A stretch of 64,000 nucleotides of DNA from a virus. The stretch lies in IMG/VR virus record IMGVR_UViG_3300045988_048443; one strand, given 5' to 3'. Made by a program: the position numbers and the translations under genes. The notes under the pieces were generated by a model, which was not told where the DNA came from, did not search any database, and was given only the letters and a program-made list of their open reading frames with translations. Below are positions 1 to 64,000 of the stretch, one piece after another (position 1 is the stretch's first letter; the number at the start of each line of letters is the position of its first letter).

Positions 1-2
1 AT

Positions 3-1427
3 ACTGTTGCTAATGCTATATATTTAGGTATAGCCGATGGAACTGTATTTAATTATTATTCTAATAAAAGAAGTAATGGTACACTTAAATTTCCAGGTAT
101 TACAACCATAACTCCTGATGCTGCAGCTAGAATTGGAGGTAGTGGTGGTGCTTTATATTTAGGCAATGCTAATAATAGTAGTTGGGTATATGTTCAAGAT
201 ATGTGTAGTCAAAGCGGTATGAGTAATTGGAGTATAGAACAAAATGGTACTGCTAGTTTTAAAGCTCTTAATGTAAATAATTCTATTAGTTGCGGTAATA
301 TTACTATTAATAGTGATGCCCGTATTAATGGTAATTTATCAGTTAACGGTTTAATAAATAATAAAGGTATATTACCCACAAATTATGAAGTTAATAATAA
401 AGGAACTAGTTGTTATGTTTCTGCTGATGAGTTATGTTCTGGAATTACTGCTATTACTGATAGTATACAAGTTAATCAAGTAACTGTACAATATTCTAAT
501 GATAATGGTAATAGTTGGACTAATTATCCTATGAGTAATGATGCTAAATTTAATCTATATGCTAGTAATGCAGGTTTAACTCAAGTTTTCTTAGGTTATA
601 ATGTTATCACTGGTAATACTGATGCTGAAAAGTTAGCTCAAATAAAAAAGAACGAATTAATGTTTTCGTTTGATATTCCTAATTCTTGTTATTCTCAAGT
701 ATATTTTGCTTGTGTTGATATAGGAGAAGATGTTGGTGTTACTTGTACTGTAGAATATTTAAATAGTAAAGGTGTTATAGTCAATACTTATATTAAATAT
801 ATGTACGGATGGAATCAGTTTAATTATATAAATCTATCTAATGGTAATACGGCTTATGGTGTAGGAAATGATAATAGAAGATATATTCGTTTTAGATTTA
901 AACATGACCAAAATACTACTGCATTACGAAATGCTTCAATAAATAAAATACGAATATTTGCTTTTACTAAGTATTCATTTCCTACTGATAGATTTATGGG
1001 GCATACAGGTCATATATATAACTTTGATTATAATATGAATACTTACTTCCCTAATAGTATTCTTGCTAAAGGTGGAGTTACAGCTTATCAATCTTCTGAT
1101 GTTCGTCTTAAAACTAACATTGCTAAACTTAATTGTTTAAATGTTATTAAAAGTATTGGAGGTACTTATGAATTTGATTATATTCGTGACCATAAACATA
1201 GTATTGGTTTTATTGCTCAAAATGTAAATAACCCATTACTTAATGATATAGTTGCTAAAGATGATAATGGTTATCTAAAGATTAACTATTGGAATCCTAA
1301 ACTTATTAGTCTTGCTTTTGGTGCTTTAACTGAAATAGATGATGAAGTTGATAAACTTAAAGCTAGAGTTAGAGAATTAGAAACTAAAGTTGAATATCTA
1401 AAAAATAAAGCTTATGCCTTACAATAG
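3..1427 (+). CDS. Tail fibre/spike protein, 5' end outside the window; C-terminal intramolecular-chaperone (peptidase S74-like) auto-cleaving domain
   Basis: The frame of the listed ORF (201..1427) is open with no stop from nt 3, so the gene starts upstream of the window. The last ~110 aa (YQSSDVRLKTNI...IGFIAQNV...KINYWNPKL... plus a terminal coiled coil) match the S-D-x-R-x-K-x-N-I signature and layout of endosialidase/tail-fibre chaperone domains. Confidence 0.7.
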   Translation, partial: TVANAIYLGIADGTVFNYYSNKRSNGTLKFPGITTITPDAAARIGGSGGALYLGNANNSSWVYVQDMCSQSGMSNWSIEQNGTASFKALNVNNSISCGNITINSDARINGNLSVNGLINNKGILPTNYEVNNKGTSCYVSADELCSGITAITDSIQVNQVTVQYSNDNGNSWTNYPMSNDAKFNLYASNAGLTQVFLGYNVITGNTDAEKLAQIKKNELMFSFDIPNSCYSQVYFACVDIGEDVGVTCTVEYLNSKGVIVNTYIKYMYGWNQFNYINLSNGNTAYGVGNDNRRYIRFRFKHDQNTTALRNASINKIRIFAFTKYSFPTDRFMGHTGHIYNFDYNMNTYFPNSILAKGGVTAYQSSDVRLKTNIAKLNCLNVIKSIGGTYEFDYIRDHKHSIGFIAQNVNNPLLNDIVAKDDNGYLKINYWNPKLISLAFGALTEIDDEVDKLKARVRELETKVEYLKNKAYALQ

Positions 1428-2709
1428 TGAAACTGGAATTATTAGTGCTCCTGTTAGCATTGATGATGTAAAACGAGCTCTTGGAGAGGGTAGTAATGAC
1501 CTTGCTACTCTTTGTAAGAGTGAAAATATAAATATATGGAGTAAGTATAAACCTATTAGTTGTAAAGGTGAATTTAAAGAATATCCTATTAGAGAAGACT
1601 CTGAGGAAATAGTAACATCTTCATATAATAAATATACTTGTGTTGTTCGTTGTGGTATGAATATACCTATGGATACTTATAAGAACTTACGTAATAATTA
1701 TGGAGGAGAAGGTTTTGCTATTGAAGCATGTAAAGAACTTTATATTGATAATGTATATGGAGTTAGAGGTATTGATAAAGATGCAAGTACTAATTCGCAT
1801 ACTGTATATGCTTCAGGAAAACATTTTCCAAAAGGTGGTGCTAATTCTCCTTATAGATTAGGTGATTTTAGAAACTATAATAGTAAAGCAATAAGTAATA
1901 TGTTCAAATCTTCTATTCCTACGTTATTTAATGTTGAAGTTTATTATTCTTCAACTCCTAAATTTAATTGTGTTCTATATAAGAATACAAATGTGGATGA
2001 TAATACAAATGTTACTATGGAAGATATAATTACCGATTTGTATTTAGCTTGGTCTTTTTGGATTCAAATTTGTTATGATTCACCATATAATAATACTGAT
2101 AAGATTTATAAAAATTATTATGTTGGTAATTGCGAAAAACCAACAGATTTTATATATGCAAGTAGAGAAATAACTTTTGATGTAGGTAATGATAAAGATG
2201 TTACTATTGTACCTTTTTTAGCATATACTCGTAATGCAACTTTATATGATAATACAAAAATAATTTTTATATCTCCTCCGGGTGCTATTAGTTTTAAATA
2301 TTATCCTAGACAAATTAATATGGAAAGTATTAAAAGTGGTTCTAGTGGTTTTGTTGATTTCTCATCGTTGAGAGAATTAGTTGGTGCTACTTGTATTTGT
2401 AAAGCTAGAATATATAAACTTCCTGATGCTACATTTACAGTTAGTGATGGTACATTTAGAAGTGTTTGTAAGTATGGTAATAATAAGACAACATACGGAA
2501 GAGGTTATGTATCTAATAGCTCTGGTCAAGGTGCAGGCTCTGTAACTATTCCTGAAGGTGATAGAACAGATTATATTGAAGTATATATAAGATTTGATAA
2601 TATTTATGAAGGAGGATATTATGGACAAATGTGTCAATTATCTTTTGAAATTAATATAGATGGTGGATGGAAACAAGTTCCTCCAGGAGGTAGTTATATT
2701 ATGCGTTAA
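1414..2709 (+). CDS. Hypothetical protein of the tail-fibre module
   Basis: 431-aa ORF that overlaps the upstream fibre gene by 14 nt, suggesting translational coupling. Composition is typical of the + strand genes. No recognisable motif. Confidence 0.6.
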   Translation: MPYNSETGIISAPVSIDDVKRALGEGSNDLATLCKSENINIWSKYKPISCKGEFKEYPIREDSEEIVTSSYNKYTCVVRCGMNIPMDTYKNLRNNYGGEGFAIEACKELYIDNVYGVRGIDKDASTNSHTVYASGKHFPKGGANSPYRLGDFRNYNSKAISNMFKSSIPTLFNVEVYYSSTPKFNCVLYKNTNVDDNTNVTMEDIITDLYLAWSFWIQICYDSPYNNTDKIYKNYYVGNCEKPTDFIYASREITFDVGNDKDVTIVPFLAYTRNATLYDNTKIIFISPPGAISFKYYPRQINMESIKSGSSGFVDFSSLRELVGATCICKARIYKLPDATFTVSDGTFRSVCKYGNNKTTYGRGYVSNSSGQGAGSVTIPEGDRTDYIEVYIRFDNIYEGGYYGQMCQLSFEINIDGGWKQVPPGGSYIMR

Positions 2710-2795
2710 GATGTAGATATTCTTAATATAACAAATGTGATAGAAACAATATTAATTTACTTATAAAATAAGTATAACTATTTAATAATACAATT

Positions 2796-3110
2796 ATGGA
2801 AATTAAAGTAACTAAAATTGTAAGTATGACTTCTAATGTAGAAGCTACTGTAAATGAACTTAGTATCAATGCTAATGTTCGAGTTCGTAACAATGATACT
2901 ATCGAAGGTGTAGATAGTGGTAGTGTAAATGATAGTACTGGTAATCAACTAGCTAGCTTTAGTTATTACGGAAGTAATAATCTTAATATTAACTATAATA
3001 ATATTGAGAATGGTAATGTTGCTTCTGTTAGTTATGTCGTTAATGATTTCATTAAAGAATTAGAGAAAAATCCTACTCTTGTAAGTATTGCAAGTACTAG
3101 TGAAATCTAA
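2796..3110 (+). CDS. Small hypothetical virion-module protein
   Basis: 104-aa ORF with an ATG start, S/N/V-rich, followed by a long palindrome. Confidence 0.5.
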   Translation: MEIKVTKIVSMTSNVEATVNELSINANVRVRNNDTIEGVDSGSVNDSTGNQLASFSYYGSNNLNINYNNIENGNVASVSYVVNDFIKELEKNPTLVSIASTSEI

Positions 3111-3120
3111 GCGATTAGTT

Positions 3121-3192
3121 TGCAAATATATTAAAATATATTATTATATATATAACGTAGTTATATAATAATATATTATTAATATATTTGCA
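3121..3192. repeat. 72-bp imperfect AT-rich palindrome (about 30 bp of stem)
   Basis: TGCAAATATATTAA (3121-3134) pairs with TTAATATATTTGCA (3179-3192). AATATATTATTATATA (3135-3150) pairs with 3162-3177, with a 1-nt bulge at 3178. The loop is about 11 nt. Confidence 0.8.
3183..3190 (+). promoter_or_regulatory. Candidate Bacteroidetes-type -7 promoter box (TAnnTTTG)
   Basis: TATATTTG lies 36 nt upstream of the ATG at 3226. The same box occurs on the opposite strand in the left palindrome arm. Confidence 0.3.
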
Positions 3193-3225
3193 CTACAAAT
3201 TAAACATCAAAATAATAAAGCTATT

Positions 3226-3723
3226 ATGATTAAAGTAAAACAAAGTAATGCTGTCAGTGCATATAATGTACTCAAGCAAATTAAGACTAAAGAACTTCCT
3301 GCTGAAGTAGCTATTGCTATTTGGAAGAATGTAAAAGTATTAAAGCCTATTGCAACTTCTTATGAAGAAGCTATTAAAGATTCTAAAGAATCTCTTAAAG
3401 GTAATAATGATGAAGAGATGTCTAAACTTCTTGCTGAACTTCAAAAGAAAGAAACTGATGAAGCTGCTGGTAAATATACTTTTACTCGTACTGATAATGA
3501 GAATCGTGTTAAAGTAACTGAGTATTATTCTAATGCTCAAAATAAACTTAATGCTTTTATTAAAGAACTCGATGATAAAGAAGTAGAAGTAGAACATACT
3601 ACTATTAATGAGGATGATTTAATTAAAGCTCTTATTGGTACTGATTTTAATATTGGTGTTATTGAGTTTATTGATTTCTTATTTGAAGATGCTCCTAAAG
3701 CAGATGATAAAGAAGATAAGTAA
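3226..3723 (+). CDS. Hypothetical acidic protein
   Basis: 165-aa ORF, K/E/D-rich, bracketed by the palindrome upstream and a GC-motif hairpin downstream. Confidence 0.6.
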   Translation: MIKVKQSNAVSAYNVLKQIKTKELPAEVAIAIWKNVKVLKPIATSYEEAIKDSKESLKGNNDEEMSKLLAELQKKETDEAAGKYTFTRTDNENRVKVTEYYSNAQNKLNAFIKELDDKEVEVEHTTINEDDLIKALIGTDFNIGVIEFIDFLFEDAPKADDKEDK

Positions 3724-3733
3724 AACATTAAAC

Positions 3734-3792
3734 CCGCCCCGTAGAAGATGTAATTGGTAGAACTTCTACTAATCATGCCTTTTACGGGGCGG
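3734..3792 (+). repeat. GC-motif inverted pair (CCGCCCCGTAGAAGAT ... TACGGGGCGG) forming a hairpin element
   Basis: CCGCCCCGTA (3734-3743) is the exact reverse complement of TACGGGGCGG (3783-3792). An inner GTAGAAG (3741-3747) / CTTCTAC (3763-3769) stem has a 15-nt loop. The element starts 11 nt after the stop codon at 3721-3723. Confidence 0.8.
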
Positions 3793-3823
3793 CTTTCATA
3801 TTAATAATTCAAATAATACTACT

Positions 3824-4513
3824 ATGGCTTCACTTGCTCAACTTACTAGTGAAATTTTACATGGTGTAGGTCAGCCTAATAATCATACTCTACGTGAAAG
3901 AGTTCGTAATGCTATAATTCATACTCGTAATGAACTTATACGTAGAAGTTATGAAAACCATGCTTATGTTGATAAAATTCATACTCAACGTTTTAAAGTT
4001 TCACTTATCACAGTTAATGATGGTGACGTAGAACTACCTGAAGATTATGAAGGAGTTCCACTTGATAAAATTAAAAGAACTCTAGATAAAGTTCCAAGAC
4101 CTATTAGACTTACTAATAATCTTCCTTTTGATAGAGTTAGTTCTGTAGGTTATAAAACTAATAGAGAGTTTCCTTATATTAAAGAAACTACTGCTAGATT
4201 TAAAGGAAGTGTTCCTGGTCTTTGTGGTGCTATTAGTTACGACTATATTAATGAATATCTTTATTTATTTCCAGCTAGTAAAGATAAAATTGTTCCAGTA
4301 GATGCTATTGTTATAGAATCAGCTTTTGAACATCCTAATCAAATTCTAGATATTAATGGAGACCTTACTGTTGAGAATCATCTTTATGATGACAACGAGT
4401 GGTTACTTAGTGAAGATATGATTGGTCAAATTAAAGAAATAATATATAAAAGGGAACTATTAAACCAACATCAAGAAACAGATGAAGTTCCTAATGCTAT
4501 AAAATATAATTAG
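3824..4513 (+). CDS. Hypothetical virion structural-module protein
   Basis: 229-aa ORF, tightly packed with the following genes. No motif recognised. Confidence 0.6.
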   Translation: MASLAQLTSEILHGVGQPNNHTLRERVRNAIIHTRNELIRRSYENHAYVDKIHTQRFKVSLITVNDGDVELPEDYEGVPLDKIKRTLDKVPRPIRLTNNLPFDRVSSVGYKTNREFPYIKETTARFKGSVPGLCGAISYDYINEYLYLFPASKDKIVPVDAIVIESAFEHPNQILDINGDLTVENHLYDDNEWLLSEDMIGQIKEIIYKRELLNQHQETDEVPNAIKYN

Positions 4514-4516
4514 TGT

Positions 4517-5449
4517 ATGACTGCTGTAAGACTTAATCCAATAAATATGAGTAAGTATCATCAAGATATGAAAGATGCTTTTACTCTAGAACTTGAAAGA
4601 GCTAGACTTTCTTATGATGAACTAGCTAGTAACATAGTTGAAAAACGTTCTAAGATTGTTCCTTATGTTGATAGTTTTGCTCTTCCTGTAATTGACTATC
4701 CAGAGTTTCAACAGAATAAGTATATAAATGGTCGTCTTGAAAACGCTGCAAAAGGTATGTATGAAGATAAACGTAATGACCTTGAACATAAACATCTATG
4801 TTTTAGACTTGTTGCTTATGCTGTTGATTTACGAAAGATGAGTGAGTTAGAACAAAAGATTAAACTTTATGAGAAATGTATTGCTTTAAATTATGCTGAG
4901 TATAGAAAAATAATTGGTATATTTTATAATAAAGTACATGATGTTCTTATTCTTAAAGCTCATGGTTATCGTCTTGAAGGTAAACTAGGTTATATTTGCA
5001 TTAATAGAGTTCTTAATACTGGTTGTAAGATTTGTGATTTTGTTGCAACTAATAAATACAAGAAAGAACTTGAAGCTAAAGGCATTAGAATTTGGAATAG
5101 AGAAGAAGCTGAATTTGCTAAAGCTAATGGCTTAGAATATGATGCAGTTGACCCTAGGATTTATAAATCTGATGAAAGTTGGTATGAACTTGCTCTTTGT
5201 AATTGTACTCTTCATAGAGCTTATGGTTATAAATTAACCATGATTGATTATCGTTCTGTAAAAGTCAGACAATATAATAATGAAGGTTTGATTAAACTTA
5301 CTGGTGGTGATAAAGAAAAGATATGTCATTTACCTGTATCTCTAAAGATTAAACTAACTCTGTGTTTACAAGTAGATAAATTAATGTATACTAAATTTGT
5401 TAGAAATGAAAATCAAACAAAATGTGGATTTGAAACGCATCATTGGTAA
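4517..5449 (+). CDS. Hypothetical virion structural-module protein
   Basis: 310-aa ORF starting 4 nt after the previous stop. Confidence 0.6.
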   Translation: MTAVRLNPINMSKYHQDMKDAFTLELERARLSYDELASNIVEKRSKIVPYVDSFALPVIDYPEFQQNKYINGRLENAAKGMYEDKRNDLEHKHLCFRLVAYAVDLRKMSELEQKIKLYEKCIALNYAEYRKIIGIFYNKVHDVLILKAHGYRLEGKLGYICINRVLNTGCKICDFVATNKYKKELEAKGIRIWNREEAEFAKANGLEYDAVDPRIYKSDESWYELALCNCTLHRAYGYKLTMIDYRSVKVRQYNNEGLIKLTGGDKEKICHLPVSLKIKLTLCLQVDKLMYTKFVRNENQTKCGFETHHW

Positions 5450-6164
5450 AGTTGATAATGACTTTAATCTTAGCGAAAGCGATTGGATTCCTCGTGCTGC
5501 TGCTTGGATAATTGATGCACTTAGTCAAATGAAATGTCTTCCTATGGCTAAGAAAACTAGAAGACTTCAAATAGTTAATCGTATAGGTATATTTCCTTGT
5601 CAGTTAAATGCTATTGATATTAAAGTATTTGATGATTATGGTTGTGAAATAAAACAACTTGAATCTAATAATAGTTGTTGTAATTCAGGATTTGGTTCTA
5701 AAACTAATGTAGAACCTAGTCCTGAAATTGCTGTTATAGATGATACCAATAAAACTGGTCGTAATTTTATGAGAGTTGCAACTATTAGAAGAGCTGATGA
5801 TAGTCGTAACTTTGTAATAACTAATAATGGTCATATTGAACTTAACTTTGATACTGATTGGATAAACGTTCAAAGTTTTGAACCTATGACTTATTATGAT
5901 GATTATTACGATTGTGAAGTTCCAATGGTTTATGATAACGGTATTCTATTAGAAGCTATAAGTTTTTATATTCTATATAAATATCTTAGTCGTGGTAGTC
6001 ATCATCCAGTATATGATTTAAAAAGTAGTAGTCCTATTACTAATCCTTATATTCAATGGAAAGAATTAAAGAGTAAAGCTATTGCTTCTGTTCGTAATGA
6101 TTTATATAATGCTGATGGTTGGAGAAACTTCTTCTACAACTCAACATTTGACCCAAGAAGATAA
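5406..6164 (+). CDS. Hypothetical virion structural-module protein
   Basis: The ORF track starts at a TTG (5397). The first ATG is at 5406 (MKIKQNV...). Either start overlaps the upstream gene by 44-53 nt. Confidence 0.55.
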   Translation: MKIKQNVDLKRIIGKVDNDFNLSESDWIPRAAAWIIDALSQMKCLPMAKKTRRLQIVNRIGIFPCQLNAIDIKVFDDYGCEIKQLESNNSCCNSGFGSKTNVEPSPEIAVIDDTNKTGRNFMRVATIRRADDSRNFVITNNGHIELNFDTDWINVQSFEPMTYYDDYYDCEVPMVYDNGILLEAISFYILYKYLSRGSHHPVYDLKSSSPITNPYIQWKELKSKAIASVRNDLYNADGWRNFFYNSTFDPRR

Positions 6165-6169
6165 TAATT

Positions 6170-9100
6170 ATGAATATAGTAAAAGAACTCAATTTGAATA
6201 AAACTCCAAACGTTGTTCCTAATGGAAGTTTGGTGTTTGCTAAGAACATTAAAGTTAGTCCTGATAATTCGTATATTACGAATGAAGAAGGATTAACTTA
6301 TGCTTTTAGTACTCCAGTTGAAGGTAAGATAGTAGGTATAATTCCTTGTATGAAAGAGATTGTAATACTTAGTTACCTTAAAGCTGGTACCGGTGAACAT
6401 AGTTCTCATATTTATCGTTGTGTAGAAAATGAAGTTACTGGTCTTCTAGACTTAAATGAAGTAGGTAATGCTTGGACTTATAGCGGTGGTAAAATTGTAG
6501 GTACTTATACTTATAATGTAAATGGTGAACTTATTATAGCTATTGGTGAATACGGTATTGTTAAAGTTGAAGAAATTGCTGGTAGAGATGACGATGTTAT
6601 TAATCCTGGTGATGAAGATGATAATGACAATAAAGTAAACGCTCAAAAAATAACTAAAGAGTATATTCCTTTAAAGACTATAAATCTAGATAGAGCTAAT
6701 GCTAGTGATAATCCTGAAGTATATTCTGTTTGCGCTAATATTCCAATAGCTAATATAAGTCTTGAAGAAAGAGTTCCTGGTAATAGTATGCCTAATGGTA
6801 TATATCAATTCTTTATTCGTTATGAAATAGATAAAGATTATTATACTAATTGGATGCCTTTAGGTGGTTCTTATCATGCTCTTAATATAGAGAATAAAAC
6901 TGTAATTAATCATATATATGATGTTACTGGTGGTTCTAATTTAGCTTTAACTCGTTGTGTAGCTGCATACAATAACGATAATAAAGATTGTAACTATAAT
7001 TTTAAGTTTCGTATAAAGTTTGATGATACTTATAATTATAAAGCTTATCAAATAGGTTATATACTTAAACATGAAGAAACTGCTCTAGCTCGTATTTGGC
7101 GTAAGTTTAATACTGATGTTCGTGACTTCATTTTTGATGCTGGTAATTTTGAAGAAACAACAATAGATGAATTAACTGCTAATAGTTTTAATTTATTTAA
7201 TGTTGCTTCTCTTTGTAATTATGAGAATCGTCTTTATATTGCAAACTATGATGAGAGTGATTATAATGTAGACCTTACAAAATATGCTGAAGGTATTAGA
7301 GCAAACATGATTTATGAACCTTGTTCTGATTTAGATTCAGTTAAGATTAATACTATAAATTATGAGACTTATACATTTAGTTGGTCAACTGGTGGTATAA
7401 GTGCTGCTATTGTTGAAATTAAAAAACCTTCTAAAGATGTTATTGTAAATGTTAATGGTCAACGTACAACTTATCATGCTGTAATTAATGCTAGAGATTA
7501 TAACGAACTTAAAAGATATGTATGTTGGGTAACAACTGAAAGTGAGAATATTGCTGATTTTGATAATTGTGCTTTTGGCGGTTATGGTGGTAATCATGTA
7601 ATTCCATGTACCAATGTAGCTTTTGGTATTTATGGTGGAGATAATCCAACATTTGATATTATTACTGTTCCTGTTAAAGGTTATTCTGATAGATTATACA
7701 GCGGTTTAGGTCAAGGTGGTGGAACAAGTCATAAACATACAGGTCTTAAACTTGCAAAAGATGCTAGAGGTTTTTTGCTTCATGGTTATACTCCTGTATG
7801 TTCATATCGTCCTAATAGATTTAGAATGAGTAAAGGTACAAATACTAGAACTTATTCAAATACTATTATGGTAGATAATGCTGTTAGAACTTTAATGCCT
7901 AATAGTGTATATAACTTCTTTATTCATTATGTTCGTAAAGATGGTAGTTATACTAATGGTTATCAATTAAAGAATGATGTTCGTCCTGATGCTATTCTTA
8001 ACTCTGTATCAATGACAGGTAGTAGCTCTGTAGATGTTCAATTGAGTAAATTAACTACGTTAAGCGAAAGAACTAGTAGTGTTTCTTCTGGTAAAGATAG
8101 AGATTTTACTAATTTACTTTCTATTGATGCTCTTAAAGATAAATATGTTTATGAAGTTGTTAGTACTGCTGTTTCTCCTAGTTATTCTGATACTTTAAGA
8201 GGTACTAGTTTTGGTTATTATAAGAATTATAATGGAGACCTTTTATTTAAAACTGGTTCTACTCATAATTTTAATAATACTAATGATAACGTACTTTATA
8301 GGATTAAAGTTGGTTTTACTAATATAAAAATACCTGATGGTTATATAGGTTTCTTCTTTAGTTATGAAAAGCCAGAAACTACAAATAGTTATCAAGCTTA
8401 TTGCATTAAGAAAACAAACACTGGTGCATTATTTAAAGCTAGTGAAGTAGAAACAGGTAAGATTAACTATAATGGTTCTATTTATATTCCTGAATATAAG
8501 ATAACAGATGAAGGTTTTAAACTTCCTACTACAAATCCTGCTTATATAAATAATGCTGGTATTGTAGCTAGTAATGCAGTAGATGACGATGATTTAACTA
8601 ACACTGTAAATACTGCTGGTTCTGATGGTGGTATAGTTCTTTCTCTTAAAGACGGTAAAAGTAAAGTTACTCCTGAAATAGGAGAAGTAGGAAATGTTAT
8701 GATATTCAATCGTAACATATATTGTAAGAAAGATAAACAACTTATTAGTTTTGGTCCTATATGTTTTAAACATTCAGACATTGAAACTTATAGTTATGCT
8801 GATGTTAAAGACGATACTAAGTTCCCTAATAATTATGTTAATGATTACGATTTTAATTATCCTGCTTTTTATGTTAATGATAAAACTTTAGTATATGACC
8901 GTAAGGTATATATATCTGATACTGGTAAAGTATATGATATATCTGAAAGAAATGCTATTGCTAAAGATTGGACATCGTTTGCTAAAGCTTATGCTAGAAT
9001 TGTCAATTATAGTAAGTTTAGTAGAGTTAATACAAATGCTATTTCAATAAAGAAAGAACCTGAGTATCTAGTAGGTGTTTTAGGTAGTGAAGAAGGAGGT

Positions 9101-10612
9101 ACTGCTACTCATCAACGTAGTGCTAATATTATTGTTAAGCCGTTAAATGCTACAGACCTTATAGAACTAAAAGATACGTATATAGAAAGTAATTATAAAC
9201 TTTATACTAATTATAAAGATAATCTTAATTATGATTCTTATAAACGTGCTACTATTCGTCGTAGTGATGTAATAGGTGATGAAAATCTTGCTAACTCATG
9301 GAGACACTTTAGAGCAAACAATTATAAAGTGCTTTCTAAGAACAAAGGCAACATTACAAATATCGTTGGCGTAGGCACTGCATTTTTCGTCCACACGGAG
9401 CATTCTTTGTTCTACCTTAATAGAGATAACCTCCTCAAGACATCGGGCGATACAGCGCAATTAAAAATGCCAGATTTGTTTGAAGTAGAACCTATTGAAC
9501 TATTTACTAGTAATCATGGTTATGGTGGACTTCAACATTCTCAAGCCTGGACTGTTAATAGTAATGGTTATTGGTTTGTAGATGCAGACAATAGAAGAAT
9601 ATATAACTTTGATAATAATCATCTTACTGATTTAACTAGTGATATTCTTAATTGGATAAACAATGTTCAAATAGCTGATGCTCACATGGTTACAGATTTT
9701 GCTAATGCTCGTGTAATTATGTGTCTTGCTTATTATAGTGAGGATGTTGGAGATAGAGAACATAATCAGCCTGCTTATATTACTTTATCATTTAATATGA
9801 TTAGTAAGAAGTTTGTTAGTCTTCATGATTATAAATTTAATTTAGGTGTAAATACTAAAAATCATTGTTATTTTTATTATGCTGTTAAAACTAGTTCTTT
9901 CCTTTATTGTTTCAATAAAAATACTCCTTTAGGATTCTATGGTAAAACTGGAGATTATGCTGGACTTGATGACCATGCTTATGGGTTCCCAGCTATGAGT
10001 ACAAATCTTACTATAAAAAAAGAAGATGGTACTGAAGAAACTAGAACTGTTCATCCTGCTATATTTGATGTTATTGTAAATGAGAATTATAATATTCCTA
10101 AATGTATTAACGCTATTAGTTATATACTTAATAAAGAATATGCTTACTTTAGTAATCAAGTTACTAGAATGGCTGAACCACTTATGGGTAATGGAACTTA
10201 TGGAGATATAGAACATTATAGTGGTGATAAACTTCGTATTTATACTGATAGTAATGATACAGGTGACTTAGATATTTCAGGACATAAAACAATTAATGAT
10301 GATACTGTAACTAGAGATAAAACTCCAGATTACAAAGTTCCTTATTATGATAAAGGTATTTGGAACTTTAATTATATAAGGAATTATATTAGTAGTAAAC
10401 TTACTAAAGAAGAAATCTGTAAACGTTATAATTTGGATATTAATAATCTTACTCCTACACAAGAAACTAAGATTCAAACTATGCTTAATAATCCAAGTGA
10501 TGAACGTAATCTAGTTTATGGTCGTTATTTCGTTGTTAGATTTATCTTTAGAAATATAGATAATGTTCCTTTTAGATTTGAGGATTTAAATATTAATTAT
10601 TCAAAGTATTAA
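6170..10612 (+). CDS. Large (1480 aa) tail-associated structural protein; by position possibly the tail hub/muzzle-type protein of crAss-like phages
   Basis: Uninterrupted 4.4-kb ORF immediately upstream of the internal-protein/RNAP block. The functional label rests on synteny only. Confidence 0.45.
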   Translation: MNIVKELNLNKTPNVVPNGSLVFAKNIKVSPDNSYITNEEGLTYAFSTPVEGKIVGIIPCMKEIVILSYLKAGTGEHSSHIYRCVENEVTGLLDLNEVGNAWTYSGGKIVGTYTYNVNGELIIAIGEYGIVKVEEIAGRDDDVINPGDEDDNDNKVNAQKITKEYIPLKTINLDRANASDNPEVYSVCANIPIANISLEERVPGNSMPNGIYQFFIRYEIDKDYYTNWMPLGGSYHALNIENKTVINHIYDVTGGSNLALTRCVAAYNNDNKDCNYNFKFRIKFDDTYNYKAYQIGYILKHEETALARIWRKFNTDVRDFIFDAGNFEETTIDELTANSFNLFNVASLCNYENRLYIANYDESDYNVDLTKYAEGIRANMIYEPCSDLDSVKINTINYETYTFSWSTGGISAAIVEIKKPSKDVIVNVNGQRTTYHAVINARDYNELKRYVCWVTTESENIADFDNCAFGGYGGNHVIPCTNVAFGIYGGDNPTFDIITVPVKGYSDRLYSGLGQGGGTSHKHTGLKLAKDARGFLLHGYTPVCSYRPNRFRMSKGTNTRTYSNTIMVDNAVRTLMPNSVYNFFIHYVRKDGSYTNGYQLKNDVRPDAILNSVSMTGSSSVDVQLSKLTTLSERTSSVSSGKDRDFTNLLSIDALKDKYVYEVVSTAVSPSYSDTLRGTSFGYYKNYNGDLLFKTGSTHNFNNTNDNVLYRIKVGFTNIKIPDGYIGFFFSYEKPETTNSYQAYCIKKTNTGALFKASEVETGKINYNGSIYIPEYKITDEGFKLPTTNPAYINNAGIVASNAVDDDDLTNTVNTAGSDGGIVLSLKDGKSKVTPEIGEVGNVMIFNRNIYCKKDKQLISFGPICFKHSDIETYSYADVKDDTKFPNNYVNDYDFNYPAFYVNDKTLVYDRKVYISDTGKVYDISERNAIAKDWTSFAKAYARIVNYSKFSRVNTNAISIKKEPEYLVGVLGSEEGGTATHQRSANIIVKPLNATDLIELKDTYIESNYKLYTNYKDNLNYDSYKRATIRRSDVIGDENLANSWRHFRANNYKVLSKNKGNITNIVGVGTAFFVHTEHSLFYLNRDNLLKTSGDTAQLKMPDLFEVEPIELFTSNHGYGGLQHSQAWTVNSNGYWFVDADNRRIYNFDNNHLTDLTSDILNWINNVQIADAHMVTDFANARVIMCLAYYSEDVGDREHNQPAYITLSFNMISKKFVSLHDYKFNLGVNTKNHCYFYYAVKTSSFLYCFNKNTPLGFYGKTGDYAGLDDHAYGFPAMSTNLTIKKEDGTEETRTVHPAIFDVIVNENYNIPKCINAISYILNKEYAYFSNQVTRMAEPLMGNGTYGDIEHYSGDKLRIYTDSNDTGDLDISGHKTINDDTVTRDKTPDYKVPYYDKGIWNFNYIRNYISSKLTKEEICKRYNLDINNLTPTQETKIQTMLNNPSDERNLVYGRYFVVRFIFRNIDNVPFRFEDLNINYSKY

Positions 10613-10615
10613 ATT

Positions 10616-13177
10616 ATGACTGGAAAAATTAAAAGAAGAAGTCTTCGTTGTGGTGGTAGACCTAAAGCTGACTTCGGTAGTATTTTTACTACATTTATTG
10701 CTCCTGCTTTAGGTGTTGCTGGTTCTGTAGCAGATTCTGCTATAAGTAAAGCTCAAGTTTCAAAGAGCAATACTAAACCAGCTGTTAAAGAGACTAATAC
10801 AGAAGTTACTAATAACAATAATGCTTCTGTTGAAAATCTTCCTACTACTCAAGCTCCTACTAAAGAATCAATTAGCGGACTTGTTACTAGTAATACTATT
10901 ATTCCTCCTGACCCAACTAAAACTCCTGCTATGAGATTAGGCGGTAGAAAGAAATGTTGGATTGGTGCAGCTATTATGGGTGCTACTAGTATAGCAGGTT
11001 CTTTATTTGGTGCTGCTGCTCAAAAAAGAGAAATGCGTCGTCAAAAGAATATTCAAGATTGGCAGAATACTACTCAAGAAGCTGCTAATATGACTTCTGT
11101 TCTTAATAATAGTCAAGATTATCAAGAAGATTATCTTAGACAATTTAGAACTGCTGCTAGACTTGGTAAAACTCTTGGAGCTAAAGGTATTTATATTACT
11201 GATGGTGGAGATGCTACCAAGATAGGAAACAACACATACCTTCTACGGGGCGGCTCTCATGAAGATGTAAATGAGACTGGTCAAACAGGTATAGGTATCA
11301 ATGTTGGTGGTAACGAAGTTGAGGCTGAAGGCGGTGAAGTTGCTCAGAAGAAAAATGGTGCTCTAAGAATCTTTAGTGCTCAACCTATTCTTGGTAATGG
11401 TATGAGTCCTGCTCAAGCTATTCTTAGAGGTTATAATAAAGATTCTGTATTTAGTCAACAACAAGCTTTTAAGAAAAGAAATGGTCTTAAAGATGATGGT
11501 AGTGCTAAATATGGACTTGGTGGAGACATAAAAGGTATTTGGAACTTTATTAGAAGTTATAGAACTCCTGTTAATAACATTGCTGCTCTAGTTACTGCAT
11601 ATCAAAAATTAAATCCTAATAGTAACTATAATAAACAAAAAGGTAAGTTCAAAGGTGGTACTTTTAGAGGTGCTGGTGCAGGTGGTACTTGGACTAACGA
11701 TTATAAATCTAATAAAGGTTTCGATAACTTTAATGATGCTTATGATGACGCTGTAGAACATAATGCTAAAACTTTTATTTTTGGTAATAAGAGATATAAT
11801 ACTCTTAAAGAAAATAATCCTATTAGAGAAATTAATAATAGAGCTGTAGGTTCTTGGAGAGATAGTGTGGTTACTAAAGATAGAACTGGTTATGGTAAAG
11901 ATTTTGGACCTATAAAAGGTGGTGCTTCTTTGATTCCTCTAATTACAGAAACTTACAATCCTAAGAGAATTAAACATAAATTAGGTGGTGGTTTAACTTC
12001 TAAAGATAGAGGTTCTTCTAAACATCCTTATCCTTCTGTATCATCTAAAGATTTTGCAGGTAGTGGTAGAAGTTATCCTATTCCAACTAAAGCTGATGCT
12101 GTTGATGCTTTAAGACTTGCAGGTCTTCATGGAAGAAGTGATGTTAGAAGTAAAGTATTTAGTAAATATCCTAGTCTTAGAAAGAAAAGTTCGTTAGGCA
12201 GCTATACCTCCCCTGTAAAAGACATGAGACCTAAAGCTGGTACTGGTATGTATATTCCTTTTAATAAACGTTATACTTCTATTTATGATGCTCCAGATTA
12301 TGATTATGATTATAATGGTGGTAATGTTTTAGGTAATAATGAAGTAACAGTTACAGCTAAGAGAATTAAGCCTACTTTTATGAAACCAAATAATGATGCT
12401 ATGAATCTTATCAAAGTTCCTAAAGAAGAAGTTCCTTATATTCCACAACATCATAATCGTAGTCGTACTATATTTAGTGGTGGAGATTATTTAGGATTAG
12501 GTATTGATACTCTTGCTGCATTAAGTACAGGTCTCGTAAATTATAATACTGCTGGTAAGTATACTCTTCCTGATAGAGCTCCTATCATTCAAGCTAGTAA
12601 ATTACCTACAACTTATAATGTTAATCCTGAAATAGAAGAGGTTAAACGTTATAGAGATAGACTTACTGGACAAACTTTCAATAATACTTCAAGTTCTGTA
12701 GCTGCTCTTAATAGAAGTGGTGCTATTAATCTTGATGCTCTTTCTAATCTTAGTAAACTTTGGGCTACTAAAGAGAATGAAGAGAACAAGATGCTTACAG
12801 AAGATGCTAAGAATCAACAAACTGTTGCAGCACAAAATGTACAGAATGAACTTGCTCGTCAAAGTGAAATTGCTAGAATTAAAAATGAAGCTATTCAAGC
12901 TAAGGGTGATGCTCTTAATGTTGGTCTTAGTGGATTGTCTCAAGCTTGGACTAATTTCTGGACTGCTGGTAGAACTGCTTATGAAGATGACCAAGCTAGA
13001 CGTGCAATGGTTGCTTCTAGTAAAGATGCTACTCCTACTAGACTTATTGAAATGGGTTATGACTTATCTCCTGACCTTGTAGCTAGTCTTTATAGAACTG
13101 CTAAAGATGATAGAACTAAACGTTTCTATTTGTCTAGATTGTCTTCTGCTCAAAGACAAAGATACGGTATAAATTAA
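10616..13177 (+). CDS. Putative internal virion/ejection protein (853 aa) with Gly-rich hydrophobic segments and a C-terminal coiled coil
   Basis: Hydrophobic Gly/Ala-rich stretches (IFTTFIAPALGVAGSVADSAI; WIGAAIMGATSIAGSLFGAAA). Repeated basic-x-GG motifs. Q/E/A-rich helical C-terminus. Lies upstream of the RNAP block. Confidence 0.45.
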   Translation: MTGKIKRRSLRCGGRPKADFGSIFTTFIAPALGVAGSVADSAISKAQVSKSNTKPAVKETNTEVTNNNNASVENLPTTQAPTKESISGLVTSNTIIPPDPTKTPAMRLGGRKKCWIGAAIMGATSIAGSLFGAAAQKREMRRQKNIQDWQNTTQEAANMTSVLNNSQDYQEDYLRQFRTAARLGKTLGAKGIYITDGGDATKIGNNTYLLRGGSHEDVNETGQTGIGINVGGNEVEAEGGEVAQKKNGALRIFSAQPILGNGMSPAQAILRGYNKDSVFSQQQAFKKRNGLKDDGSAKYGLGGDIKGIWNFIRSYRTPVNNIAALVTAYQKLNPNSNYNKQKGKFKGGTFRGAGAGGTWTNDYKSNKGFDNFNDAYDDAVEHNAKTFIFGNKRYNTLKENNPIREINNRAVGSWRDSVVTKDRTGYGKDFGPIKGGASLIPLITETYNPKRIKHKLGGGLTSKDRGSSKHPYPSVSSKDFAGSGRSYPIPTKADAVDALRLAGLHGRSDVRSKVFSKYPSLRKKSSLGSYTSPVKDMRPKAGTGMYIPFNKRYTSIYDAPDYDYDYNGGNVLGNNEVTVTAKRIKPTFMKPNNDAMNLIKVPKEEVPYIPQHHNRSRTIFSGGDYLGLGIDTLAALSTGLVNYNTAGKYTLPDRAPIIQASKLPTTYNVNPEIEEVKRYRDRLTGQTFNNTSSSVAALNRSGAINLDALSNLSKLWATKENEENKMLTEDAKNQQTVAAQNVQNELARQSEIARIKNEAIQAKGDALNVGLSGLSQAWTNFWTAGRTAYEDDQARRAMVASSKDATPTRLIEMGYDLSPDLVASLYRTAKDDRTKRFYLSRLSSAQRQRYGIN
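11233..11256 (-). repeat. GC-motif copy (reverse orientation) inside a CDS
   Basis: The reverse complement reads GAGCCGCCCCGTAGAAGGTATGTG. In the host gene it encodes L-L-R-G-G-S. Confidence 0.85.
12207..12226 (+). repeat. Decayed GC-motif copy inside a CDS
   Basis: CCTCCCCTGTAAAAGACATG, compared with CCGCCCCGTAAAAGGTATG at 15351. Same reading frame, giving S-P-V-K-D-M. Confidence 0.4.
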
Positions 13178-13189
13178 TATTATATAAAT

Positions 13190-13222
13190 ACTTCTGATAG
13201 TACTATTACTATCAGAAGTTTT
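13190..13222 (+). terminator. Rho-independent terminator
   Basis: Perfect 13-bp stem: ACTTCTGATAGTA (13190-13202) with TACTATCAGAAGT (13207-13219). The loop is 4 nt and is followed by TTTTACTATTTTT. Confidence 0.8.
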
Positions 13223-13224
13223 AC

Positions 13225-13232
13225 TATTTTTG
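13225..13232 (+). promoter_or_regulatory. Candidate Bacteroidetes-type -7 box (TAnnTTTG)
   Basis: TATTTTTG lies 26 nt upstream of the ATG at 13258, directly after the terminator. Confidence 0.3.
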
Positions 13233-13257
13233 TAATCAGTAATTAAATAATAATATT

Positions 13258-14484
13258 ATGGCTTATAAAAACAATCAAAGTGGTATTACTATTGGAGGCT
13301 ATGTTCCTCAACGTGTACCAGTTCGTTCAAATCTTGAAGCTCTTAGTCAAGCATTAAATAAAATTGATGAGCGTTCTGATAAAGCAATTCAACAAAAGTC
13401 TGCTATTACGAATGCTATTGGTCAATTAAAACTTAATGCTGCTGAAGATAAATGGAAATACGATTATGCTAAACGTATTGAACAAAAGATTAATGACGCT
13501 GCTCAATATGGTGATTATAGTAGGGCATTAGATGTTGCTACTGAACTTGCCGGAAGTGCTACTTCTTCTCCTGAAGTTATTGGTCGTATTCGAGCTAATG
13601 AAGCTTATGAAAAAAAGAAAGGCGAAGTTGAATCTCTTGCTAATAGTGGAGTTATTAGTGGACTTACTAAAGAACGTTGGCTTGCTCAAAATAAATATGC
13701 TTATGAAGATATTCGTGATGCAAATGGTAATATAGTTGGAGGTACAGATTGGAAAGCTGGATGGGACCCAGTTAAGAAAGTTGATATGTCTAGACTTGTT
13801 ACACTTGCTGGTCAACTTGCTGCTCCTATAAAACGTGCTACTAGTAGTACTTCTCAACATAGTGTTTCTGATGAACAAGGTGTAGGTAATGGTGGTACTA
13901 GTACTCCTGAAGGTCTTCGTTCTGTAAAAACTGGTTATAGTACTTCTAGTGGTTCTAGTTTTCAAAGAGAAACTTTAACTAAGCAAAAGATTGATGAAGT
14001 TTATAATAAACTCTTTGCTCTTGACCCAGATAATATGAATGCTCTTATTCAACAATTTGATGATGTTCAATGGAAAGTTAATCAACTTAAAGATAAACTT
14101 AGTACTACAACTGACCCTGAAGAACGTAAAACTCTTCAAAATAGTATTGATGCGTTTGGTAATGATATTTACGATGCTAATGGACAACCTCTTAAAGTTA
14201 AAGAATATATGCTTAGTAAAATAGGTGTTATTACTAAAAATATGGCTTATGATAATACTAGTGTTAGTCATACTTCAGGTAGTTCTGAAACTAGAGGTTT
14301 AACCTATGGTACTAAATATGCTCTTAGTTCTGGTACAAATACTAGTAATATAACTGCTCCACTTCCTACATTAGGTGGAACTTATTATAGCAATCCTGGT
14401 GAAGTAAGTTGGAATGTTAAACGTGATGGTTCTTATTTCCAACAAACTAGTAGAAGTCTTTCTGAAAATGGTATTTTAAATTAG
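13258..14484 (+). CDS. Putative internal virion protein (408 aa)
   Basis: Long ORF in the cargo block with helical N-terminal and S/T/G-rich C-terminal parts. No motif recognised. Confidence 0.5.
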   Translation: MAYKNNQSGITIGGYVPQRVPVRSNLEALSQALNKIDERSDKAIQQKSAITNAIGQLKLNAAEDKWKYDYAKRIEQKINDAAQYGDYSRALDVATELAGSATSSPEVIGRIRANEAYEKKKGEVESLANSGVISGLTKERWLAQNKYAYEDIRDANGNIVGGTDWKAGWDPVKKVDMSRLVTLAGQLAAPIKRATSSTSQHSVSDEQGVGNGGTSTPEGLRSVKTGYSTSSGSSFQRETLTKQKIDEVYNKLFALDPDNMNALIQQFDDVQWKVNQLKDKLSTTTDPEERKTLQNSIDAFGNDIYDANGQPLKVKEYMLSKIGVITKNMAYDNTSVSHTSGSSETRGLTYGTKYALSSGTNTSNITAPLPTLGGTYYSNPGEVSWNVKRDGSYFQQTSRSLSENGILN

Positions 14485-14490
14485 TAAACT

Positions 14491-16440
14491 ATGCTTAGTA
14501 AAAAAATATATGATAAATTTATAAGTGATGGAGATTTTGTTGGTGCAGCTAATTATTTATCTCGTGCTCACTTTAGTGACCCAGTTAAACAACAAATGGT
14601 TAATCAAACTATTAAAAGTCTTAGAACTGATGGTCGTAGAATACAAGGTATGATGTCTCATGCTGATGATATTCAAAAAGCTGCATATAGTTTTCTCAAT
14701 GCTGTAAATAATAATAATGTTCTTCCAGGTCTTAATAATGGTATAGATTCTGAAGGTAATAGACGTAAAAGTACTAATGGATTTAGTAAAGCTTATTCTG
14801 ACGCTTTAAGAAATTTAGGTAGTACAAAAACTACTGATGCTGAAGGAATATCTATTAAATTTGGTGGTAAGACTGAAAAAAGAACTTTATTTGGTATTGA
14901 TTGGTTAGCTAAAGATGTAGAATATAACGATGATGCTTTTAATGATATGTTGAAACGTACTCATCTTACTAAAGAAGCTTTAATAAAAGCTGGTGCTAAG
15001 ATTAAAGTTCAAAATGGTCAATATATTCTTGATATTAGTAAACGTAGTTCTTTATTTAATAAGATATACGATGGTATTCGTAATATTAAAAACGATAAAG
15101 GTTTATATAGATTTCAAATAGCTGGAGTTGACGCTAAAGGTAATATAATAAAAAATAATGAAAGTTATCGTCCAGCTTCTGCTATGGAAAGAGGTGAACT
15201 TAAACATCAAGGTGTTAATGTTGCTACAAGAGTTGGAGCTTCCTCAAGTCCTATAGAAGAATCAGATGGATATTACTTTAATCCTAGTGTTTCGATGATT
15301 AATAATTTTGAAGCTCCAGCTAAAACTATAGAAAATGCCAATCAAACTATCCGCCCCGTAAAAGGTATGAGTGGTGATGGAAGTGAAGTATCTACTGTTA
15401 GTTCTATGATTCTTCCTTTTAATAGTGCTCGTAGAAAACAGATTAGTGATGCTCTTAATACTGGTAGACTTAATACTGAATTAGCTAATGCTTTAGTAAA
15501 AGAGAATGGTAATGCTATTCTTAATGGTCTTATGAATGCTGATTTTACTCAATATGAAATGTATGTTACTGATGAGGAAAATCCTGATGACCATACTACT
15601 GTTCGCCATTCAGTAGATACTAGTAACGAAAAAGCTAATATTCAAGATTTATTACGTGCTGCTATTGCTAGTGGAAAGTTTGACCCAGAAACTCAAGTTT
15701 CTCTTGGTATGCAAGGTAATCAAACTGGTTATGTTATTACTATTCCAACTAAGATGGATAAGAATACAGAAACAGGTAATAGAGTTGAAGATATTAAAGA
15801 GAATAGTCGTCAAATATTTATTCCTGATTTTATGAATGGTGAAGCTGAGAAACTATTCTCTCAAAATTCTCAGACTAGAGCTATGAAAGAACTTGCTAGT
15901 ATGGAAATGTATAATTATCCTGTTGATATTCCTCAAGATGGTAGACTTAATGTTTATAATGACCCTTCTACAGGAAAGGCAGTTTATCAAATGGAATATG
16001 ATAGTGGTAGAGTACAATCTTTAACTAGAGATGATGCACTTCGTAAAGTTAATAAAATGCTCATAGTTGAAGATGGTATTGATTTAGCTAATAAACAATT
16101 TTATGATGAAGATGGTAATCTCCGTAAAGGTCTTAAAAATAAAGATGGTTCTTTAAATGCCCAATTTCAACAAGATTTAAGTAGACAAATAGATACTTAT
16201 GTTACTAGTGCTATGAGTGAACTTTATCCACAAGCTTGGCAAAGTTTTGCTCCTATTGCTAATAATGTTATAAATGGAGATTTTTCATCTGAAGAATATA
16301 AGACTAAATTAGCTAAAGCTATGGATAGTTTTGTAGATACAGATAATATTAATCTTATTAATAATCAAAGAGCTATTTATTCTAATTATATTCTTAGTAA
16401 TATAGGAATGTATGATAATGATGCTTATAACATTGATTAA
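14491..16440 (+). CDS. Putative internal virion protein (649 aa)
   Basis: Long ORF tightly packed between neighbours (6-nt and 2-nt gaps). No motif recognised. Confidence 0.5.
   Translation: MLSKKIYDKFISDGDFVGAANYLSRAHFSDPVKQQMVNQTIKSLRTDGRRIQGMMSHADDIQKAAYSFLNAVNNNNVLPGLNNGIDSEGNRRKSTNGFSKAYSDALRNLGSTKTTDAEGISIKFGGKTEKRTLFGIDWLAKDVEYNDDAFNDMLKRTHLTKEALIKAGAKIKVQNGQYILDISKRSSLFNKIYDGIRNIKNDKGLYRFQIAGVDAKGNIIKNNESYRPASAMERGELKHQGVNVATRVGASSSPIEESDGYYFNPSVSMINNFEAPAKTIENANQTIRPVKGMSGDGSEVSTVSSMILPFNSARRKQISDALNTGRLNTELANALVKENGNAILNGLMNADFTQYEMYVTDEENPDDHTTVRHSVDTSNEKANIQDLLRAAIASGKFDPETQVSLGMQGNQTGYVITIPTKMDKNTETGNRVEDIKENSRQIFIPDFMNGEAEKLFSQNSQTRAMKELASMEMYNYPVDIPQDGRLNVYNDPSTGKAVYQMEYDSGRVQSLTRDDALRKVNKMLIVEDGIDLANKQFYDEDGNLRKGLKNKDGSLNAQFQQDLSRQIDTYVTSAMSELYPQAWQSFAPIANNVINGDFSSEEYKTKLAKAMDSFVDTDNINLINNQRAIYSNYILSNIGMYDNDAYNID
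15351..15369 (+). repeat. GC-motif copy inside a CDS
   Basis: CCGCCCCGTAAAAGGTATG, encoding I-R-P-V-K-G-M. Confidence 0.85.
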
Positions 16441-16442
16441 TT

Positions 16443-19400
16443 ATGAATACAGAAAACGTTTTTAATAATAGTGGAGTTATAGTTAGTAATCCTAATTATA
16501 ATCCTAAAACAAAGAATGGTCGTGCTCAACAGCCCTTCTTTCATACTTTAGATGTAAGTCAAGATATTACATCTGGTGCAGCTAATGAATTTGCAAAGAA
16601 CGCAGACAATGCTTTTGTAATGGGTGATACTCATAGTTATCAACGTTATGGTGTTACTCCTAATATTATTACTAATCTTGATAAAGAGCGTGCTGAAGCA
16701 CAATCAAACTTTGCTAAAACATTTAATTCTTTAGGTCAAGCTCTTGTTAGTGAAACAATTCTTGGTACAATTAAAGCTGTACCTGATTTGTTTGATGCTA
16801 TTACTAATGGTATATTTCAATCTGATGGAGATTACCAAAATCCTATTAGTAATAAACTTCAAGAATGGCAAGATTACTTTAGAAATGAAGTTGCTCCAAT
16901 ATATAGTGACCCTACACGTAATGATATTTATAATGGAGGTCTTACAAATTGGGGATGGTGGACTAGTAATGCACCTAGTGTAATGTCTAGTTTAACATTA
17001 CTTCTTCCTAGTACTGGTATTGTTAAAGTTATTGGTTATCTTGGTAAACTTGCAAAGACTTCTAAGTTAGCTAGTATGACTAGAAATGGCATTAAAAGTA
17101 TTGCTGGCATAGATAGAGCTATAAATTCTAATAAAGAACTTAATGCTTTACAAAAAGGTATTAATAAAATTATTGGTAGTAATGGTATTGTTGTTGGTTC
17201 TGATGTAGAAAGTGCTGCTAGTAGATTTGCTAGTATTGGAGGAAATGCTCTTTTACAACGTACTATGGAGAATTATCAAGAAGCTCAAGGAGTATATAAA
17301 GATATGTATAATGAAGCTTATGATAATCTTAATAGAATGAATGCTCAACAATATCAAGCTTTTGTTAATAAGAATCCTGAACTACTTCAAGATACTGATA
17401 CTAATGATAAAGAAGCTGTTGCAAGACGTATTGCTAAGAAGTCTGCTGATACAGATTTCCTTATGAACTATAGTAATATAGTATTTGATGTTATTCAAAT
17501 GTATGGTCTTCGTAACATGTGGAAAGGTATTAGAAATTCTGATGCTGGTAGTGCTGCTGTAAGTAGAGCTGCAAGATTAGAAAAACTTAAAGTTGGTAAA
17601 ACTGCTGAAGAGTTTGAAAAATACTATGCTAATATAGGTAAAATGAAGAAAGCTGGTTGGTGGATTAAAGACCATGCTAAAGCTGAGAAACTTGTAATAG
17701 CTGGAGAACTTAGTGAAGGTATTGAAGAAAGTGTTAACTATATATCTCAAATGGATGGTATGAATGTTGGTAAACTTCTTCTTAGTGAACAAGATGCTGA
17801 CCATTCTCCTTTTGATAATCGTCTTCAAAAGTATCTTAAAAGTGGAGGACTTGCTGACTCTGCTTTTTGGGGTGTATTAGGTGGTGTTGTATTTCATCAT
17901 TTAGGTAGTGGTTTCGGACGTGTTAGACAAACATTTGAAGATAGAGCTAATAAAAAAGAAGATAAAACTACTGGTGAACAAGGAAAAGCTTCACCTTTTA
18001 GTATTAGTGAACTTGGTGAAACTAAGTCTCGTAAAGCAGATATTGCTCACTGGGGAAAAGATACTAATCTTTATATTGAAAGGATGAATAAAATTAATGA
18101 TGGAAAGAATCCTTTTGATAACGATAAAAACTTTACTAGTCCTGAAGAAAGTCAAGCTGCTAAAGAAGCAGCTGAAAATGATTTTATTACTACATTAGCA
18201 TTACGTGCTGGTCATCATGGTAATCTTGATTATTTAAAATCATTCTTACAAAGTGAAGAAGTTCGTAAAGCTATGGTAGAAAAAGGTGTAGTAAACGAAG
18301 CTGAATCTAAACAAATTCAAGCTAATAATGTTGCTAAAGTTGATGCTGTTTTGGACGCATATACTAAAGAACTTTCAGGTCTTATAGGTATTGTTCAAAA
18401 TAGAAATCATAATAAAAAAGAACCAGACCGTGTTCCTATTGAATATCTTCAAGAAATAGCTAGTGCTAATGTTGTTTATAATCAAAAGATAGCAAATACT
18501 AAAAATAAAGAACAAGTTGCAGATAATCTCATAAACACAGTTCTTAATGAAGAAAATATTAGAAGAGTTATTGGTCAAAATTATACTGGTGAGCAAGTAA
18601 AAGGTGCTGTTCGTCACGCTCTTGTAACTAATATGATTAGCGATTTGTATGCTAGAAAGAAAGACCTTATAGCTAAGAATCGTAAGACTATTAGCGACAA
18701 AGTAGCTATTGATAATATTAATCGTACTATCAATGAGTATAGCGATATGCTTTCTAATGATGAACTTCGTCTTACAACTGCTGTTATGCTTGCTAGTGAA
18801 AGAGACGAACAAGGCAATCTTGGACGTAATAGTCAAGACCCTTTAGCTAAAGCTTATGATGACTTATTTAGTGGTGTTGATGAAAAAGGTGTTCAACTTA
18901 CAGACGAAACTATTGTTCGTAATTTTGAAAAATTTGCTAAAGAAAATGGTCTTTCTAAAAGACTTGCTGAATTTGATAGTTCTAGTAATGTACTTAATCA
19001 AATCCAAAATGCTAATAATACTATAACTAGAATTAATAATCTTGTTAAAGAAGCAGATAAAGAAAAGAATAGTACTGGCGTTAAACTTTCTGACCTTATT
19101 CTTAAACAAGCTGAACTTGAACTTTCTCGTAAATATGACCAAGCTCAAGTTGTCAATAATGAGACAGACCTTGCTGCTGAACTTAGTTATAAACAAAACA
19201 CTATGAATGAAGCTCGTAAGAAAGTTGTTGATACTAGTTATAAGTATATTGATGATTTAGCTGATAAATATAAAGATGAGGAAAACGGTAATATTCGTGC
19301 AGCTGTAGATGCTTATTTTAACGATGAGCAAAATAATTTTGATGATGCTACTTCTTTCATGACTAATAAAGAAAGAGAAGCTTTTAAAGAAAGTCTTGAT

Positions 19401-22400
19401 GCTCTTCATCTTAGTAGTGGTCTTAATTATAAATTAGCTAATACAATTCAAGATAGCTTAATTCTTAGAACTAAGATTAAAGCTGCTAGAAATAAAGCTA
19501 ATGATGGAGAAGAAGAACCTGAAAGTGCTACAAATAGTACTACTACAAATGGTAATACTCCAGCTCCTACTCCTAATCCTGCTCCAGCTGCTAGTCTAAC
19601 TCCTGCTCTAGCTCCTGCTCCTAAAGGTGAACCAGAACAGTCAGGTACGCAAAATAATGCGTCAGAATCGCCTCAACATAAGCCGACGGATAATCAATCA
19701 GCACCACAACCCGAAAGCTCTCAGGCGCAAGGAAAGACGCAACAGGGCAATTCTCAAAAGGAAAAGGCTAAGCCAAAGTTCGATGCAAGCAAATCGCAAA
19801 ATTTGTCGTTTGATGATGATGGAAACGTTACTGATATAACTAGTACAGATACTGGTCGTTTTACCCTTGTACCTGGAGAAAATAACCAATATGAAGTTAT
19901 GCCTAATGATGGTAGACATGCTTGGCATGATGATAATCTTTTTGAGAATGCAGAACTTGCTAATGAAGATGATATTGAACTTGTTCATAACCCTTATATT
20001 ACGATTGATAATAATGGTAATGTTGTTGATTTTGAAAAAGGTTTGTTAGGTACAGAAGCTGATGTAGCAGCTTATGAAAAAGCTTTAGATGAACAAGCTA
20101 AACAAGAAGAAGAAAATACAGAAGAAGAGGAGAATAACACAACTACCACATCTTCTACGGGGGGACTTGAGGAAACAATAACTAATACTCCTGCCAGTGT
20201 TAAGGAAAATAATGAAGAAGCAACTACTCCTTCTACTGAGAATAAGAAAACTATTGCCAATCTTGATATGGACGAAAGAACAGATTTAAATATGGAACTT
20301 AGTCGTAATATCATGGGTGCTTTAATGGATGATAATGCCGATGTAGAAGAAGTAATTAGTAAACAAAAAGATTCTCTTATTTCTCAAGGATTTGATAGTG
20401 ACGAAGTTAATAAATATGTAGACGATTATGCAAATGAAGTTAAAGCTATGTTTGGTTCTTCTGTTGCAGATTTATATCTTCAAACTGTTGCTGTAGAAAC
20501 TCAAAAGCTTGATAATCTTACTAAAGATTTTACTAAAGCCGCTAATGAGTTTCTTAATCGTTATGCTAAGAATACAAAGATGGTTCAGCGTAATGGAAAA
20601 TACTATGGTAGACTTGAAGATATACTTAGATATATAGAACAAGAATCTAAATATACTGGTGCTCCTGAGATATTTTATAATTCTCTTAAAGATTATCTTA
20701 CTAGCGAAGCTGCTAAAGATAAATTTGTTTTAACTGATGTTGAAGAAATAGATAAAGCTGACTTTTTACGTAATGTGCATAAAAGTAGTTATGTTCGTAG
20801 TGTAGAACTTGGTGCTCAAAGTCTTATTACTACAGTTAAACTTGATTTATCTGAAGTAACTGATGAAGATGGTATTAAAGCTGCTCAACAAGAACTTAAA
20901 TTAGTCAATTCTAATGATGCTCTTGAAACTGAAATTAGTAAAAAGAATAATACTAATACTACTATTCTTCTTTATAAACATAATGGTGTTACTATAGGTT
21001 GGCAAGCTTTAGCTAGTATTGACAAAGGTACAGGTCTTTATGTTAGACCTGCTGACGATTGGATGCATACTATTGCTGGAGATAATAATACTCCTGATGG
21101 TCCAGTTAAGGAGTTTATTAAAGATATTCTCAGTAGAAATACTATTGATGAAATAGATTATTCTACTCTTGATGATATTATTTATAGAGCAGCTTTTGAT
21201 AAATTATCTAAAGATGAATATAAACAATTAGTTGCTGCCTTTGCTTCTCATAAAGGAATACAATATGCAGTTAATAATAATTATGTTAGAAATGCTGATA
21301 ATCCTAATTATGAGAAACTTCTTAACGGTCTTGCTAAACTTTGGAGATATTGTTATCAAGTAAAACCTACAAATGATGTAGCTACTGGAGAATATAATGA
21401 TATTCTTATTGACAGTATTGATACATATTACGACAAACTTAGAGAAGAAATTAATATTGCTACAAATGTAGCAAATGGAATTTATACTCCTAGAGTTAAT
21501 GTTCTCTCTAAAGGTGAAGTAATTCGTGCTCATAATAAAGAACTTACTCCTGATGGAAAAACTAGACCTTCTAAAGATGTAGCTCGTCCAGTAAAAGAAG
21601 TTCTTAGTAATAGTAGTGAAGCTTATATAGGTGCTACTTCTAACGGTTATGTAGCTGTTTCAGGATTAGGTACTCAAAAGTATACAGGTTATAATAGTGC
21701 TAGCGGACAAACATTCTTAGCTCTTCCTAATACTAATGGTACTATAGATTATGTTGCAGCATTTCCTAGAGTTTATATAGGAGATACTTATTATCGTAAT
21801 GGAGAAAAAGTTAATGCTCCTGAAAATAGAATACTTAATTCTTTAGTAAATTCTGTTACTGCTCAATTAGAAGATAGACTTGCTAATGTTAAGTCTCTTG
21901 ATGATTGGAATGAAGTTAAAGAATTTATTAATGATATATTTAATTTTAGGCGTAATGCTATCTTGTCTTTAGGTAATTCTATTGTTATTCAAAATAATGG
22001 TAATTTAGTTCTTAAAGCTAACGGTAACGAATATACATTCTTTGCTCGTAGCGCTAAAGACCCTAATGCTGCACCAAATGTAATCAAACGTAAAGATGGA
22101 AAGCTTTATAAGTTTGATGATGTATCTGATTTAATAGAAGATATTAAAGCTAGTGCTAAAATTAATATAAGTTCTAGTCTTCTTAACGGAGATAACAATA
22201 CTAATCTTCCTACTAAAAACAAGTTTATTAGTAGAGATAAAACAGGTTTTCATATTAATATTCCAGCATATAATGGAAAGAATGCTTTTGATATTAATAA
22301 TAGTACTTATAGTCAATTCCTTATTGATAACAATTTAGTTCGTGTTGATTTGGAACAAGAAAATAGTTCTAATTATCGAGCTGTTGGTGTTGATAAAATA

Positions 22401-23621
22401 GGTAGTAATCAAACTCTTCAAATTGATATATTCAATACTTCCGAAAGCCACCCCGTAGAAGATGTAGTAGAAGAAACTCCTACTGATACTCCACAAACTA
22501 TTGTACGTAATGCTATAAATAGTATTATTAATGACGATAATGTTGCTAATAAAGGTGAAGCTATTGCTGATTATATTTTTAGTGATAAATCTAAAGAATC
22601 TCTCAATAAAATAGTTAAACTTAAAAAATATAATGGAGTAACAGATACTATATTCCCTGAAAATATTATCTTTGATGATAATAAGATACAAGAATTTAGA
22701 CAAGCTGATGAAGCAAACAAAAATGCTTTAGCTTACTATGATTCAGAAAATGAAGAAATAGTTGTAGGTAATGATTGGTTAAGTAGAACTGTTGATGCTA
22801 ATACCGCTGGCGATGATGCAGTTCGTGTTCTTATTCATGAAAAACTACATAGTCAAATCAATAATAGTAGAAATCCTAAGCAATTTAGAGAAAAGCTTAG
22901 AACTATATATGATGATTTTGTTAAAGCTATTGATGCTGATTTAGCTAATCTTAATGATAGTACTTTCGATGAGATTAATGCTCGCTTTGATAATAAAGCT
23001 GCTAATATAGATGCTCTTCGTAGTTATCTTACTCACATTAAAGAATATCAGTTTGAAAAGTTTAATACAAGACCAGATACTCAACTTGAGGAGTTCATTG
23101 TAGAATCTCTTACTTCTAAAGGTCTTATGGATTATCTTAATTCTGTTAAAGTTGAAGGGGAACATAAAGGTAAAACTAGTAGTCTTTGGCAAAAGATTAT
23201 GGAGTTCATAAGTAGACTGTTTGGTATTGAAATTCGAGATGAATCTCTTAGAGCTAAAGAGTTTAATATTCTTGCTAATAAATTCAAAGAAAATAAGGTT
23301 GCTCCTAAGACTGAAGTTAAAGAAGAAACTAAAACTCCTGTTGAAGGTACTCTTGAATTTAAGGAAGATGAAACTAAACCTGAAGAAAAAGTTCCTGAAG
23401 AAGTTCCTGCTGATGATAATCTTTCAAATATTACAGAAGATAATGATGAGGTTAATGAAGATGACCTTGATGATTTACTTAATATGGGTAGTAGTGTTGA
23501 TGATAAAACTTTAAGCAGTTTTTCTTCGTTATACTCAGCAGTCCGGGCACTTCCAATGGACGAACAATCTCGTATGTTCGATATGGTTGAGCGTGGAGAG
23601 TTTTCTATATCTTGTCGATAG
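16443..23621 (+). CDS. Giant (2392 aa) multidomain virion/cargo protein with a zincin-like HExxH metallopeptidase motif
   Basis: HEKLH at 22836-22850, in the context VRVLIHEKLHSQ. There is a long Pro/Ala/Thr/Gln-rich disordered linker (about 19550-19810) and acidic linkers. The gene sits directly upstream of the RNAP gene, as multidomain cargo proteins do in crAss/N4-type phages. Confidence 0.55.
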   Translation: MNTENVFNNSGVIVSNPNYNPKTKNGRAQQPFFHTLDVSQDITSGAANEFAKNADNAFVMGDTHSYQRYGVTPNIITNLDKERAEAQSNFAKTFNSLGQALVSETILGTIKAVPDLFDAITNGIFQSDGDYQNPISNKLQEWQDYFRNEVAPIYSDPTRNDIYNGGLTNWGWWTSNAPSVMSSLTLLLPSTGIVKVIGYLGKLAKTSKLASMTRNGIKSIAGIDRAINSNKELNALQKGINKIIGSNGIVVGSDVESAASRFASIGGNALLQRTMENYQEAQGVYKDMYNEAYDNLNRMNAQQYQAFVNKNPELLQDTDTNDKEAVARRIAKKSADTDFLMNYSNIVFDVIQMYGLRNMWKGIRNSDAGSAAVSRAARLEKLKVGKTAEEFEKYYANIGKMKKAGWWIKDHAKAEKLVIAGELSEGIEESVNYISQMDGMNVGKLLLSEQDADHSPFDNRLQKYLKSGGLADSAFWGVLGGVVFHHLGSGFGRVRQTFEDRANKKEDKTTGEQGKASPFSISELGETKSRKADIAHWGKDTNLYIERMNKINDGKNPFDNDKNFTSPEESQAAKEAAENDFITTLALRAGHHGNLDYLKSFLQSEEVRKAMVEKGVVNEAESKQIQANNVAKVDAVLDAYTKELSGLIGIVQNRNHNKKEPDRVPIEYLQEIASANVVYNQKIANTKNKEQVADNLINTVLNEENIRRVIGQNYTGEQVKGAVRHALVTNMISDLYARKKDLIAKNRKTISDKVAIDNINRTINEYSDMLSNDELRLTTAVMLASERDEQGNLGRNSQDPLAKAYDDLFSGVDEKGVQLTDETIVRNFEKFAKENGLSKRLAEFDSSSNVLNQIQNANNTITRINNLVKEADKEKNSTGVKLSDLILKQAELELSRKYDQAQVVNNETDLAAELSYKQNTMNEARKKVVDTSYKYIDDLADKYKDEENGNIRAAVDAYFNDEQNNFDDATSFMTNKEREAFKESLDALHLSSGLNYKLANTIQDSLILRTKIKAARNKANDGEEEPESATNSTTTNGNTPAPTPNPAPAASLTPALAPAPKGEPEQSGTQNNASESPQHKPTDNQSAPQPESSQAQGKTQQGNSQKEKAKPKFDASKSQNLSFDDDGNVTDITSTDTGRFTLVPGENNQYEVMPNDGRHAWHDDNLFENAELANEDDIELVHNPYITIDNNGNVVDFEKGLLGTEADVAAYEKALDEQAKQEEENTEEEENNTTTTSSTGGLEETITNTPASVKENNEEATTPSTENKKTIANLDMDERTDLNMELSRNIMGALMDDNADVEEVISKQKDSLISQGFDSDEVNKYVDDYANEVKAMFGSSVADLYLQTVAVETQKLDNLTKDFTKAANEFLNRYAKNTKMVQRNGKYYGRLEDILRYIEQESKYTGAPEIFYNSLKDYLTSEAAKDKFVLTDVEEIDKADFLRNVHKSSYVRSVELGAQSLITTVKLDLSEVTDEDGIKAAQQELKLVNSNDALETEISKKNNTNTTILLYKHNGVTIGWQALASIDKGTGLYVRPADDWMHTIAGDNNTPDGPVKEFIKDILSRNTIDEIDYSTLDDIIYRAAFDKLSKDEYKQLVAAFASHKGIQYAVNNNYVRNADNPNYEKLLNGLAKLWRYCYQVKPTNDVATGEYNDILIDSIDTYYDKLREEINIATNVANGIYTPRVNVLSKGEVIRAHNKELTPDGKTRPSKDVARPVKEVLSNSSEAYIGATSNGYVAVSGLGTQKYTGYNSASGQTFLALPNTNGTIDYVAAFPRVYIGDTYYRNGEKVNAPENRILNSLVNSVTAQLEDRLANVKSLDDWNEVKEFINDIFNFRRNAILSLGNSIVIQNNGNLVLKANGNEYTFFARSAKDPNAAPNVIKRKDGKLYKFDDVSDLIEDIKASAKINISSSLLNGDNNTNLPTKNKFISRDKTGFHINIPAYNGKNAFDINNSTYSQFLIDNNLVRVDLEQENSSNYRAVGVDKIGSNQTLQIDIFNTSESHPVEDVVEETPTDTPQTIVRNAINSIINDDNVANKGEAIADYIFSDKSKESLNKIVKLKKYNGVTDTIFPENIIFDDNKIQEFRQADEANKNALAYYDSENEEIVVGNDWLSRTVDANTAGDDAVRVLIHEKLHSQINNSRNPKQFREKLRTIYDDFVKAIDADLANLNDSTFDEINARFDNKAANIDALRSYLTHIKEYQFEKFNTRPDTQLEEFIVESLTSKGLMDYLNSVKVEGEHKGKTSSLWQKIMEFISRLFGIEIRDESLRAKEFNILANKFKENKVAPKTEVKEETKTPVEGTLEFKEDETKPEEKVPEEVPADDNLSNITEDNDEVNEDDLDDLLNMGSSVDDKTLSSFSSLYSAVRALPMDEQSRMFDMVERGEFSISCR
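20146..20164 (-). repeat. GC-motif copy (reverse orientation, C6 variant) inside a CDS
   Basis: The reverse complement reads CCCCCCGTAGAAGATGTGG. It encodes S-S-T-G-G-L in an acidic linker. Confidence 0.85.
22447..22465 (+). repeat. GC-motif copy inside a CDS
   Basis: GCCACCCCGTAGAAGATGT, encoding S-H-P-V-E-D-V. Confidence 0.85.
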
Positions 23622-23645
23622 ATTATTCACAGAATAAATTTTATG

Positions 23646-23687
23646 GTTCTAGAGGAGAATTTAAAATCCTCTAGAACTTTATTGTTT
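23646..23687 (+). terminator. Rho-independent terminator between the 2392-aa and 4608-aa genes
   Basis: Perfect 11-bp stem: GTTCTAGAGGA (23646-23656) with TCCTCTAGAAC (23667-23677). The loop is 10 nt and is followed by TTTATTGTTT. Confidence 0.75.
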
Positions 23688-23704
23688 AATTAAATAATAT
23701 AATT

Positions 23705-26700
23705 ATGGCTAATTGTCCTATTACACCTAAAGATTTTTTAGGTACTGAGACTGGAACCCGTCTCAAAGAACTTTGTGGTAATGATGTAGTTAAGTTTAAT
23801 GCTATAACTACATTAGTTTATAATCCTGAATCCAAGACTGGATTTACTAAAGAATTTGATGATTACCGTTTAGGTAACGATGCTGCTCAAGAAGCTCTTG
23901 AATTTTATAATTCAAGACATTTTAGTGTTGGTGCTCAAACTACTAAATCTAAATTTAATGATATTGTTACTAGATTTGGTTATACTAGTACTACAGCTAA
24001 AGTTATGGCAAATAGAGTTACAGGTAACAATATACTTACTTTCTTTGCTAATGATGTAGTTAAAGGTAAATTTAATAAAGATAATAATAATGCTAATTTT
24101 TATGCTAATAGAGTTGTATCTTTTGGTGCAGTTCAAGTAGCTAAAAAGTACTTTGAAAATAAAGGTCAAAAGTTTACTAATAAAGAAATACTTGGTTTAG
24201 TTAATCAAATTCTTGGCTTTACTAGTGATGGTGATTTTGAAAAAACAGATGATGTTTTTGCTAATGCTAGTAGAGAAGATAAAAACTTTTATGCTATGGT
24301 TAAAGAAATGATTCTTAATAAAGTTTCTTTCTTTAATTCTATTTATGCTGGTGATAGTCGTTTAGGTATGCTTCGTTTTAAGTCTGATGAAGCTATTGAT
24401 GAAAAGGCAGATTTAGATAGTGAAATGGAATCTATTCTTAATGGAGATGAAAATGACGAACTTGCTGACTTCAATAAAGAATTTGATGTAGATGGTACTA
24501 CCGCTAGATGGGATGATAATAGTGGTATGGGAAGTAATTTTATGAAAGGTATTGATGAAGATATTCGTATGATACTTTTCACTATTCCTAAGCTTAATGA
24601 TATTAATAAAGTTGATGGTAGATATAATTATGATAGAAGTAATGAACTTGGTACTATTGATTTTATTGATGGTAAGAAAGTAACAGCTGCAATTATATCT
24701 AAAATAAGTAGAGATAATATTACTAGTTTTATTAACAGTATTAAGACTATTGCTGAACAGAATAAAGAGATGTCTGGTCTTATTAAACTTTATGAGGATT
24801 TAAAAACTAATAGAGATTTTGCTATTAGATTTAGAAGTCAATTTGTAAAGACTATTATGCCTAAGACTGAAACTAGAACTGAATCTGATGGTACAGTTAG
24901 AGCTGTACTTTCTAATAAAGAATCTAACAGAAGACAATCTCTTATATTTAGTTTTCAAAATAATGTAAAGCATACTACACTTAATGTTGACCCAAATGCT
25001 ATTGAAGTATTTCGTTCTGCTGTAGAAAGTGCTAAAAGAAGATATAAACTTTCTGCTAAAAATGAGATTAGACGTAATGCTGCATTTGCTGATATTGTTG
25101 CTAATTTAACTAAAGCTCTTAAAGCTTATTATCCTGATATGGACGTTAATGCTATAAGAAATTATCTTATTGGTAATAAAACTAATGGTCATGTTGATGT
25201 TGTTATTAACACTAGTAATCTTCTTGCTCATTTGAAAAATATTAGTGATGCTTCTATTAAAGCAAATGATAATCTTCGTGAAGAGCAAGAACATAAAAGA
25301 AAATGGAATAGAGAAGAACATGATGATAATGAAACTTACGTTCCATTACATAGCGAAATTATTCCTGCTACTGCCGTAGCTGCTGCTAACAGTTTTGCTG
25401 CTGATATAGAAGCTTATTCTACTGTTGCTCTTCAGTTTAATTCTAAGAATGTTCTTGGTAATCAAAGTTCTGATATTATTAATAGTTCTATGATTACTTA
25501 TCTTATGAATGCTATTAATGGTACTGAAATGTCTGTTGATGCTGAAGGTAAACTTTCTCCTGAAGCTCTTATTCAATATGGCAATGAAAAGTTCCGTGTT
25601 AATTCTAAAGAAAAGGGTAATCAATATAATCTTAGTAATATTCTTCTTGAGCAACGTGGTGTTGATGGAAAGATTAAAGTATTTGGTCTTTTCCGTAAAC
25701 TTGGAGATAAGTATGTTCCTACAGAATACGCTAAGGATTTGATTAATGTTAGTTTGTTTAATGGTGCTGGTAATCCTAATACTGGTCAGAATGTACTTTA
25801 TTCTGGTATGAGTAAGATGGATTATATTTATAGTGCTGTTGCTAATTTTGTAAATACTGAAGCTGATTATCTTTCTAAGAATGAATATGATATTGATTTT
25901 GCTAATTACTTCATGCGTGTTCCTTCTGATGCTCCTAAGAATTTTATTATTAGAGCTGCTAGATATAAAACTAAAGGAGGAAAGTATGGTAATCTTTTCA
26001 ATGTAGAAAATAGTAAAGAAGTTAGTCAAGCTATTGAAAATTATCTTGATACAGAAATTCCTAGTGAAACTCGTGCAGATAATGAAGTAAAAACTTCTAA
26101 GTTTGTTAATCTTACTACCAATAAAGAGTATAATCAAATGGTTCATGATTTGACTACTAAAACTATTGGTCGTAGAAAGATTATGCCTTTTAATATTCTT
26201 GAAGGTAAAAATCATAAATCAGGTTTTGAAATTACTGTTGGTTATAAGTATACAGATGATAGCGGTAAAGTAGACAAATATGAACTTCACGGAACTCTTG
26301 ATATAGATAGTAATGGAGCTTATTATATTACTGGCGCTAAGCCTGTTCTTATTTCTAGTATGAATGAGATTAAAGTTAGTGATAGATTTTCTCCTACTCT
26401 TTATCAATCTTTAGTATCTAAGATTAATCGTAGAGCTAATGTTACAGGTATGATTGGTAATACTAAAGTAAATAGAGTTATAAACACTAATCATCCTCTT
26501 TATATACAATATAGAAACATGTTTGTGCAAGAACTTACAGACATGGCTCATTCTATTAATCAATGGTTTGAAACTGATAATACTGGTAAAATTCTTCGTT
26601 GGCAAAAGAATGAAAATCCTGAACTTGCTGAGCAACCTAAGTTTAAAGGTGATTGGGGATTTGATGAAGAAAGTGCTAGAAGAGCTTATACTGTTTATGA

Positions 26701-29700
26701 AGTAGGTAAAGGTCATAAACATTTTGTAGAAATGAATCCTACTACTAAAGCTCTTACTTTTACTGGTAGACTATTTCATGATGATAGATTTGAACTTACT
26801 GATAAAGATGGTAATGTAGATAATAAAGCAGAGAAGTTATTAGAAAAGATGTTTCCTTCTCTTTACGGGGCGGATATAGATGGTTATATTCACTTTACTG
26901 CTAATGGTGATGAAGTTACTGTAAATCTTTCTAAAGAACAAGAAGATGAGATTGCTAATATGATTAGCGATTTTATTACTACTTATGTAAATCAACAAGT
27001 TGAAAAGTTTGATAATTTTAAGAGTATAGATGTTGCTAATATTATCAATGATGATAATGTTGCTGATTTTGTACTTAATTATAGACTTATGTGTGGTAAC
27101 TTTAATGACTTATTTGAAGGTGATACTAAGTTCTATAAAGATAATCAAACTCTTCTTAAACGTACTAAGGAAGACCAGGCTAGTGGAGTACCTTATGGCT
27201 TTGCTGATTATACTACTAATTATGCTAATGAAATGGTAGATGTAGCATTTAGTGAACTTAATACTAGTAGAGTTCAAGCTGAATTTGCTAGTTATAAAAA
27301 TCCTCTTAATGTTACACAACGTAATAAGTTTAGAGGTGTAACTATTAAGAATACTATTAGAACTTCTGAAGAATGTAAAGTTGCAACATTTGATAAAGAC
27401 GGTAAACAACTTTCTGAAGATGGTAGTCTTGTAAAAGACCTTGTAAAGAATGCTGGTCTTACTATTGACCAAGCTAGAACTTTAATAGGTGGTCCTATTC
27501 AATATGAAAATGGTAAACCTGTTATTAAGAATGGTGTTGTTCAAAGAAAAGGTGGTTATCAAGGTACTACTGTAAACGATGCTCAATCTTATATTACTTT
27601 TGAAGAATGGGTTCGTCGTATTGCTGGTAGAGGAAAGCTTAGTGAATATCTTCCTCTTATTAAGAAGATTCAGAATGATGAACCTCTTAGTTCTGGCGAT
27701 ATTGATACTTTTGTACAAGTACAAAAGAACTTCTATTATGACCATTATTTTGATAAGTATTCTAAGAGATTTGTACCTCGTCAAATTAAGAATGCCGAAT
27801 TTGTTCTTGTACCTAGATTTATAAAAGGTACTCAACTTGAACAAGTTTATAATCTTATGAAAGATAATGGTATCGACCAACTTAATACAGAAGAAACAAG
27901 TAAAGCCGGTAAAGCTAGAGTACTTGAAATTTTTGATAGTAAGACTGGAGAAGTAACACAGAAACATATTGATGATTTTAATGCACATGCTAAAGATTAT
28001 GTTGAAGAGTATGATTATAATCATCTTTATACTCAGCAAGAAACTCCTCAACACATGAATGCTGAAAATAAAGCTGGTATTCAAATTATGAAGAAGATTG
28101 TTGATAATATCCCAGTTAATAGTCGTCTTTATGAAAAGAAAGAAGAGTTCTTTAAACTTTATAGTACTAATATTAGAGATTCATTTAATAGTCTTGCTAG
28201 TGAACTTAATATTCCTAGAGACGCTAATGGTAATATTCTTTTTGAAGCAGATGGAACTATTAAGGGTATAGATTATCATACATTCTTTAATAAGTTGAAA
28301 GAAGAGTGTATGCGTTTAGGTCTTGATAGTAATATGATGGATTATGTAACTCTTGCTGAACAAGCTGTTAATCCTATTACTGGAAGACCTAATGCTAATA
28401 TGCCTATGATTCTTAGTAACGCTATTACTAAGCTTGAAAGTGTTAGTCAATCTGTATTCAATAGAGCTATTACTCGTCAAACTCTTCCTGGTTTCCATGC
28501 TGCTCAGATTACTAATGTTGGTTTTAAAGCAACTAAAGAGCAAATTAGTTATTCTAAAGAACTTCGTTATCATCCTGTAACTAAAGAACATCCAGAAGGT
28601 GAACGTTATGTTGAAATAATGCTTCCTGCTAGTAACTTTGGTTTTGCTAAGAATGCTGATGGTAGTTATAAAAAGAATAAAGAAGCCCTTCTTAAAGAAC
28701 TTCAAGCTGCACATCTTGATACTCTTATTGGTTATCGTATTCCAACTGAGGGTAAACAATCTGTTTGTGTAATGAAAGTAGTTGGTTTACTTGATGATGC
28801 TCAAGGTTCTACTATTGTTGTTCCTGATGATTGGGTTTCTCAAACTGGTTCTGACTTTGATATTGACTCTGTATATGGTATTCAATATAGTAGTTATGTA
28901 GATAAGCATGGTAATATTCGTAAGCAAAGTTATTCTGATGAACTTGATATTTACGATTATGCTAACTATGTAAATAGACATCTTGAGAAAGCTGATAAGA
29001 TTAAAGATAAGTCAGTTAGAGAAGCTTTTGAAAAACTTAATAAAGAAATAGATGAACAATTTGAAAAGTCTCGTAAAGAATTAGCTGAAGAAGAAACTCA
29101 AGCTTATGATGCTTTATCTGACGAAACTAAAGAGCTTGTAAAAGCTGCTCATAAGGATTTTGAATCTCAAGCTGTAAAGAATCCAGAAACTGGTAAACTT
29201 ACAAAGGATAGTTATCTTAAACAACTTCAATTTGTAGCTGATTATATTCGTACTAATAAAACTAATCTTGATGCTGCTGATGATAATTTCATTTCAGTAC
29301 ATGAAGATATGGTTGATTCTATTAGTAATGAATACATTGATAAAAAAGCTTTTAAATCTGATAAAGCTAAAGAGATTCTTCAAGCTAGAATTGACAAGTT
29401 TAATAAAGCTGCTAAAAATCTTGGTATTATGAGTTATAATGAATATTTAGCACAAAATGTAGAAGATGCTAATACTCGTAATGCTCGTAATAATCGTATT
29501 CTTGATGATATGATTGATATTCTCAAAGATAATATATCTCTTGAGGAGAACTTGTCGCGTTCTAATTTTGATGATATTATTAATGCACGTGATAAAGTAA
29601 TTAATCCTGTAGTTAAGAAAATACGTAATGCTAGAAGTTCTTATGATTTTCTCGACCAAGCTGATTATCAAGAAGATGTTATGAGTGGTGCTAAACTTAA

Positions 29701-32700
29701 AGCATTTAGTGTTACTCGTGATACTTTTGTTTCTGTTTGTAATACGGTTCAACCTACTATCAATAGTGATTATGAAGTAACAATTTCTTATGATAAAGAT
29801 AAGTATGATGCTAAAGAACTTATAGATAGATTTGGCGAAGCTAATGTTACTACTGATGAAGAGACAGGCGATTATCTTGTAACTCATACTACTATTGGTT
29901 GGACTAATGATAATAAAAATGTAGACGGACGTATTCTTACTGCATATACTTCTCAAACTACTGCTCATATTCTTGATGCTGTTAAAGAAGGTGCTATTCC
30001 AAATGTAAATGATTTTACTTTTGCAGTATATAAAACTCTTCCTGATATTGGTAGTAATTATGATACAACTGTTGCATTTATTATGCAACCTGCTATTAGT
30101 CGTATCGTAGAAGAGTATAATGCTAATAAGTCTATTTATGCCGAAAATACTTCTAAGCCTATTCATAATGCTATTAAAAAATTAGCTATTGAAATGAATA
30201 TTGGAGTAACAGAAGATGACAATATTAAAGCTGTAATAGACAAAGTAAATAATGCTCTAGATACGGAATATAGTCTTACTTCTAATAATAGAGTTATTCT
30301 TAATTATAAAGAACTAGCCAATAGACTTAATCAAAAGGAGAGCCGCCCCGTAGAAGATATGATATATGATATGTCTATACTTTTTGCTTATAATGATATT
30401 AATCGTTTAGCTCAAGGTATTAGTTCTTTAGCTCGTGTTTGTAATCCTGATAGATTTGGTGCTAAACAAACTCTTTTTGCTACTAATAAAGTATTTACTG
30501 ATATTCAAGAAATTGTCAATGGTGAAAATGCTAATATAGAAAATGTTCTTTCTGTTAAAGATAAAGATAACGAAATGTCTTTCCTTGAAGCTATTTATCC
30601 TGGTCTTCTTACTAAAAATGCTGCTGGTAACAAAGTTGTAGATATTAGAAGTTATATGATGGATAAACATAATGATAGTCAATCTAAATATCCTTCTCTT
30701 CATTGCTTCTTAAAGTATGCTACTGCTACATCTAGTAGTATTAATAGTATGTTATTTGATACTCAAACTGATAGTTTTAAGAATCTTGTTTATAGTCTTG
30801 AGAATACTTTTAGTGATAGAAGTCGTAATATTAATGAGAAAGAATATAATGATTTTCAACAATATATTCTTAGTAGTATATATAATCATGTTGCTCCAGT
30901 AATGTATAGCAGTAAAGTATTTGCTGAACAAGACGGTACATTAGCTTATGGTTTTGATAACGAAAGTGATACTATTGCTGAACGTCAAAGAATCTTTGGA
31001 TATAATGCTAAACCTCAGTTTAACTTTGATTGTGAATATATTAATAGACCAACTCCTTCTGAAGTAGAAGCTTTTGCTAAACTTACTCCTGCTCAAAAGG
31101 TTGCTTATCTTCAAAGTAAATCGGAAGATGCTGGTATATTTGGTTTGCTTAAAGTAAACTTGTTCAATCAATATGAATATAATACTACTGGTCAATCTAA
31201 GCAAAGCATTCAATTTAAAGATGATACTACTGATGTAGAAACTGCTTATATGTTATTCGACCAAGCAGCTAATAGTGATAATCCTCTTGTTAAACTTGCA
31301 GCTATTGATATGATTAAGTATGCTTTTGCTGTTGAGAATTTCAAGATGAGACGTAATGGTATTAGTAAAGTTATTACAAACGATGCTCTTAGAAATGCTG
31401 ATTTGTTTGGTGGTAAATCTGCTATTGATTATATAGTTGATGAGTTTAATAACTTTGCTGGAACTTATGATGTTGCTGAACGTTATGTTCGTTCTCATAG
31501 TGATAGCAATTTTATCTATCATAAAACAGTTAAGAATGTTCGTAGAAATGGTACTTATGTTTCTGAATTAAGTAAGTTCAAGAAGCCAAATAATCTTTTT
31601 GTATTTGATTTATCTGATGTTAGTATTGTTGGAGAAAAGATTGTTAATCTTAGACGTGACATAGAAGCTACTACTGATGAGAGTGAAATTACTGCACTTA
31701 ATACAGAACTTAAAACAGCTCTTGCTGAATATAATAATTTAAAGTCTCAAAGAGCACTTGCTACTAAGTATGGTTTCATTAATGAATCAAATACTAATGA
31801 TGACTTTTATGCAAATCATTATGTTCATCTTAATGAAAAAGTAGGTAAAGAATATAAAGCTAGACTTTATAAAATCGTTGAAAATAACGATAAAATATAC
31901 GCTTATCCTATTACCAAACTTGATGAAAATGAAACTGGTGAAGTAAGTCTCAATAGAGAAAATACTAAAGGTTATAGAAGTGAAGGTTTTTATATTGATT
32001 ATATTAATAGATTAGAGAAGGGAGATACTCCTAATATGGACGAACTTAATGAAATGGCTCAAGCTTATAAGTTTAATGTAAAACATATTAAACTTAAAAA
32101 CGCTAATGCTTTTGATATTAATAATCCTAGTAAGTATCAGGAAGCTTCTGCTAAGTTTACTATTAATGAAATTCTTAATAAATATCCTCAAAGTAATGGT
32201 AAAGAATTTACTATTCAGAGTTTCTATTTAAGAAGTAAATCGATTGGTACTGTATTTGGTAATCCTCAACACATTAAAGGAACTTATGTTACTATAGAAG
32301 ATGGTAAAGAAGTTACTAATGAAGTTGATGAAATATTTGAATTTAGAGCTCCTAGAAAATCTGAAGTAGAAAGAGCTAAAGATTTAGGTATTAACGTACC
32401 TTATAACACTTACTTTGTAAGAGTTAAATCAAAAGGTAAACCTAATGCTACTTTGAATACTAATTCTAAACTTGGTGCTAGTGTTCTTGATTTCTCTATT
32501 GATGCTTATAATGACATGAATCGTAGAAGTCATGAAGGCGATTATTCTGCTCGTAAAAAAGTAAATAATCTTTCAGCTAAAGGTTTTAATGCTACACGTA
32601 ATGAGTTCCAATCTCAAGCTGAAGATGTTTATTACAATATAACAACTTATGTTGAAGACAAAGTTAATGACATTACTCAACAACTTAATCAGTTTGTTGA

Positions 32701-35700
32701 AGATAAGGGTCATTTCTTACCTGTAAATGATGCTCGTACTATAGATATTATTAGAAATAATCCTGCTGAAAGAAGAAGATATTTAAAGACTCTTCTTGAT
32801 GCTAGAGCATTGATTAGTAAATATGGTAATATTGCTTCAGTTAAAGTTAATAAAGCTGTAGATATTGATAATACTATAGCTTATGTAGAAAGACTTCAAA
32901 ATGCAATTAAACAACTTACAGATACTTCTATTATTGAACAAGCTGAAAAGTTGTTTGCTAATGATTATCTTGCAAAGCTTAGTGATAATCCTCAAATTCA
33001 AAATAATCTTATTAGTGTATTTGATGGTTTTCATTCTACTAGTTGGTTTGATGCTTGGGTTGGTGATTTACAGGATTCTGGTAATGCTTTTATACAAGTA
33101 CTTACTAAAAATGTAATGTCTGATATTAGAGCTAAAGAACTTCAAGCTAGAAGAACTGTAGATATTTTCAATAAAGAGATAGATAAAATATTTGCTGATG
33201 CAAAAGCTGCTGGTGTTAGTTTGTCATTTGATGATATTATTGATGCTGATGGTAGATTTATTCGTCCTTATAATGATAATTTTGAAAATGATTTAAATAA
33301 ACTTAGACAAGATGAGCGTAACGCTAAATCAGATATAATTAATAATCCTGAAGCTTACGTTGAAGCTAAGCATAAACTTGATAAGTTTTTATTAGACCAT
33401 GTAAATCGTAAGTTTGTTGATAGTTATTATAAAGAACTTTATGATGCTCAGGATGAACTTTATAGAAATCATAGACCTATACTTGAAGAGTATATTAAAA
33501 CAAAAGCTATGATTTCTGAAATTAATGACAGTAGGGTTGATGGTACACTTAGTCCTGAAAAGGAAACTGAATTAAAGAATCTTTGGTATCATCTTAATGA
33601 TATTCGTTCTGAATATGATTTAAATAATGGTGAACCTAAAGAAAGTTTTATTATGGGTTATCCTGGTATGAATCCTTCAACTGGTGAAGTTGTAGACAAA
33701 GAAAGATACCATAAAGCTAGAATAAATAATGCTGATGATTGTAAAGCTCTTGATAAATATCTCAAAACTGTCAATGATATTCGTAATAAGTATAATGATA
33801 GTAGAGTTCGTAAAGGTTTTGAAGACCAATTAAAGCGTATGCTTGATATTGTTGAAACTGCTGAAGCTAGAGACCCATCTGGTAGAATTAGTATTCCTGC
33901 TTCTCAACTTGAAATGAATAAAGAATATAAAGCTGCAAAAGCTTGGCTTGCTACTAATGCTAAATGGACAGTTGACCCAAGCATTCAAGAAGCTATACAT
34001 GAAGCATATAAAACTATGGGTTATAAGGGTGAAAATAATAGTAAGCTTAAAGTATATCTTAGAAAACTTAAAGCTACTAATGTAAATCCTTATGATGAAT
34101 TTGGTCGCTTAGATGGTACTATATTTACTGAAGAACAACAAGCTGCTATTCAAGAAGAAGCTCAGAAACGTTTTAATAATACAAAATATGGTATGGAAAA
34201 TGACCGTATTCTTATTAGTAATGGTCCTGAAGATGATGTTGTTTATCCTGCTGAAGTTTATAAAAGACTTGCAGCTAATGGTGTTCCAAATAAAAAGTAT
34301 CAGCAAATAGTGAAACAAGTTAATGAAATACTTGCTCCACATTATGACATTGCTACTAAACATGTTGCTACTTCAGAGCTTACTGAGGAAGAACTTGATA
34401 AACTTTATCAAGCTTATCAACCTTTGTTTGCAGGTATGAAGAAAACAGAAGATAGTACTAATGGTAAATCTATTGCTTATTTTGTTACTCGTTTTGTAGA
34501 TTTAGATAATTACAATAAAGAAGCATTCAATCTAGAAGAAGAACGAGCTAAAGCTAAAGGAGCTAAGTATTATAAAGCTTGGGAACGAGTTAATAAAATG
34601 GGTATTCCAAAACTTGATGATAAATATCAAGTTGTTACTGATGCTTCAGGTAATATAGTTTATGATGAAACTAAGGATAGAATACCTAATCGTTACATCT
34701 ATGGTACTCTTAAAGTAGATATGGATAAATATCTCAAGACAAAAGGTAAAAAGAAAGCTGAACAACTTCGCAAACAAATGAACGAAAGAACTGAAGCTTA
34801 TCGTACTATACATAATAATCTTGAGACTGTTAATACTCCTTATTATGAAGCTGAACTTAAAAAGCAAAGAGCAAAAGGTGATGCTGAGTTTAAGAAGTGG
34901 TATGATAGAAACCATGTATTTAATCCTTATACTCATAGAATGGAGCCTACTGTAATATGGAGAAAAACTCAAGTTATACCTGCTGTTGCAAATGGTGAAT
35001 GGAATGCTGGTTATACTCAAACTGAACTTGCTCCTAAACGTGCATATAAAAATGAAGATTATGCAGAAGGTGTAGGTTATATTGATAATTATAAGAAAAC
35101 TGATGATAAAACTTATGATTCAGAAGTTGTTCTTAATAAATATCAACGAGACCTTATGGAACATATTCAAAAGACTCTTAATGCTCTTGCTCAAACTGAA
35201 TCTGCAAAACGTTTTATAGGTAGAGGTTATCTTCCTTCTATGAATAAAGGTGCAGAACATGATGCAAAATGGTGGGGAAAACAATTCTTAGAGTTCCTTG
35301 GATATAGTGATAAACTTCAAAATGGTAGAGACCCTTTCTATCATATAGATTATGCTGATGATAAAGCTATTGATATGCCTATGTTAATGGAACAACTTAG
35401 AAATAAAGATTCTGTTAATATAGAGAATATTAAAAAGACTAAGCCACAGCGTATATCTTATGCTGATGATGAAGAATATAATGCTGCACTTACAGCTTAT
35501 AATAAACGTATGGAAGAAGCATTGAAGAAGAATAAAGAAATTCATCGTGCTTTACTTAATAGAGATTATCGTACTGTACTTTCAAATTTCATTACTCAAG
35601 CTGCTCATTTTAATGCTATACAAGATAATAAGTATATGCTTTACTATGGTAAAGAAATGCTTGATAGAATGGAAGTGTATCAAAAGAATGTAGGTTGGAG

Positions 35701-37531
35701 TAATCTAAAGAAAGACCATCAAAGAGGTGCTAGAGGTGAAACTCGTTATCTTACTCAAAAAGATGAAAGACTTCAAGGTCAATATGAGAATTGGATACGT
35801 AGAATTATCTATAATCAGTTTAAAGAAAGTAATGCTAACTTTACTAAAGTTAGTAGTCTTCTTCAATCTTTTACTAGTGCTAAATTTATGATGCTTAATA
35901 TTACTGGTGGTATCGGTAACGTTACTGTTGGTGAATCAGGTATAGCAGGTGAGTGGATAGCTAAAGAATTTCTTGGTGCTAAAGACTATGCTCGTGGTAA
36001 AGCTTTATGGATGCACAATTCATGGAGTTTTATTAATGACCTTGGTAAAAATAAAGCTTCAACATTAGCTAGTGCCATAGTTAAAGAGATGAATGTTATT
36101 GACTTTGACCAACTTGCTGGTATTAGTGATGGTAATCATCTTGATGCAGGTACTGCTTTTGAGAAACTTAGAAATGCTCTTTATTCTCCTAATGCTATGG
36201 GTGAACATTTTATGCAAAATGCTGCTATGTTTAGTCTTATGTATAGTAATAGACTTGTACCTGTAGTTGATGCTGAAAACAGAGGTAAACTCAAGTATCG
36301 TGCTATGAGTAAATATGAATATATTGCTGATTGTCATGAGAAAGCTTTAAAGAAGATTATTAAAGGTACTGAATTTGAAGCTAAGTTTAATAATTATGTT
36401 GGTACTATAAAAGAAGACGCTAATAAACTTAAAGAGTTTGTTTTTGGTCGTAAAGATTTTACTACTGAATTTGCTAGAACTCTTCCTAATAAGATGCAAA
36501 AAGAATTTGTTAAAGTAAAGAAGGAACTTGAAAAGACTGCAACTGCTGATTTTGAAAAGAATAGTACTCTTATTGAAAATCTTGATTTAAAAGACGGTAA
36601 ACTAACTTTTAAAGAAGGTAGTAAACTTGCAGAACTTGATGCGCTTAGCGCAGATAAAGAAGTTTCTGATGCTTATAAACTTCTTGGTGAATTTAAAGGT
36701 AAAGTTATTAGTGTTAATAAAGAGATACATGGTGTATACGATAAGCTTGGTGCTGCACAACTTGAAAAGCATTGGTGGGGTAGTCTTGCTATGCAATATC
36801 ATAAACATATATATCCTGGTATTCTTAAACATTATAGAAGACAAGGTTATTTTAATGAAGAACGTGGAGCTTTTACATTAGGTTGTGGTCCTGCTCTTAT
36901 AGATTTCCTTTCAATGCCTTTAGATAAGATTAAAGCTGATAGAGAAATTAATGGTACTCAACTTGGTGCATTACAAACTCTTCAAAAGTTGTTTACAGGT
37001 TATGTAGATATGGCTACAAACTTTAGTACAAACTGGAATATGTTACCTCGTTATCAACGTGCTGCAATACTTAGAGCTATGGGTAATGTTGCCGGTTCAG
37101 TAGCTGCTATTTCTATGGCTCTTGCTGCTCATGCTATTTGGGACGATAAAGAACTTGAAAATAGTACTTTAGGAAATCTTCTTATTTATGAAGCAGATAG
37201 TCTTGCAACACAAGTTATGATGTATACTCCTCCATTTGTTATAACTGAGGGTAAGAAGTTATATAGTTCTCCTATTGCAGCTCAAACTATGCCTAGTGAT
37301 ATTCTTAAAGCTATGAATATTATAGCAGAAGGACTTATAGCTGGTGATGATTATAACTGGGATTATAGTAGTGGTAGATATGCTAAAGAGAATAAACTTT
37401 ATGTTCTTACTACTAGACAGATACCTATTTATAGAGGTTATAGTAATATTGTTGGTCTTGATAAGAGTAACAGTTACTATAAATTAGGAGATAATATACT
37501 TGGTATAATACCTACTAATGTAAATAAGTAA
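23705..37531 (+). CDS. Virion-packaged RNA polymerase-like giant protein (4608 aa, single ORF)
   Basis: A 13.8-kb uninterrupted ORF. DFDID at 28853-28867 (context QTGSDFDIDSVYG) matches the DxDxD metal-binding loop of the double-psi beta-barrel catalytic domain reported for crAss-like/YonO-type single-subunit RNAPs. It is the last gene of the virion module. Confidence 0.65.
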   Translation: MANCPITPKDFLGTETGTRLKELCGNDVVKFNAITTLVYNPESKTGFTKEFDDYRLGNDAAQEALEFYNSRHFSVGAQTTKSKFNDIVTRFGYTSTTAKVMANRVTGNNILTFFANDVVKGKFNKDNNNANFYANRVVSFGAVQVAKKYFENKGQKFTNKEILGLVNQILGFTSDGDFEKTDDVFANASREDKNFYAMVKEMILNKVSFFNSIYAGDSRLGMLRFKSDEAIDEKADLDSEMESILNGDENDELADFNKEFDVDGTTARWDDNSGMGSNFMKGIDEDIRMILFTIPKLNDINKVDGRYNYDRSNELGTIDFIDGKKVTAAIISKISRDNITSFINSIKTIAEQNKEMSGLIKLYEDLKTNRDFAIRFRSQFVKTIMPKTETRTESDGTVRAVLSNKESNRRQSLIFSFQNNVKHTTLNVDPNAIEVFRSAVESAKRRYKLSAKNEIRRNAAFADIVANLTKALKAYYPDMDVNAIRNYLIGNKTNGHVDVVINTSNLLAHLKNISDASIKANDNLREEQEHKRKWNREEHDDNETYVPLHSEIIPATAVAAANSFAADIEAYSTVALQFNSKNVLGNQSSDIINSSMITYLMNAINGTEMSVDAEGKLSPEALIQYGNEKFRVNSKEKGNQYNLSNILLEQRGVDGKIKVFGLFRKLGDKYVPTEYAKDLINVSLFNGAGNPNTGQNVLYSGMSKMDYIYSAVANFVNTEADYLSKNEYDIDFANYFMRVPSDAPKNFIIRAARYKTKGGKYGNLFNVENSKEVSQAIENYLDTEIPSETRADNEVKTSKFVNLTTNKEYNQMVHDLTTKTIGRRKIMPFNILEGKNHKSGFEITVGYKYTDDSGKVDKYELHGTLDIDSNGAYYITGAKPVLISSMNEIKVSDRFSPTLYQSLVSKINRRANVTGMIGNTKVNRVINTNHPLYIQYRNMFVQELTDMAHSINQWFETDNTGKILRWQKNENPELAEQPKFKGDWGFDEESARRAYTVYEVGKGHKHFVEMNPTTKALTFTGRLFHDDRFELTDKDGNVDNKAEKLLEKMFPSLYGADIDGYIHFTANGDEVTVNLSKEQEDEIANMISDFITTYVNQQVEKFDNFKSIDVANIINDDNVADFVLNYRLMCGNFNDLFEGDTKFYKDNQTLLKRTKEDQASGVPYGFADYTTNYANEMVDVAFSELNTSRVQAEFASYKNPLNVTQRNKFRGVTIKNTIRTSEECKVATFDKDGKQLSEDGSLVKDLVKNAGLTIDQARTLIGGPIQYENGKPVIKNGVVQRKGGYQGTTVNDAQSYITFEEWVRRIAGRGKLSEYLPLIKKIQNDEPLSSGDIDTFVQVQKNFYYDHYFDKYSKRFVPRQIKNAEFVLVPRFIKGTQLEQVYNLMKDNGIDQLNTEETSKAGKARVLEIFDSKTGEVTQKHIDDFNAHAKDYVEEYDYNHLYTQQETPQHMNAENKAGIQIMKKIVDNIPVNSRLYEKKEEFFKLYSTNIRDSFNSLASELNIPRDANGNILFEADGTIKGIDYHTFFNKLKEECMRLGLDSNMMDYVTLAEQAVNPITGRPNANMPMILSNAITKLESVSQSVFNRAITRQTLPGFHAAQITNVGFKATKEQISYSKELRYHPVTKEHPEGERYVEIMLPASNFGFAKNADGSYKKNKEALLKELQAAHLDTLIGYRIPTEGKQSVCVMKVVGLLDDAQGSTIVVPDDWVSQTGSDFDIDSVYGIQYSSYVDKHGNIRKQSYSDELDIYDYANYVNRHLEKADKIKDKSVREAFEKLNKEIDEQFEKSRKELAEEETQAYDALSDETKELVKAAHKDFESQAVKNPETGKLTKDSYLKQLQFVADYIRTNKTNLDAADDNFISVHEDMVDSISNEYIDKKAFKSDKAKEILQARIDKFNKAAKNLGIMSYNEYLAQNVEDANTRNARNNRILDDMIDILKDNISLEENLSRSNFDDIINARDKVINPVVKKIRNARSSYDFLDQADYQEDVMSGAKLKAFSVTRDTFVSVCNTVQPTINSDYEVTISYDKDKYDAKELIDRFGEANVTTDEETGDYLVTHTTIGWTNDNKNVDGRILTAYTSQTTAHILDAVKEGAIPNVNDFTFAVYKTLPDIGSNYDTTVAFIMQPAISRIVEEYNANKSIYAENTSKPIHNAIKKLAIEMNIGVTEDDNIKAVIDKVNNALDTEYSLTSNNRVILNYKELANRLNQKESRPVEDMIYDMSILFAYNDINRLAQGISSLARVCNPDRFGAKQTLFATNKVFTDIQEIVNGENANIENVLSVKDKDNEMSFLEAIYPGLLTKNAAGNKVVDIRSYMMDKHNDSQSKYPSLHCFLKYATATSSSINSMLFDTQTDSFKNLVYSLENTFSDRSRNINEKEYNDFQQYILSSIYNHVAPVMYSSKVFAEQDGTLAYGFDNESDTIAERQRIFGYNAKPQFNFDCEYINRPTPSEVEAFAKLTPAQKVAYLQSKSEDAGIFGLLKVNLFNQYEYNTTGQSKQSIQFKDDTTDVETAYMLFDQAANSDNPLVKLAAIDMIKYAFAVENFKMRRNGISKVITNDALRNADLFGGKSAIDYIVDEFNNFAGTYDVAERYVRSHSDSNFIYHKTVKNVRRNGTYVSELSKFKKPNNLFVFDLSDVSIVGEKIVNLRRDIEATTDESEITALNTELKTALAEYNNLKSQRALATKYGFINESNTNDDFYANHYVHLNEKVGKEYKARLYKIVENNDKIYAYPITKLDENETGEVSLNRENTKGYRSEGFYIDYINRLEKGDTPNMDELNEMAQAYKFNVKHIKLKNANAFDINNPSKYQEASAKFTINEILNKYPQSNGKEFTIQSFYLRSKSIGTVFGNPQHIKGTYVTIEDGKEVTNEVDEIFEFRAPRKSEVERAKDLGINVPYNTYFVRVKSKGKPNATLNTNSKLGASVLDFSIDAYNDMNRRSHEGDYSARKKVNNLSAKGFNATRNEFQSQAEDVYYNITTYVEDKVNDITQQLNQFVEDKGHFLPVNDARTIDIIRNNPAERRRYLKTLLDARALISKYGNIASVKVNKAVDIDNTIAYVERLQNAIKQLTDTSIIEQAEKLFANDYLAKLSDNPQIQNNLISVFDGFHSTSWFDAWVGDLQDSGNAFIQVLTKNVMSDIRAKELQARRTVDIFNKEIDKIFADAKAAGVSLSFDDIIDADGRFIRPYNDNFENDLNKLRQDERNAKSDIINNPEAYVEAKHKLDKFLLDHVNRKFVDSYYKELYDAQDELYRNHRPILEEYIKTKAMISEINDSRVDGTLSPEKETELKNLWYHLNDIRSEYDLNNGEPKESFIMGYPGMNPSTGEVVDKERYHKARINNADDCKALDKYLKTVNDIRNKYNDSRVRKGFEDQLKRMLDIVETAEARDPSGRISIPASQLEMNKEYKAAKAWLATNAKWTVDPSIQEAIHEAYKTMGYKGENNSKLKVYLRKLKATNVNPYDEFGRLDGTIFTEEQQAAIQEEAQKRFNNTKYGMENDRILISNGPEDDVVYPAEVYKRLAANGVPNKKYQQIVKQVNEILAPHYDIATKHVATSELTEEELDKLYQAYQPLFAGMKKTEDSTNGKSIAYFVTRFVDLDNYNKEAFNLEEERAKAKGAKYYKAWERVNKMGIPKLDDKYQVVTDASGNIVYDETKDRIPNRYIYGTLKVDMDKYLKTKGKKKAEQLRKQMNERTEAYRTIHNNLETVNTPYYEAELKKQRAKGDAEFKKWYDRNHVFNPYTHRMEPTVIWRKTQVIPAVANGEWNAGYTQTELAPKRAYKNEDYAEGVGYIDNYKKTDDKTYDSEVVLNKYQRDLMEHIQKTLNALAQTESAKRFIGRGYLPSMNKGAEHDAKWWGKQFLEFLGYSDKLQNGRDPFYHIDYADDKAIDMPMLMEQLRNKDSVNIENIKKTKPQRISYADDEEYNAALTAYNKRMEEALKKNKEIHRALLNRDYRTVLSNFITQAAHFNAIQDNKYMLYYGKEMLDRMEVYQKNVGWSNLKKDHQRGARGETRYLTQKDERLQGQYENWIRRIIYNQFKESNANFTKVSSLLQSFTSAKFMMLNITGGIGNVTVGESGIAGEWIAKEFLGAKDYARGKALWMHNSWSFINDLGKNKASTLASAIVKEMNVIDFDQLAGISDGNHLDAGTAFEKLRNALYSPNAMGEHFMQNAAMFSLMYSNRLVPVVDAENRGKLKYRAMSKYEYIADCHEKALKKIIKGTEFEAKFNNYVGTIKEDANKLKEFVFGRKDFTTEFARTLPNKMQKEFVKVKKELEKTATADFEKNSTLIENLDLKDGKLTFKEGSKLAELDALSADKEVSDAYKLLGEFKGKVISVNKEIHGVYDKLGAAQLEKHWWGSLAMQYHKHIYPGILKHYRRQGYFNEERGAFTLGCGPALIDFLSMPLDKIKADREINGTQLGALQTLQKLFTGYVDMATNFSTNWNMLPRYQRAAILRAMGNVAGSVAAISMALAAHAIWDDKELENSTLGNLLIYEADSLATQVMMYTPPFVITEGKKLYSSPIAAQTMPSDILKAMNIIAEGLIAGDDYNWDYSSGRYAKENKLYVLTTRQIPIYRGYSNIVGLDKSNSYYKLGDNILGIIPTNVNK
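26855..26875 (-). repeat. GC-motif copy (reverse orientation) inside a CDS
   Basis: The reverse complement reads ATCCGCCCCGTAAAGAGAAGG. It encodes S-L-Y-G-A-D. Confidence 0.85.
30343..30361 (+). repeat. GC-motif copy inside a CDS
   Basis: CCGCCCCGTAGAAGATATG, identical over 19 nt to 50178-50196. It encodes R-P-V-E-D-M. Confidence 0.9.
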
Positions 37532-37533
37532 AT

Positions 37534-37572
37534 CCGCCCCGTAGAAGACATCAATAGCGATACTTCTACTAA
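37534..37572 (+). repeat. GC-motif copy with an attached hairpin (CCGCCCCGTAGAAG-N15-CTTCTACTAAT), 3 nt after the RNAP stop codon
   Basis: GTAGAAG (37541-37547) pairs with CTTCTAC (37563-37569) around a 15-nt loop. The geometry and trailing TAAT are the same as at 3741-3773. Confidence 0.8.
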
Positions 37573-37587
37573 TAAGAATTAAATAAT

Positions 37588-37653
37588 ACCTTTATCTGTT
37601 GGAGATATTAATATTAATAGTATCTTTGCAACAGATAAAGGTTTTCTTATTTT
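37588..37653 (+). terminator. Strong rho-independent terminator of the late operon
   Basis: Perfect 14-bp stem: ACCTTTATCTGTTG (37588-37601) with CAACAGATAAAGGT (37629-37642). There is inner AGATA/TATCT pairing, then TTTCTTATTTT. Confidence 0.8.
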
Positions 37654-37690
37654 GCCATGAAATTACTACAGATGTATGCGAAACTTTTAT

Positions 37691-37761
37691 TGCTCTATGG
37701 TGTAATGGTAGCACTACAGTTTTTGGTTCTGTCAGTGGTGGTTCGAGTCCGCCTGGAGTAA
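37691..37761 (+). tRNA. tRNA-Gln (anticodon UUG)
   Basis: Hand-folded cloverleaf. Acceptor TGCTCTA/TGGAGTA (two G-U pairs, U1-A72). D arm GTGT-AATGGTA-GCAC. Anticodon arm ACAG(T)-TTTTGGT-(T)CTGT with U33 and anticodon TTG at 37723-37725. T arm GGTGG-TTCGAGT-CCGCC. Discriminator A; no encoded CCA. Confidence 0.75.
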
Positions 37762-37849
37762 CAAATGCTATAAGTTCTAAACTACTTGCTAAAATAAATG
37801 GTTATAGGGTTTTTAAATGCTGTTTATGGTAATACTTATAAAGGCTTCT

Positions 37850-37885
37850 GAGCTAGATAGTCGTGATGACTGTCTAGCTCTTTTT
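37850..37885 (+). terminator. Rho-independent terminator downstream of the tRNA
   Basis: GAGCTAGATAG (37850-37860) pairs with CTGTCTAGCTC (37870-37880). The loop is 9 nt and is followed by TTTTT. Confidence 0.75.
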
Positions 37886-38362
37886 CGTTTAATGTGTTAT
37901 AGTGTGTCGCTACTAATGAATAAAAAAAAGAGTAACTCATCCTCACGGACAAGCTACTCCTAATAATATACAATTGATTGAAATGTAATGCAGCCACTGC
38001 TGCTAATGTTGAATTATAAAATCTTATAACATGGAATGCAAATATCAAAAACATAAGTAATATTTCAATTTCTTTCGTAAGCGGTCAAATAATTAAAGTA
38101 GTATGATTAATCGACATTAATATATAAGTTGCTTAGAAATCATTTATTATGTAATTGTGGGAGTTTCCCACTAAGTTGGCACAGATTAAACTCGTATGCC
38201 TGGAGCTGAAATAAGACTGACAAGTAATAATGATTATTCAATAAATTACACTTTAAATGACTTCTAAGCTACTTTGATATTACAGCTGAATGATTATTCA
38301 GGAGATGAAAATCACCCTCGTACAGAGGATTTCAAAATGTAGGATGTGCCATATAGCTCAAC

Positions 38363-38608
38363 TTAATTAAAAGGAGCTTTAATTATATTACCATTATCAT
38401 CAAGATAAATAACACTATCTGTGTCATATCCATCATTTGTAGAATCAACATCATTGATTTCATAGAAATCATCATTAATTCCACAACTATCTATACTTAC
38501 AGGTTTATTATTAGAAACTTTATTATAACTACAAGCACCAAGTCCGGCAGCTATAATAGCAAGTATAAGTATGGCTATATTCTTATGTTTATTATAATTT
38601 GGATTCAT
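38363..38608 (-). CDS. Small putative lipoprotein
   Basis: N-terminal signal peptide with lipobox (ILILAIIAAGLGA-C). 81 aa. Last gene of the - strand module. Confidence 0.55.
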   Translation of the reverse strand: MNPNYNKHKNIAILILAIIAAGLGACSYNKVSNNKPVSIDSCGINDDFYEINDVDSTNDGYDTDSVIYLDDNGNIIKAPFN

Positions 38609-38622
38609 AATAATTTTAAATT

Positions 38623-38659
38623 AAAAAAAAACTGCTAGTACTTTCACAAACACTAGCAG
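38623..38659 (-). terminator. Rho-independent terminator (- strand)
   Basis: CTGCTAGT (38632-38639) pairs with ACTAGCAG (38652-38659). An A9 run at 38623-38631 reads as a T9 tail on the - strand. Confidence 0.7.
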
Positions 38660-38686
38660 CAACAACAGAAGAAAAATTTTCAGTAT

Positions 38687-38959
38687 TTATTTCAAATACA
38701 AATCTATATACCTCTGTATACAGTTCACATGAGTACTTCCAACAAATTTAAATGTTACTTCATCATCTTCAAGAAATATTGTAGTAGGATAATCATAAGC
38801 TTTATACTTATGAATAAGTCTTTTAGGAAGCTCTGTAAAATCTTTAATTTCAAGAGCTATTTCTTTAGATGATTTAGCAATAACTGTTTGAATGTTATTT
38901 ATTACTATAGAACAACCAAGACAATTCTTAGTCGTTATTATCAGGATTTTTCTTTTCAT
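38687..38959 (-). CDS. Thioredoxin/glutaredoxin-fold protein
   Basis: 90 aa. It has a CxxC motif after the first beta strand (ILIITTKNCLGCS) and a cis-Pro loop-like YPTTIFL. Confidence 0.55.
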   Translation of the reverse strand: MKRKILIITTKNCLGCSIVINNIQTVIAKSSKEIALEIKDFTELPKRLIHKYKAYDYPTTIFLEDDEVTFKFVGSTHVNCIQRYIDLYLK

Positions 38960-39203
38960 TTATCTCAGCTACTTTTTCATAATAAGAACCATCAGGAGTA
39001 AAATGAACTCCTTCATTATTAAGAATAGTCTCATAAGTCTTTGCTGTATTCTTCAAATCTCTAAGAAGTAAAGCAAGATTAGCAAAAGTTACTTTACTAA
39101 CTTTATCACTATTCTCAGCGTTTCCAATAAACTTAGCTACATTGTTAACTTCGATAGCAGTATGTGCGTGCTGCTTAATCATTTCTGATACCCACTTTTT
39201 CAT
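38928..39203 (-). CDS. Hypothetical protein
   Basis: 91-aa ORF overlapping the downstream gene start by 32 nt. Confidence 0.5.
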   Translation of the reverse strand: MKKWVSEMIKQHAHTAIEVNNVAKFIGNAENSDKVSKVTFANLALLLRDLKNTAKTYETILNNEGVHFTPDGSYYEKVAEINEKKNPDNND

Positions 39204-39227
39204 ATTGTTTACTATTTAAATTATTAA

Positions 39228-39836
39228 TTATTTCTTTGCGGTAGAACCAAATCCACCATCACCTCTATCAGTTATGCCAAGGTCTTCAAGATTCTTAACT
39301 GGTTCAAAACAAATTTGTCTATGATGAGGAATCTCAAGTTGACCAATAACATCACCAACCTCAATAGGTTTTGCATTACTTATAATAGAACGGAATACAA
39401 CAAAAAATTCTCCACGATAACTTTCATCACCAGTACAAGGAGAATTAGGTATTACGTAACCCATCTTAGTAATACGTGAATTAGGACGTAAAGTAAGTGA
39501 ATCACGATATTCAGTAGCAACATGAATACCAGTTCCACATTTAACACGACCATCTTTTGTAAGTTCAACACTAGTTGCAATTACATCACAACAAGCATCT
39601 GTAGCATGTCCATAAGCATGACCGTCTTTATCACCTTCACTCATATAATGAGCATACTCTGGAATTTGTGCTTTAACTTTAGGGTCAAGCCAAATCTTAA
39701 CTGGAACAAAATCAATAGCTGTACGAAGAGCTTCTTTAAGCTCTTTTTCAGCTAACTCTCTGTTGTCAGGAGTGTCTTTAAAAGCATTTGCATAATTAAT
39801 CATTGCATCTGCTATACGATTACTTAATTGACTCAT
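39228..39836 (-). CDS. dut: dUTP pyrophosphatase (trimeric dUTPase) with an N-terminal extension
   Basis: Classic dUTPase motifs: GDESYRGEF (motif 3), VGDVIGQLEI (motif 4) and the C-terminal RGDGGFGST (motif 5). Confidence 0.8.
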   Translation of the reverse strand: MSQLSNRIADAMINYANAFKDTPDNRELAEKELKEALRTAIDFVPVKIWLDPKVKAQIPEYAHYMSEGDKDGHAYGHATDACCDVIATSVELTKDGRVKCGTGIHVATEYRDSLTLRPNSRITKMGYVIPNSPCTGDESYRGEFFVVFRSIISNAKPIEVGDVIGQLEIPHHRQICFEPVKNLEDLGITDRGDGGFGSTAKK

Positions 39837-39839
39837 AAT

Positions 39840-40388
39840 TTAATTATATGTTATTTGTAATACATTAGTATCAAAATTATAAACTATAGCATCATATTCA
39901 TTTATCCATAATTGTTTACTATTATTGAATCTATCTTTAGTAGTTTCACAATTACGTTTAAAAGCATTAGTACTACATCGTCTAATAACAAGAGGATTTA
40001 ATAGATAATATTTAGAATCAATATCAAAATTGTATTCATCAATACCTTCTATATCTTTCCAAGCAATCATAACACCAGCTTTAATTAATTCTTTAATTGC
40101 ATCTCTAACTCTATCTGGAGTTTTAGCATTAACTAAACCGGATTTGATTACTTCTTTTGTAACTATTCTAAAACTAGTTTGATTTTGACTAAGTTTCTTA
40201 TAAATATAATAAGCTACTTGAGTTGCAGTTTTAGAACAATGTACGGCTATTTCAGGAGCAAAATATGTTCCTGCTCCTTTAAACACATCATAAATAGTTT
40301 CTACATCTTGTAGTTTACCATTTATTTTAGTTCTAGCTTTACCTGTTGCTTCAGCCATAATTGTTTTATAATTTATAAAAGTAATCAT
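39840..40388 (-). CDS. Hypothetical protein; start uncertain
   Basis: The ORF track starts at a TTG (40436) that abuts a terminator hairpin. The first ATGs are at 40388 and 40358. No motif recognised. Confidence 0.5.
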   Translation of the reverse strand: MITFINYKTIMAEATGKARTKINGKLQDVETIYDVFKGAGTYFAPEIAVHCSKTATQVAYYIYKKLSQNQTSFRIVTKEVIKSGLVNAKTPDRVRDAIKELIKAGVMIAWKDIEGIDEYNFDIDSKYYLLNPLVIRRCSTNAFKRNCETTKDRFNNSKQLWINEYDAIVYNFDTNVLQITYN

Positions 40389-40434
40389 AGTATCATAAGT
40401 ATTATATACATCATCAACGCTTGTGCAAATATAC

Positions 40435-40473
40435 AAAAAAAGTAGGTTGCTATCACAACAACCTACATTTTTT
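40435..40473 (-). terminator. Rho-independent terminator, bidirectional in appearance
   Basis: GTAGGTTG (40442-40449) pairs with CAACCTAC (40459-40466). It is flanked by A7 on one side and T6 on the other. Confidence 0.7.
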
Positions 40474-40640
40474 AGCGTTAAATAATGTTTAATAAACTAA
40501 CACTCAATATGTTACAACGTACCTATATAATATATAATACAGCATATTAATGTTAGTTGCTATGATTATCACTACAAAGATAAGCATTATCATCAGTATT
40601 ACTACTAATAATAAGTACTTTAACAATAGTTTAACCACTA

Positions 40641-40716
40641 ACATCTTCTACGGGGCGGCTTTAGTTGCTTCTAGTATTCTAACACTAGTAGTTGCTCTAT
40701 CCTCCCCGTAAAGAAG
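40641..40716. repeat. GC-motif inverted pair in an intergenic region
   Basis: ACATCTTCTACGGGGCGG (40641-40658, reverse orientation) and CCTCCCCGTAAAGAAG (40701-40716). The 10-nt cores are complementary at 9 of 10 positions. An inner CTAGT/ACTAG hairpin lies between them. The pair starts 5 nt after the stop codon at 40721-40723. Confidence 0.8.
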
Positions 40717-40720
40717 CGTA

Positions 40721-41002
40721 TCAAAAGTTATATAGCATCATTCCTAATGACGTTACCCATTCTTTAGCATCTTCTTTATTATCAAATACTAATTCTTCAG
40801 GAACATTAGGAACACCTTTAGTTTCATCAATCATAATAGTGTAATTTACAACACTTTGATTATTATCAGCATAACTAGTAACTGCATTAATTGTACCAAC
40901 GAAGAATTTACCACTAATATGACTAAAAGCTAGTACCTCATCACCAACTTTGTAATGAGGTACTTTAAATTGATTTTCATTCTTGTTAAAACTAACTTGC
41001 AT
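40721..41002 (-). CDS. Hypothetical protein
   Basis: 93-aa ORF overlapping the upstream gene end by 11 nt. Confidence 0.55.
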   Translation of the reverse strand: MQVSFNKNENQFKVPHYKVGDEVLAFSHISGKFFVGTINAVTSYADNNQSVVNYTIMIDETKGVPNVPEELVFDNKEDAKEWVTSLGMMLYNF

Positions 41003-42044
41003 AAGCTACAACAGAATTAAGAGCTTTATTCATATTATTATTAGCACTACCCCAAACAAGACTATTCATACGTTTCTCACCTTCAAGATTAGCAACGTTA
41101 CAATAGAAACCAGTTACAGCATTATATGCACCCCAGGCAGTACCACAAATATCTTTCTGACCGATACCATCATTATAGTAATCCATCATATTATAAAGTT
41201 GATTAGCTTTACGAGAAGATATTTCAACTGCTTCAAGAAGTCTATAATCACGAGCAACAAGTCGAGCATAACCTTTATTAGGGTCATACTGATTAATTCG
41301 TTCAATCTCAGCAGGAGTAAGTTGTAATTCACAAAGATACTTATAAACTTCTTCATCACTCATCTTAATAGTAGTAAGATGACGATAAAGTTCTTGAGCA
41401 TCTAAAGCGTGAGAACAAGCAACTTTAAGTACTTGAGCACCAAGTTCAAGTTTCTCTTTTATAGACTTAGTATGTCTAAGTCTAATATGACAAGAAGCTT
41501 TATCCAAAGCACCATTAAGCATATTAGTACAAATAACACGAACAGGAGTAATCATAATGTCTACAGATGAACCACCATCATGTCCATTACTGAACACAAG
41601 ATAATTATCTATAACATCATCTTTACTTACAGAAGTTTGTACTGGCAGTTTAGCACTAACATATACTTTTTCTCCCATATTAAGACAAGCAGCTTTATCC
41701 CAAATTGCTTTACCTTCACCAATGGCATTATTAAAGAAATTAAAAGCGTCCATATTTTGAACAACTTCATACTTATCTTTAACTATACCTAAAGGATAAT
41801 TACAATCTGTACGATAGGTAGCATAAGCATTAGCACATTCACGATAAATATTACCATCATGTACAAAAGCATCTTCACCTAAATCGTTATTACTACCTAT
41901 TCTAAAAGGCATTTTACCTACAAGTTCACACTTTTGAACAGACCAATCAAGACCTGCTTTCTTCATTACATCTTGTGCAGTTACACAATCAGATACGTCT
42001 TTACCAATAGCCCAAGGAAGACCACCACGATTAAATTTACTCAT
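40992..42044 (-). CDS. DUF932-like phage/plasmid protein
   Basis: The N-terminus (LPWAIGKDVSDCVTAQDVMKKAGLDWSVQKCELV) resembles, from memory, the conserved start of DUF932/TIGR03299-type proteins. Not verified by HMM. Confidence 0.45.
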   Translation of the reverse strand: MSKFNRGGLPWAIGKDVSDCVTAQDVMKKAGLDWSVQKCELVGKMPFRIGSNNDLGEDAFVHDGNIYRECANAYATYRTDCNYPLGIVKDKYEVVQNMDAFNFFNNAIGEGKAIWDKAACLNMGEKVYVSAKLPVQTSVSKDDVIDNYLVFSNGHDGGSSVDIMITPVRVICTNMLNGALDKASCHIRLRHTKSIKEKLELGAQVLKVACSHALDAQELYRHLTTIKMSDEEVYKYLCELQLTPAEIERINQYDPNKGYARLVARDYRLLEAVEISSRKANQLYNMMDYYNDGIGQKDICGTAWGAYNAVTGFYCNVANLEGEKRMNSLVWGSANNNMNKALNSVVAYAS

Positions 42045-42076
42045 AACTCAGCGTTATTAAATTGTTAAACATTAAA

Positions 42077-42349
42077 TTAAATATTATCAGCAGGAGGAAG
42101 AGCTTCCTGATTATCTTTACTTTCTTCTTTATAATCAGGATTTAAATCACTAACGTTCCATCTATCACGTATTACATTTGAAACAATAAGTTCTACACTA
42201 ATTATATGTTTCTTTAGTTCTTCACCGTTATATTTAAGATATGAAGCACTACTTGTAGCATCAGATAAATCTTCTGCTAGAATATTAATATTAAGAAAAG
42301 TATTAGCTTTTACTTTAATATTTGTTTTAACGAAATATAGATTATACAT
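42077..42349 (-). CDS. Hypothetical protein
   Basis: 90-aa ORF with an ATG start. Confidence 0.5.
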   Translation of the reverse strand: MYNLYFVKTNIKVKANTFLNINILAEDLSDATSSASYLKYNGEELKKHIISVELIVSNVIRDRWNVSDLNPDYKEESKDNQEALPPADNI

Positions 42350-42365
42350 AATATTATTATTTATA

Positions 42366-42506
42366 TTAATAAGACGTTATATTTATAATGTCTAAAGATG
42401 AATCATACTCTACAGTAGTAGCATATACATCATCAACCATAACTTGACAGTCTCCATTAGTTTCTTGGAGACTGTCAAGTTTTTGTATTAGTTCTGAAAC
42501 TCTCAT
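42366..42506 (-). CDS. Possible small ORF (46 aa), below the ORF-track cutoff
   Basis: ATG at 42506, 1 nt after the upstream stop codon; TAA at 42366-42368. It contains a 13-bp perfect inverted repeat, so it may instead be regulatory DNA. Confidence 0.3.
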   Translation of the reverse strand: MRVSELIQKLDSLQETNGDCQVMVDDVYATTVEYDSSLDIINITSY

Positions 42507-42507
42507 G

Positions 42508-43272
42508 TTATTTAATAGTTAAATTATCATTTTCAACAATTTCAGCAATATTGGAAACACAACCATCATCTTTGATTTTAACTTTCATAAGTTTCTTATC
42601 AATACTAGGTTTAAATTTCCAACCATCACGATTAACAGCTCCAATATTAGTCATAAGCTGATAACCATCACCCTTGAGAAGGTCTGTAAGTTTAACTGGA
42701 ACAGTAACCTCAATATTAACATCATCAAGGTCTTCTATTTCAATTTCACTACATTCATAATTACCAGAATCTTTAGCAGTATTAACAATAGCATCAAGTA
42801 ATGCTTGTTCATCTACAGAAGAATTTTGGTTAAGAGTACCGGTATATATACCATTAGCAAAAGTTACTTTAAGCATATCATTAATAGCATCAAGTTTCTT
42901 ACTATTAACTTCAATAGTTTCGCTTTTACGAATAGTTACTTTACCAGTACCCCAATCAATCCATTTCTTACCACTCTTATCTTCTTTACCATACTTTTTA
43001 ATAGCAAAGAGAACAAGATTAGTAAGACCTTTAATTGTATTCTCTTTAGACTTCTTGAGTTTAGCAAGTCTATCAGTCTCAGACTTAATAGCAAGAATAT
43101 CAGCATTCAAATTATTAATAAAGTTAGTTATATTCTTAACTTTATTAGTCATTTCTTGACCGTTAATTTCAAGCTTTTCTTCCATTTCTGGAGTTATTTC
43201 TCCACATGCTTCTTCAATCTCATCATAAAGAGAATAAAGTTCTCTATCAATATCGAAAATACTTTTTGCCAT
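42508..43272 (-). CDS. Gp157-like coiled-coil protein (tentative)
   Basis: The N-terminal half (IFDIDRELYSLYDEIEE...EEKLEI...NKVKNITNFINNLNADILAIKSETDRLAKLKKSKENTIKGL) resembles the Siphovirus Gp157 family pattern as I recall it. Not verified. Confidence 0.35.
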   Translation of the reverse strand: MAKSIFDIDRELYSLYDEIEEACGEITPEMEEKLEINGQEMTNKVKNITNFINNLNADILAIKSETDRLAKLKKSKENTIKGLTNLVLFAIKKYGKEDKSGKKWIDWGTGKVTIRKSETIEVNSKKLDAINDMLKVTFANGIYTGTLNQNSSVDEQALLDAIVNTAKDSGNYECSEIEIEDLDDVNIEVTVPVKLTDLLKGDGYQLMTNIGAVNRDGWKFKPSIDKKLMKVKIKDDGCVSNIAEIVENDNLTIK

Positions 43273-43281
43273 ATTATTTAA

Positions 43282-43470
43282 TTATTTAATAGTTAAATCT
43301 ACATCTGCTCTATGAGTAATTTTACCATCTTCAACAGTAGAATAATTACGACCTACAGTAACACGAACTTCAACTTCAGGATTAGCTACTTCAAAATCAC
43401 TAATCAACTTGAGAATATCATTCTCTAAAGTCTTTGCATTCTTCTTAACTTCATTAATTGTCTTTTCCAT
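43282..43470 (-). CDS. Hypothetical protein
   Basis: 62-aa ORF in a tight gene chain. Confidence 0.45.
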   Translation of the reverse strand: MEKTINEVKKNAKTLENDILKLISDFEVANPEVEVRVTVGRNYSTVEDGKITHRADVDLTIK

Positions 43471-43473
43471 AAT

Positions 43474-43695
43474 TTATAAGTTTAAATGAGTTTCTACATT
43501 ATTTACTACACACAAAGGACATTCATCAGTCAGCATATACTTAACTTCATCAGAATTATAATTATTACTAAGTAACCACATTTCTGCAATTTGATTAATA
43601 TCTACATTAGAATCTTTATCAACATCTGCGTCAAAGTCAGTTATATCAGCAACTTCAATTTGTCCCATATTATAATTTAAAATACTTATCCACAT
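43474..43695 (-). CDS. Hypothetical acidic protein
   Basis: 73-aa ORF overlapping the thyX end by 10 nt. Confidence 0.45.
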   Translation of the reverse strand: MWISILNYNMGQIEVADITDFDADVDKDSNVDINQIAEMWLLSNNYNSDEVKYMLTDECPLCVVNNVETHLNL

Positions 43696-44651
43696 GTTAC
43701 AGCATTAATTAAATTATCAACTTTATCAGCAAGCTCTTTAGCCATAGGATGAGGAGTTCCACTAACACCATTAGAACGTAAATCAATATAATGATTCCAA
43801 TCATCATCAAAAGCAGTATGAACTACTTGAGTTTTAGTATTAAGAGGAAGAATTTCTCTAGCTTGTTGTGCAGCCCAACCAAATTCACGAGTTTTACGAT
43901 AAACTAAATCACAGATTTGAAGACCATAAAAGAACCAATCTACAGCATTCCAATTATCTGTATATTGTTCTTCAATTACATTATTATCAAAGATTTCATT
44001 ATCATTAAAGAAACCTTCACTGTAATCATGACCTTCATCAGTAGGGTCAACATCTGGAATCCAAGGAAGTTTAGCAACAGTTATTCCATTACCAAATTTA
44101 CCTTTATCATAAGCACAATATCTAGTACTTTCTTCACTAATACTATTAACTCTATGACGATTAAGTTCGCGACTGGCACCAATATCAGTTGTAAAAGAAA
44201 TAGTGCTTCTTGACATATAATAAGGAGAATTAGGAGTTGTATCTATAAATTCAAGTTCATCCATCCAATGATGTTCAATAAGAACTCTCATATTAGTAGT
44301 TACATAAATATAACCTTCATGTTCTCTAGTTCTACTATATTGATTATGAATAAATCTAGTAGCTTGAGCAGCAGCTCTAGGCATAAATAGAGGATATTTA
44401 AGATGAACTGTTCCGTGCTCACAGACTGAAAGATGACATTTTACAATATCTTTAGTGTTATACGATTGATTAGCAACATCATTACCTCTAAATAAAGTTC
44501 TAACTAAGAAACCATAATCAGTTTCTCCATTATTCTTTGAAGTCGATTGATAACAAACACGAGCACATCTAGCTATATGTTTCCAAATAGCATCAAGTGT
44601 ATAACCTTCTTGTTTCCAAAGTTCAACACTAGGATTTACAACTTTAATCAT
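43686..44651 (-). CDS. thyX: Flavin-dependent thymidylate synthase ThyX
   Basis: ThyX signature RHR-x7-S is present (SRELNRHRVNSISEESTRY). The length (321 aa) and the C-terminal R..H region are consistent with ThyX. Confidence 0.8.
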   Translation of the reverse strand: MIKVVNPSVELWKQEGYTLDAIWKHIARCARVCYQSTSKNNGETDYGFLVRTLFRGNDVANQSYNTKDIVKCHLSVCEHGTVHLKYPLFMPRAAAQATRFIHNQYSRTREHEGYIYVTTNMRVLIEHHWMDELEFIDTTPNSPYYMSRSTISFTTDIGASRELNRHRVNSISEESTRYCAYDKGKFGNGITVAKLPWIPDVDPTDEGHDYSEGFFNDNEIFDNNVIEEQYTDNWNAVDWFFYGLQICDLVYRKTREFGWAAQQAREILPLNTKTQVVHTAFDDDWNHYIDLRSNGVSGTPHPMAKELADKVDNLINAVTCG

Positions 44652-44656
44652 ATTAT

Positions 44657-45307
44657 TTACTTTTTACGTTTAACAAAATCTTTTCCAGCAGCATAATCAT
44701 TAGGAGACATAGCAACTACGTTTTCTTTATGTTCACTAGTAACAGGAATTTCTTTATCATCAGCAGATAAATTATATACATATCCATCTTTATCTTTACA
44801 AAGATTGTCAAAACCATAGGCAGCTATAATTTCATTAGTTACATCTTTCCTACTAGTTTCTTCAATAAGAACTAATTTATCTGTTTTAACAAGAGTAGAA
44901 ATATCTATGAAAGATGACTCTACACCCCCCGTAAAAGGTATTGTAGGTTCGTTTCCTTCATTACTAGCTTGCCAAGCTAATAACATATTACAATAATTAG
45001 CTAAATCTTGAATAGTATCAAACATACTTTCATCTTTAACATTAGGATTACTGTAACCTTGAAAATCATCTTCAATAAGATGAATCAAACGATTAGCTTT
45101 ATCATACATTCTAGCTAGACCATATCTATAGCCTAGTTTATCACAACCCTTATTGAAAGCATTACCATAATCAGCATTCTTTTTAGCCATAAGATTAAGC
45201 ATCTTATTTTGCTGGTCACGTAATGCAACAACTTCAGGAGTTACAAGGTGCTCTGGAACTACTCTATTAAGCACCGCTTTCCAATACTTTAAATCACTTT
45301 CTGTCAT
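44657..45307 (-). CDS. Hypothetical protein, DUF1599-like N-terminal helical domain (tentative)
   Basis: KNADYGNAFNKGCDKLGY...GLARMYDKANRL resembles helical proteins that often sit next to thymidylate synthase genes in phages. This is from memory and needs an HMM check. Confidence 0.3.
   Translation of the reverse strand: MTESDLKYWKAVLNRVVPEHLVTPEVVALRDQQNKMLNLMAKKNADYGNAFNKGCDKLGYRYGLARMYDKANRLIHLIEDDFQGYSNPNVKDESMFDTIQDLANYCNMLLAWQASNEGNEPTIPFTGGVESSFIDISTLVKTDKLVLIEETSRKDVTNEIIAAYGFDNLCKDKDGYVYNLSADDKEIPVTSEHKENVVAMSPNDYAAGKDFVKRKK
44925..44941 (+). repeat. GC-motif copy (C6 variant), antisense to its host CDS
   Basis: CCCCCCGTAAAAGGTAT. In the - strand gene it encodes F-T-G-G-V. Confidence 0.85.
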
Positions 45308-45315
45308 AATTGTTA

Positions 45316-45561
45316 TTATTTATATTTTACTTTACATTTTGTAGCTTCAACTTCTCTAATAGAATTATCGCTAATTACACGAACAATATAAATAGTTTTA
45401 CCTTTACTAAATAATCTTGGTTGTTCGTGTCTAACATCAATTACTTCTCCAACAAGTATTATTGGAATATCTATAGGAGTATCAAAAACTTCATCACCAT
45501 AATCATCATAATCATTAGAAGAAATAATTTTTGAATTTAATTCTTGCCATTCTACTATCAT
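45316..45561 (-). CDS. Hypothetical protein
   Basis: 81-aa ORF. Confidence 0.5.
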   Translation of the reverse strand: MIVEWQELNSKIISSNDYDDYGDEVFDTPIDIPIILVGEVIDVRHEQPRLFSKGKTIYIVRVISDNSIREVEATKCKVKYK

Positions 45562-45576
45562 AATTATTTTATTAAG

Positions 45577-47043
45577 TTAAATATCTGTCATTCCCACAGC
45601 TTCGATAGTTCTTCCGCTAGGTAAATGAATCAAATGATTTTCCATACATTCTTCAGTAGTTCTATTGAGAGGAAAAGCAAGTCTATTTTGTAGATTATAA
45701 TATCTAGCAAAATCTTTAATATCATCAAACCAAAGAATATGACAACCTATTATAAATTTCCATTCTTTATATCCTGATTTCTCAGGTTCATCTTGTCCGC
45801 ATTTAATAATGTCAACGAACTTATCTTCATAAGAAATACTTGAAACACAAAATGAACCAATTTTAAATTCATCACGTTTAAATCTAAATATAGTTTTGCC
45901 ACTAAGAATATAATTAGTATAAAGCTGATTAAATATATTAATAGCAGTTTCAAGAGGAACTATAGCACCACGACTAGTTTCAACCCAATTAGGTTTACCA
46001 GGTTTAAGTCTAAGTTGAGTATTAGAGAATACAACTTTATTAATAAAACTAGGAATAGGTTCAATGGTTCTTTTATAGTAATTAGCATAATATCTAGTAT
46101 ACTTTATTCTAGAAGTATAATTAGGTTTTCTCCAATCATCAACAGAACTATTTACCTTAGATAAAGCTTCTTTATAATTAGCTTCTGACTTATCAGCATA
46201 TCTCTTAGCAAGTTTATCAAAAGCTTCAGCTTTAGCTTTATCTTTAATTTTTACTTCTTCAATATAATCGTCAGACCAATTCTTATTAAGTTCTTTCCAA
46301 CTAATACCTTTATGAATACAAAACTTAGTATAGAACTTACATTTCTTAATTTTAAGAAGTTCTTCATCAGTAAATAGTTTATCTTCAAGAATGGTTTTAA
46401 TAGTAGGAAAATCAACTTTATAATCATTTATCCAATATGGCTTAGTATATAAAGGTTTACACTTAGATATAAACTTATATTTATCAGCAAAAACTTTAAT
46501 CTCAGTAAAATATCGTAGTCGATGTTCATTACCATAATTAGGAATTTGTTTACTTACACCATTAAGAACTTTATATTCATGATAATACGTTTCAAGATAC
46601 TTTTTAATAACATACGTCATGTGCATCTTAATAAGTACTTTCTTATTCTTTGGTTCAGTTATATCATAAAGAGGAATATCTTCATCAGTTTTATAAATAG
46701 TATAACCTACTGGAAGACCATATTTAATGCTCCAAGAATAATCAGCTCCTTCTTTAATTACAGCTATTTTACGTTCACGGTTAATAATAGCCATACAAGC
46801 ACCTTTAAGACCTCCACACCAGCCTTCTTTATCCCAATTCTCTTTAATGTAATCAGGAGTAAGTTTTGTCCCTAATGATTTTCCTCTATGAAAGAAATAA
46901 CCATAACCAAAACAATAGCAATGATAATTACTATCATACCAACCAGGTTCATCACGATGAATACCTTCATGAATACCGGCATATTTAGTAAACGAATGTT
47001 TAACTTTTCTATTAGGTTCAGCACCTACTTTACTTTTAACCAT
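45577..47043 (-). CDS. Hypothetical protein (488 aa)
   Basis: Long ORF, K/Y/W-rich. No motif recognised. Confidence 0.6.
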   Translation of the reverse strand: MVKSKVGAEPNRKVKHSFTKYAGIHEGIHRDEPGWYDSNYHCYCFGYGYFFHRGKSLGTKLTPDYIKENWDKEGWCGGLKGACMAIINRERKIAVIKEGADYSWSIKYGLPVGYTIYKTDEDIPLYDITEPKNKKVLIKMHMTYVIKKYLETYYHEYKVLNGVSKQIPNYGNEHRLRYFTEIKVFADKYKFISKCKPLYTKPYWINDYKVDFPTIKTILEDKLFTDEELLKIKKCKFYTKFCIHKGISWKELNKNWSDDYIEEVKIKDKAKAEAFDKLAKRYADKSEANYKEALSKVNSSVDDWRKPNYTSRIKYTRYYANYYKRTIEPIPSFINKVVFSNTQLRLKPGKPNWVETSRGAIVPLETAINIFNQLYTNYILSGKTIFRFKRDEFKIGSFCVSSISYEDKFVDIIKCGQDEPEKSGYKEWKFIIGCHILWFDDIKDFARYYNLQNRLAFPLNRTTEECMENHLIHLPSGRTIEAVGMTDI

Positions 47044-47080
47044 AATTTTACTTTTAATGTTTTACAATAAATATATTATT

Positions 47081-47197
47081 TTAAATTGCATGATTGCGAA
47101 TAGCATAATAAAGAAGCATTAAACTTCCTATTATTATATAAGGTGCAACAAGCACTAAACAACCAAACCAACCACTATTATAATCTTCATTGGTCAT
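47081..47197 (-). CDS. Possible small membrane protein (38 aa), below the ORF-track cutoff
   Basis: MTNEDYNSGWFGCLVLVAPYIIIGSLMLLYYAIRNHAI, with one clear hydrophobic helix. ATG at 47197; TAA at 47081-47083. Confidence 0.35.
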   Translation of the reverse strand: MTNEDYNSGWFGCLVLVAPYIIIGSLMLLYYAIRNHAI

Positions 47198-47280
47198 ACT
47201 ATTAAGTTATTTAATATTTTAATTTTGTTTCTAACAAATTGAATTTAGTTATATGAATAACTAATAAGCAGGCACAATAA

Positions 47281-47335
47281 AGCCGCTCACGTATTAAGTA
47301 AAGTGGAAATCTACCACATTTTCTACGGGGCGGCT
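47281..47335. repeat. GC-motif copy with a decayed inverted partner, forming a hairpin element
   Basis: The reverse complement of 47314-47335 reads AGCCGCCCCGTAGAAAATGTGG. The partner AGCCGCTCACGTA is at 47281-47293. AGCCGC (47281-47286) pairs with GCGGCT (47330-47335). The element starts 14 nt after the stop codon at 47350-47352. Confidence 0.75.
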
Positions 47336-47349
47336 CTAGCAATTTAATG

Positions 47350-47706
47350 TTATATGTTCAACTGATACACTTCACCATCATGCTGATTATCAACAAGTTT
47401 AACTTCAACATTAGTATCTTCAACTATAGAATTAAGAATAGAATCTTCAATAACTTCTTTAGGAATAGAAAACTTTAATCTACTATAATTATCTTTATTA
47501 GTTATACTAAATCTACCATCAGTATTATTCATACTAATAGCTAGAAAATAATCATTTCGTTTAATATTTTCGTTCCATCGTTGTAAGAACTTATAGAACA
47601 TTCTAAACTTTATTTCTCGACTATATAGTCTTTTAAACTTTGGAGAATACCAAGTTTTATGTTTGTCTAGTTTTTCTGTTACGTTATCATAAGCGTTTAA
47701 ATTCAT
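47350..47706 (-). CDS. Hypothetical protein
   Basis: 118-aa ORF. Confidence 0.55.
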   Translation of the reverse strand: MNLNAYDNVTEKLDKHKTWYSPKFKRLYSREIKFRMFYKFLQRWNENIKRNDYFLAISMNNTDGRFSITNKDNYSRLKFSIPKEVIEDSILNSIVEDTNVEVKLVDNQHDGEVYQLNI

Positions 47707-47710
47707 ATTA

Positions 47711-48910
47711 CTAATCTATTATATCCACTGCCTTAGCATGAAAAGGAACACTCTTAACTCCAGAACGTTCTCTATATTCTACAAAGGCATATTTACCAAT
47801 AAATTTTTCTTTATTCTTTAATATATGCTCTTGTCTTGAATGGTCAAAATTAAGAGTACATTCAAATAGTTCTTCATTAATGTCATTTCTAAGAACAAGT
47901 TTACAAAGATTAGTTCTAATTCCTTCAGGAACAACATCAACAATTTTGAACTTAGCATCATCAACTCGTTTATATTTAAGCATAGCTAAATTACGAGCAC
48001 CAAATTGATAAGCAGAATTAACATCACGAACAATAAGACCTTCAAAACCGAGACTTATAAACTTATCTCTAAATCTTGTAGCATCATAAATATTATTGAT
48101 ATTAACATCAGGTAATAATATAAGTTTACTCTTATTATTAAGATGCTGTTCGTAAGTATCAAAAGTATAACATAATCTACTTATGTTATCAATTTTAAAC
48201 TTACGTCTAGCTTCATAACTCATATTATCAATAGCAATATCATAACACCAATACTGAAGAAGTAGATGTTGAGGAAGCTTTTCATTCTTAACAAAACTAT
48301 TAATATCATTTACTTTATAACCAGGAATATAAAGTTCACCATCAAGGCAAGCTCCTTCTTCAATCATAGCATCAAGTAAATCATCTTTAATAGCTGGAAG
48401 AATTACTTCATCCATCCAAGTAAGTTTAGGAGTCCAATCAGTACCTTCTCTAGAACGATAAGTAAGTCTAATAGGATTAAACATATCATTAGTTTCTTCA
48501 GCACCAACAATACATCTAACTCCATTAATCTTATACTGACCTAAGTAACTACGTTTATCGAAAGGTTTATTATCTTTAAGTACTTTTGCAAGCATTGGAA
48601 GAACAAAACCTTCATCAGTAGTATTATTTTTTGGAAGATAAGTATTAAGAAAATTAAGAATATTAACATCACCTTCTATGTTTAAAGGAGCATTATCTTT
48701 AAGTTCAGAAACTTCTTTGTATCCCTCTTTACGTTTAGCTTTAATACGAGATTCTATTTCGTTACCTCTACTAAGTTTAGCTTTAATTATTTCGCTATGT
48801 TTATGCCCACCTACAACACCGTAATGAACTATATACTCATTATCTTGACCCCATTCGTGAATACTCCATGAAATAGGGTCACCTTTAGCGTTTCTTTTAA
48901 ATAGTATCAT
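47711..48910 (-). CDS. ATP-dependent DNA ligase with an N-terminal WGR-like domain
   Basis: Nucleotidyltransferase motifs: I YKINGVR (KxNG in place of KxDG), III LDGELY, IV FEGLIVRD, V LKYKR. The N-terminus (WSIHEWGQDNEYIVHYGVVGG) looks WGR-like. Confidence 0.7.
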   Translation of the reverse strand: MILFKRNAKGDPISWSIHEWGQDNEYIVHYGVVGGHKHSEIIKAKLSRGNEIESRIKAKRKEGYKEVSELKDNAPLNIEGDVNILNFLNTYLPKNNTTDEGFVLPMLAKVLKDNKPFDKRSYLGQYKINGVRCIVGAEETNDMFNPIRLTYRSREGTDWTPKLTWMDEVILPAIKDDLLDAMIEEGACLDGELYIPGYKVNDINSFVKNEKLPQHLLLQYWCYDIAIDNMSYEARRKFKIDNISRLCYTFDTYEQHLNNKSKLILLPDVNINNIYDATRFRDKFISLGFEGLIVRDVNSAYQFGARNLAMLKYKRVDDAKFKIVDVVPEGIRTNLCKLVLRNDINEELFECTLNFDHSRQEHILKNKEKFIGKYAFVEYRERSGVKSVPFHAKAVDIID

Positions 48911-49404
48911 ATATTAATTTTAAGTTTACTAATAAGTTTAGCTCTAGCTTGAGCGTTTAACTGAGCAGCACTTTGAGTTTTCTCTTTCTTAGGTTTTTCA
49001 AAACCTTCAAGAGTTCCTTCTTTAGCTTTCTTTCTAGTAGTACGAGTAGTCTTCTTTAAACCTTTCTTCTTATCATATATGATAGGAGGATTATCTTCTT
49101 CATATTTAAGATTACGTTTATGTAAAGCTACAAGTTTAGAAACATATTCGTCTCTTTTATTTTCATCAATCCACCCTTGTTCAAGAGCATAATTAATTCC
49201 ATATAGAGTACGACTAACTTCATATTGATAAGGAGTACCAATAGTTTGCATCATTCTCATATCATCTTTAATACGAGAACAATCAAGACGAACACAAGCT
49301 TTAGCAACAAATTCATCAGCACCACAAGTACTAATGTCTTTAACAGCCATAGCTTGAACTTGTTCATCTACTACCATAGTATAAGCTTTTGGAAATCTTA
49401 CCAT
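48907..49404 (-). CDS. Hypothetical protein with a basic C-terminal tail
   Basis: 165-aa ORF with 4-nt overlaps at both ends. K/R/T-rich C-terminus. Confidence 0.55.
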   Translation of the reverse strand: MVRFPKAYTMVVDEQVQAMAVKDISTCGADEFVAKACVRLDCSRIKDDMRMMQTIGTPYQYEVSRTLYGINYALEQGWIDENKRDEYVSKLVALHKRNLKYEEDNPPIIYDKKKGLKKTTRTTRKKAKEGTLEGFEKPKKEKTQSAAQLNAQARAKLISKLKINI

Positions 49405-49874
49405 CGTTTAGCTATTAATCTAAATATTACAACTTTATCTGGTTTACCTAGACGACCATGAGCATATTGAGCCATAGCACCAATATCATCAGTCTCTCTA
49501 GTTTGATACATTTTTGTAGGAGTTTTACAAGTATGAGTATCATAATCGTAATTAAGAGGAATATGAACAACATCTCTAAAAGGAATTAATTCATTTAAAG
49601 CATCATAATCTTCAGTACCATCATGAAAATCTACTTCACCATACGAAAATATATTATCACTATCCAAGTCAAAAGTAATACCACCTCTAGTTATAGTGAT
49701 AGCTTTACCTTTATCAAGTAAAGCTTCTTCTTTATCACTTATCCAAGTCATAAGAATACGAGTTTGTGATTTAATATTATTACCAACTTTCTCAGTATGG
49801 CAAATCACAGTCTGATAATCTTTTGAAATAGGCATCGGTATCACTCTTATCTTTTCTGTATCGGATTTCAACAT
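49398..49874 (-). CDS. Hypothetical protein; start uncertain
   Basis: The listed start overlaps the primase gene by 83 nt. Internal ATGs at 49835 and 49751 are alternatives. Confidence 0.5.
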   Translation of the reverse strand: MLKSDTEKIRVIPMPISKDYQTVICHTEKVGNNIKSQTRILMTWISDKEEALLDKGKAITITRGGITFDLDSDNIFSYGEVDFHDGTEDYDALNELIPFRDVVHIPLNYDYDTHTCKTPTKMYQTRETDDIGAMAQYAHGRLGKPDKVVIFRLIAKRW

Positions 49875-51018
49875 ATCTAATAGTTTCTTTAATAAAAGTA
49901 TCTATTTCATCATTATTGAATTTATCATGTAAATCAGCAAAATCTTTACACTCATAATCTTCAAGTCCAAATTCTCCACGAGTAATAAAAAGATAAGGAA
50001 TACCATACGTTTCTAAAAGATAATCAGCACCATCACGTCCGGTTCTATCAAAATCTAGAAGACTAACAATCATACCTTCATTATTAAGTCTTTTTCTAAG
50101 CCAAGTATATTCATTAGCTTTAAGTCTATAATTTTCACTAGGAAGATTAACAACTCCAATATTAAGAGTTTTTCCATCCGCCCCGTAGAAGATATGTTTG
50201 CTTAGATGACTACCTAAACTTAATCTATCTTTACTAGACTTAGTTATAATAATATAATCATAATCTTCTCTTTCTAGATTAGGAAGACCTTCAAGTACAT
50301 TACAATTAGTTACAAACTTTAATTCCTTAGTTCTATCACGTAATGGAAAATATAGTTTAATAAGATATACTCCAGATTTATTACGACCAAGCATATAAGC
50401 ATAACAAGGGTCATTCTTAGCATCTTTATATTTAGGAGTAGGATTAGTTACTCTATCAATATAATACTGCTCAACTGGAATAACAAAATGAGTATTAAGA
50501 TAATTCAAATCTACATTTAATTTAGCCCATATAGCTTTATCTTGACGATTCCAACTACGAGGAACAATTTCAATAATAGCTTTTTTCTTACGAGCTTTAA
50601 CGAGAGCATTCTTTATAGATTCGTCTACATTATAATCATTAACACGATTATCGATTTGATATGAAAACGTTCTATAAATATGACTTAGTACAAAATAAAA
50701 ATCTTGTTTATTATTTGTACTAATTGGTCTTTCATATACAATACTTAGTACGTAAGCTACTACACCATATACATCATCAAAGAAACCAGCACCACCAAAA
50801 TCACGAACTTTAAGCCTACCTTTGGCATTGTATGCAATACCCATACTACCATCAGTATCATCATCACGAAATACAGAAGTAATAAGATGATTATGTTCAA
50901 CACAATCTCTAACTACTTCTAATGGTATATCTAAGTATTTACTTACAATTTCTTCTTGACTTACTCTAGATTCTATAAAAGCTTTTGTAAGTTTACTTGT
51001 GTTAGCATTACGTTTCAT
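49792..51018 (-). CDS. DnaG-like DNA primase (Toprim domain)
   Basis: The C-terminal part has Toprim-like IIITKSSKDRLSL and LLDFDRTGRDGADYL (DxD). The N-terminal region aligns by eye to the primase zinc-ribbon region, but the cysteines are absent. Confidence 0.55.
   Translation of the reverse strand: MKRNANTSKLTKAFIESRVSQEEIVSKYLDIPLEVVRDCVEHNHLITSVFRDDDTDGSMGIAYNAKGRLKVRDFGGAGFFDDVYGVVAYVLSIVYERPISTNNKQDFYFVLSHIYRTFSYQIDNRVNDYNVDESIKNALVKARKKKAIIEIVPRSWNRQDKAIWAKLNVDLNYLNTHFVIPVEQYYIDRVTNPTPKYKDAKNDPCYAYMLGRNKSGVYLIKLYFPLRDRTKELKFVTNCNVLEGLPNLEREDYDYIIITKSSKDRLSLGSHLSKHIFYGADGKTLNIGVVNLPSENYRLKANEYTWLRKRLNNEGMIVSLLDFDRTGRDGADYLLETYGIPYLFITRGEFGLEDYECKDFADLHDKFNNDEIDTFIKETIRYVEIRYRKDKSDTDAYFKRLSDCDLPY
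50178..50196 (+). repeat. GC-motif copy, antisense to its host CDS
   Basis: CCGCCCCGTAGAAGATATG. In the primase gene it encodes F-Y-G-A-D-G. Confidence 0.9.
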
Positions 51019-51024
51019 ATTGAT

Positions 51025-51070
51025 AAAAAATTAGGGGCAACAACAGTATTACTACCATCGTTACCCCTTA
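51025..51070 (-). terminator. Rho-independent terminator after the SSB gene
   Basis: TTAGGGGCAAC (51031-51041) pairs with GTTACCCCTTA (51060-51070) with two mismatches. An A6 run at 51025-51030 reads as a T6 tail on the - strand. Confidence 0.65.
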
Positions 51071-51128
51071 GAACATTAAACTTTAGTTGAGAATTAGTAG
51101 GCAAAGAGATAACTCTTTACTTATCTAC

Positions 51129-52106
51129 TTAGAATGGAAGGTCGTCTGTAGCAGTTGGGTCAAATCCACCACCAGCAGGAGCGCCAGCAGCAAATTCACC
51201 ACCAACAGGAGGAACTACAGCACCACCAGCCATACCAGGCATACCAGGAATACCAGGAACACCAACAGTAGGAGTCTTATTGGTCTGCTTAGGAGTAATA
51301 CTCTCCTTAACCTTATCAATAGCAAGAATAACAGGAGGAAGAATCTTTCCTTCCTTCATCTTAACTAGTTCGATAGCACCAGAACCAACAAATGAAGTAA
51401 ACTGCAAATCTTTGCTCTTATCGACATCTACCCAATCACCTTTACGATTACGAGTAGCACGAAGCAACTTAATCCAACAAGAAAGAGGTTTACCATTACC
51501 ATCCTTAAAGCAAGGCTTAGAAACAGCATCATCAGCAACATTAAATTGACCATTGAGCATAGCAGCAACATTCTCAAAGATATGACGATAACCATTAAGA
51601 ACATCCTGTGCGTCTACTGCATTATACTGCAAGTTACCATTCTCATCTTCAGTATAATCTTCAAATGTAAGAGTAAGAGCATCTTCCTCTTCAGGAGTTA
51701 AATCACGACCTTTAAGATAAAATACATCAAGAAGATGCTTTGTCCAATTAAGAAGAGCATCTACTTGCCAAGCATTCTTACCACCAGGAATAGTATCAAC
51801 ATTACTCTCAACTGGGAAGAAAGTCTTAGTAACATAACGACGTTCCTTAACATTCTCATGATTACTAGCAAAAGTAACTACGAGACGAGGCATCTTTAAA
51901 CCGGCAAAAGAATTACCTTCTCCACTCTGAGACCACTCTACACTTACAGAATCAAGATGAGCCATAAATAAACCATTAGCTGGGCTAGCGTCTTTCTCAT
52001 GAAATTTAAGACGAGCAGCAGCTACTGTGTTATTACTAATACCTCTACGATTCTTCTTTACAGCACCATTTGCAACTGCTGCTGCTTCTTTTGTTACATC
52101 TGTCAT
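51129..52106 (-). CDS. ssb: Single-stranded DNA-binding protein
   Basis: A Gly/Pro-rich flexible tail ends in the acidic tip ATDDLPF, the hallmark SSB C-terminal peptide (compare E. coli DDDIPF). It lies within the replication module. Confidence 0.65.
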   Translation of the reverse strand: MTDVTKEAAAVANGAVKKNRRGISNNTVAAARLKFHEKDASPANGLFMAHLDSVSVEWSQSGEGNSFAGLKMPRLVVTFASNHENVKERRYVTKTFFPVESNVDTIPGGKNAWQVDALLNWTKHLLDVFYLKGRDLTPEEEDALTLTFEDYTEDENGNLQYNAVDAQDVLNGYRHIFENVAAMLNGQFNVADDAVSKPCFKDGNGKPLSCWIKLLRATRNRKGDWVDVDKSKDLQFTSFVGSGAIELVKMKEGKILPPVILAIDKVKESITPKQTNKTPTVGVPGIPGMPGMAGGAVVPPVGGEFAAGAPAGGGFDPTATDDLPF

Positions 52107-52144
52107 AACTTAATTAAGTTTTAAAACGTTTATATTAATTGATT

Positions 52145-52173
52145 AAAAAAGGGAACTGATATGCTCAGTTCCC
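52145..52173 (-). terminator. Rho-independent terminator
   Basis: Perfect 9-bp stem: GGGAACTGA (52151-52159) with TCAGTTCCC (52165-52173). The loop is 5 nt. An A6 run at 52145-52150 reads as a T6 tail on the - strand. Confidence 0.75.
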
Positions 52174-52211
52174 TATAATAAAAGCGAATGAATATCTAAT
52201 GAATGAACTAA

Positions 52212-53027
52212 TTACTCAGCAGATTCAGCAGCCTTATTAGCAGCTACACGAGCAGGCTTCTCATCAGTATACTCACCGAGTGGATAATAGATAACATCAA
52301 CAATCTTATGACCATCGTTGAACTTACCTGTCTCACCAGCCTTAACATCAACAGAGAAGACACGCTTCAAAGCAGTCTTATCTTCCATATCAGCTTTAAG
52401 CTGCTCCCAGTTGTTTGTATCAGAGAAGTTAAGCTTCAAACCAGTACCAACTGCATTACCACTAGCAGCAAGCTTGCAACCACTGAATGCCTGGGTCTGA
52501 GGACTCTGCATCTCATCAACTGTATAATGCTCCTTAATCTCTTCATCTGTAGCATCCTCGTTAAGGTTGTAAGCAGCAATGAGCTGAGCACGATTAGCAG
52601 CAATGATAGCATCAACATTCTCATCATAGAGCTTCTTCTTCTCTTCCTTAGTAAGACGAACAGCTACAGTAGCTTCTGAACCATCCTTCTTAAACATAGG
52701 AACACCCTTAGCAATATACCAAACAGTAAGAGACTTAATACAAGCTTCTACACCCTCAGAAGTCTCAAGGTCGAAACCATTATTCTTAGCATACTCCAAC
52801 AAATCGGCATTTTCCTTAGCCATTACAAGTGCTTCAACATCAGCAATGTTATTAGCAAACATAATGTTATCACCAGCCTGCAAACCAAGAGCCTTAGATA
52901 CAGAACCTGTAATAGCAAAACCACCCTTAGTAGTAGCAACAATAAGCTGAGGCTCAGCATTAACTACACTACTCTTAACACCACTTGCAACTGCTGAAAT
53001 ACCGAATGATAAACCGTTAATCTTCAT
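52212..53027 (-). CDS. Hypothetical, probably abundant protein; possible AbrB/SpoVT-like DNA-binding motif
   Basis: 271-aa ORF with its own terminator and visibly GC-richer codons (gag, aag, ctc, gcc). GFAITGSVSKALGLQAGDNIMF resembles a swapped-hairpin barrel motif, but the match is weak. Confidence 0.4.
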   Translation of the reverse strand: MKINGLSFGISAVASGVKSSVVNAEPQLIVATTKGGFAITGSVSKALGLQAGDNIMFANNIADVEALVMAKENADLLEYAKNNGFDLETSEGVEACIKSLTVWYIAKGVPMFKKDGSEATVAVRLTKEEKKKLYDENVDAIIAANRAQLIAAYNLNEDATDEEIKEHYTVDEMQSPQTQAFSGCKLAASGNAVGTGLKLNFSDTNNWEQLKADMEDKTALKRVFSVDVKAGETGKFNDGHKIVDVIYYPLGEYTDEKPARVAANKAAESAE

Positions 53028-53097
53028 AATTTTAAATATTTAAATTGTTAATAAAATAATTATATAGTATAATACTATTTACACACTAAATTGTTCC

Positions 53098-54030
53098 TTA
53101 CTCTGGAGAAACTTCACCATTAGAAATTTCTTCAATATTTACAAAGTCTTCATCATTAGGAACTGAATTGGCAAAGACTTCGGATAATTCATCGTCTGAC
53201 ATAACACCCATAAGAATATCACTAGCTATATCACGAGCACCATACATAAAAGCACGATGTCCAATCATAATACGAGTATATTTCTTAAAAGTATCTTTAG
53301 TAAATAAGTCAGCCGTATTAGCTTCTGTATAAGAGAAATGACCTACAGCATGAGTTTCAACTACTTTACCATATATTCTCTTAAACCTAGTAAACTTATA
53401 TTCAGTAACATAATCTGTAGGAGTAGCCTGAGTTCTAATAACAGGAAACTTACCTTCTTGAGCTACTTTCATAGCTTGTGGTAGATTAATGCACTTAATA
53501 CATTGTTCGTTAATTTGAAATTCATTGTATATTCTACCTTTTAAATCTTTATAGTATTTAAGAGGATAAACACCAACTATTTCATCGTCTGTTTTACTTT
53601 CAGCTTCTGCTTTGGTACGACATTTAACACAATACTGTGGAAGTAGTGTCTCATCATAAACATTATTGCCATCAGTATACTTATACTGAGGTACATAATC
53701 TTTAGTAGTTTCCCAGACTATACCTGCCCTTGACAACAACGCTTTGACGATATGAACATCAACACCGGTCTTACCATTAATTACATGGATATGTTCTATA
53801 CAAGTACTAAAAGGTAATCTTAAATCTTGTGCTCTCATAAGAATAGCAAGACCTTCATTTACACTCTTAACACCGCCTTTTTCTGTAGCAATAATCTTCT
53901 TTAGAAATACTTCTGCATTAGCAAGTTGTTTCTCATCAAGAAGATTTAGAACATGAATACCAGTATTAACATCATCTTGTCTAACAATCAAACTACGATT
54001 GCTACCATTTTCATCTTTAGTATCATTCAT
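53098..54030 (-). CDS. RecT-like single-strand annealing protein (tentative)
   Basis: AILMRAQDLRLPFSTCIEHIHVINGKTGVDVHIVKALLSRAG resembles the RecT core pattern (GL.P...i.liP..g......GY.g...l). Its position next to the SSB gene is consistent with this. Confidence 0.4.
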   Translation of the reverse strand: MNDTKDENGSNRSLIVRQDDVNTGIHVLNLLDEKQLANAEVFLKKIIATEKGGVKSVNEGLAILMRAQDLRLPFSTCIEHIHVINGKTGVDVHIVKALLSRAGIVWETTKDYVPQYKYTDGNNVYDETLLPQYCVKCRTKAEAESKTDDEIVGVYPLKYYKDLKGRIYNEFQINEQCIKCINLPQAMKVAQEGKFPVIRTQATPTDYVTEYKFTRFKRIYGKVVETHAVGHFSYTEANTADLFTKDTFKKYTRIMIGHRAFMYGARDIASDILMGVMSDDELSEVFANSVPNDEDFVNIEEISNGEVSPE

Positions 54031-54090
54031 TATTTCAAAGAGCTTATTAGTTCGTTTTCTAATTTCTGCTGCAAAGATAAGAACTTTTTC

Positions 54091-55506
54091 TTAATCGACA
54101 ATACAATAAGCATTATTATTATCAACTTTAACATTTCTATCAAAATCGTTAATTATTGTATGATTGATTGGAACAGCCCTATCTTCTAGTTTTTTCTCCT
54201 CTAACGTGCCTTTATAAAATAAGGTGTATAATAATACCTCATTACTGAAATGAACCTTAGAAAGCCTATAGAAATAGCTCTCAATAGTATCACATAAGGG
54301 AGAAGTGATTATAACCAAATCAATATCAACATCTAAAGACTTGTCAGGCGAAGCACCACAAGAAATTACATTTATCTTATGAGTGTTCATAAGTTTTTGT
54401 GCAAGTTTCTTTTGAGCAATAACACCTAGAAGTTTAGGTTGACCTTTCTTTGGACCACTCTTTACAAGAATAGGATTTCCATAATCATCTACAGCAGGAA
54501 CATTATCTACTTTATCATGGCAATTAGCACAAATTCTTTTACCAGATTTATCATTAAGATAATCAGTAACAAGATTAGCAAATTCACCATACTTGTTTAT
54601 AATGAGTATATTCTTGTCTGAATTGTTATTGACTATATCTAAGATATTACTAAGTTTATCTTTAGAACTAGCAAGTTTAGTACTACGTTCTCTAACAATA
54701 TTATAAATACTATCAGCACGTTCTTTAATAGCAGAAGGACTATAAAGTCTATCTATATCTCTATTAAATTCTGAAGACATATCTAGATGATTATCCCAAC
54801 CATTAGTACGAGCAATAGCATCACATATCATCATACTAGAACAATTAGTAACACTATTTCCTAATCGAGCATACTTAATATTATCAAAGTTACCAAATAT
54901 AGCTAGAGCAGTAGAAATTTCCCTATTATAATAGTTCATTTCTTTATCTAGTTCACTATCAGGTACTATAGTTAATCCTACCAAACACTCTTTTACGGGG
55001 CGGTTAGACCTAACTTCATCAATAACATTTTGACTAAAGTTACCAATACTAGGAGCAACAGTATAGAAATCATCCATAGTTTTACTATCTAGTAGCTTAT
55101 TGAGAATTACTAGATTAAACTTAGACTTTTCTATCATAGCTATATGTACAAAATGAAATATACTAGGATTATAAATTATAGTCAGTAGAGGACTATAATC
55201 ATTAATATGTTCAGCAGCATATTCAGTAGTTAAAATCCTAAGACTTCCATTATGTATTACAGTACGAAAAGAATTATTCCATACTTCATTGTTCAAAGTA
55301 GTTAAATAACTTTCAATACTACTTCTATCTGCAAAATCTTTCACAATAATAACAACACTAGTCGTAGGAGACTTATTGTAAAGTTGTGGAAGAATATAAA
55401 GCAGAGGTCTTAGAGCATCAAAAGGAGCAGGTATTACAAAAGTACCTATTCCTTTATTTAATCTCCAAACATCAACAGCATTTAAATAAACTTGTTCTTC
55501 TGTCAT
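54091..55506 (-). CDS. Helicase-like protein with degenerate motifs (tentative)
   Basis: 471 aa. The C-terminal LDVDIDLVIITSPLCDTIESYFYRLSKV resembles SF2 motifs V-VI. I could find no canonical Walker A (GxxxxGK[ST]). Confidence 0.3.
   Translation of the reverse strand: MTEEQVYLNAVDVWRLNKGIGTFVIPAPFDALRPLLYILPQLYNKSPTTSVVIIVKDFADRSSIESYLTTLNNEVWNNSFRTVIHNGSLRILTTEYAAEHINDYSPLLTIIYNPSIFHFVHIAMIEKSKFNLVILNKLLDSKTMDDFYTVAPSIGNFSQNVIDEVRSNRPVKECLVGLTIVPDSELDKEMNYYNREISTALAIFGNFDNIKYARLGNSVTNCSSMMICDAIARTNGWDNHLDMSSEFNRDIDRLYSPSAIKERADSIYNIVRERSTKLASSKDKLSNILDIVNNNSDKNILIINKYGEFANLVTDYLNDKSGKRICANCHDKVDNVPAVDDYGNPILVKSGPKKGQPKLLGVIAQKKLAQKLMNTHKINVISCGASPDKSLDVDIDLVIITSPLCDTIESYFYRLSKVHFSNEVLLYTLFYKGTLEEKKLEDRAVPINHTIINDFDRNVKVDNNNAYCIVD
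54986..55005 (-). repeat. GC-motif copy (reverse orientation), co-oriented with its host CDS
   Basis: The reverse complement reads AACCGCCCCGTAAAAGAGTG. It encodes N-R-P-V-K-E. Confidence 0.85.
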
Positions 55507-57776
55507 TATTCTTCTTCATTATCAAATAAACTATTATACATACCAAAGTTCTTCTTTAATAGAGCTTTTCCACTAAGAGTTTTATTCTTTGCATTACCTT
55601 TCTGATTAGGACTTATTCCAAGCTTAATAGGATTGATAATCTTGTAAGCTTCTTCATAATAATAAGCATAATTTATGTTACGCTCACTAATATTTTTATC
55701 ATCAAGTAAATTAAGAATTTGTACTGGTTTACCACTAGCTAAAACACTACGTTTACCAGTAAGTTTGTGTTCTTTCATAATCACAACTCCTCTAGTAGAT
55801 ACATAAAATCTAACATGAGGTTGACTACGAACTTCAACACGCTTTTCATCTACTACTTTTTCATAGACAACTTCAAACTGTTTACCAACATTTTGAGTTT
55901 TACAAAAATCAAGAACATCTTTATGATTACAAAGAGTTTCCATTACAGATGTACCATGAGCAAAATACTCAAATACAGCAGTAGCCACAATAGGCATATC
56001 ATAACCTTTTTTAAGGTCTTTGATATACTGCTTTGGGTCAAGAGCACCTTTATACTCAAGTTTATCGTTACTTTGAATATCAAAATAGTTATTCACATTA
56101 AGACTAACAAGCATCTTATAATGTTCATCATCAGCAGACATTCTATTAGTCTCATTCCATTCCTTACAAATTTGATTATAAACATCAATTTTATCATAAG
56201 GAAGCTTTATAACAATACCATCTGTATTAGCACTAACAACATGTATTCCGGCAAGTTCAAGAGATTCACAAAGAGTCATTGTCATTAACTGACCATTAAT
56301 AGTAACTCTCATTTGTGCAAGTCTATCATAAAGCCAATAATTTTCATAACCATATTTGCCATAAATAGCATTGATTACAATCTTTAATGCTTCAGCTGCT
56401 AGACTATTATGTACACCAGGAACTACAAAACCATCTTCATCCTTAGTATGTTTACACTTAACACGCGTTTGTTTAAAGTAATTTACCATGTTTACAAACA
56501 CCTTAGTATTAAGATGTTCAGGTACTACTTCATAGCTAATCATTATACTCGGATAGTAGGATGTATAATCATGATGAACATAAACATATTTATTAGTACT
56601 TTTAAGTATTACAGGCTTATCTTGAGTATGAATACCTCCAGTAGCTAGAGTATATGTTGTACCATAAAAATCTATTTCACGTACAAAACTATCTTTATTA
56701 GTTCTATATATTACAACTTTCTTCATTTCTTCAAGTAAATCTTGAAGTTGTTTAGTCTTAAACTTAATATGAGGAAATATAATACGTTTAAACGATAAAG
56801 CAGTTCGTTGAGTACGAAGATTTTTAAAAGCATCTTCTTTAAGTCCACTACGTTCAGAATAGAACTTATTAAGAAGTTTATCAGCAATATTACTTCTAGC
56901 ACTACATAGAAGATTAAGTTTAAAAGCATGACCTAGACTATATCTAAGTTTAATCTCATCAGGTTTTTGTCTAGCTATCTCACAAACAAGAAATACATCA
57001 TTCTTATTATAATGAAGCATAGGCTTTATATATTTAGGCATAAGATACCTATTAAAGTCAGCAACAAACAAATGATTTAATTGTTCATTAGTCATACCTT
57101 TATATTCATCTTTTTTCCTATATACATCACCTTCTTCATCATCTATTGGAGGTAACTTAAAATCAAGAAGATTATACCATTTAAGATTAATACTAACTTG
57201 CTTCAAACTTTTACCATACTTCTTACGTTCACCAGTATCTTTATCTACATTTACTCCAGCAGAATTAAGAGCATAAACTTTAAACAAATCAACAGTTACA
57301 TAAGGTAATCTATACTTACGAATAACATTAAGTAGAGGGTCATTCCATAAAGCGTCTTTATCATCTTGTAGAGATATTAGTTTATTATTCACTTCTTTAA
57401 GAAATGAACAAAGTTGTTTACTAGTATCAAAACGATTCCAATACATAAGGAAAGCTCTAGTCATCATATCATCATAAGCTTGATTGTTATAGCCAAATAA
57501 ATCATATCTGTCTACAGTACCATCATCTTTAGTTATAGGACGCATCTTCTCAAAGAAGTCTATCAGTTCTAACATCTGTGAATCATCTGTATCAGTAACA
57601 TAAAATATCCAACTCTTTACACTATCAAGTCTAGACTTAATTTCTTCAACTGTTAAAGTATCAGTTAAAGCACCTTTACAATCTGCAAATTTATCAAGAT
57701 AATCTCTAACATCTACAAAAGTAAATGAAATCATATTCTCAAATACTTCTAAGTCTACAGCTAAACTATGAATCAT
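55506..57776 (-). CDS. Family B DNA polymerase
   Basis: Exo I VDLEVFEN. Motif A DYTSYYPSIM (DxxSLYPS). Motif B KIVINAIYGKYG (KxxxNSxYG). Motif C SANTDGIV (DTD). Confidence 0.85.
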   Translation of the reverse strand: MIHSLAVDLEVFENMISFTFVDVRDYLDKFADCKGALTDTLTVEEIKSRLDSVKSWIFYVTDTDDSQMLELIDFFEKMRPITKDDGTVDRYDLFGYNNQAYDDMMTRAFLMYWNRFDTSKQLCSFLKEVNNKLISLQDDKDALWNDPLLNVIRKYRLPYVTVDLFKVYALNSAGVNVDKDTGERKKYGKSLKQVSINLKWYNLLDFKLPPIDDEEGDVYRKKDEYKGMTNEQLNHLFVADFNRYLMPKYIKPMLHYNKNDVFLVCEIARQKPDEIKLRYSLGHAFKLNLLCSARSNIADKLLNKFYSERSGLKEDAFKNLRTQRTALSFKRIIFPHIKFKTKQLQDLLEEMKKVVIYRTNKDSFVREIDFYGTTYTLATGGIHTQDKPVILKSTNKYVYVHHDYTSYYPSIMISYEVVPEHLNTKVFVNMVNYFKQTRVKCKHTKDEDGFVVPGVHNSLAAEALKIVINAIYGKYGYENYWLYDRLAQMRVTINGQLMTMTLCESLELAGIHVVSANTDGIVIKLPYDKIDVYNQICKEWNETNRMSADDEHYKMLVSLNVNNYFDIQSNDKLEYKGALDPKQYIKDLKKGYDMPIVATAVFEYFAHGTSVMETLCNHKDVLDFCKTQNVGKQFEVVYEKVVDEKRVEVRSQPHVRFYVSTRGVVIMKEHKLTGKRSVLASGKPVQILNLLDDKNISERNINYAYYYEEAYKIINPIKLGISPNQKGNAKNKTLSGKALLKKNFGMYNSLFDNEEE

Positions 57777-58335
57777 TTATTAATTTAATTATTTCCATTC
57801 CATTATAATTATTATCTTTATTAGCAGTAAGCCATTTAACTAGACGATTACGAAATTCATCGTATTTAGTATCATCTATAAACTTAATAAAAGGAGAGTA
57901 ATTTGTACTATAAACATAAGGAGCTATATAATATAGTTTATCTTTACCTTTAGTAATATCAAAACCAAAATTAGTAGCAGCATTACCAAGAAGCATTATC
58001 TTCTTGATATTATTAATTCTAATATCAGCAAATGTATGAAGCATACATCTATTAGCTATATATTGATTTACAGGACAACGTTCGTCAAGCTTACAACGGA
58101 TAAGAGGAACAATATAGGGGTCTAGTTGTTCTAGACCCCCCGTAAGAGATGTGATAGTTTCCTTTACTATTTCCACATACTTACTAAACGTCATTCCTCT
58201 ATTCTTATAAGCATTGTAATCAACATTAGGTACAACAATAATCATACCTGACATTGGATTACCAATACCATCAAAACATTTGCACTTAGTATTAAACATA
58301 CCTAAAGCACAATTATCACATACTTTAGGAATCAT
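57766..58335 (-). CDS. Uracil-DNA glycosylase superfamily-like protein (divergent family 4-like)
   Basis: The N-terminus (CDNCAL...GIGNPMSGMIIVVPNVD) parallels the family-4 UDG layout C..C.L...G.G....lmivGEaPG, but the catalytic residues are diverged. The gene is adjacent to the polymerase gene. Confidence 0.4.
   Translation of the reverse strand: MIPKVCDNCALGMFNTKCKCFDGIGNPMSGMIIVVPNVDYNAYKNRGMTFSKYVEIVKETITSLTGGLEQLDPYIVPLIRCKLDERCPVNQYIANRCMLHTFADIRINNIKKIMLLGNAATNFGFDITKGKDKLYYIAPYVYSTNYSPFIKFIDDTKYDEFRNRLVKWLTANKDNNYNGMEIIKLINDS
58136..58153 (+). repeat. GC-motif copy (C6 variant), antisense to its host CDS
   Basis: CCCCCCGTAAGAGATGTG. It encodes S-L-T-G-G-L. Its C-run also pairs with GGGGTCTAG at 58117-58125. 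Confidence 0.85.
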
Positions 58336-58347
58336 AATTACTTACCA

Positions 58348-58461
58348 TCAACGATAATAACCAAGAGTACCTCCAGGATATTTACTAATAGTCATAAGAC
58401 TAGGAAAGTTACAACCGTTTTCAATACGCTTACGAGCTTTAATTTTATCACTTCTTTTCAT
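58348..58461 (-). CDS. Possible small basic ORF (37 aa), below the ORF-track cutoff
   Basis: ATG at 58461, TGA at 58348-58350 (MKRSDKIKARKRIENGCNF...). It fills an otherwise empty 130-nt gap. Confidence 0.3.
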   Translation of the reverse strand: MKRSDKIKARKRIENGCNFPSLMTISKYPGGTLGYYR

Positions 58462-58467
58462 AATTAA

Positions 58468-58863
58468 TTAATCTTTACTAGGTTCAACATAATCTTCTAC
58501 TTTATCATAATGATTAACATTATAATTGTCATAAATAGAAGCACTAAACATGTATATATTATCACGTTTACCCCAAGTTTTATCTAGTTTACGTTTGTAG
58601 CCATAAACACTAACTCTACCATCAACAGTGGCATCAATTTTAGCAACTTTATAATATTGACGTTTAAGACCCCAAGCATTATTATTTTCAGTTACATAAA
58701 CATCACCAACTTTGATTGGGCAATTAGCAAGAATATCAGCACATGCTTCTTCATTAAGAGCTTTCATGTTATTTTTATATTCAGCTTCTATTTCTTCCTT
58801 TTTACTAATGTAACATTGAACACGTTCATTAAAAGAAAGTTTACTAGGTGGATTACAACACAT
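58468..58863 (-). CDS. Hypothetical protein
   Basis: 131-aa ORF. Confidence 0.55.
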   Translation of the reverse strand: MCCNPPSKLSFNERVQCYISKKEEIEAEYKNNMKALNEEACADILANCPIKVGDVYVTENNNAWGLKRQYYKVAKIDATVDGRVSVYGYKRKLDKTWGKRDNIYMFSASIYDNYNVNHYDKVEDYVEPSKD

Positions 58864-58943
58864 TTTATTTAATATTTTAATTTTTAATTGAGCGCATCAA
58901 ATAATTTTCGTGATTAATTAATCGACTAAACTATTCAAATCGC

Positions 58944-59276
58944 TTAAAACTCAACGAAATTGTCATCTGATGAATTTGGTATCACTTCAATGTTCCATTC
59001 TGCCAGCGAAAACTCAACACTTTCATAAACATAATCAGGACGAATAACAACACCTTTATGATAATTACCATCAATAACAACAATAGTAGCATCTAAGAGA
59101 GTACCGATAACAGTACGACTATTATCTTTTTTGGTTAACTTTACAGTATCACCAAGGTTCAAATCATTTTCATCAAGAATACCATTAGATATAGTATCTT
59201 TAATTCTAGCTACATCTTGTTCTTTTTGTTTAAGAACATGAACTAGTCTAACAAAGCTATTATTATCAATATCCAT
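58944..59276 (-). CDS. Hypothetical protein
   Basis: 110-aa ORF overlapping the helicase gene end by 11 nt. Confidence 0.55.
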   Translation of the reverse strand: MDIDNNSFVRLVHVLKQKEQDVARIKDTISNGILDENDLNLGDTVKLTKKDNSRTVIGTLLDATIVVIDGNYHKGVVIRPDYVYESVEFSLAEWNIEVIPNSSDDNFVEF

Positions 59277-60759
59277 ATCTTAAATATACTTTTTCTTTAG
59301 CTCTACTAACAGCAACATAAAGTCGCTTATTAATATCACTAGCATTAGTGTATGGTCTACCATATTTATCATAAACAATATCCATAACATCTACCATGCT
59401 TACATTATAAGTTGAGCCTTGCGATTTATGACTGCTTATTGCAAAACCATAATCTAAATCTCTATAATAAAGAATAGAACCATCAGGTCTACCAATATTA
59501 ACAAGAAGAAGACATGATTCTTTAAATTTATAATAAGCTTTCCATTTAGAAGCACGAATATCTTTACGAGCATTCTTAGCTTGTTGAATTAAATCATCAG
59601 CAATTTTACAATACATAGCCATAGTATATTTATCTCTATGGTCTATAATAAATAATGGAGAAGTAACTTGACCACCAAATACAGCTTGAAATTTAACCAT
59701 GAAACCTTTAAGCTCATATTGTGGATGAGTATAATTAGCTATCTCTTTTACAATATAATCTTCACTATTCTGAATAATTGCATCATTAAATTGGTCAACA
59801 ATAGTAACATAAGAAGTAATTAAATCATTCTTAGTAATAACAGATTTTTCACTGTCTTTAATTATACTTTCTCTAATAAATTTATTCCAATTAGAAACAG
59901 CTTTATTAGTATAAGATATAACTTTAACATAATCAGTATTACGAGTAATTGCTTCATCGCTAAATTGTTTCACAACTTCTTGTTGAAATTGAGCAGAATT
60001 ACAAACTACAAATCCTTTAGTCATAGTATTATCAAATTTACTACGATTACGAGATATATAATTTAGGAAGTTAAAAGTTCCATTATAAACATCACCACGA
60101 AGAAGTTCAGTAAGAGTTCTTATAGGATTATCTTCATCTTGTCGTACAATCTGTGTAAGTCTGAAAGATGTAACGCCTTTAAAAGCATAACTATCCTTCT
60201 CATTTACGGGCGGGATTTGTGCATCATCACCACATAGTATAAGTTTAATACTATACTTCTTCATCATCTTATCAATATAAGTAACAAGACTACGATTAAG
60301 CATAGAACTTTCATCTACTATATATAGACGATAATCTTCAATCTTTATACGACCATAAGAAGCAAAAGTAACATTATTAATATCAAACTTTTCAATATCA
60401 TAATTAGGTTTAAAACCAAAATCAGATTGAATAGTATTAACATTACAATGAGTACCTCTAATACTATTTTTAAGAACTCTACAAGCTTTATGACTTGGAG
60501 CACTTAAACCTATTTCAGAGAATGGTATATTACAATCTTGAAGTAAAGCTTTAAGAAGAAAAGTTTTACCAGTACCACCAGGACCAATTAAAGCACGCTT
60601 AAAATCTTTAGGATTATAAGGTTCATTAATAAACTTAATAAGTCCATTATAAGCTTTTGTTTGGTCATCTGTAAAAGTAAACTTTTTAGCTCTATCTCTA
60701 GTCATATTAGGAGTATTTATAGGTATAGCTCCAAATGTAAGTTCATCTTCATTGTGCAT
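59266..60759 (-). CDS. SF1 DNA helicase (Dda/RecD-like)
   Basis: Walker A GPGGTGKT. Walker B YIVDESSM. Motif III CGDDAQIPPV. Motif V SSHKSQGSTY. Motif VI LYVAVSRAKEKVY. Confidence 0.85.
   Translation of the reverse strand: MHNEDELTFGAIPINTPNMTRDRAKKFTFTDDQTKAYNGLIKFINEPYNPKDFKRALIGPGGTGKTFLLKALLQDCNIPFSEIGLSAPSHKACRVLKNSIRGTHCNVNTIQSDFGFKPNYDIEKFDINNVTFASYGRIKIEDYRLYIVDESSMLNRSLVTYIDKMMKKYSIKLILCGDDAQIPPVNEKDSYAFKGVTSFRLTQIVRQDEDNPIRTLTELLRGDVYNGTFNFLNYISRNRSKFDNTMTKGFVVCNSAQFQQEVVKQFSDEAITRNTDYVKVISYTNKAVSNWNKFIRESIIKDSEKSVITKNDLITSYVTIVDQFNDAIIQNSEDYIVKEIANYTHPQYELKGFMVKFQAVFGGQVTSPLFIIDHRDKYTMAMYCKIADDLIQQAKNARKDIRASKWKAYYKFKESCLLLVNIGRPDGSILYYRDLDYGFAISSHKSQGSTYNVSMVDVMDIVYDKYGRPYTNASDINKRLYVAVSRAKEKVYLRYGY
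60205..60214 (-). repeat. Decayed GC-motif copy inside the helicase motif III codons
   Basis: TACGGGCGGG; the reverse complement reads CCCGCCCGTAAATGAG. It encodes I-P-P-V-N-E in the same P-V frame as the other co-oriented copies. This may be coincidental, because PPV is a conserved helicase motif. Confidence 0.35.
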
Positions 60760-61268
60760 TATATATCCTCCTCATCATCTATTAAATGTTTAACATTATA
60801 ATCATGACCAACTAGAGTTAAAATTCTATTGAATTTAGCATAAAGCTTACCATCAATTCTAACAATCCAACAAGAACAAATCCAATTATGACAAAAAGGT
60901 ACATAACGATTAGGGTCTGCTTTCTTGAATATTCTATCACTTTCACTAAGAAGTAAACTAATATATTGTCTGTTTCTTTGACCAACTCTAGTAAATATAC
61001 GTTCACATTTAGTTAAATCATAAGAATCTTTAGTAAAAGGAAGAGTTACTCCATCTTTACCTATATCACTTATATTAGTATCTTTGGTAAGTCTATTAAT
61101 ATAATCAAAGTATTTAATACGAACAGTAAAATTACCTTGTTCATCTTGAATAACTTGACCAGGAACTAATTTAGTTAACTTCTTATTAGGAAGTACAGTT
61201 GGTGCTCTACGTTTAGTAGAAGCTTTAGGCTTAAATACAAATTTAAGCTTAGAATAATCTACATTCAT
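60759..61268 (-). CDS. Hypothetical protein
   Basis: 169-aa ORF sharing 1 nt (60759) with the helicase gene start. Confidence 0.55.
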   Translation of the reverse strand: MNVDYSKLKFVFKPKASTKRRAPTVLPNKKLTKLVPGQVIQDEQGNFTVRIKYFDYINRLTKDTNISDIGKDGVTLPFTKDSYDLTKCERIFTRVGQRNRQYISLLLSESDRIFKKADPNRYVPFCHNWICSCWIVRIDGKLYAKFNRILTLVGHDYNVKHLIDDEEDI

Positions 61269-61537
61269 TTCTTCTTATTTGTTAGTTTATGTTCTTTCTT
61301 AATCTTCTTAGCTTCTCTAGCACTTACAGTAGCATCTTCAAAATTAAGATTAGAAGGCTTAATAGTATTACTACCACGATTAATCACATATCCACAATAA
61401 TGGACAAGAAAATCAATTCTTCCCCAAGTACGAATACCAATAACTGCATTAATTGGAATGATAATACAATTACCATCAATCTTTGCAATACGTGATACAC
61501 ACTTTAAATCCTTTCTTTCATCATGTTTCTTTGCCAT
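61265..61537 (-). CDS. Hypothetical basic protein
   Basis: 90-aa ORF with a 4-nt overlap. Confidence 0.5.
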   Translation of the reverse strand: MAKKHDERKDLKCVSRIAKIDGNCIIIPINAVIGIRTWGRIDFLVHYCGYVINRGSNTIKPSNLNFEDATVSAREAKKIKKEHKLTNKKK

Positions 61538-61589
61538 TTTACAAAAAGTTTAATTAATTAATACTATTATTACTTCATCAATAAGATGA

Positions 61590-61895
61590 TTATATTTTCT
61601 TTATATCTTCTATATTACAATAAATATATGTAGTTTTATCTGTAAAACACATAACTCTTGGTGTTTTATTTCTATCTATTATTATTCTGTATATTACAGC
61701 ACCAATATGAGATTTTCCATAAATATTTTTATTTACATTACAGATAACTTTATCGTCTACTTGTAGAGGAATATGATTATCATTAAAGAATTTATTAGTT
61801 AAATTCTTAATTCTATTATTATAATCAATACGAGCAGTATCCGCTTCTTTAATAAAATAAGAAACAGTTTCTTCTTTAATATTTTCCATAATCAT
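61590..61895 (-). CDS. Hypothetical protein
   Basis: 101-aa ORF. Confidence 0.5.
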   Translation of the reverse strand: MIMENIKEETVSYFIKEADTARIDYNNRIKNLTNKFFNDNHIPLQVDDKVICNVNKNIYGKSHIGAVIYRIIIDRNKTPRVMCFTDKTTYIYCNIEDIKKI

Positions 61896-62215
61896 TAAAA
61901 TAAATCGTTTAATTTATATTCTTTTTCAACTTTATAATCAGTATGGTCTTGATATGAATAACCAATTAATATAACTTCATTATTTTCATTAATTCTAGCA
62001 CTAATTGGTTCAAAACGTACAGGAGTACAAACTATATCTATAGTTTTATTAGAAGTAATATTATTCTCTATAAGAATTTTTCTACCTACTTCACGCAAAC
62101 CTTTATTATAAGCTTCCATAAGTTTATTTTTAAACTTATCGTCATTACAATTATTTGCTCTACTTTTAAAATATTCAAAAGGAGCAATAGCTGTTATATA
62201 TTCTTCATATTTCAT
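61895..62215 (-). CDS. Hypothetical protein
   Basis: 106-aa ORF with a 1-nt overlap. Confidence 0.5.
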   Translation of the reverse strand: MKYEEYITAIAPFEYFKSRANNCNDDKFKNKLMEAYNKGLREVGRKILIENNITSNKTIDIVCTPVRFEPISARINENNEVILIGYSYQDHTDYKVEKEYKLNDLF

Positions 62216-62239
62216 AACTTTATTATTTTATTTATTAGG

Positions 62240-62290
62240 AGTTCTGCTTGGTTTCGCACCATAAGCCGTATTACTACACTTAGCAGAACT
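62240..62290. other. Intergenic hairpin (9-bp stem, 33-nt loop)
   Basis: AGTTCTGCT (62240-62248) pairs with AGCAGAACT (62282-62290). No T-run follows on either strand. It lies next to the GC-motif copy at 62303. Confidence 0.5.
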
Positions 62291-62298
62291 TAATTACT

Positions 62299-62640
62299 CT
62301 AGCCTCCCCGTAGAGAAGTTAGCATACAATTGTTTTCCTTTTCTAACTTATCACATATATTAAGTATGAAATTAATACCAGCATGTCTAACATCAATTAT
62401 ATCTTTAATTACAGTAGTCATATCATGCTGACTTAATCTCATAAGATAATATATAGTTCTAAAACCTCTACGAGTATTAAGAGGAAAGTTATAAGGAATA
62501 ACATAACCTTTACGTTTTGAAGAATGTTTATAAAAGTCTTTTTTATCAACATAACCATTACATTGTACAACTTCTCCAAAATCAGGTGGACAACAATGTC
62601 TTGTATCAAACTGATAAAGACAACTATTACATAGTATCAT
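62299..62640 (-). CDS. Hypothetical Cys-rich protein
   Basis: 113 aa. N-terminal CNSC...HCCPP...C cluster, possibly metal-binding. The C-terminus ...TSLRGG is encoded by a GC-motif copy. Confidence 0.5.
   Translation of the reverse strand: MILCNSCLYQFDTRHCCPPDFGEVVQCNGYVDKKDFYKHSSKRKGYVIPYNFPLNTRRGFRTIYYLMRLSQHDMTTVIKDIIDVRHAGINFILNICDKLEKENNCMLTSLRGG
62303..62318 (+). repeat. GC-motif copy, antisense, forming the last codons of a CDS
   Basis: CCTCCCCGTAGAGAAG. It encodes S-L-R-G-G-stop. Confidence 0.8.
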
Positions 62641-62813
62641 AGTCTACCCTTTCTTCTTCTAATAGCTCTACGTCTACTTTCTCTACGTTGAGCTTTACCG
62701 TCAGGAAAACTATCATTACAACATTGCATACCACCACCATTTTCAGGAAACATTATATGACTAGTATTATAATAGTTCCTAACATTACCTACATATAAAT
62801 CTTCGTCACCCAT
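62637..62813 (-). CDS. Possible small ORF (58 aa), below the ORF-track cutoff
   Basis: ATG at 62813. Its TGA stop overlaps the next gene's start as ATGA (62637-62640). Basic C-terminus RRESRRRAIRRRKGRL. Confidence 0.4.
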   Translation of the reverse strand: MGDEDLYVGNVRNYYNTSHIMFPENGGGMQCCNDSFPDGKAQRRESRRRAIRRRKGRL

Positions 62814-62818
62814 AATTT

Positions 62819-62986
62819 TTATATTTTAAAATCTCTTTCTATTTTAACATTACTATTATGATGAAGACTAATAGAACGTAAATAACGTTGAACAGCATTT
62901 TTAATACCACAATATAAAATTGTTGCATTATACTTATCATCTTCATCGTCAACTTTAACAGTTATATTATATTTATACAAACTCAT
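62819..62986 (-). CDS. Possible small ORF (55 aa), below the ORF-track cutoff
   Basis: Its ATG overlaps the upstream gene's TGA stop as ATGA (62983-62986). TAA at 62819-62821. Confidence 0.4.
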   Translation of the reverse strand: MSLYKYNITVKVDDEDDKYNATILYCGIKNAVQRYLRSISLHHNSNVKIERDFKI

Positions 62987-63777
62987 AATTTAAATATCAT
63001 ATCAAGAACATCTCTAAAATTAGGATTATCTATTACATACTGTGCATCAGCTTCATTTTTAAATACTGGATTACCATAATAAGTATAAACAGAATTTTCA
63101 ATTTTACAAACTGAATAATGTGGTTCTTCTACAAATTTATAATAAGCAATAGCATAACCTACATCTTCTTTAGTAACATTATATTCCCAATAACCATTAA
63201 AGTATTTAGCAATATCCATTAAATTAGCTAAAGCAACTAATTTACTATCACTAAAATGTTTAATAGCATCGCGATGTGTAACATGATTACTTTCTTTAGC
63301 TAATTTATACAGTTGTTCAATAGTCAACCATTTACGTCTAAAACGAATAATACCTTTAGACAAATCACTAGATTCTACGTCAATTTCATGACCATTAGGT
63401 AAAACAACTTCTATAGGTCTTAATTGAGTAGGATTATTATATACCCATAAAGGTGAAATCGTATAATATTCATATTTAGAATTATCTTTAGAATCATCTT
63501 TAGAATCATCTTTAGGAATTTCTACAAATACTACAGATTTTTTGTCAAGTCTTCTAAGACTTGAACATTCACCAAATATATTAATTCTTTTATCTCTAGA
63601 TAAAGCATCATCATTTCTATCACCAGCAGATATATCACTACTAGAACAAATAGTAGCAAGAGAACAATCGCAACAAGAGTTACTTTCTCTTACTTCATAT
63701 AATTTGTTCATGTATTCAATCTTAGTATCAATATCAAACGCTTTACCTCTTTCATTGTTACTTCTATTTGATGGCAT
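62983..63777 (-). CDS. Hypothetical protein with a short DDSK tandem repeat
   Basis: 264-aa ORF. KDDSKDDSKDNSK is encoded by a 12-bp unit repeated about 2.8 times at 63484-63517. Confidence 0.55.
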   Translation of the reverse strand: MPSNRSNNERGKAFDIDTKIEYMNKLYEVRESNSCCDCSLATICSSSDISAGDRNDDALSRDKRINIFGECSSLRRLDKKSVVFVEIPKDDSKDDSKDNSKYEYYTISPLWVYNNPTQLRPIEVVLPNGHEIDVESSDLSKGIIRFRRKWLTIEQLYKLAKESNHVTHRDAIKHFSDSKLVALANLMDIAKYFNGYWEYNVTKEDVGYAIAYYKFVEEPHYSVCKIENSVYTYYGNPVFKNEADAQYVIDNPNFRDVLDMIFKL

Positions 63778-64000
63778 AATTAATTCTTATTTTAAATGGT
63801 TTATTAATACCGTCATAAGAAACAGTTGTATGATATATTATATCATGTTTCTTACGCTTAAACTTATTATATAGAATTTCAGCTACAGCACTTATAGTAA
63901 AATAATCAATAGCATTAGTATTAAAACTAGCTTTAATTTCATTACGTAAAAGCACCATAGCTTCAGTGTCTTTATTCCTAAGTTGAACTTGTGTTACAAT
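63764..64000 (-). CDS. Hypothetical protein, possibly 5'-truncated by the window edge
   Basis: The listed ORF starts at the ATG at 63958, but the same frame stays open to nt 64000, so the true start may lie outside the window. Confidence 0.4.
   Translation of the reverse strand: MVTQVQLRNKDTEAMVLLRNEIKASFNTNAIDYFTISAVAEILYNKFKRKKHDIIYHTTVSYDGINKPFKIRINYAIK

Follow-up and report, generated by a model that had tools for sequence, protein, structure and literature searches.

What could a GC-rich word be doing that recurs on both strands of an AT-rich phage genome, inside genes as well as between them? The question is raised by a 64,000-nt stretch of viral DNA (herein the window; G+C 27–33%) from a crAss-like gut phage of the Intestiviridae, subfamily Obtuvirinae. 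Its closest record is the uncultured phage cr8_1 (Intestiviridae, Obtuvirinae, Fohxhuevirus), with 65–90% nucleotide identity over collinear blocks. We found no description of this motif or its function in the literature.

A GC-Rich Motif Recurs on Both Strands

The heptamer CCCCGTA occurs exactly 17 times in the window (10 copies on the + strand and 7 on the - strand; table 1), compared with 0.38 on average, and never more than 3, in 100 dinucleotide-preserving shuffles; the excess is real and stronger than the initial annotation, which had estimated about one chance occurrence, had claimed. Eleven copies lie inside ORFs, where synonymous-codon shuffling yields 0.05 (maximum 2) and shuffling of codon order 0.09. 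Every copy falls within a linear motif of ~20 bp, tA.AGCCGCCCCGTAGAAGAT.TG, and the context common to the copies (tA.AgCCgCCCCGTAgAAGat.Tg) spans roughly -8 to +15 relative to the heptamer, with a continuous conserved block of ~17 bp that lacks 10-bp periodicity. The motif is asymmetric and occurs on both strands, at intervals of roughly 4 kb. A position weight matrix (PWM) scan is cleanly bimodal, placing all 17 copies at 22–41 bits and none between 8 and 21 bits, and adds one further degenerate copy. Around single copies we detected neither covariation nor excess folding energy, indicating a linear site rather than a fold.

Several details of the initial annotation were borne out: the motif accounts for about half of the C4/G4 runs in the window (17 of 36), the segments 30343–30361 and 50178–50196 (core of the latter at 50181) are identical over exactly 19 nt, and the decayed look-alikes near 12207, 47281, and 60205 are real. 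Its - strand coordinates were exact, whereas those on the + strand mark the start of the longer context, 2–4 nt before the heptamer.

Table 1. Motif copies, decayed copies, and hairpins in the window
Feature	Position	Strand	Location and remarks	Relatives
Motif copy	3729..3752	+	Intergenic; core CCCCGTA at 3737; 34.4 bits; 14 nt past stop of ORF 3226-3723; 5' arm of hairpin with 3783	
Motif copy	3774..3797	-	TACGGGG at 3783; 38.9 bits; inverted partner of 3737; upstream of IHF-like gene 3824-4513	Orthologous to cr8_1 37725/37798 and cr271_1 31907/31986
Hairpin of 3737/3783 inverted pair	3734..3792	+	-35.7 kcal/mol, z = -7.8	
Motif copy	11235..11258	-	ORF 10616-13177, antisense, read LLRGGS; 41.1 bits	In 311-bp island with 88% identity to cr8_1; remainder of gene unalignable
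Degenerate copy CCTCCCCTGTAAAAGACATG	12203..12228	+	Site 12211+ (CCTCCCCTGTAAAAGAC); 1-nt insertion in core; 21.8 bits	
Motif copy	15346..15369	+	ORF 14491-16440, sense, read IRPVKGM	
Motif copy	20147..20170	-	ORF 16443-23621, antisense, read SSTGGLE	
Motif copy	22443..22466	+	ORF 16443-23621, sense, read SHPVEDV	Orthologous copies in cr271_1, ctcc615
Motif copy	26855..26878	-	4608-aa virion-RNAP-like ORF, antisense, read LYGAD	Orthologs in cr8_1, cr271_1, ctcc615, crAss002 at 25-46% protein identity
Motif copy	30338..30361	+	4608-aa ORF, sense, read SRPVEDM	Orthologous copies in cr8_1, cr271_1, ctcc615
Motif copy	37529..37552	+	6 nt past stop of 4608-aa ORF; upstream of tRNA-Gln	Same post-stop site in cr8_1, cr271_1, ctcc615
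Motif copy	40640..40663	-	Intergenic, between ORFs 39840-40436 and 40721-41002; one arm of inverted pair	
Motif copy	40696..40719	+	Weaker, 22.1 bits; second arm of pair; 11 nt past stop of ORF 40721-41002	
Hairpin of 40649/40704 pair	40644..40714	-	-28.2 kcal/mol, z = -3.6	Orthologous to cr8_1 46/113
Motif copy	44919..44942	+	ORF 44657-45307, antisense, read FTGGVE	Common to cr8_1
Decayed inverted partner of 47324 (AAGCCGCTCACGTATTAAG)	47280..47298	+		
Motif copy	47315..47338	-	Intergenic; 20 nt past stop of ORF 47350-47706	
Motif copy	50173..50196	+	Primase-like ORF 49792-51018, antisense, read FYGADG	Orthologous copies in cr8_1, cr271_1, crAss002; decayed in ctcc615
Motif copy	54985..55008	-	SNF2-like helicase ORF 54091-55506, sense, read NRPVKE	Orthologs in cr8_1, cr271_1, ctcc615; 1-mismatch copy at same place in crAss002
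Motif copy	58130..58153	+	UDG-like ORF 57766-58335, antisense, read LTGGLE	Orthologous copies in cr8_1, cr271_1, ctcc615
Decayed look-alike ATCCCGCCCGTAAATGAGAAGG	60195..60216	-	Site 60205- (CCCGCCCGTAAATGAG); inside ORF 59266-60759	
Motif copy	62298..62321	+	3' end of ORF 62299-62640, antisense; motif CTAG supplies the stop codon of this ORF	Near-identical in cr8_1

Distribution among crAss-Like Phages

The core is over-represented in 8 of the 8 Intestiviridae genomes sampled, including the cultured crAss002 and a Carjivirus, amounting to about 17–28 sites at fixed places per ~95-kb genome. There are 27 distinct copies in cr8_1 (a 28th match is the terminal duplication of the record), 17 in cr271_1, 19 in ctcc615, 15 in crAss002, 17 in Carjivirus C0521BW15, and 18 in 50 kb of cr3_1, and in ctbg_1 the core is enriched as the variant CTGGCCCGTAAAG. 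Around this common core the flanks are lineage-specific and constitute what we term dialects. The core is absent from the two Suoliviridae genomes examined; likewise, crAss001 has no copies as against the 15 of crAss002, both of which infect Bacteroides. A related-looking dispersed motif, CTCCAGAAG (compare CTCC-CCCGT-AGAAG), does occur in crAss001, and among replication proteins BLAST detects similarity between this phage and the Intestiviridae for the primase only; that similarity and the related-looking motif together suggest a link to the primase. Across 596 Gb of bacterial genomes a 20-mer version of the motif occurs only six times, in high-GC organisms or unrelated metagenome-assembled genomes, and never in Bacteroidales; these six matches are due to chance.

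Positional Conservation and Selection on DNA

All alignable copies are common to the window and cr8_1 and occupy orthologous places, and orthologous copies are found across genera. Sites within the genes for the RNAP-like protein, primase, SNF2, and UDG are kept at 25–65% protein identity, and the motif uses all open frames, in both orientations. Of 130 alignments to IMG/VR relatives, 126 retain an intact core, as against 62% for control 7-mers, at loci that were ascertained by the motif. Selection acts at the DNA level, for the motif is kept through a change of reading frame (the primase-site copy of crAss002 is read PLRGN). At seven orthologous sites, the flanks of 22 of 28 copies best fit the consensus of their own genome; that flanks follow the dialect of each genome at orthologous positions implies selection on DNA together with a co-evolving trans factor. 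The initial annotation, which is partly supported overall, had named several possibilities and made no single claim, and the recognition site for a trans-acting factor is the entry favored by positions kept across genera, the survived frame change, and flanks that evolve with the genome.

Placement, Spacing, and Orientation

Copies are scattered across both early and late modules, and their orientation is unrelated to the direction of transcription. About a third of them (38 of 112) are intergenic, as compared with 6–11% non-coding DNA; the other 74 (66%) lie in ORFs, 51 of these antisense to the mRNA. A promoter or ribosome-binding site, which had been discounted from the outset, is rejected here as well: the motif is oriented without regard to gene direction, antisense copies make up two thirds of those in ORFs, and published crAss-like promoters are sigma70-like tripartite motifs.

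Copies are spaced more evenly than expected at random in the window, cr8_1, ctcc615, and the Carjivirus (P <= 0.002), as well as in cr271_1 (P = 0.04), but not in crAss002 (P = 0.40). With close pairs removed, orientations are interleaved in cr8_1 (18 of 21 alternations, P = 0.003) and in a combined test (69 vs. 51.9 +/- 4.7, P = 5e-5), the latter P value overstating independence since Intestiviridae genomes share homologous sites; taken singly, only two genomes, cr8_1 and crAss001, reach significance. We found no switch of motif strand at the convergent point near 38 kb and no AT-rich unwinding element adjoining the sites.

Intergenic copies lie 6–60 nt past stop codons, at a median distance of 44 nt from the gene 3' end, and some are inverted pairs that fold into strong hairpins (table 1); among single intergenic copies, 16 run with transcription and 8 against it. 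The copy at 47324 and its decayed partner fold at -22.6 kcal/mol over 47278–47338, and within the UDG-like ORF the C-run of the motif pairs with an upstream GGGGTCTAG (hairpin 58116–58140, -18.1 kcal/mol). Past the 4608-aa ORF, folding of the window pairs GTAGAAG of the motif with CTTCTAC at 37563–37569. The same site in cr271_1 and ctcc615 appears, from the flank read by eye, to have a different downstream complement. The hairpins of intergenic copies at gene ends, the regular spacing, and the family-wide occurrence had all escaped the initial annotation.

A Probable Recognition Site for a Trans Factor

We consider, with a probability of roughly 0.8, that the motif is recognized at the level of DNA by a trans factor: one sequence-specific factor would recognize the cis site and act on DNA itself, not on mRNA. 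The factor is common to the Intestiviridae and, we infer, phage-encoded, both most probably; searches of the conserved unknown proteins against Pfam, PHROGs, NCBIfam, and PDB sequences tied no protein to the motif. Because the site is asymmetric, its orientations interleaved, and its spacing regular, we propose, at close to even odds, that a strand-directional DNA transaction begins at, or is controlled by, each site, and we infer both this directionality and the nature of the transaction. Our first choice, a tentative one, is priming, that is, site-specific initiation of DNA synthesis at each site, where a template 5'-...CCCCGTA-3' would yield 5'-ACGGGG..., a G-rich primer expected to be stable in a 30% G+C genome; alternatively, a ColE2-Rep-like start may lie in the purine run GAAGA. 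Known DnaG-type primases, however, read 3–5 nt as against ~20 bp here, and a simple bidirectional theta mode predicts the strand switch near 38 kb that is not present. The lack of an AT-rich unwinding element also speaks against a directional or priming role, as do, for directionality in general, the absence of regular spacing in crAss002 and the confinement of significant interleaving to cr8_1 and crAss001. Where coding constraint is absent, copies are placed directly past stops, often as inverted pairs or with partial-complement pairing, and also serve as hairpins where transcripts end, in the manner of the uptake sequences of Neisseria and Haemophilus.

Most of the data would be accounted for just as well by a non-catalytic binding protein as by a directional transaction, and a phage protein that compacts, partitions, or silences the chromosome from ~20 fixed sites is possible, if on the unlikely side; candidate binders would be the conserved IHF/HU-like pair or, given a phage-plasmid lifestyle, a repressor-like protein. 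Carjivirus communis has been proposed to be a phage-plasmid, a lifestyle that would need genome-wide silencing (PMC10983915). Consistent with such binding are the asymmetric ~20-bp site with its dialects, dispersal over early and late modules, the coexistence of single and "bivalent" inverted sites, and IHF-like genes conserved in all Intestiviridae sampled, one of them directly downstream of the 3737/3783 pair. The C1 operators of P1 and the stoperators of mycobacteriophages are precedents for dispersed binding sites; stoperators, however, are intergenic and co-oriented with transcription, unlike a motif with 66% of its copies in ORFs and no such orientation. Interleaving further suggests that direction matters, the continuous ~17-bp block shows no 10-bp periodicity, and our protein searches identified no repressor. 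A site-specific nick and Chi-like control of a phage helicase-nuclease would be close alternatives to priming. Site-specific single-strand interruptions like those of T5, phiKMV-like, and tf/Rembedalsseter-like phages would here affect both strands of the virion DNA, and we consider them unlikely. The density is the same, at ~1 per 3.5–5 kb, the phage encodes its own ATP-dependent ligase, and the motif is, as known nick motifs are, asymmetric, mostly genic, and conserved across distantly related phages; those motifs, however, occupy one strand only (PMC11780129), as against a ratio of ~1:1 here. Moreover, nicks at conserved inverted pairs, 46–190 bp apart, would give staggered cuts, two nicks on opposite strands at a distance of 40–100 bp would risk double-strand breaks, and an HNH gene that adjoins one cr8_1 site is absent from the window.

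The initial annotation dismissed a Chi-like role too quickly, in that regular spacing and interleaved orientations fit directional logic and would be the optimal layout for a "self" marker (candidate word CCCCCGTA) read directionally by a helicase-nuclease, either phage SF1 or host AddAB/RecBCD, that would stop degradation and start recombination and be needed in both orientations everywhere. The density of sites matches that of E. coli Chi, and the phage encodes RecT, an SF1 helicase (AAA_30/PIF1/UvrD_C matches), and a Gp157/Gam-like protein; we nonetheless regard this role as improbable, as Chi sites measure 5–8 nt rather than ~20 bp with lineage-specific flanks, and conservation of single sites at 25% protein identity exceeds the level expected from weak per-site selection. 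A host Chi in particular is still unlikely, given the site length, the dialects, and the contrast between crAss001 and crAss002 in the same host genus. A terminator, processing site, or sRNA target in RNA would suit the hairpin-forming intergenic copies past stops, their 16:8 co-orientation, and the paired purine run at the RNAP-gene 3' end, but most copies lie in ORFs, largely antisense, and single copies lack structure. A simple intrinsic-terminator scan accepts only loops shorter than that of the full pair hairpin, which it missed, returning only a 6-pair stem in the 3783 arm followed by GCTTTCATAT, with no clear T-run. Such RNA-level use is quite improbable for the motif at large and likely a secondary role of the intergenic subset only. 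Sequence-specific base modification is very improbable: the site is specific and asymmetric, and ORF 44657-45307, which adjoins a ThyX gene, matches DUF1599 ("nucleotide modification associated domain 1") weakly and below threshold, but among the genomes compared cr8_1 alone shares this ORF, in contrast to the family-wide motif, and modification targets are normally short, neither evenly spaced nor fixed in position, with no over-representation expected. Least credible, and already largely refuted, is a short GC cluster, mobile or MITE-like, that spreads in the AT-rich genome; GC-rich repeats do occur in it, and some inverted pairs of 60–100 bp resemble MITEs, but alignable copies are orthologous in cr8_1 and across genera without presence/absence indels, motif-less sites, including those of crAss002, align gap-free (one being a 1-mismatch version), and the element, only ~20 bp long, has no target-site duplications.

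The motif is a trait of the whole family Intestiviridae. That the same genomic places are kept family-wide, even in essential genes, very probably means that a phage DNA-handling protein recognizes it.

A Dispersed GC-Rich Motif in an AT-Rich Phage Genome

The initial annotation had proposed that a GC-rich word built around the heptamer CCCCGTA is strongly over-represented in the window, and this claim holds: 17 exact copies occur (10 on the + strand and 7 on the -), against an average of 0.38 (at most 3) in dinucleotide-preserving shuffles, in DNA whose G+C content is 27-33% from end to end. Codon-preserving controls are decisive for over-representation, with 11 copies in ORFs compared with 0.05 after shuffling of synonymous codons and 0.09 after shuffling of codon order. 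Motif copies make up 17 of the 36 C4/G4 runs in the window, in line with the earlier count of about half, the 19-nt identity reported between 30343-30361 and 50178-50196 is exact, and the three decayed look-alikes (12211+, 47280-47298+ and 60205-) are present as described. Aligned in motif orientation, the copies share a linear block from about -8 to +15 (tA.AgCCgCCCCGTAgAAGat.Tg); a PWM scan scores the 17 copies at 22-41 bits, a single degenerate copy (12211+) at 21.8 bits and everything else at 8 bits or less, and because no further score exceeds 8 bits, sites are either present or absent. Rfam and ARAGORN searches of the window returned nothing at the motif, their sole match being a tRNA-Gln; the motif is not an RBS, a tRNA or an Rfam family.

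The phage is crAss-like, with two gene blocks that converge (+ genes up to 37.5 kb, among them ORFs of 4608 and 2392 aa, and - genes from 38.3 kb) and a GC skew that tracks this layout. Its nearest record is the uncultured phage cr8_1 (Intestiviridae, Obtuvirinae, Fohxhuevirus), which is collinear with it at 65-90% nucleotide identity. The first four ORFs of the window (408, 431, 104 and 165 aa; 201-3723) are matched by tblastn in none of the ten crAss-like genomes compared, cr8_1 included, and this variable region stops exactly at the 3737/3783 motif pair. The segment 45324-47264 (ORFs 45316-45561 and 45577-47043), bordered by motif copies at 44927 and 47281/47324, is not alignable with cr8_1, which has different genes at this locus and an HNH endonuclease nearby; the 488-aa ORF of the segment has 28% identity to a region of the Intestiviridae genome ctcc615 and a weak match to phrog_7247, with no match in Pfam or NCBIfam. 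Edges of cr8_1-alignable blocks at 3774, 11189-11499, 47264 and 62228 lie <100 bp from motif sites, and site 11244 is inside a 311-bp island of 88% identity within an otherwise unalignable gene. Motif sites could be recombination joints; mosaic breakpoints were nevertheless rejected as an explanation, being confounded with gene boundaries and not clearly above chance by a rough estimate.

Occurrence across the Intestiviridae

The motif is present in eight Intestiviridae genomes belonging to seven genera, with orthologous in-gene sites and with lineage-specific flanks, or dialects, around a common core; the consensuses across the family reduce the invariant part to CCCGTA followed by a purine run. 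Independent assemblies and a cultured isolate (ΦcrAss002, in which the 15 sites are also written TTCCCCCGTAAAGGAG) both have it, and it is therefore no artefact. No such motif was found in two Suoliviridae genomes (cr10_1 and cr113_1), and ΦcrAss001 (Steigviridae) has 0 copies of CCCCGTA in 100 kb. A 20-mer form of the motif is frequent in IMG/VR contigs, and those checked, very long ones included, are relatives of this phage. The same 20-mer has just six matches in 596 Gb of bacterial genomes, all of them chance occurrences, either in organisms of high G+C or in unrelated MAGs, with no match in Bacteroidales; a host origin was rejected on this near-absence. The dialects offer a simple sequence marker for typing Intestiviridae lineages in metagenomes.

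Motif copies, dialects and spacing regularity in Intestiviridae genomes (CV, coefficient for spacing after close pairs were collapsed)
Genome	Lineage	Copies	Consensus	Spacing CV	P
Window	Obtuvirinae	17		0.38	< 2e-4
cr8_1	Fohxhuevirus	27 distinct (28 matches, one being the record's terminal duplication)	CTCTAGCC[G/C]CCCCGTAAAAGGTATG	0.52	2e-4
cr271_1	Hacihdavirus	17	AGCTCCCCCGTAGAAGAgATG	0.64	0.04
ctcc615	Wotdevirus, mouse	19	CTAsCTCCCCCGTAGAAGG	0.43	< 2e-4
ΦcrAss002	Churivirinae, cultured, host B. xylanisolvens	15	TTTCCCCCGTAAAGGAG	0.88	0.40
C0521BW15	Carjivirus (genus of prototypical crAssphage)	17	TAGACyCCCCGTAGAGGATGGA	0.53	0.002
cr3_1	Diorhovirus	18 in 50 kb	gTTCCCCCGTAGAGGAA		
ctbg_1	Whopevirus	8-9 in 50 kb	CTGGCCCGTAAAG		

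Site-by-Site Conservation and Selection on DNA

Wherever a copy is alignable between the window and cr8_1, both genomes have it, and conservation of the motif usually exceeds that of the flanks. In distant genomes, orthologous sites were located by anchoring on protein alignments, which places copies at corresponding positions of the virion-RNAP-like, primase, SNF2 helicase and UDG genes (table of features); at site 50181 the crAss002 copy is in another reading frame (PLRGN vs FYGAD). Among more distant relatives in IMG/VR, at loci ascertained through the motif, 126 of 130 alignments preserve an intact core, compared with 62% for control 7-mers. Across six genomes the motif uses every open reading frame: sense copies within ORFs read xPV[E/K] (20) or PRK (3), antisense copies read [S/F]TG[G/E] (30), [L/F]YG[G/A] (13) or LRG (8), and the CCG-TAR frame is a stop, so that 51 antisense and 23 sense copies are about what the number of open frames predicts. 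The initial annotation had considered a short mobile GC cluster; this does not survive the comparison, in which alignable copies are all orthologous and motif-less orthologous sites align on protein anchors without an indel, and a mobile element or MITE was rejected, there being no insertion polymorphism, variable position or target-site duplication. Conservation together with the use of all frames therefore rules out both a protein motif and a recently mobile element.

The flanks have followed their lineages. Of 28 copies compared at seven orthologous sites, 22 match their own genome's consensus best in the flanks, and the other 6 match that of a sister genome. A given site has thus been adjusted to its lineage's dialect, as would be expected from one recognition factor drifting in specificity. 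Such a factor is likelier to be phage- than host-encoded because ΦcrAss001 has 0 copies and ΦcrAss002 has 15, both on Bacteroides.

Features of the window, by coordinate
Feature	Position (strand)	Setting	Observation
Palindrome	13190-13219	Between ORFs 10616-13177 and 13258-14484	Perfect 13-bp stem, ACTTCTGATAGTA-CTAT-TACTATCAGAAGT; looks like a bidirectional terminator, not made up of motif copies
tRNA-Gln (anticodon TTG)	37691-37762 (+)	Gap between convergent blocks	~150 nt downstream of the motif copy after the 4608-aa ORF; likewise just past the 3' end of the giant ORF in cr8_1 and cr271_1
91-aa ORF	38928-39203 (-)		Weak sub-threshold HEPN match (HEPN_STY4199, E = 3e-4)
216-aa ORF	44657-45307 (-)	Beside ThyX-like gene; motif copy inside	Weak match, below threshold (E = 5e-4), to DUF1599, 'nucleotide modification associated domain 1'; of the genomes compared, only cr8_1 has this ORF
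Predicted hairpin	3734-3792	Inverted pair	-35.7 kcal/mol
Predicted hairpin	40644-40714	Inverted pair	-28.2 kcal/mol
Predicted hairpin	47278-47338	Inverted pair, including decayed partner	-22.6 kcal/mol
Motif site	26864	Virion-RNAP-like gene	Orthologous copy in cr8_1, cr271_1, ctcc615 and crAss002, at 25-46% protein identity
Motif site	30346	Virion-RNAP-like gene	Orthologous copy in cr8_1, cr271_1 and ctcc615
Motif site	50181	Primase gene	Orthologous copy in cr8_1, cr271_1 and crAss002
Motif site	54994	SNF2 helicase gene	Orthologous copy in cr8_1, cr271_1 and ctcc615; 1-mismatch copy at the same place in crAss002
Motif site	58138	UDG gene	Orthologous copy in cr8_1, cr271_1 and ctcc615

Placement, Spacing, and Orientation

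Intergenic DNA holds 38 of the 112 copies in six genomes, of which only 6-11% is non-coding, and 6 of the 17 in the window (6.4% non-coding, P = 5e-4); these copies lie a median of 44 nt from the 3' end of a gene, and several form close inverted pairs with strong predicted hairpins. The three such hairpins in the window (z from -7.8 to -2.7) are 6-66 nt from stop codons. Like terminators, they are stable, GC-rich and placed right after a stop codon, their tails being T-rich without a clear run (GGCTTTCATATT, GGCTTTATTGT) and their loops longer than the terminator scan permits. Just past the stop codon of the 4608-aa, virion-RNAP-like ORF, the purine run of another copy pairs with a downstream complement when the window sequence is folded; cr8_1, cr271_1 and ctcc615 also have this post-stop site, with a different downstream complement in cr271_1 and ctcc615 as read by eye, unfolded, from the printed flank. 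A function at the RNA level can hold only for this intergenic subset, as a secondary use of the motif; uptake sequences in Neisseria and Haemophilus have the same dual use, with inverted pairs between genes serving as terminators. Around single copies we found no mutual information between columns (no covariation with the flanks) and no excess folding energy, on which grounds a structured RNA or ssDNA element was rejected there, and no AT-rich unwinding element lies beside motif sites. In form, the element is a linear site.

In five genomes the copies are spaced more regularly than chance predicts (P <= 0.04), with crAss002 as the exception. Both strands are used about equally (10 + and 7 - in the window, 13 + and 14 - in cr8_1, 54 + and 58 - in the six-genome set), and orientation is independent of transcription and of the side of the convergent point on which a copy lies. 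Orientations are nonetheless interleaved relative to label permutation, with 18 of 21 alternations in cr8_1 (P = 0.003) and, combined over all genomes except the window, 69 vs 51.9 +/- 4.7 (P = 5e-5, an optimistic value because Intestiviridae genomes have homologous sites in common). Strict alternation, at first 22 of 26 in cr8_1, fails in cr271_1, ctcc615, crAss002 and Carjivirus and was rejected; interleaving is retained only as a statistical tendency.

A Separate Dispersed Motif in ΦcrAss001

ΦcrAss001 (MH675552) has its own dispersed asymmetric motif, [A/T/G]CTCCAGAAG[G/T] (e.g., 1580, 6485, 8022 ... 99095), with 27 copies of CTCCAGAAG vs ~1.2 expected, in both orientations (14 sense and 13 antisense to genes) and interleaved (19 of 26 alternations, P = 0.004). 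In sequence it resembles the Intestiviridae motif minus its centre (CTCC-CCCGT-AGAAG). The primase is the sole replication protein with BLAST-detectable similarity between the Intestiviridae and ΦcrAss001.

This phage and that of the window belong to different families and otherwise have almost no BLAST-detectable protein similarity. A 67-aa segment of the window (11984-12181, aa 457-522 of ORF 10616-13177) is 72% identical to part of ΦcrAss001 gp45 (42773-42973), which suggests a horizontally exchanged module of a tail or cargo protein; ΦcrAss001 motif copy 42834 is within the gp45 segment, and the degenerate window copy 12211 is just past its counterpart. When the RNAP-like proteins are aligned, albeit weakly (22% identity), the sense copy at window 30346 and the sense CTCCAGAAG at ΦcrAss001 59147 come within ~10 codons of each other (30310-30361, LNQKESRPVED, vs 59120-59160, ILQKEVEEL); the two may be orthologous between the families, or their proximity may be a coincidence.

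Proposed Function and Its Rivals

We consider it probable, at roughly 80%, that the motif is a DNA site acting in cis and recognized by a sequence-specific factor. That the factor performs a directional, strand-specific act repeated along the genome is an evenly balanced proposition, put forward because the site is asymmetric, its orientations are interleaved and its spacing is regular on both strands. Our first choice for such an act is that each site would start DNA synthesis site-specifically. T7 primase reads the template 5'-GGGTC-3'; read in the same manner, 5'-CCCCGTA-3' as template would yield a primer 5'-ACGGGG..., whose G-rich sequence would be stable in a genome of 30% G+C, and if a site were lost, a long stretch of DNA would go unprimed, which would account for the site-by-site conservation. 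The layout of the motif would also suit a polymerase or primase start site: the promoters of T7, T3 and SP6 and the primase sites of ColE2 Rep and RSF1010 RepB' are continuous asymmetric sites of ~20 bp that co-evolve with their enzyme, and the motif is like them in its lineage-specific upstream part, invariant centre and purine-rich start (SP6 ...TATAGAAGAG vs ...CCCGTAGAAGAG). We count the primase similarity between the Intestiviridae and ΦcrAss001 in favor of priming; counted against it are the recognition length of known DnaG-type primases, 3-5 nt, the lack of a strand switch of the motif at the convergent point and the failure of the searches to link any protein to the motif. T7-type promoters all point along genes, unlike the motif with its mixed orientation. 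Published crAss-like promoters are sigma70-like tripartite motifs, sense and upstream of middle and late genes, and a promoter motif common to the genes of the crAss-like virion RNAP is lacking (bioRxiv 10.1101/2020.03.07.982082). A crAss-like promoter was accordingly rejected, in agreement with the initial annotation: the motif is GC-rich, differs from -35/-10 elements and has mixed orientation.

Other known systems share parts of this pattern. The closest precedent in phages would be a site-specific nick: the nick-associated motifs of T5, phiKMV-like and tf/Rembedalsseter-like phages (WACTRTGAC) are short and asymmetric, with ~9-13 copies per 45 kb, lie mostly in genes and are conserved across phages with little nucleotide similarity, with no known function (PMC11780129). 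The Intestiviridae motif is likewise asymmetric, conserved across related phages and found in genes too; however, known nick motifs are confined to one strand (PMC11780129) and clustered toward one genome end, whereas here both strands, regular spacing and inverted pairs are seen, the site is longer (~20 bp), and nicks at the conserved inverted pairs would give staggered breaks. If a phage helicase-nuclease were controlled in a Chi-like way, the layout would be explained but the 20-bp length would not. Chi is an over-represented directional motif, ~1 per 4-5 kb, needed in both orientations on linear DNA, which is 5-8 nt long and set by the host enzyme (RecBCD/AddAB); the Intestiviridae site differs in its length, in its phage-lineage dialects and in its occurrence in one of two Bacteroides phages (0 in ΦcrAss001 vs 15 in ΦcrAss002). 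The short forms that bear on a host-Chi reading are CCCCCGTA and TACGGGGG.

Non-directional binding, for architecture, partition or silencing, is a serious rival. The stoperators of mycobacteriophage cluster A and the C1 operators of P1 are asymmetric 13-17-bp sites with ~15-35 copies genome-wide, including some inverted 'bivalent' sites, and their sequence co-evolves with the binding protein, much as the motif flanks co-vary with lineage (22/28). These sites are mostly intergenic, and stoperators are co-oriented with transcription and have a known cognate repressor, whereas 74 of the 112 motif copies are in ORFs (23 sense, 51 antisense). No HTH or repressor family was found in the window ORFs scanned, whose proteins are highly divergent and which exclude ~29 kb of the genome lying beyond the window. 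A phage-plasmid lifestyle has been proposed for Carjivirus communis (PMC10983915), which lends this rival added weight.

Candidates for a binding or processing protein are the primase-like protein (49792-51018), ORFs of 158 aa (49398-49874), 165 aa (48907-49404) and 271 aa (52212-53027), a DUF932 protein (40992-42044), the SSB-like protein, the SF1 and SNF2 helicases and the IHF-like pair (3824-4513 and 4517-5449). Conserved ORFs of no assigned family had no usable match in Pfam, PHROGs, NCBIfam or PDB sequence searches; among them are two small ORFs located between the primase and ligase genes, and a ctcc615 ortholog of one of these is annotated 'Cas1-like'. Among the matches listed for ORF 48907-49404 (at least 120), all are at least 93% identical to the query, an alignment too shallow for structure prediction. 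The HNH endonuclease beside cr8_1 site 86689 was rejected as the factor, being missing from the window.

Significance for crAss-Like Phages

We found no description of the motif in the full-text literature, subscription journals being outside the search. Dispersed recognition motifs are already known in phages (nick motifs, stoperators, P1 operators), and the Intestiviridae motif fails a defining feature of each kind, be it confinement to one strand or intergenic and co-oriented placement. It unites properties otherwise seen in bacterial uptake sequences. The DUS of Neisseriaceae and USS of Pasteurellaceae are read by the competence machinery at ~1 copy per kb, and have a core with flanks, dialects, both orientations, even spacing and preferred reading frames; the motif has the same core and flanks, dialects, orientations, even spacing, fit to particular frames in genes and gene-end inverted pairs, but it belongs to a phage, involves no uptake and occurs once per 3.5-5.5 kb, so that the likeness is one of logic and not of membership.

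crAss-like phages rank among the most abundant human gut viruses and, to our knowledge, their replication and gene control are largely uncharacterized. The motif is kept in place even within polymerase, primase, helicase and virion-RNAP genes, and its length, family-wide conservation, fixed in-gene places and shifting flanks point to an unrecognized, putatively essential DNA-protein interaction, which is directly testable because ΦcrAss002, with its 15 copies, is available in culture and a Carjivirus has been reported to be cultured as well. We offer as a speculative and rather unlikely extension that the Intestiviridae replicate or repair their AT-rich genomes from fixed, even, strand-interleaved sites of ~20 bp, recognized by a phage enzyme dedicated to them and drifting in specificity by lineage, with CTCCAGAAG as an analogous code in ΦcrAss001. 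If true, this would amount to a 'genome-wide priming or processing code' that runs through essential genes, a new organization of phage DNA replication or recombination, and an inbuilt self-recognition signature of crAss-like phages.

Follow-up and report, generated by a model that had tools for sequence, protein, structure and literature searches.

Two loci on the plus strand of this phage DNA carry the same GC-rich word a few nucleotides after a stop codon, raising the question of whether the word belongs to a conserved RNA element at operon ends or has some other role. The initial annotation described a composite element made of the stop codon, the word CCGCCCCGTAGAAG, a 15-nt loop and the sequence CTTCTACTAAT. 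Its account of the letters was confirmed in the window, that is, the whole 64,000-nt stretch analyzed here: CCGCCCCGTAGAAG occurs at 3734-3747 and 37534-37547, starting 11 nt and 3 nt past the stops of ORFs 3226-3723 and 23705-37531, respectively; CTTCTACTAAT follows exactly 15 nt downstream at both loci, this 11-mer having no other occurrence in the window; and locus 1 carries an inverted copy of the motif, CCGCCCCGTAAAAG on the minus strand, at 3779-3792.

A dispersed 24-nt motif

The window derives from a crAss-like phage of the Intestiviridae (Obtuvirinae), and CCGCCCCGTAGAAG is the core of an asymmetric motif of about 24 nt, T[A/C]tAGCC[G/C]CCCCGTA[A/G]AAG[G/A]TATG. The motif logo, built from 178 non-identical instances, spans positions -8 to +15, with lineage-specific flanks and information content distributed over about 24 nt. 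A weight matrix that never exceeded 10 bits on shuffled sequence identified 17 copies on both strands of the window, where about 0 are expected by chance (Table 1); a search with the 14-mer CCGCCCCGTAGAAG returned 12 matches with at most two mismatches, against 0.01 expected. The word is therefore not peculiar to two operon ends, as had been proposed, since 11 of the 17 copies lie inside long ORFs, in sense or antisense, and locus 1 itself is a 100-nt spacer between co-oriented genes rather than an operon end. The two flagged "operon-end hairpins" are 2 of the 17 copies of a dispersed GC-rich DNA word, embedded in a genome of 30% GC, and what has been conserved is this 24-nt motif, one arm rather than a stem-loop. 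Site density across 855 kb of related contigs is about 1 per 3.3 kb, within an overall range of about one copy per 3.3-4.4 kb.

Table 1. Motif copies and hairpins in the window. Scores of all motif copies are weight-matrix scores; hairpins are listed with folding energy and z-score.
Feature	Coordinates	Strand	Score	Context	Counterpart in relatives
Motif copy 1	3728..3753	+	35.7 bits; exact 14-mer	Intergenic, 5 nt past stop of ORF 3226-3723; sequence TTAAACCCGCCCCGTAGAAGATGTAA	
Motif copy 2	3773..3798	-	40.7 bits; 14-mer with 1 mismatch	Inverted partner of copy 1; sequence TGAAAGCCGCCCCGTAAAAGGCATGA	
Motif copy	11234..11259	-	43.3 bits	Antisense within ORF 10616-13177	Orthologous copy in cr8_1, 29623+, similar flanks
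Motif copy, weak/degenerate	12202..12227	+	23.2 bits	Sense within ORF 10616-13177	
Motif copy	15345..15370	+	36.8 bits	Sense within ORF 14491-16440; translated as I-R-P-V-K-G-M (frame analysis)	
Motif copy	20146..20171	-	36.1 bits	Antisense within ORF 16443-23621, low-complexity linker	cr8_1, equivalent place, 20142+
Motif copy	22442..22467	+	32.0 bits	Sense within ORF 16443-23621 (S-H-P-V-E-D-V), poorly conserved linker	cr8_1 aligned place is degenerate, CCCCCCCGTAAAGAG; proteins only 39% identical
Motif copy, weak	26854..26879	-	23.2 bits	Antisense within giant ORF 23705-37531	
Motif copy	30337..30362	+	39.8 bits	Sense within giant ORF 23705-37531	cr8_1, 10521-, similar distance from gene end
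Motif copy (flagged locus 2)	37528..37553	+	29.5 bits	Overlaps stop codon of giant ORF (TAA 37529-37531)	
Motif copy	40639..40664	-	39.9 bits	Intergenic, ORFs 40721-41002 / 39840-40436; oriented as flanking genes; no hairpin (fold z -0.9)	
Motif copy	44918..44943	+	34.6 bits	Antisense within ORF 44657-45307	cr8_1 ortholog 88046-, flanks near-identical
Motif copy	47314..47339	-	35.0 bits	Intergenic, 11 nt past stop of ORF 47350-47706	
Motif copy	50172..50197	+	37.3 bits	Antisense within primase gene 49792-51018; (I)-F-Y-G-A	
Motif copy	54984..55009	-	25.6 bits	Sense within SNF2-type ATPase gene 54091-55506; R-P-V-K-E	
Motif copy	58129..58154	+	31.7 bits	Antisense within uracil-DNA glycosylase gene 57766-58335	Antisense copies in the same gene of cr8_1 (75223-) and cr271_1 (L176 6425-)
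Motif copy, weak	62297..62322	+	17.7 bits	Motif CTAG gives minus-strand stop TAG of ORF 62299-62640	Similar weak copy in cr8_1, 71520-
Long hairpin of copies 1 and 2	3734..3792	.	-35.7 kcal/mol, z -8.0		Outer stem in 9/9 relative versions
Short hairpin, GTAGAAG / 15-nt loop / CTTCTAC	37541..37569	+	-9.0 kcal/mol, z -3.3		cr271_1: 15-bp stem from motif 3' half, plus T-run; cr8_1: none
Independent strong hairpin, then UUUUCUUAUUUU	37588..37653	+	-26.1 kcal/mol, z -6.2		
Hairpin of motif and degenerate inverted partner (AGCCGC...GCGGCU), then UUUAUUG	47278..47338	-	-22.6 kcal/mol, z -3.5		Closing stem kept in all relatives, divergent cr8_1-like version included

Local folding at motif copies

The pairing of GTAGAAG with CTTCTAC across the 15-nt loop had been taken as the conserved feature of both loci. 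At locus 1 this pairing is absent from the minimum-energy and centroid folds, in which CTTCTAC pairs instead with GGTAGAA (3756-3762) inside one long hairpin. That hairpin, which none of 200 shuffled sequences matched in stability, comprises a 14-bp outer stem formed by the motif and its inverted copy, with one G-U pair, and inner stems of 3 bp and 9 bp. The inner stem is broken in some variants among close relatives (CTTCTAAC, CTTCTAT), the outer stem remaining intact. Because its flanks are T-rich on both strands, the structure resembles a bidirectional terminator; the tail past locus 1 reads CUUUCAUAUU, and a consensus scan there recovered only a 6-bp sub-stem. Across 259 non-identical sites, an exact downstream complement of GTARAAG is present in only 8, compared with 18 in the upstream region used as a control, so that a conserved 7-bp stem is not a property of the motif.

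At locus 2 there is only one motif copy, the 7-bp hairpin is weak, and the U-run at this locus belongs to the separate strong hairpin that the initial annotation had correctly set apart from it; the latter is likely an intrinsic terminator independent of the motif. The long hairpin at locus 1, the hairpin at 47278-47338 and the weak one at locus 2 are local by-products of a motif lying next to a full or partial inverted copy, and may serve as terminators or RNA stabilizers. A local hairpin is no general feature of the motif and forms only where a partner exists.

Placement, orientation and spacing of the copies

Among 177 instances, 57 are antisense within ORFs, in all three frames, 34 are sense and 86 are intergenic. 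Sense intragenic copies use only the one stop-free frame, and a recoding or stop-codon signal was rejected on the same grounds, the word containing TAG and TAA/TAG in its two other forward frames. A peptide motif or protease site was likewise discarded, given that antisense copies use every frame and that other copies are intergenic. Motif sites contain the rarest codons: within their codon families CCC, GGG and CGC reach only 1-2%, and the sites account for 4 of the 10 CCC, 5 of the 11 GGG and 3 of the 10 CGC codons of the analyzed genes. Sites are retained in linkers despite protein divergence. Copies are enriched between genes, 49% falling outside long ORFs as against about 5-10% non-coding sequence; intergenic copies oriented in sense lie 6-30 nt past stop codons, and single intergenic sites follow the gene direction in 9 cases and oppose it in 6.

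Antisense copies are as strictly conserved as sense copies and occupy the same gene positions across subfamilies, so a role in RNA 3'-end formation or processing cannot explain them. What stands of the original proposal is the view of the GC-rich word as an element in its own right and more than a terminator, for which a role at the DNA level or in protein binding is plausible; the composite 3'-UTR element of stop codon, motif, 15-nt loop and CTTCTACTAAT is not supported, with about half of the copies at related loci lying within coding sequence in either orientation and most copies having no hairpin partner.

Both orientations occur about equally often, and the spacing of copies is more even than chance (gap CV 0.43-0.56, P <= 0.003 in three genomes). 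Neighbors less than about 3 kb apart are almost always inverted, and face-to-face pairs 47-79 nt apart are common. This preference fades with distance (22 opposite versus 1 same below 1.5 kb; 10 versus 9 above 5 kb) and therefore may reflect only avoidance of direct-repeat deletion, or hairpin use, rather than strand-specific reading. No switch in GC or AT skew was detected at 105 sites, leaving a replication-polarity signal without support. Contig or physical ends show no pattern with respect to the sites, with which they do not coincide.

Lineage variants and distribution

Lineage-specific versions of the motif are present in cr8_1 (about 24-26 copies), prototype crAssphage (31 copies of ACYCCCCGTRGAGGATGGA), crAss002, cr110_1 and cr271_1. 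The last letters of the cr8_1 record are a motif G-run, which probably arose in assembly. The variant of the window is AGCCGCCCCGTAGAAGAT, that of cr8_1 contains GTAAAAGGT, cr271_1 and related contigs have AGCTCCCCCGTAGAAGAAATG, and crAss002 has TTCCCCCRTAAAGGAG. Variants change in concert inside each lineage, and lineages differ from one another mainly in the upstream block. Within populations only CCCCGT is invariant, in a test biased by the selection of sites on motif score.

Copies are often found at the same gene positions among relatives (Table 1). In the SNF2 gene, six Intestiviridae sharing 29-55% protein identity have a copy in the same alignment column, and the Crevaviridae SNF2 homolog lacks it. 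The primase copy keeps its position in 15 relatives with primase identity as low as 62%. In three genera a copy also comes after the end of the gene for the giant virion RNAP homolog (cr8_1 3408-, cr271_1 L176 26605-); in the window this gene is ORF 23705-37531, whose crAssphage homolog bears the annotation putative RNAP catalytic subunit. We conclude that Intestiviridae crAss-like phages have the motif as a family signature.

A search of 185,579 bacterial genomes (596 Gb) returned 13 scattered motif matches, at or below the estimated chance number, which disposes of a host repeat or REP-like element. In crAss001 (Steigviridae), CCCCGT is absent from all 100 kb; this phage also lacks the PolB/SF1-helicase/SNF2/RecT/Gam/DUF932 set common to motif-bearing phages, and the repeated CTCCAGAAGGA that we considered as an analogous motif there is coding-related and forms no site family. 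An Rfam search identified only tRNA-Gln and no family matching the motif. Text searches of open-access papers found no description of the motif, only unrelated primer sequences, although logos in figures would escape such a search.

Possible roles of the motif

Our preferred reading, which we put forward tentatively, is that the motif constitutes a genome-wide cis-acting DNA word read by a phage-specific factor with a role in genome maintenance. We infer that reading takes place at the DNA level and that the reader is phage-encoded: a sequence-recognizing factor specific to these phages would bind the motif as DNA, its specificity drifting jointly with the motif in each lineage, and its job would require coverage of the whole genome at short intervals. 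The motif might mark phage DNA, or load something onto it, in replication or recombination, end processing, protection or global silencing. A copy in a short intergenic spacer is often doubled to an inverted pair; the transcript of the pair folds into a hairpin, with termination or stabilization of RNA as a probable additional function, much as inverted pairs of DNA uptake sequences in Neisseria and Haemophilus give terminator or stabilizer hairpins. A more specific proposal, which we regard as doubtful, is that about 25-30 evenly spaced 24-nt words and a co-evolving phage-encoded reader make up an Intestiviridae "self-DNA" code discriminating phage from host. Such a code might, with the same reservation, steer a process that acts across the genome, for example end protection, recombination, priming or silencing, as a phage counterpart of Chi and DUS.

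The uptake sequences of Neisseria (DUS) and Pasteurellaceae (USS) are, like the motif, short asymmetric words with an extended consensus that are massively over-represented in one lineage, occur on both strands, adopt tolerated frames in genes, form inverted pairs that give terminator hairpins after genes, and exist as lineage "dialects" changing in concert. Over-representation of an asymmetric word on both strands, within genes and as inverted pairs after genes was found here as well, and even spacing has been reported for USS. The motif differs in being carried by a phage, with no uptake machinery, rather than by a competent bacterium; no ComP-like protein was detected among the ORFs scanned against Pfam and PHROGs. 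Furthermore, it is about 24 nt long, as opposed to a 10-12 nt core, and individual positions have been kept through very deep divergence.

Alternatively, a phage polymerase, either the giant single-polypeptide virion RNAP or a sequence-specific primase, would use the motif as a promoter or priming start, binding the GC-rich block and beginning synthesis at the purine after GTA, to yield transcripts or primers genome-wide from both strands. We consider this unlikely, even though the layout of the motif (specific block, GTA, purine run) also agrees with a promoter for a phage RNA polymerase. T7/SP6-type promoters are about 23 nt long and asymmetric, combine a lineage-specific upstream block with a conserved core and a purine-rich start, and occur in ten to thirty copies per genome with a phage-encoded polymerase; the motif likewise offers about 20-23 nt of conserved asymmetric sequence with a purine (R) after GTA, in the form R-A-A-G-R, and its variation between lineages sits mainly in the upstream block. 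T7-type promoters, though, lie between genes and all point with them, whereas motif copies are not consistently upstream of and co-oriented with genes: they occur in both orientations irrespective of gene direction, half are intragenic, more often antisense, and face-to-face pairs are frequent. Priming is further disfavored by the DnaG-type primase of these phages, since DnaG-type primases need only trinucleotide sites. A virion RNAP homolog is encoded in the window, but crAss001 has the polymerase without the motif. Sequence motifs, identified with the minimum motif width set at 15 nt, serve as promoters for other single-polypeptide two-barrel phage polymerases (10.1101/2022.12.01.518664), and even spacing would suit a genome with a variable entering end, crAss002 being predicted to use headful packaging and to be circularly permuted (PMC8042965); on the other hand, early transcripts of the phi14:2 virion polymerase share no common upstream motif (10.1101/2020.03.07.982082).

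Two versions of the preferred reading invoke more specific readers. In one, which we deem rather improbable, an enzyme tracking from DNA ends or forks would respond to the motif as to a Chi-like or polar signal, controlling a helicase-nuclease or recombination so that phage DNA is spared or recombined and host DNA, lacking the word, is not. Chi (RecBCD/AddAB) is asymmetric, occurs once per few kb in coding and non-coding DNA, acts at a distance on a tracking enzyme and marks "self" DNA. Its density in E. coli resembles that of the motif, which also occurs in both orientations at even spacing, is absent from bacterial genomes and is found together with an SF1 (RecD-like) helicase, RecT and a Gam-like protein, none of which is present in crAss001, the phage without the motif. 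Known Chi sites, however, are 5-8 nt long, read by host enzymes and co-oriented with replication, while the motif is 24 nt long with lineage-variable flanks, mixed orientation and no skew polarity; its orientation pattern decays with distance, and the Gam-like protein is a nuclease inhibitor encoded by the phages themselves. The predicted permuted, headful-packaged genome of crAss002, set against the fixed terminal repeats of crAss001, would favor a Chi-like signal, but this contrast involves one phage per family and is weakened by the possibility that crAssphage itself carries terminal repeats (10.1101/2024.03.20.585998).

The other version, similarly improbable in our estimate, has the motif as an operator or "stoperator" of a global phage repressor or architectural protein, like the dispersed asymmetric P1 C1 operators or cluster A mycobacteriophage stoperators, which would be in keeping with a plasmid-like carrier state. 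In those systems 20-30-odd asymmetric sites of 13-17 bp, co-evolving with their binding protein, are dispersed over a phage or phage-plasmid genome, in P1 as single and inverted-pair forms; the motif is asymmetric, about 20 nt long and present in 20-30 copies per genome, single or as inverted pairs, with lineage-specific variants of the kind immunity groups would predict. Stoperators are mainly intergenic and oriented with transcription, and C1 operators too are tied to transcription direction or promoters, mostly between genes, unlike the gene-independent orientation of the motif and its many copies (57 antisense, 34 sense) deep within genes at conserved coding positions. P1 operators include bivalent forms, from which motif pairs differ in their variable spacing. 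No repressor candidate emerged among the small ORFs scanned with Pfam and PHROG, the scans being uninformative on this point. In favor of an operator, crAssphage, a proposed phage-plasmid with an origin predicted upstream of repL (10.1101/2024.03.20.585998), has a motif pair (95745+/95875-) directly upstream of repL, at that predicted origin.

An RNA element, be it a terminator, a processing signal or a stability signal, possibly acting through long-range duplexes between neighboring inverted copies in polycistronic RNA, appears quite improbable. The intergenic enrichment, the location of sense copies shortly past stops, the almost invariable inversion of nearby copies and the stable U-tailed hairpins at 3734-3792, at 47278-47338 and after the same giant gene in cr271_1 all point towards it, and the locus 1 and 47339 sites look like possible intrinsic terminators, with a GC-stem hairpin followed by U-rich sequence after a gene. 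Yet half of the copies are intragenic, the antisense ones no less conserved, most single copies form no hairpin and have no complementary partner nearby, Rfam holds no matching family, and cleavage of long-range duplexes would cut essential coding regions. A selfish mobile mini-element, comparable to yeast mitochondrial GC clusters, Rickettsia palindromic elements or MITEs, is very improbable and already largely refuted by the alignments. It would account for a GC-rich word in a 30% GC genome, for palindromic pairs and for in-frame copies within genes, but no insertions relative to homologs were found: in the primase and SNF2 genes the copies overlay existing peptides (F-Y-G-G-A, P-V-K/E-E) in ungapped columns. 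Moreover, positions are common to subfamilies rather than variable, the unit is only about 24 nt without terminal repeats or target duplications, and spacing is even instead of clustered.

Candidate readers and implications

Phyletic pattern, Pfam and PHROG scans identified no reader protein. Two Intestiviridae-specific proteins, encoded by ORFs 51129-52106 (SSB-like) and 52212-53027, are weak candidates; neither matched in the PHROG scan, and the latter had no Pfam match. The 271-aa product of ORF 52212-53027 has a confident predicted fold (pLDDT 82), but even its closest PDB matches are at E >= 0.5.

The human gut virome is dominated by crAss-like phages, whose replication, packaging and gene control are poorly understood. 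A cis element that is conserved, easy to mutate and repeated about 30 times in a genome offers a direct experimental handle, with crAss002, and reportedly crAssphage too, as culturable carriers. The lineage-specific variants could be used to classify Intestiviridae contigs by signature and, should compatibility groups be set by the reader, would matter for how gut phages co-infect, recombine and superinfect. A "self-DNA" code, if true, would be a previously unrecognized one in the most abundant human gut phage family. For annotation, the results caution that the GC-rich hairpins found after genes here are made from a module whose proposed role is a different, genome-wide one.

A recombination junction for gene cassettes was also considered and set aside, as homology breaks about 90 nt from the motif and not at it. 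In this part of the genome, a variable cassette lies between the sites 47339- and 44918+.

Distribution of the motif

The window derives from a crAss-like phage. Among GenBank records the nearest is cr8_1 (Crassvirales, Intestiviridae, Obtuvirinae), which is syntenic with the window and aligns to part of it at ~74% identity; IMG/VR includes contigs with a primase 96–99% identical to that of the window. The initial annotation had described the 14-mer CCGCCCCGTAGAAG as part of a composite 3'-UTR or DNA element at two operon ends. This 14-mer matches the window 12 times at up to two mismatches (0.01 expected), and a weight matrix derived from related sequences, under which shuffled sequence never scored above 10 bits, locates 17 sites, 11 of them within long ORFs. 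The full motif is an asymmetric word of ~24 nt, T[A/C]tAGCC[G/C]CCCCGTA[A/G]AAG[G/A]TATG, as defined by aligning 178 non-identical copies taken from related AT-rich contigs. Long ORFs contain 34 sense and 57 antisense copies out of 177, and the other 86 fall outside them. All sense copies occupy the sole stop-free forward frame (..AGC CGC CCC GTA AAA GGT ATG), and antisense copies use all three frames, a pattern that rules out a peptide motif and argues against a purely RNA-level element.

Positions of the motif in the window and versions of the motif, or of a separate element, in other crAss-like phages
Sequence	Version	Strand	Positions	Copies
Window		plus	3728, 12202, 15345, 22442, 30337, 37528, 44918, 50172, 58129, 62297	
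Window		minus	3798, 11259, 20171, 26879, 40664, 47339, 55009	
cr8_1	ctctagCC[G/C]CCCCGTAAAAGgtatgta			about 24–26
cr271_1 and contigs at 62–69% primase identity	tAGCTCCCCCGTAGAAgAAATG			several per 21–31 kb locus
Prototype crAssphage (Carjivirus communis)	ta[g/t]AC[C/T]CCCCGT[A/G]GAGGATGGA			31 good copies
cr110_1	gAGACCCCCCGTAGAGGA			11–14 in 34.6 kb
crAss002	TTCCCCC[G/A]TAAAGGAG			11 in 33.6 kb
cr127_1 (Crevaviridae), 35-nt GC-rich element	taATGGCCACAAGGGCGAGAGGTGTTCCGAAAT	both	1779-, 11354+, 11922-, 19709-, 28708-, 28869+, 59323+	7

The motif is thus a family-specific DNA word that covers the genome, coding and non-coding sequence alike. CCCCGT does not occur in the 100 kb of the Steigviridae phage crAss001, where no repeat of a similar kind was found either, and a 19-nt degenerate pattern matches 596 Gb of bacterial genomes in 13 places, at or below our chance estimate of ~35, which assumes uniform base composition. 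The Crevaviridae genome carries a different, rarer element of 35 nt, unrelated to the Intestiviridae motif and present once within a UDG gene, which may be an analogous family-specific signal. A search of the text of open-access papers for the motif and for crAss promoters and repeats returned nothing relevant, and the crAss002 paper (PMC8042965), the Crassvirales review and the crAssphage phage-plasmid preprint (10.1101/2024.03.20.585998) make no mention of such a motif.

Structure of the two flagged loci

The sequence layout first noticed at locus 1 (3734–3792) and locus 2 (37534–37573) is accurate: CCGCCCCGTAGAAG begins 11 nt past the stop of ORF 3226–3723 and 3 nt past that of ORF 23705–37531, and CTTCTACTAAT, an 11-mer that the window contains only at these two loci, follows at a spacing of exactly 15 nt in both. 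An inverted motif copy is indeed present at locus 1 (3779–3792), as is a separate strong hairpin with a U-run after locus 2 (37588–37653). The stem proposed between GTAGAAG and CTTCTAC fared differently. Locus 1 folds into a single long hairpin (-35.7 kcal/mol, z -8.0) with a 14-bp outer stem of motif and inverted motif, in which CTTCTAC pairs with GGTAGAA at 3756–3762 and not with the motif's own GTAGAAG; at locus 2 the 7-bp stem does form, but is all that forms (-9 kcal/mol, z -3.3). Across 259 sites, the exact GTARAAG complement occurs 8 times downstream versus 18 times in the upstream control, so this stem does not belong to the motif as such. Both loci are nearly unchanged in close relatives, where the few variants that occur disrupt the inner stem and never the outer. 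The motif at 47339- is paired with a degenerate inverted copy and followed by U-rich sequence (z -3.5), and the fold at 40664- shows no significant structure. The two loci are the motif's intergenic forms, a full inverted pair at locus 1 and, at locus 2, one copy whose partner is weak and partial. Intergenic inverted pairs would have a second use as terminator-like hairpins, much as DUS/USS pairs do.

The convergent junction contains two more strong terminator-like hairpins with T-runs, pointing towards one another (37850–37880, plus strand; 37961–37928, minus strand); neither is made from the motif. A tRNA-Gln (anticodon UUG; 37691–37762, plus strand) lies at this junction of two gene blocks, as annotated also in cr8_1 and cr271_1.

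Conservation and arrangement of motif sites

Many cr8_1 sites correspond to window sites with unchanged gene-relative orientation. In the primase gene, an antisense copy encoding (F/L/I)-Y-G-G-A sits at the identical nucleotide in 15 lineages. A sense copy in the SNF2 gene occupies one alignment column in six Intestiviridae at 29–55% protein identity, its Pro always CCC; the Crevaviridae homolog reads AAT TTT GTA GAA there. One site in a diverged E/T/P-rich linker is retained (degenerate in cr8_1) at 39% protein identity. CCC, GGG and CGC have codon-family shares of 1.8%, 1.0% and 1.2%, and in the analysed genes 4/10, 5/11 and 3/10 of them, respectively, fall inside motif sites. The 17 sites also account for 23 of the window's 42 CCCC/GGGG tetramers. 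Orthologous sites switch lineage-wide between GTAGAAGAT and GTAAAAGGT, and between CCG and CTC flanks, indicating concerted change. A mobile-element origin is contradicted by ungapped alignments at motif sites. ORF 44657–45307 (minus strand) matches DUF1599 ('nucleotide modification associated domain 1') in Pfam only weakly, scoring under the curated cut-off, and carries an antisense copy whose two alleles encode different residues (S/F, R/G) in close relatives.

The spacing of sites is more regular than random in three genomes (CV 0.54, 0.56 and 0.43; P <= 0.003), and neighbours tend to be inverted (crAssphage 18/24, cr8_1 14/17, crAss002 segment 8/8, window 11/14; permutation P 0.007–0.03). 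Opposite and same orientations stand at 22:1 below 1.5 kb, 14:5 at 1.5–3 kb, 21:10 at 3–5 kb and 10:9 beyond 5 kb, with 47–79 nt between the copies of close pairs. No change in compositional skew was found at motif sites, and neither contig ends nor cassette boundaries coincide with them. A variable cassette (45316–47300, minus strand) lies between sites 47339- and 44918+, which are ~1.1 to 3.2 kb apart in contigs whose primases are 90–99% identical; its ORF 45577–47043 (488 aa) is missing from cr8_1 and the other crAss genomes compared. In crAssphage (BK010471), each of the two repL genes is preceded, at a distance of a few hundred nt, by an inverted pair (95745+/95875- and 28077+/28183-), and the former pair coincides with the origin that Schmidtke et al. 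2024 predicted upstream of repL.

Possible functions of the motif

We tentatively favour a motif read as DNA by a phage-specific factor in a coverage-type role. A promoter or priming start for a phage polymerase seems unlikely, even though the layout resembles T7 and SP6 promoters. Sequence motifs do serve as promoters of two-barrel phage polymerases (10.1101/2022.12.01.518664), but no shared motif was seen upstream of phi14:2 early transcripts (10.1101/2020.03.07.982082). Orientation and intragenic placement also do not fit promoters, and crAss001 is without the motif.

Two specific versions of the favoured DNA-reading view can be considered. Chi-like control of end processing would accord with motif density, absence from hosts and co-occurrence with SF1 helicase, RecT and Gam-like genes, but the motif is far longer than any known Chi, and we regard this version as improbable. 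Packaging points both ways: crAss002 is predicted to use headful, permuted packaging (PMC8042965), as opposed to the terminal repeats of crAss001, yet terminal repeats are possible in crAssphage (10.1101/2024.03.20.585998). Dispersed operators as in P1 are hardly likely either, although crAssphage is a proposed phage-plasmid and has a motif pair directly upstream of repL, where an origin is predicted (10.1101/2024.03.20.585998).

A weak candidate for the reader of the motif is a 271-aa protein (52212–53027, minus strand). It is encoded between RecT and an SSB-like gene, was found only in the five Intestiviridae among the genomes compared, and has no Pfam or PHROG match. Its AlphaFold model is confident (pLDDT 82) and its top PDB matches have Foldseek E >= 0.5; the protein is possibly a new fold.

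The two ends of the cr8_1 record (MT774384) overlap by 55 nt, and the record stops precisely within the G-run of a motif copy. This probably reflects an assembly that broke at the homopolymer, not a physical end. Three IMG/VR contigs with primases 98–99% identical to that of the window, 3300045988_068777 (125,720 nt), 3300045988_064312 (167,107 nt) and 3300029413_000001 (222,067 nt), far exceed the ~93 kb genome and are probably concatemeric or chimeric assemblies.

Follow-up and report, generated by a model that had tools for sequence, protein, structure and literature searches.

The window, a 64,000-nt stretch of viral DNA (IMG/VR record IMGVR_UViG_3300045988_048443), contains many copies of a short asymmetric motif on both strands. 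Its G-rich strand has the consensus CAYMYCTTYTACGGGG[C/G]GGCT(a)(g)a (G-form); read on the opposite strand this becomes the C-form, AGCCSCCCCGTARAAG. The element is 21–27 bp long (roughly 25 bases), holds about 35 bits, and consists, in order, of a pyrimidine tract, (T/C)AC, a G-run and a purine-rich tail. Twelve copies had been listed in a first-pass annotation, all of which are present at the coordinates and encode the peptides given there; to these we add a 13th, degenerate coding copy and six intergenic copies (3743−, 3783+, 37543−, 40649+, 40710− and 47324+). Matches with a PWM score of at least 10 number 18 in the window versus 0.03 per 64 kb in Markov-shuffled windows, the weakest being the copy at 60205 (11.6) and the others scoring 17–46.

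The 853-aa virion/cargo-module protein (10616–13177) carries a + strand copy at 11235–11255 (G-form sense, LLRGGS; PWM 46.0), which is orthologous to cr8_1 29632 in an orthologous group of 17 members, and the degenerate − strand copy TACAGGGGAGG at 12206–12226 (C-form sense, P-V frame, TSPVKD; PWM 23.9), which is absent from the earlier list and has an intact cr8_1 orthologue (27567, GESRPVKGMRR). In the 649-aa protein (14491–16440), the copy at 15349–15369 (−, C-form sense, IRPVKG; PWM 42.0) is restricted to a five-member group of close relatives of the window and is oriented like the decayed copy at 12217. The 2392-aa protein (16443–23621) has copies at 20147–20167 (+, G-form sense, SSTGGL, G6 core; PWM 37.4) and 22446–22466 (−, C-form sense, SHPVED; PWM 32.0; T at the degenerate core position). 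Both lie in T/E-rich, linker-like stretches, as had been proposed, and a cr8_1 copy matches the former in relative position (aa 1212 versus 1238), its flanks giving no tblastx HSP. The 4608-aa virion RNA polymerase-like protein (23705–37531) contains the copies at 26855–26875 (+, G-form sense, SLYGAD), orthologous to cr8_1 13916, and 30341–30361 (−, C-form sense, SRPVED), orthologous to cr8_1 10512. In p-crAssphage gp44, ILYGGS at aa 825 shares the peptide type and frame of the former, its orthology being judged from order and frame alone, and LPVEDT is found at aa 1539.

Further to the right, the copy at 44922–44942 (−, G-form sense, PFTGGV) lies in a 216-aa DUF1599-like protein (44657–45307), and most relatives read STGRVE at this site, with C at the degenerate position. 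A DnaG-family primase (49792–51018) contains 50176–50196 (−, G-form sense, IFYGAD), and a 471-aa helicase (54091–55506), SNF2-like by annotation of relatives, contains 54985–55005 (+, C-form sense, NRPVKE), to which a copy at aa 165 of p-crAssphage gp17 (LPVEEY) is equivalent in position. The family-4-like uracil-DNA glycosylase (UDG; 57766–58335) has a copy at 58133–58153 (−, G-form sense, SLTGGL) with the local hairpin GGGGTCTAG/CTAGACCCC, the PIF1/RecD-like SF1 helicase (59266–60759) has the marginal copy TACGGGCGGG at 60196–60216 (+, C-form sense, PWM 11.6), and the C-terminus of a 113-aa protein (62299–62640) carries 62301–62321 (−, G-form sense, SLRGG*), the stop codon lying inside the CTAG of the motif.

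Among the intergenic copies, 3732–3752 (−, PWM 38.3; 15 nt past the stop codon at 3723) and 3774–3794 (+, PWM 38.5; 41 nt ahead of the ORF at 3824) make up the left and right arms of one tight inverted pair, which folds as a hairpin (−35.7 kcal/mol). A second tight pair, whose cr8_1 orthologue is the pair at 46/119, is formed by 40640–40660 (+, PWM 44.2) and TACGGGGAGG at 40699–40719 (−), which scores below PWM 10 because its left half is displaced by one base. The copy at 37532–37552 (−) begins 1 nt past the stop of the 4608-aa ORF, precedes a small GTAGAAG/CTTCTAC hairpin and has a syntenic cr8_1 copy at 3399, and that at 47315–47335 (+), 17 nt past the stop of the ORF at 47350–47706 (−), has a degenerate pairing partner near 47280 (duplex −19.6 kcal/mol). 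Intergenic DNA is preferred, with 6 of 18 copies falling within the 9% of the DNA that is non-coding (P = 0.004).

The window motif is one member of a cis-acting DNA element that spans the whole Intestiviridae, the crAss-like phage family to which the prototype crAssphage belongs. Whole genomes carry 27–31 copies on both strands, and all copies of one genome share a lineage-specific flavour (GGGGSGGCT in the window, GGGGGAGCT in cr271_1 and CCATCCTCYACGGGGRGT in p-crAssphage). Copies are held at orthologous positions through the full depth of the family: the word is kept at orthologous residues while the host proteins fall to 34–45% identity, the prototype crAssphage included, and at the UDG locus where UDG identity is 40–57%. 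Orthologous positions are also found in cr8_1 and in the primase, helicase and RNA polymerase of p-crAssphage, and the primase site occupies the identical residue in cr8_1, cr271_1, crAss002 and p-crAssphage (ILYGGS). The 113-aa protein ends in ...SLRGG*, ...FLYGAARE* or ...FSTGRLE* depending on the relative, with the DNA word retained each time; the other two frames of the 62301 site are used by L150/L124/L143 and by L036/L133. The word also forces the rarest codons of the genome: outside motif copies GGG accounts for 0.6% of the Gly codons and CCC for 0.9% of the Pro codons, yet 5 of the 11 GGG codons and 5 of the 10 CCC codons fall within such copies. The orthologous positions, the reading in three frames and the forced rare codons support the earlier proposal that the DNA word itself is under selection and that the proteins have adapted around it; so do the excess of matches over shuffled windows and the synonymous origin of the copy on helicase motif III.

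How, then, is the word accommodated in reading frames? The five copies co-oriented with their genes do share one frame, as the first-pass annotation had noted (15351 RPVKG, 22447 HPVED, 30343 RPVED, 54994 RPVKE and 60205 PPVNE), and the copy at 12217 is likewise C-form sense in the P-V frame. The frames given for the antisense type (G-form sense) are also correct: LRGG at 11244 and 62303, TGG(L/V) at 20156, 44925 and 58136, and YGAD at 26864 and 50178. The uniformity of the former is partly forced by the genetic code, because one reading of GTA[A/G] in the C-form is a stop codon (TAA or TAG). That leaves two usable sense frames, and five of five in one frame therefore has a one-sided P of 0.03. 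A real bias remains across relatives, in which C-form sense frames are R-P-V in 15 groups versus P-P-R-K/R in 2 (P = 0.001), the G-form frames, YG(A/G) 11, (S/F)TG(G/R) 12 and LRGG 4, showing no significant bias; these counts refer to 41 coding site groups that are approximately orthologous and whose singletons may be unmerged orthologues. The p-crAssphage counts are six for P-V-E-D, three for T-P-R-G and none for the third frame. The P-P-R-K/R frame is largely avoided, the TAA/TAG frame is impossible, and copies persist only in tolerated frames. The claim that antisense copies always encode Gly-rich peptides is true of them but uninformative, since no frame can read GGGG without a Gly; like part of the frame uniformity, it follows from the genetic code and not from selection. 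Similarly, the three TGG copies are indeed the three G6 cores of the window, but beyond it the tracking of frame by core variant is no more than a trend: G is the majority at the degenerate position in 9 of 12 TGG-frame groups versus 14 of the 31 remaining coding groups (P = 0.075, Fisher), and the G7 cores of cr8_1 are found in all frames and in intergenic DNA. At this position in the TGG frame, G (Gly) tends to replace C (Arg).

It had also been suggested that the copies might be insertions, located in loops. The expectation of loops and indels is half correct: variable loops are favoured, and some sites lie in lineage-specific insertions (18 aa at the p-crAssphage PolB site, 13 and 23 aa at two tail-tubular sites, and 3 aa at the ligase site), but others arose by substitution only. 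The UDG site differs from a homologue without it by 0–3 aa. The copy at 60205 falls on ancient, conserved core residues with no indel, the very finding that the first-pass annotation had set against its own reading: it lies on SF1 helicase motif III, GDxxQ(I/L/V)(P/A/S)PV (here QIPPV), and exists only because the subclade of the window replaced CCT CCT with the synonymous CCG CCC. Insertion of a mobile element, on the model of Rickettsia palindromic elements or the GC clusters of yeast mitochondria, is not supported: one copy alone forms no palindrome, and the sites are ancient, keep their positions from one subfamily to the next and are not polymorphic. In AlphaFold2 models, the UDG copy spans the end of helix 52–65 and loop 66–73, and the primase copy lies in the loop between helix 262–274 and strand 287–291. 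Copies survive only where the protein tolerates the peptide imposed on it, namely at helix ends and C-termini and in loops and linkers, and tolerated peptides together with tolerated frames account for the frame pattern first noted.

Spacing is regular (gaps of 2 to 8 kb). In three genomes, which are non-independent samples because their sites are orthologous, gap lengths have a coefficient of variation of 0.42–0.51 versus 0.91–0.95 for random placement (P <= 0.0005), the largest gap is 7.5–8.1 kb versus about 14.5 kb expected, and neighbours alternate in orientation in 14/17, 22/27 and 22/31 cases (P = 0.006, 0.0008 and 0.015); the window value becomes 14/18 once the decayed 12217 copy is counted. 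Same-orientation copies are never closer than about 2 kb, and all 12–14 neighbour pairs less than 1 kb apart are inverted. Alternation is imperfect, − runs of up to four occurring in the structural arm of p-crAssphage. Turnover preserves orientation: the − copy at 12217 has decayed in the window, where that at 15360 (−) is new, and cr8_1 keeps the 12217 orthologue intact. Likewise, in place of the 60196–60216 copy, which lies at −1866(−) relative to the UDG start, other genomes have an intergenic copy at −476 or −570(−), in the same orientation and 1.3–1.4 kb away. Because genes fill about 90% of the genome and sites are required every few kb, two thirds of the copies run through genes. This need extends even to the interior of the 7- and 14-kb ORFs.

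What might read such an element? It is phage-specific: among 185,579 bacterial species, searches gave 0 and 3 matches, which is chance level, and words differ even between phages of one host genus, crAss001 carrying YCTTCTGGAG 14 times in 50 kb and crAss002 carrying CCTTTACGGGGGAA. The element was not found in the searchable literature. A phage-encoded factor would read it on DNA in a strand-specific (polar) manner and co-evolve with it, and this reader would probably be machinery that crosses every region both ways, in replication or recombination. Judging from sequence, its job is probably in replication, and a strand-specific signal for the phage replication machinery is our best inference, held with low confidence. 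A family-wide polar DNA element with a replication-type role is the best explanation overall, which we offer tentatively.

The likeliest single mechanism, although in itself a rather unlikely one, would be a site where lagging-strand synthesis favours the start of RNA primers or the loading of a primosome. An all-purine primer would be templated by the conserved 8–11-nt pyrimidine tract, and its hybrid would be stable in a genome of 30% GC. The last bases of the tract are a DnaG-type initiation triplet, which is CTA or TTA here and CTG in the analogue of crAss001, and the G-rich 3′ flank would serve as a recognition anchor. The layout of triplet and pyrimidine tract is read straight from the sequences. 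Motif and motif-like (TTGACGGGGG) copies cluster most densely at the divergent arm junction, and that of p-crAssphage (95745−, 95870+, 85−) adjoins repL and the published OriFinder origin prediction. These clusters and the triplet/tract architecture hint weakly at a link to replication. Against priming, known primase recognition sites are 3–5 nt long versus about 25 bp for the element, nothing known about DnaG explains the conserved G-rich tail, and the '− +' pair at the p-crAssphage junction would prime convergently, a geometry that is not origin-like. Neither flank of the predicted p-crAssphage origin shows a significant orientation excess (8:8 and 5:10), and there is no GC- or AT-skew zigzag between sites.

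The ~25-bp word is a DNA-level, asymmetric, high-information site that is conserved in position, regularly spaced and biased in orientation. In the window, a crAss-like phage sequence of 30% GC whose closest named relative is cr8_1 (Fohxhuevirus, Obtuvirinae, Intestiviridae), the genes form two arms, a + strand arm at 201-37531 and a - strand arm at 39228-63777, and a tRNA-Gln gene lies at about 37691-37762. We counted 19 copies. Twelve are the coding copies listed in the first-pass annotation, all sharing TACGGGG[C/G]GG or its complement; one further coding copy, 12217(-), is degenerate, and six are intergenic (3743-, 3783+, 37543-, 40649+, 40710- and 47324+). Aligned on the G-rich strand (the G-form; its reverse complement is the C-form), the window copies span about 25 bp and read CAYMYCTTYTACGGGGSGGCT(a)(g)a. 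A scan with a position weight matrix (PWM) returned 18 matches with a score of at least 10, compared with 0.03 in Markov-shuffled windows; the information content of ~35 bits is somewhat inflated, because training of the PWM used sequences that had been chosen for containing TACGGGG. Eighteen of the 20 ACGGG pentamers in the window are motif copies. Thirteen of the 19 copies lie within ORFs, and the non-coding 9% of the window holds 6 of 18 (enrichment P = 0.004).

How stable are these positions? The genome of cr8_1 carries ~27 copies, almost all of which are orthologous in position to window copies, and the positional match extends to the 2392-aa protein, in which the flanks are too diverged for alignment. 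The UDG-like protein served to recover 46 loci, in which the UDG, helicase and primase copies keep their positions as UDG identity drops to 40%, and UDG homologues with identities as low as 34% retain (S/F)-T-G at the motif spot. The residues at which copies occur are shared by the window, cr8_1, cr271_1, crAss002 and p-crAssphage (the prototype crAssphage); between the last of these and the window, the primase and SNF2-type helicase copies fall at identical residues, and two RNA polymerase copies agree in order, frame and peptide type. A second search for homologues, made with the primase, listed only proteins with identities of 63% or more, with no outgroup among the matches listed. Relatives identified by primase similarity revealed that the element is family-wide and that each lineage has its own flavour: TCTTCTACGGGGGAGCT in cr271_1, CTTTCTACGGGGGWGST in ctcc615, CTCCTTTACGGGGGAA in crAss002 and tCCATCCTCYACGGGGRGT in p-crAssphage, whose 31 copies account for 31 of the 32 ACGGGG hexamers in the genome. 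These flavours shift in concert at orthologous sites. Because they hide the element from nucleotide searches, BLAST with a 30-mer against 50,697 phage records matched cr8_1 alone, and the family-wide distribution became visible only through relatives found by protein similarity. A collection of bacterial genomes covering 185,579 species was scanned twice with a 19-20-mer, yielding 0 and 3 chance-level matches, and a host repeat or CRISPR-like element was thereby ruled out.

Two side observations came from these genomes. In crAss002 (locus L174), a second variant with TAT for TAC, TTTATGGGGGAA, occurs about six times beside the CTCCTTTACGGGGGAA copies. Four IMG/VR contigs, 3300045988_068777 (125.7 kb), _037651 (124.8 kb), _064312 (167 kb) and 3300029413_000001 (222 kb), are far longer than the ~95-kb crAss-like genome and carry this replication module together with the motif sites; assembly into concatemers or chimeras may account for their length.

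The first-pass annotation proposed that selection acts on the nucleic acid and that the protein adapts to it, and our data bear this out, in that orthologous sites, reading in multiple frames and forced rare codons were all observed. Where the word is read as protein, it requires the codons that the genome uses least: elsewhere GGG makes up 0.6% of Gly codons, CCC 0.9% of Pro codons and CGG 0.1% of Arg codons, and about half of all GGG and CCC codons in ORFs are contained in motif copies. At the C terminus of a 113-aa protein, the copy is translated as SLRGG*, FLYGAARE* or FSTGRLE*, depending on the relative, and the DNA word is kept throughout. Translation of the ORFs reproduced the peptides reported earlier, namely RPVKG, HPVED, RPVED, RPVKE and PPVNE, in one frame, for the five copies co-oriented with their genes, and LRGG (two copies), TGG(L/V) (three copies) and YGAD (two copies) for the antisense copies; the degenerate copy 12217 reads TSPVKD, likewise in the P-V frame. 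Because the C-form contains GTA followed by A or G, which gives TAA or TAG in one sense frame, only two frames are open, and the occurrence of all five copies in one frame has P = 0.03. The claim that antisense copies always encode Gly-rich turns holds for the peptides themselves and carries no weight as evidence, since the GGGG run yields Gly whatever the frame.

To extend the comparison, all copies in the window, cr8_1 and 166 IMG/VR loci were assigned to their covering ORFs and, from the similarity of the flanking protein sequence, sorted into 41 coding sites that are approximately orthologous. Among these approximate groups, C-form sites read R-P-V in 15 cases and P-P-R-K/R in 2 (P = 0.001), and G-form sites were distributed as 11, 12 and 4 across the three frames (not significant). 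In p-crAssphage, CAC replaces TAC in some copies, so that the third frame is open there; P-V-E-D was found six times, T-P-R-G three times and the third frame not at all. At the degenerate position of the core, G instead of C converts Arg (CGG) to Gly. The suggestion that the core variant tracks the frame is correct for the window, in which all three TGG copies have the G6 core, and becomes a trend beyond it: G is the majority base in 9 of 12 TGG-frame site groups and in 14 of 31 others (P = 0.075), and cr8_1 has G7 cores in every frame and also between genes. Annotators and protein modellers should be warned that in these phages a DNA word gives rise to peptides such as STGG, YGA and RPVE as by-products.

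A comparable accommodation has been described for the uptake sequences USS and DUS of the Pasteurellaceae and Neisseriaceae. According to work attributed to Findlay and Redfield (Genome Biol Evol 2009), these short words are reportedly under DNA-level selection in hundreds of genes, with a frame bias towards tolerated peptides and a preference for poorly conserved parts of proteins. Haemophilus and Neisseria genes thus accommodate a DNA word in the same way as the phage genes studied here; however, the uptake sequences are 9-12 nt long, cellular and driven by the uptake machinery, their spacing is irregular, they lack deep positional conservation, and their orientation pattern is different. 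The phage element provides a clean natural example of overlapping codes, in which a DNA signal visibly limits protein evolution.

Did the copies arise by insertion? The first-pass annotation raised the alternative of a mobile GC-rich element inserted in frame, as are Rickettsia palindromic elements and the GC clusters of yeast mitochondrial DNA, which resemble the present case as nucleotide-level words that AT-rich genomes carry in frame within unrelated proteins. A GC-rich word in a genome of 30% GC and tight inverted pairs similar to miniature inverted-repeat elements are consistent with this idea, and the expectation that copies form lineage-specific indels in loops was realised in p-crAssphage for PolB (within an 18-aa insertion in a loop of variable length), the tail-tubular protein (two copies, inside 13- and 23-aa insertions) and the ligase (a 3-aa insertion). 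It was not realised for the UDG and SF1 helicase copies, both of which originated without an indel. The UDG copy region differs by 0-3 residues from the UDG of p-crAssphage, which itself lacks the site. Copy 60205 sits on helicase motif III, GDxxQ(I/L/V)(P/A/S)PV, of a PIF1/RecD-like helicase with 0 aa of indel, and its residues are encoded by CCG CCC GTA in the window's subclade only and by CCT CCT GTT in relatives; this is the outcome that the first-pass annotation had itself set against insertion. Moreover, the PolB insertion of crAss002 is longer yet motif-free, so that loop length there varies whether the motif is present or not. The sites are orthologous across subfamilies rather than polymorphic, the single 21-27-bp unit is asymmetric rather than palindromic, copy-and-paste leaves the concerted change of flavour at orthologous sites unexplained, and an unsystematic look noticed no target-site duplications. 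The precedents differ from it in several ways: Rickettsia palindromic elements and GC clusters are mobile palindromes that vary among close relatives and in every case are insertions, whereas the element here is asymmetric, old in position and often of substitution-only origin. A mobile element is thus largely refuted, and we regard it as the least credible of the readings considered here. The sites are ancient, stable in position and not mobile.

The AlphaFold2 models agree with the earlier expectation that the copies fall in loops. In UDG (pLDDT 89), the copy occupies the end of helix 52-65 together with loop 66-73, the internal segment modelled with least confidence; in the primase (pLDDT 78), it lies in the loop that connects helix 262-274 to strand 287-291. 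Considered with the insertions and the copies that lack indels, these placements indicate that sites end up where the protein tolerates the peptide imposed on it, in some cases within additional loop residues.

The arrangement of the sites was compared among the window, cr8_1 and p-crAssphage, which have orthologous sites in common and are therefore not independent samples: the coefficient of variation of the gaps is 0.42-0.51, as against 0.91-0.95 under random placement (P <= 0.0005), and the largest gap is 7.5-8.1 kb, as against ~14.5 kb expected. Orientation switches from one copy to the next in 14 of 17, 22 of 27 and 22 of 31 cases, respectively (P = 0.006, 0.0008 and 0.015), the window value falling to 14 of 18 once the decayed 12217 copy is counted. 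Copies in the same orientation are separated by at least 2.08 kb, and all of the 12-14 pairs of neighbours less than 1 kb apart are inverted. Each orientation class is regular by itself, which is sufficient to produce the alternation. Intergenic copies often form tight inverted pairs that can fold into long hairpins. Two cases bear on the replacement of sites. First, the degenerate copy at 12206-12226 (-), CATGTCTTTTACAGGGGAGGTATAG, lies in an 853-aa protein whose cr8_1 orthologue has an intact copy (27567), and an intact copy in the same orientation, 15360(-), is restricted to close relatives of the window; this looks like site turnover with orientation preserved. Second, where one copy lies at -1866(-) from the UDG start, other genomes instead have an intergenic copy at -476 or -570(-), again with the orientation kept. 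GC- and AT-skew do not switch between sites and track gene orientation only, and we consequently rejected the idea that replication or transcription alternates between sites.

Analogous words were found in other families. In crAss001 (Steigviridae; MH675552, 1-50000), the Intestiviridae word is absent, and 50 kb contain 14 copies of YCTTCTGGAG, in both orientations, compared with ~0.2 expected. The layout of this word is a pyrimidine tract followed by a G-rich block and its density is close to that of the Intestiviridae element; judged on this pattern, it may be the Steigviridae analogue. In cr127_1 (Crevaviridae, 25% GC; NC_055886, 1-40704), a 40-bp GC-rich element, aatGGCCACAAGGGCGAGAGGTGTTCCGAAAT, is present six times in both orientations (1767-, 11357+, 11910-, 19697-, 28696- and 28872+), with two inverted pairs included. 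The Bacteroides phages crAss001 and crAss002 thus bear different words.

What might read such a word? The concerted changes of flavour, the absence from hosts and the different words in phages of one host genus point to a reader encoded by the phage. The orientation rules would imply polar action, and the need for both orientations everywhere would imply a machinery that crosses each region both ways; replication or recombination would fit this better than transcription or packaging.

One such reader would be a protein encoded by the phage that binds double-stranded DNA and acts genome-wide as an organiser or regulator. The copies would then be putative binding sites, such as the dispersed operators of a global repressor or the nucleation or loading sites of a spreading or sliding protein, and the tight inverted pairs in intergenic DNA would be high-affinity dimer sites. 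The sites are long, asymmetric and information-rich, their genome-shared lineage flavours recall the co-evolution of operator and repressor or of parS and ParB, and the maximum gap of ~8 kb fits nucleation with a limited spreading range. Known systems offer a partial parallel. The stoperators of Cluster A mycobacteriophages (L5 gp71 sites) and the C1 operators of P1 are asymmetric, occur in ~20-35 scattered copies, are lineage-specific and co-evolve with a phage protein, and some P1 operators are inverted 'bivalent' pairs; the element resembles them in asymmetry, copy number, lineage specificity and, for those P1 operators, inverted pairing. Stoperators, however, measure 13-14 bp, are rarely found outside intergenic DNA and follow the direction of transcription, whereas two thirds of our copies are intragenic, both orientations occur in each gene arm and the spacing is regular. 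A phage-plasmid lifestyle, which has been reported for p-crAssphage (PMC10983915), would require genome-wide control. Nevertheless, a non-polar site leaves the alternation and the missing close same-orientation pairs unexplained, with the caveat that avoidance of direct repeats, a recombination hazard, could mimic this pattern; the majority of copies lie within ORFs, distant from promoters; and no candidate protein came up. We consider this reading unlikely, although it is the strongest of the rivals. IHF/HU-like virion proteins were rejected as the reader, as the crAss001 structural atlas did not contain the terms IHF, DNA-binding or histone.

A phage-private, Chi-like polar signal is less probable still. 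Such a signal would switch off or modulate a phage helicase-nuclease, for example a RecD/PIF1-like helicase with a PD-(D/E)XK nuclease and RecT, so that phage DNA would be spared or sent into recombination and signal-less DNA degraded. Like Chi, the element is G-rich, polar and often within genes, its orientations are interleaved with both being needed, and its density of about one per 3.3 kb is similar to the kilobase-scale densities of Chi. The phage encodes an SF1 helicase and a Mu Gam-like protein, to which the annotation of relatives adds RecT and an exonuclease; bacterial genomes lack the motif; and the crAss001 analogue contains CTGGAG, which is similar to GCTGGTGG. However, the Chi sites known so far span 5-8 nt, are recognised in single-stranded form and are defined by a host enzyme, and because host RecBCD or AddAB reads them they are over-represented in the host genome and common to phages of one host. 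The element, in contrast, is conserved over ~25 bp, is absent from bacterial genomes and differs among phages of one host genus, and no phage analogue of RecBCD or AddAB has been demonstrated. Identity breakpoints among 33 relatives show no clear enrichment at the sites: by a crude test, about 2 of 12 strong breakpoints lay within 100 nt of a site, as against ~0.8 expected. For want of a clear tie, the idea that the sites are recombination linkers was set aside.

Within the window, identity to relatives that are otherwise 93-96% identical is sharply lower at 61600-62300, 58500-58900, 55950-56870 and 48530-48910, which suggests that modules may have been exchanged in a mosaic manner. One such boundary (~62297-62300, relative loci L124 and L129) coincides with copy 62312 and a gene end. 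By hand count, contig ends lie within 150 nt of a site in ~14 loci, compared with ~10 expected. The linear record of cr8_1 (ends 1-119 and 92613-92668) has both of its termini within the tight inverted pair 46+/119-, and the two overlap by 55 bp, probably as the result of an assembly break at the G8 run or hairpin, although a real end is also possible.

We think it slightly less probable again that the copies are promoters for a phage RNA polymerase with a T7-type layout, that is, a ~13-bp upstream block, a TA step and an initially transcribed GGGG(A/C)G. The consensus does have this form, a ~20-bp block ending in a TA step and then G-rich, as a formal resemblance, and T7-group promoters (the T7, T3 and SP6 families) are comparable in length (~23 bp), information (~35-40 bits), copy number (15-30 per genome), lineage variants and the G-run after the TA step. 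In p-crAssphage, 9 of 12 intergenic copies are sense-oriented, and a divergent pair, 95745-/95870+, lies exactly at the divergent junction of the two arms. Unlike T7 promoters, however, which are intergenic and all co-oriented with genes, two thirds of the copies are intragenic and lie in both orientations rather than upstream of genes and co-oriented with them; ~40% would fire antisense, and the solitary intergenic copies of the window and cr8_1 mostly aim back into the upstream gene. In phi14:2, a crAss-like phage, no upstream motif was shared by the early transcripts that the virion RNA polymerase makes, and middle promoters were sigma-70-like (bioRxiv 10.1101/2020.03.07.982082); the lack of a motif for that enzyme led us to reject virion RNA polymerase promoters in particular.

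An RNA-level role, in which G-form and C-form pair locally or over long range within one polycistronic transcript as processing sites, stabilisers or terminators, is largely excluded and in our view very improbable. The intergenic tight pairs do form long hairpins (-35.7 and -43.8 kcal/mol), and the solitary copies of the window tend to run from G-form to C-form in transcript order. The coding copies, however, have no local pairing partner beyond chance, except for the UDG copy, and partners 2-4 kb away inside translated ORFs are implausible; mRNA contains both orientations; and in Rfam and tRNA scans of the window, only the tRNA-Gln reached the gathering score and the motif had no Rfam match. 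The exceptional UDG copy (58100-58153) has an extra local hairpin, GGGGTCTAG-aacaa-CTAGACCCC, which is partly kept in cr8_1 as GGGGCTAG..CTAGTCCCC. Canonical hairpin-plus-T terminators are separate and motif-free: between 36.5 and 48.5 kb, 14 such sites were found, compared with 2.6 expected, and the motif was in none of them. Between 1 and 12 kb there was a single match, below the shuffled level of 3.2, and this match (3776-3791) is a weak 6-pair stem within copy 3783. As the solitary copies have no hairpin and the canonical terminators are distinct from the motif, the terminator explanation was rejected. At the convergent junction of the two gene arms, such terminators cluster on both strands (37850-37880+, 37961-37928-, 38660-38631-, 40466-40442- and 40964-40932-).

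The reading that we favour, and hold only tentatively, is that the element is a preferred primer-start or primosome-loading site. The conserved pyrimidine tract of 8-11 nt would serve as template for a primer made of purines only; no type of hybrid is more stable than purine RNA on pyrimidine DNA, and this stability would be helpful at 30% GC. The tract would end with a DnaG-type triplet, CTA/TTA here and CTG in crAss001, and the G-rich 3' flank would act as an anchor. As a sequence pattern, such a triplet with a 3' cryptic base does stand where the templated stretch has its 3' end: in each of the window copies the G-run follows YTAC, the p-crAssphage copies show CTA or CCA, and CTG is found in the crAss001 analogue. 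DnaG CTG/CTA triplets and the RSF1010 signals ssiA and ssiB are likewise strand-specific and needed on both strands, the initiation triplet ends a pyrimidine-rich template, and ssi signals are long, specific and paired on opposite strands; they differ from the element in being structured hairpins grouped at an origin. Motif and motif-like copies are most densely clustered at the divergent arm junction, which in p-crAssphage adjoins repL and a published origin prediction. Known primase sites, at 3-5 nt, are far shorter than the element, and to our knowledge no known primase uses a dispersed ~25-bp site. Also counting against priming, orientation shows no bias on either side of the predicted p-crAssphage origin, no skew signature was seen, and the pair at the junction is not arranged as divergent priming would require. 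A motif-like variant in which G precedes the A, CTTGACGGGGG, was seen in cr8_1 (64499-64551), p-crAssphage (85) and crAss002 (position 530 of its locus); it is present twice in cr8_1, in the gap of the divergent arm junction, and lies near repL in p-crAssphage. This variant may be an origin-associated form.

More broadly, we venture a joint proposal that could well fail in one of its parts: that the Intestiviridae bear an undescribed, genome-wide 'punctuation' code made of a polar ~25-bp element, with a probable analogue in the Steigviridae built on YCTTCTGGAG; that the element is needed on each strand every ~6-7 kb and read by the phage replication or recombination machinery, as primer-start sites or as a phage-private Chi; and that the code has been in place since the origin of the family and dictates rare codons, loops and C-termini in dozens of proteins. 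If true, these would include proteins of the most abundant human gut virus.

Stoperators, P1 operators, Chi and T7 promoters each recall the layout of the element, and each departs from it in at least one of the defining features tested. The element is a dispersed polar cis-element embedded in genes, unusual in its length, its regularity and the depth of its positional conservation. We found no description of it in the searchable full-text literature, sequence strings included, nor any mention in the papers on the phi14:2 RNA polymerase (bioRxiv 10.1101/2020.03.07.982082) or the phage-plasmid lifestyle of p-crAssphage (PMC10983915). Its presence in p-crAssphage and across the Intestiviridae offers a testable handle on the DNA metabolism of crAss-like phages, whose replication and packaging mechanisms are poorly known. 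These phages are the most abundant phage family of the human gut. The element can also serve as a lineage-diagnostic marker, and the sites would need to be preserved when these phages are recoded or engineered. Finally, a DUF1599 protein ('nucleotide modification associated domain 1'; 44657-45307) adjoins thymidylate synthase and dUTPase (43686-44651 and 39228-39836) in the window, a neighbourhood that hints at a modified base in the phage DNA.
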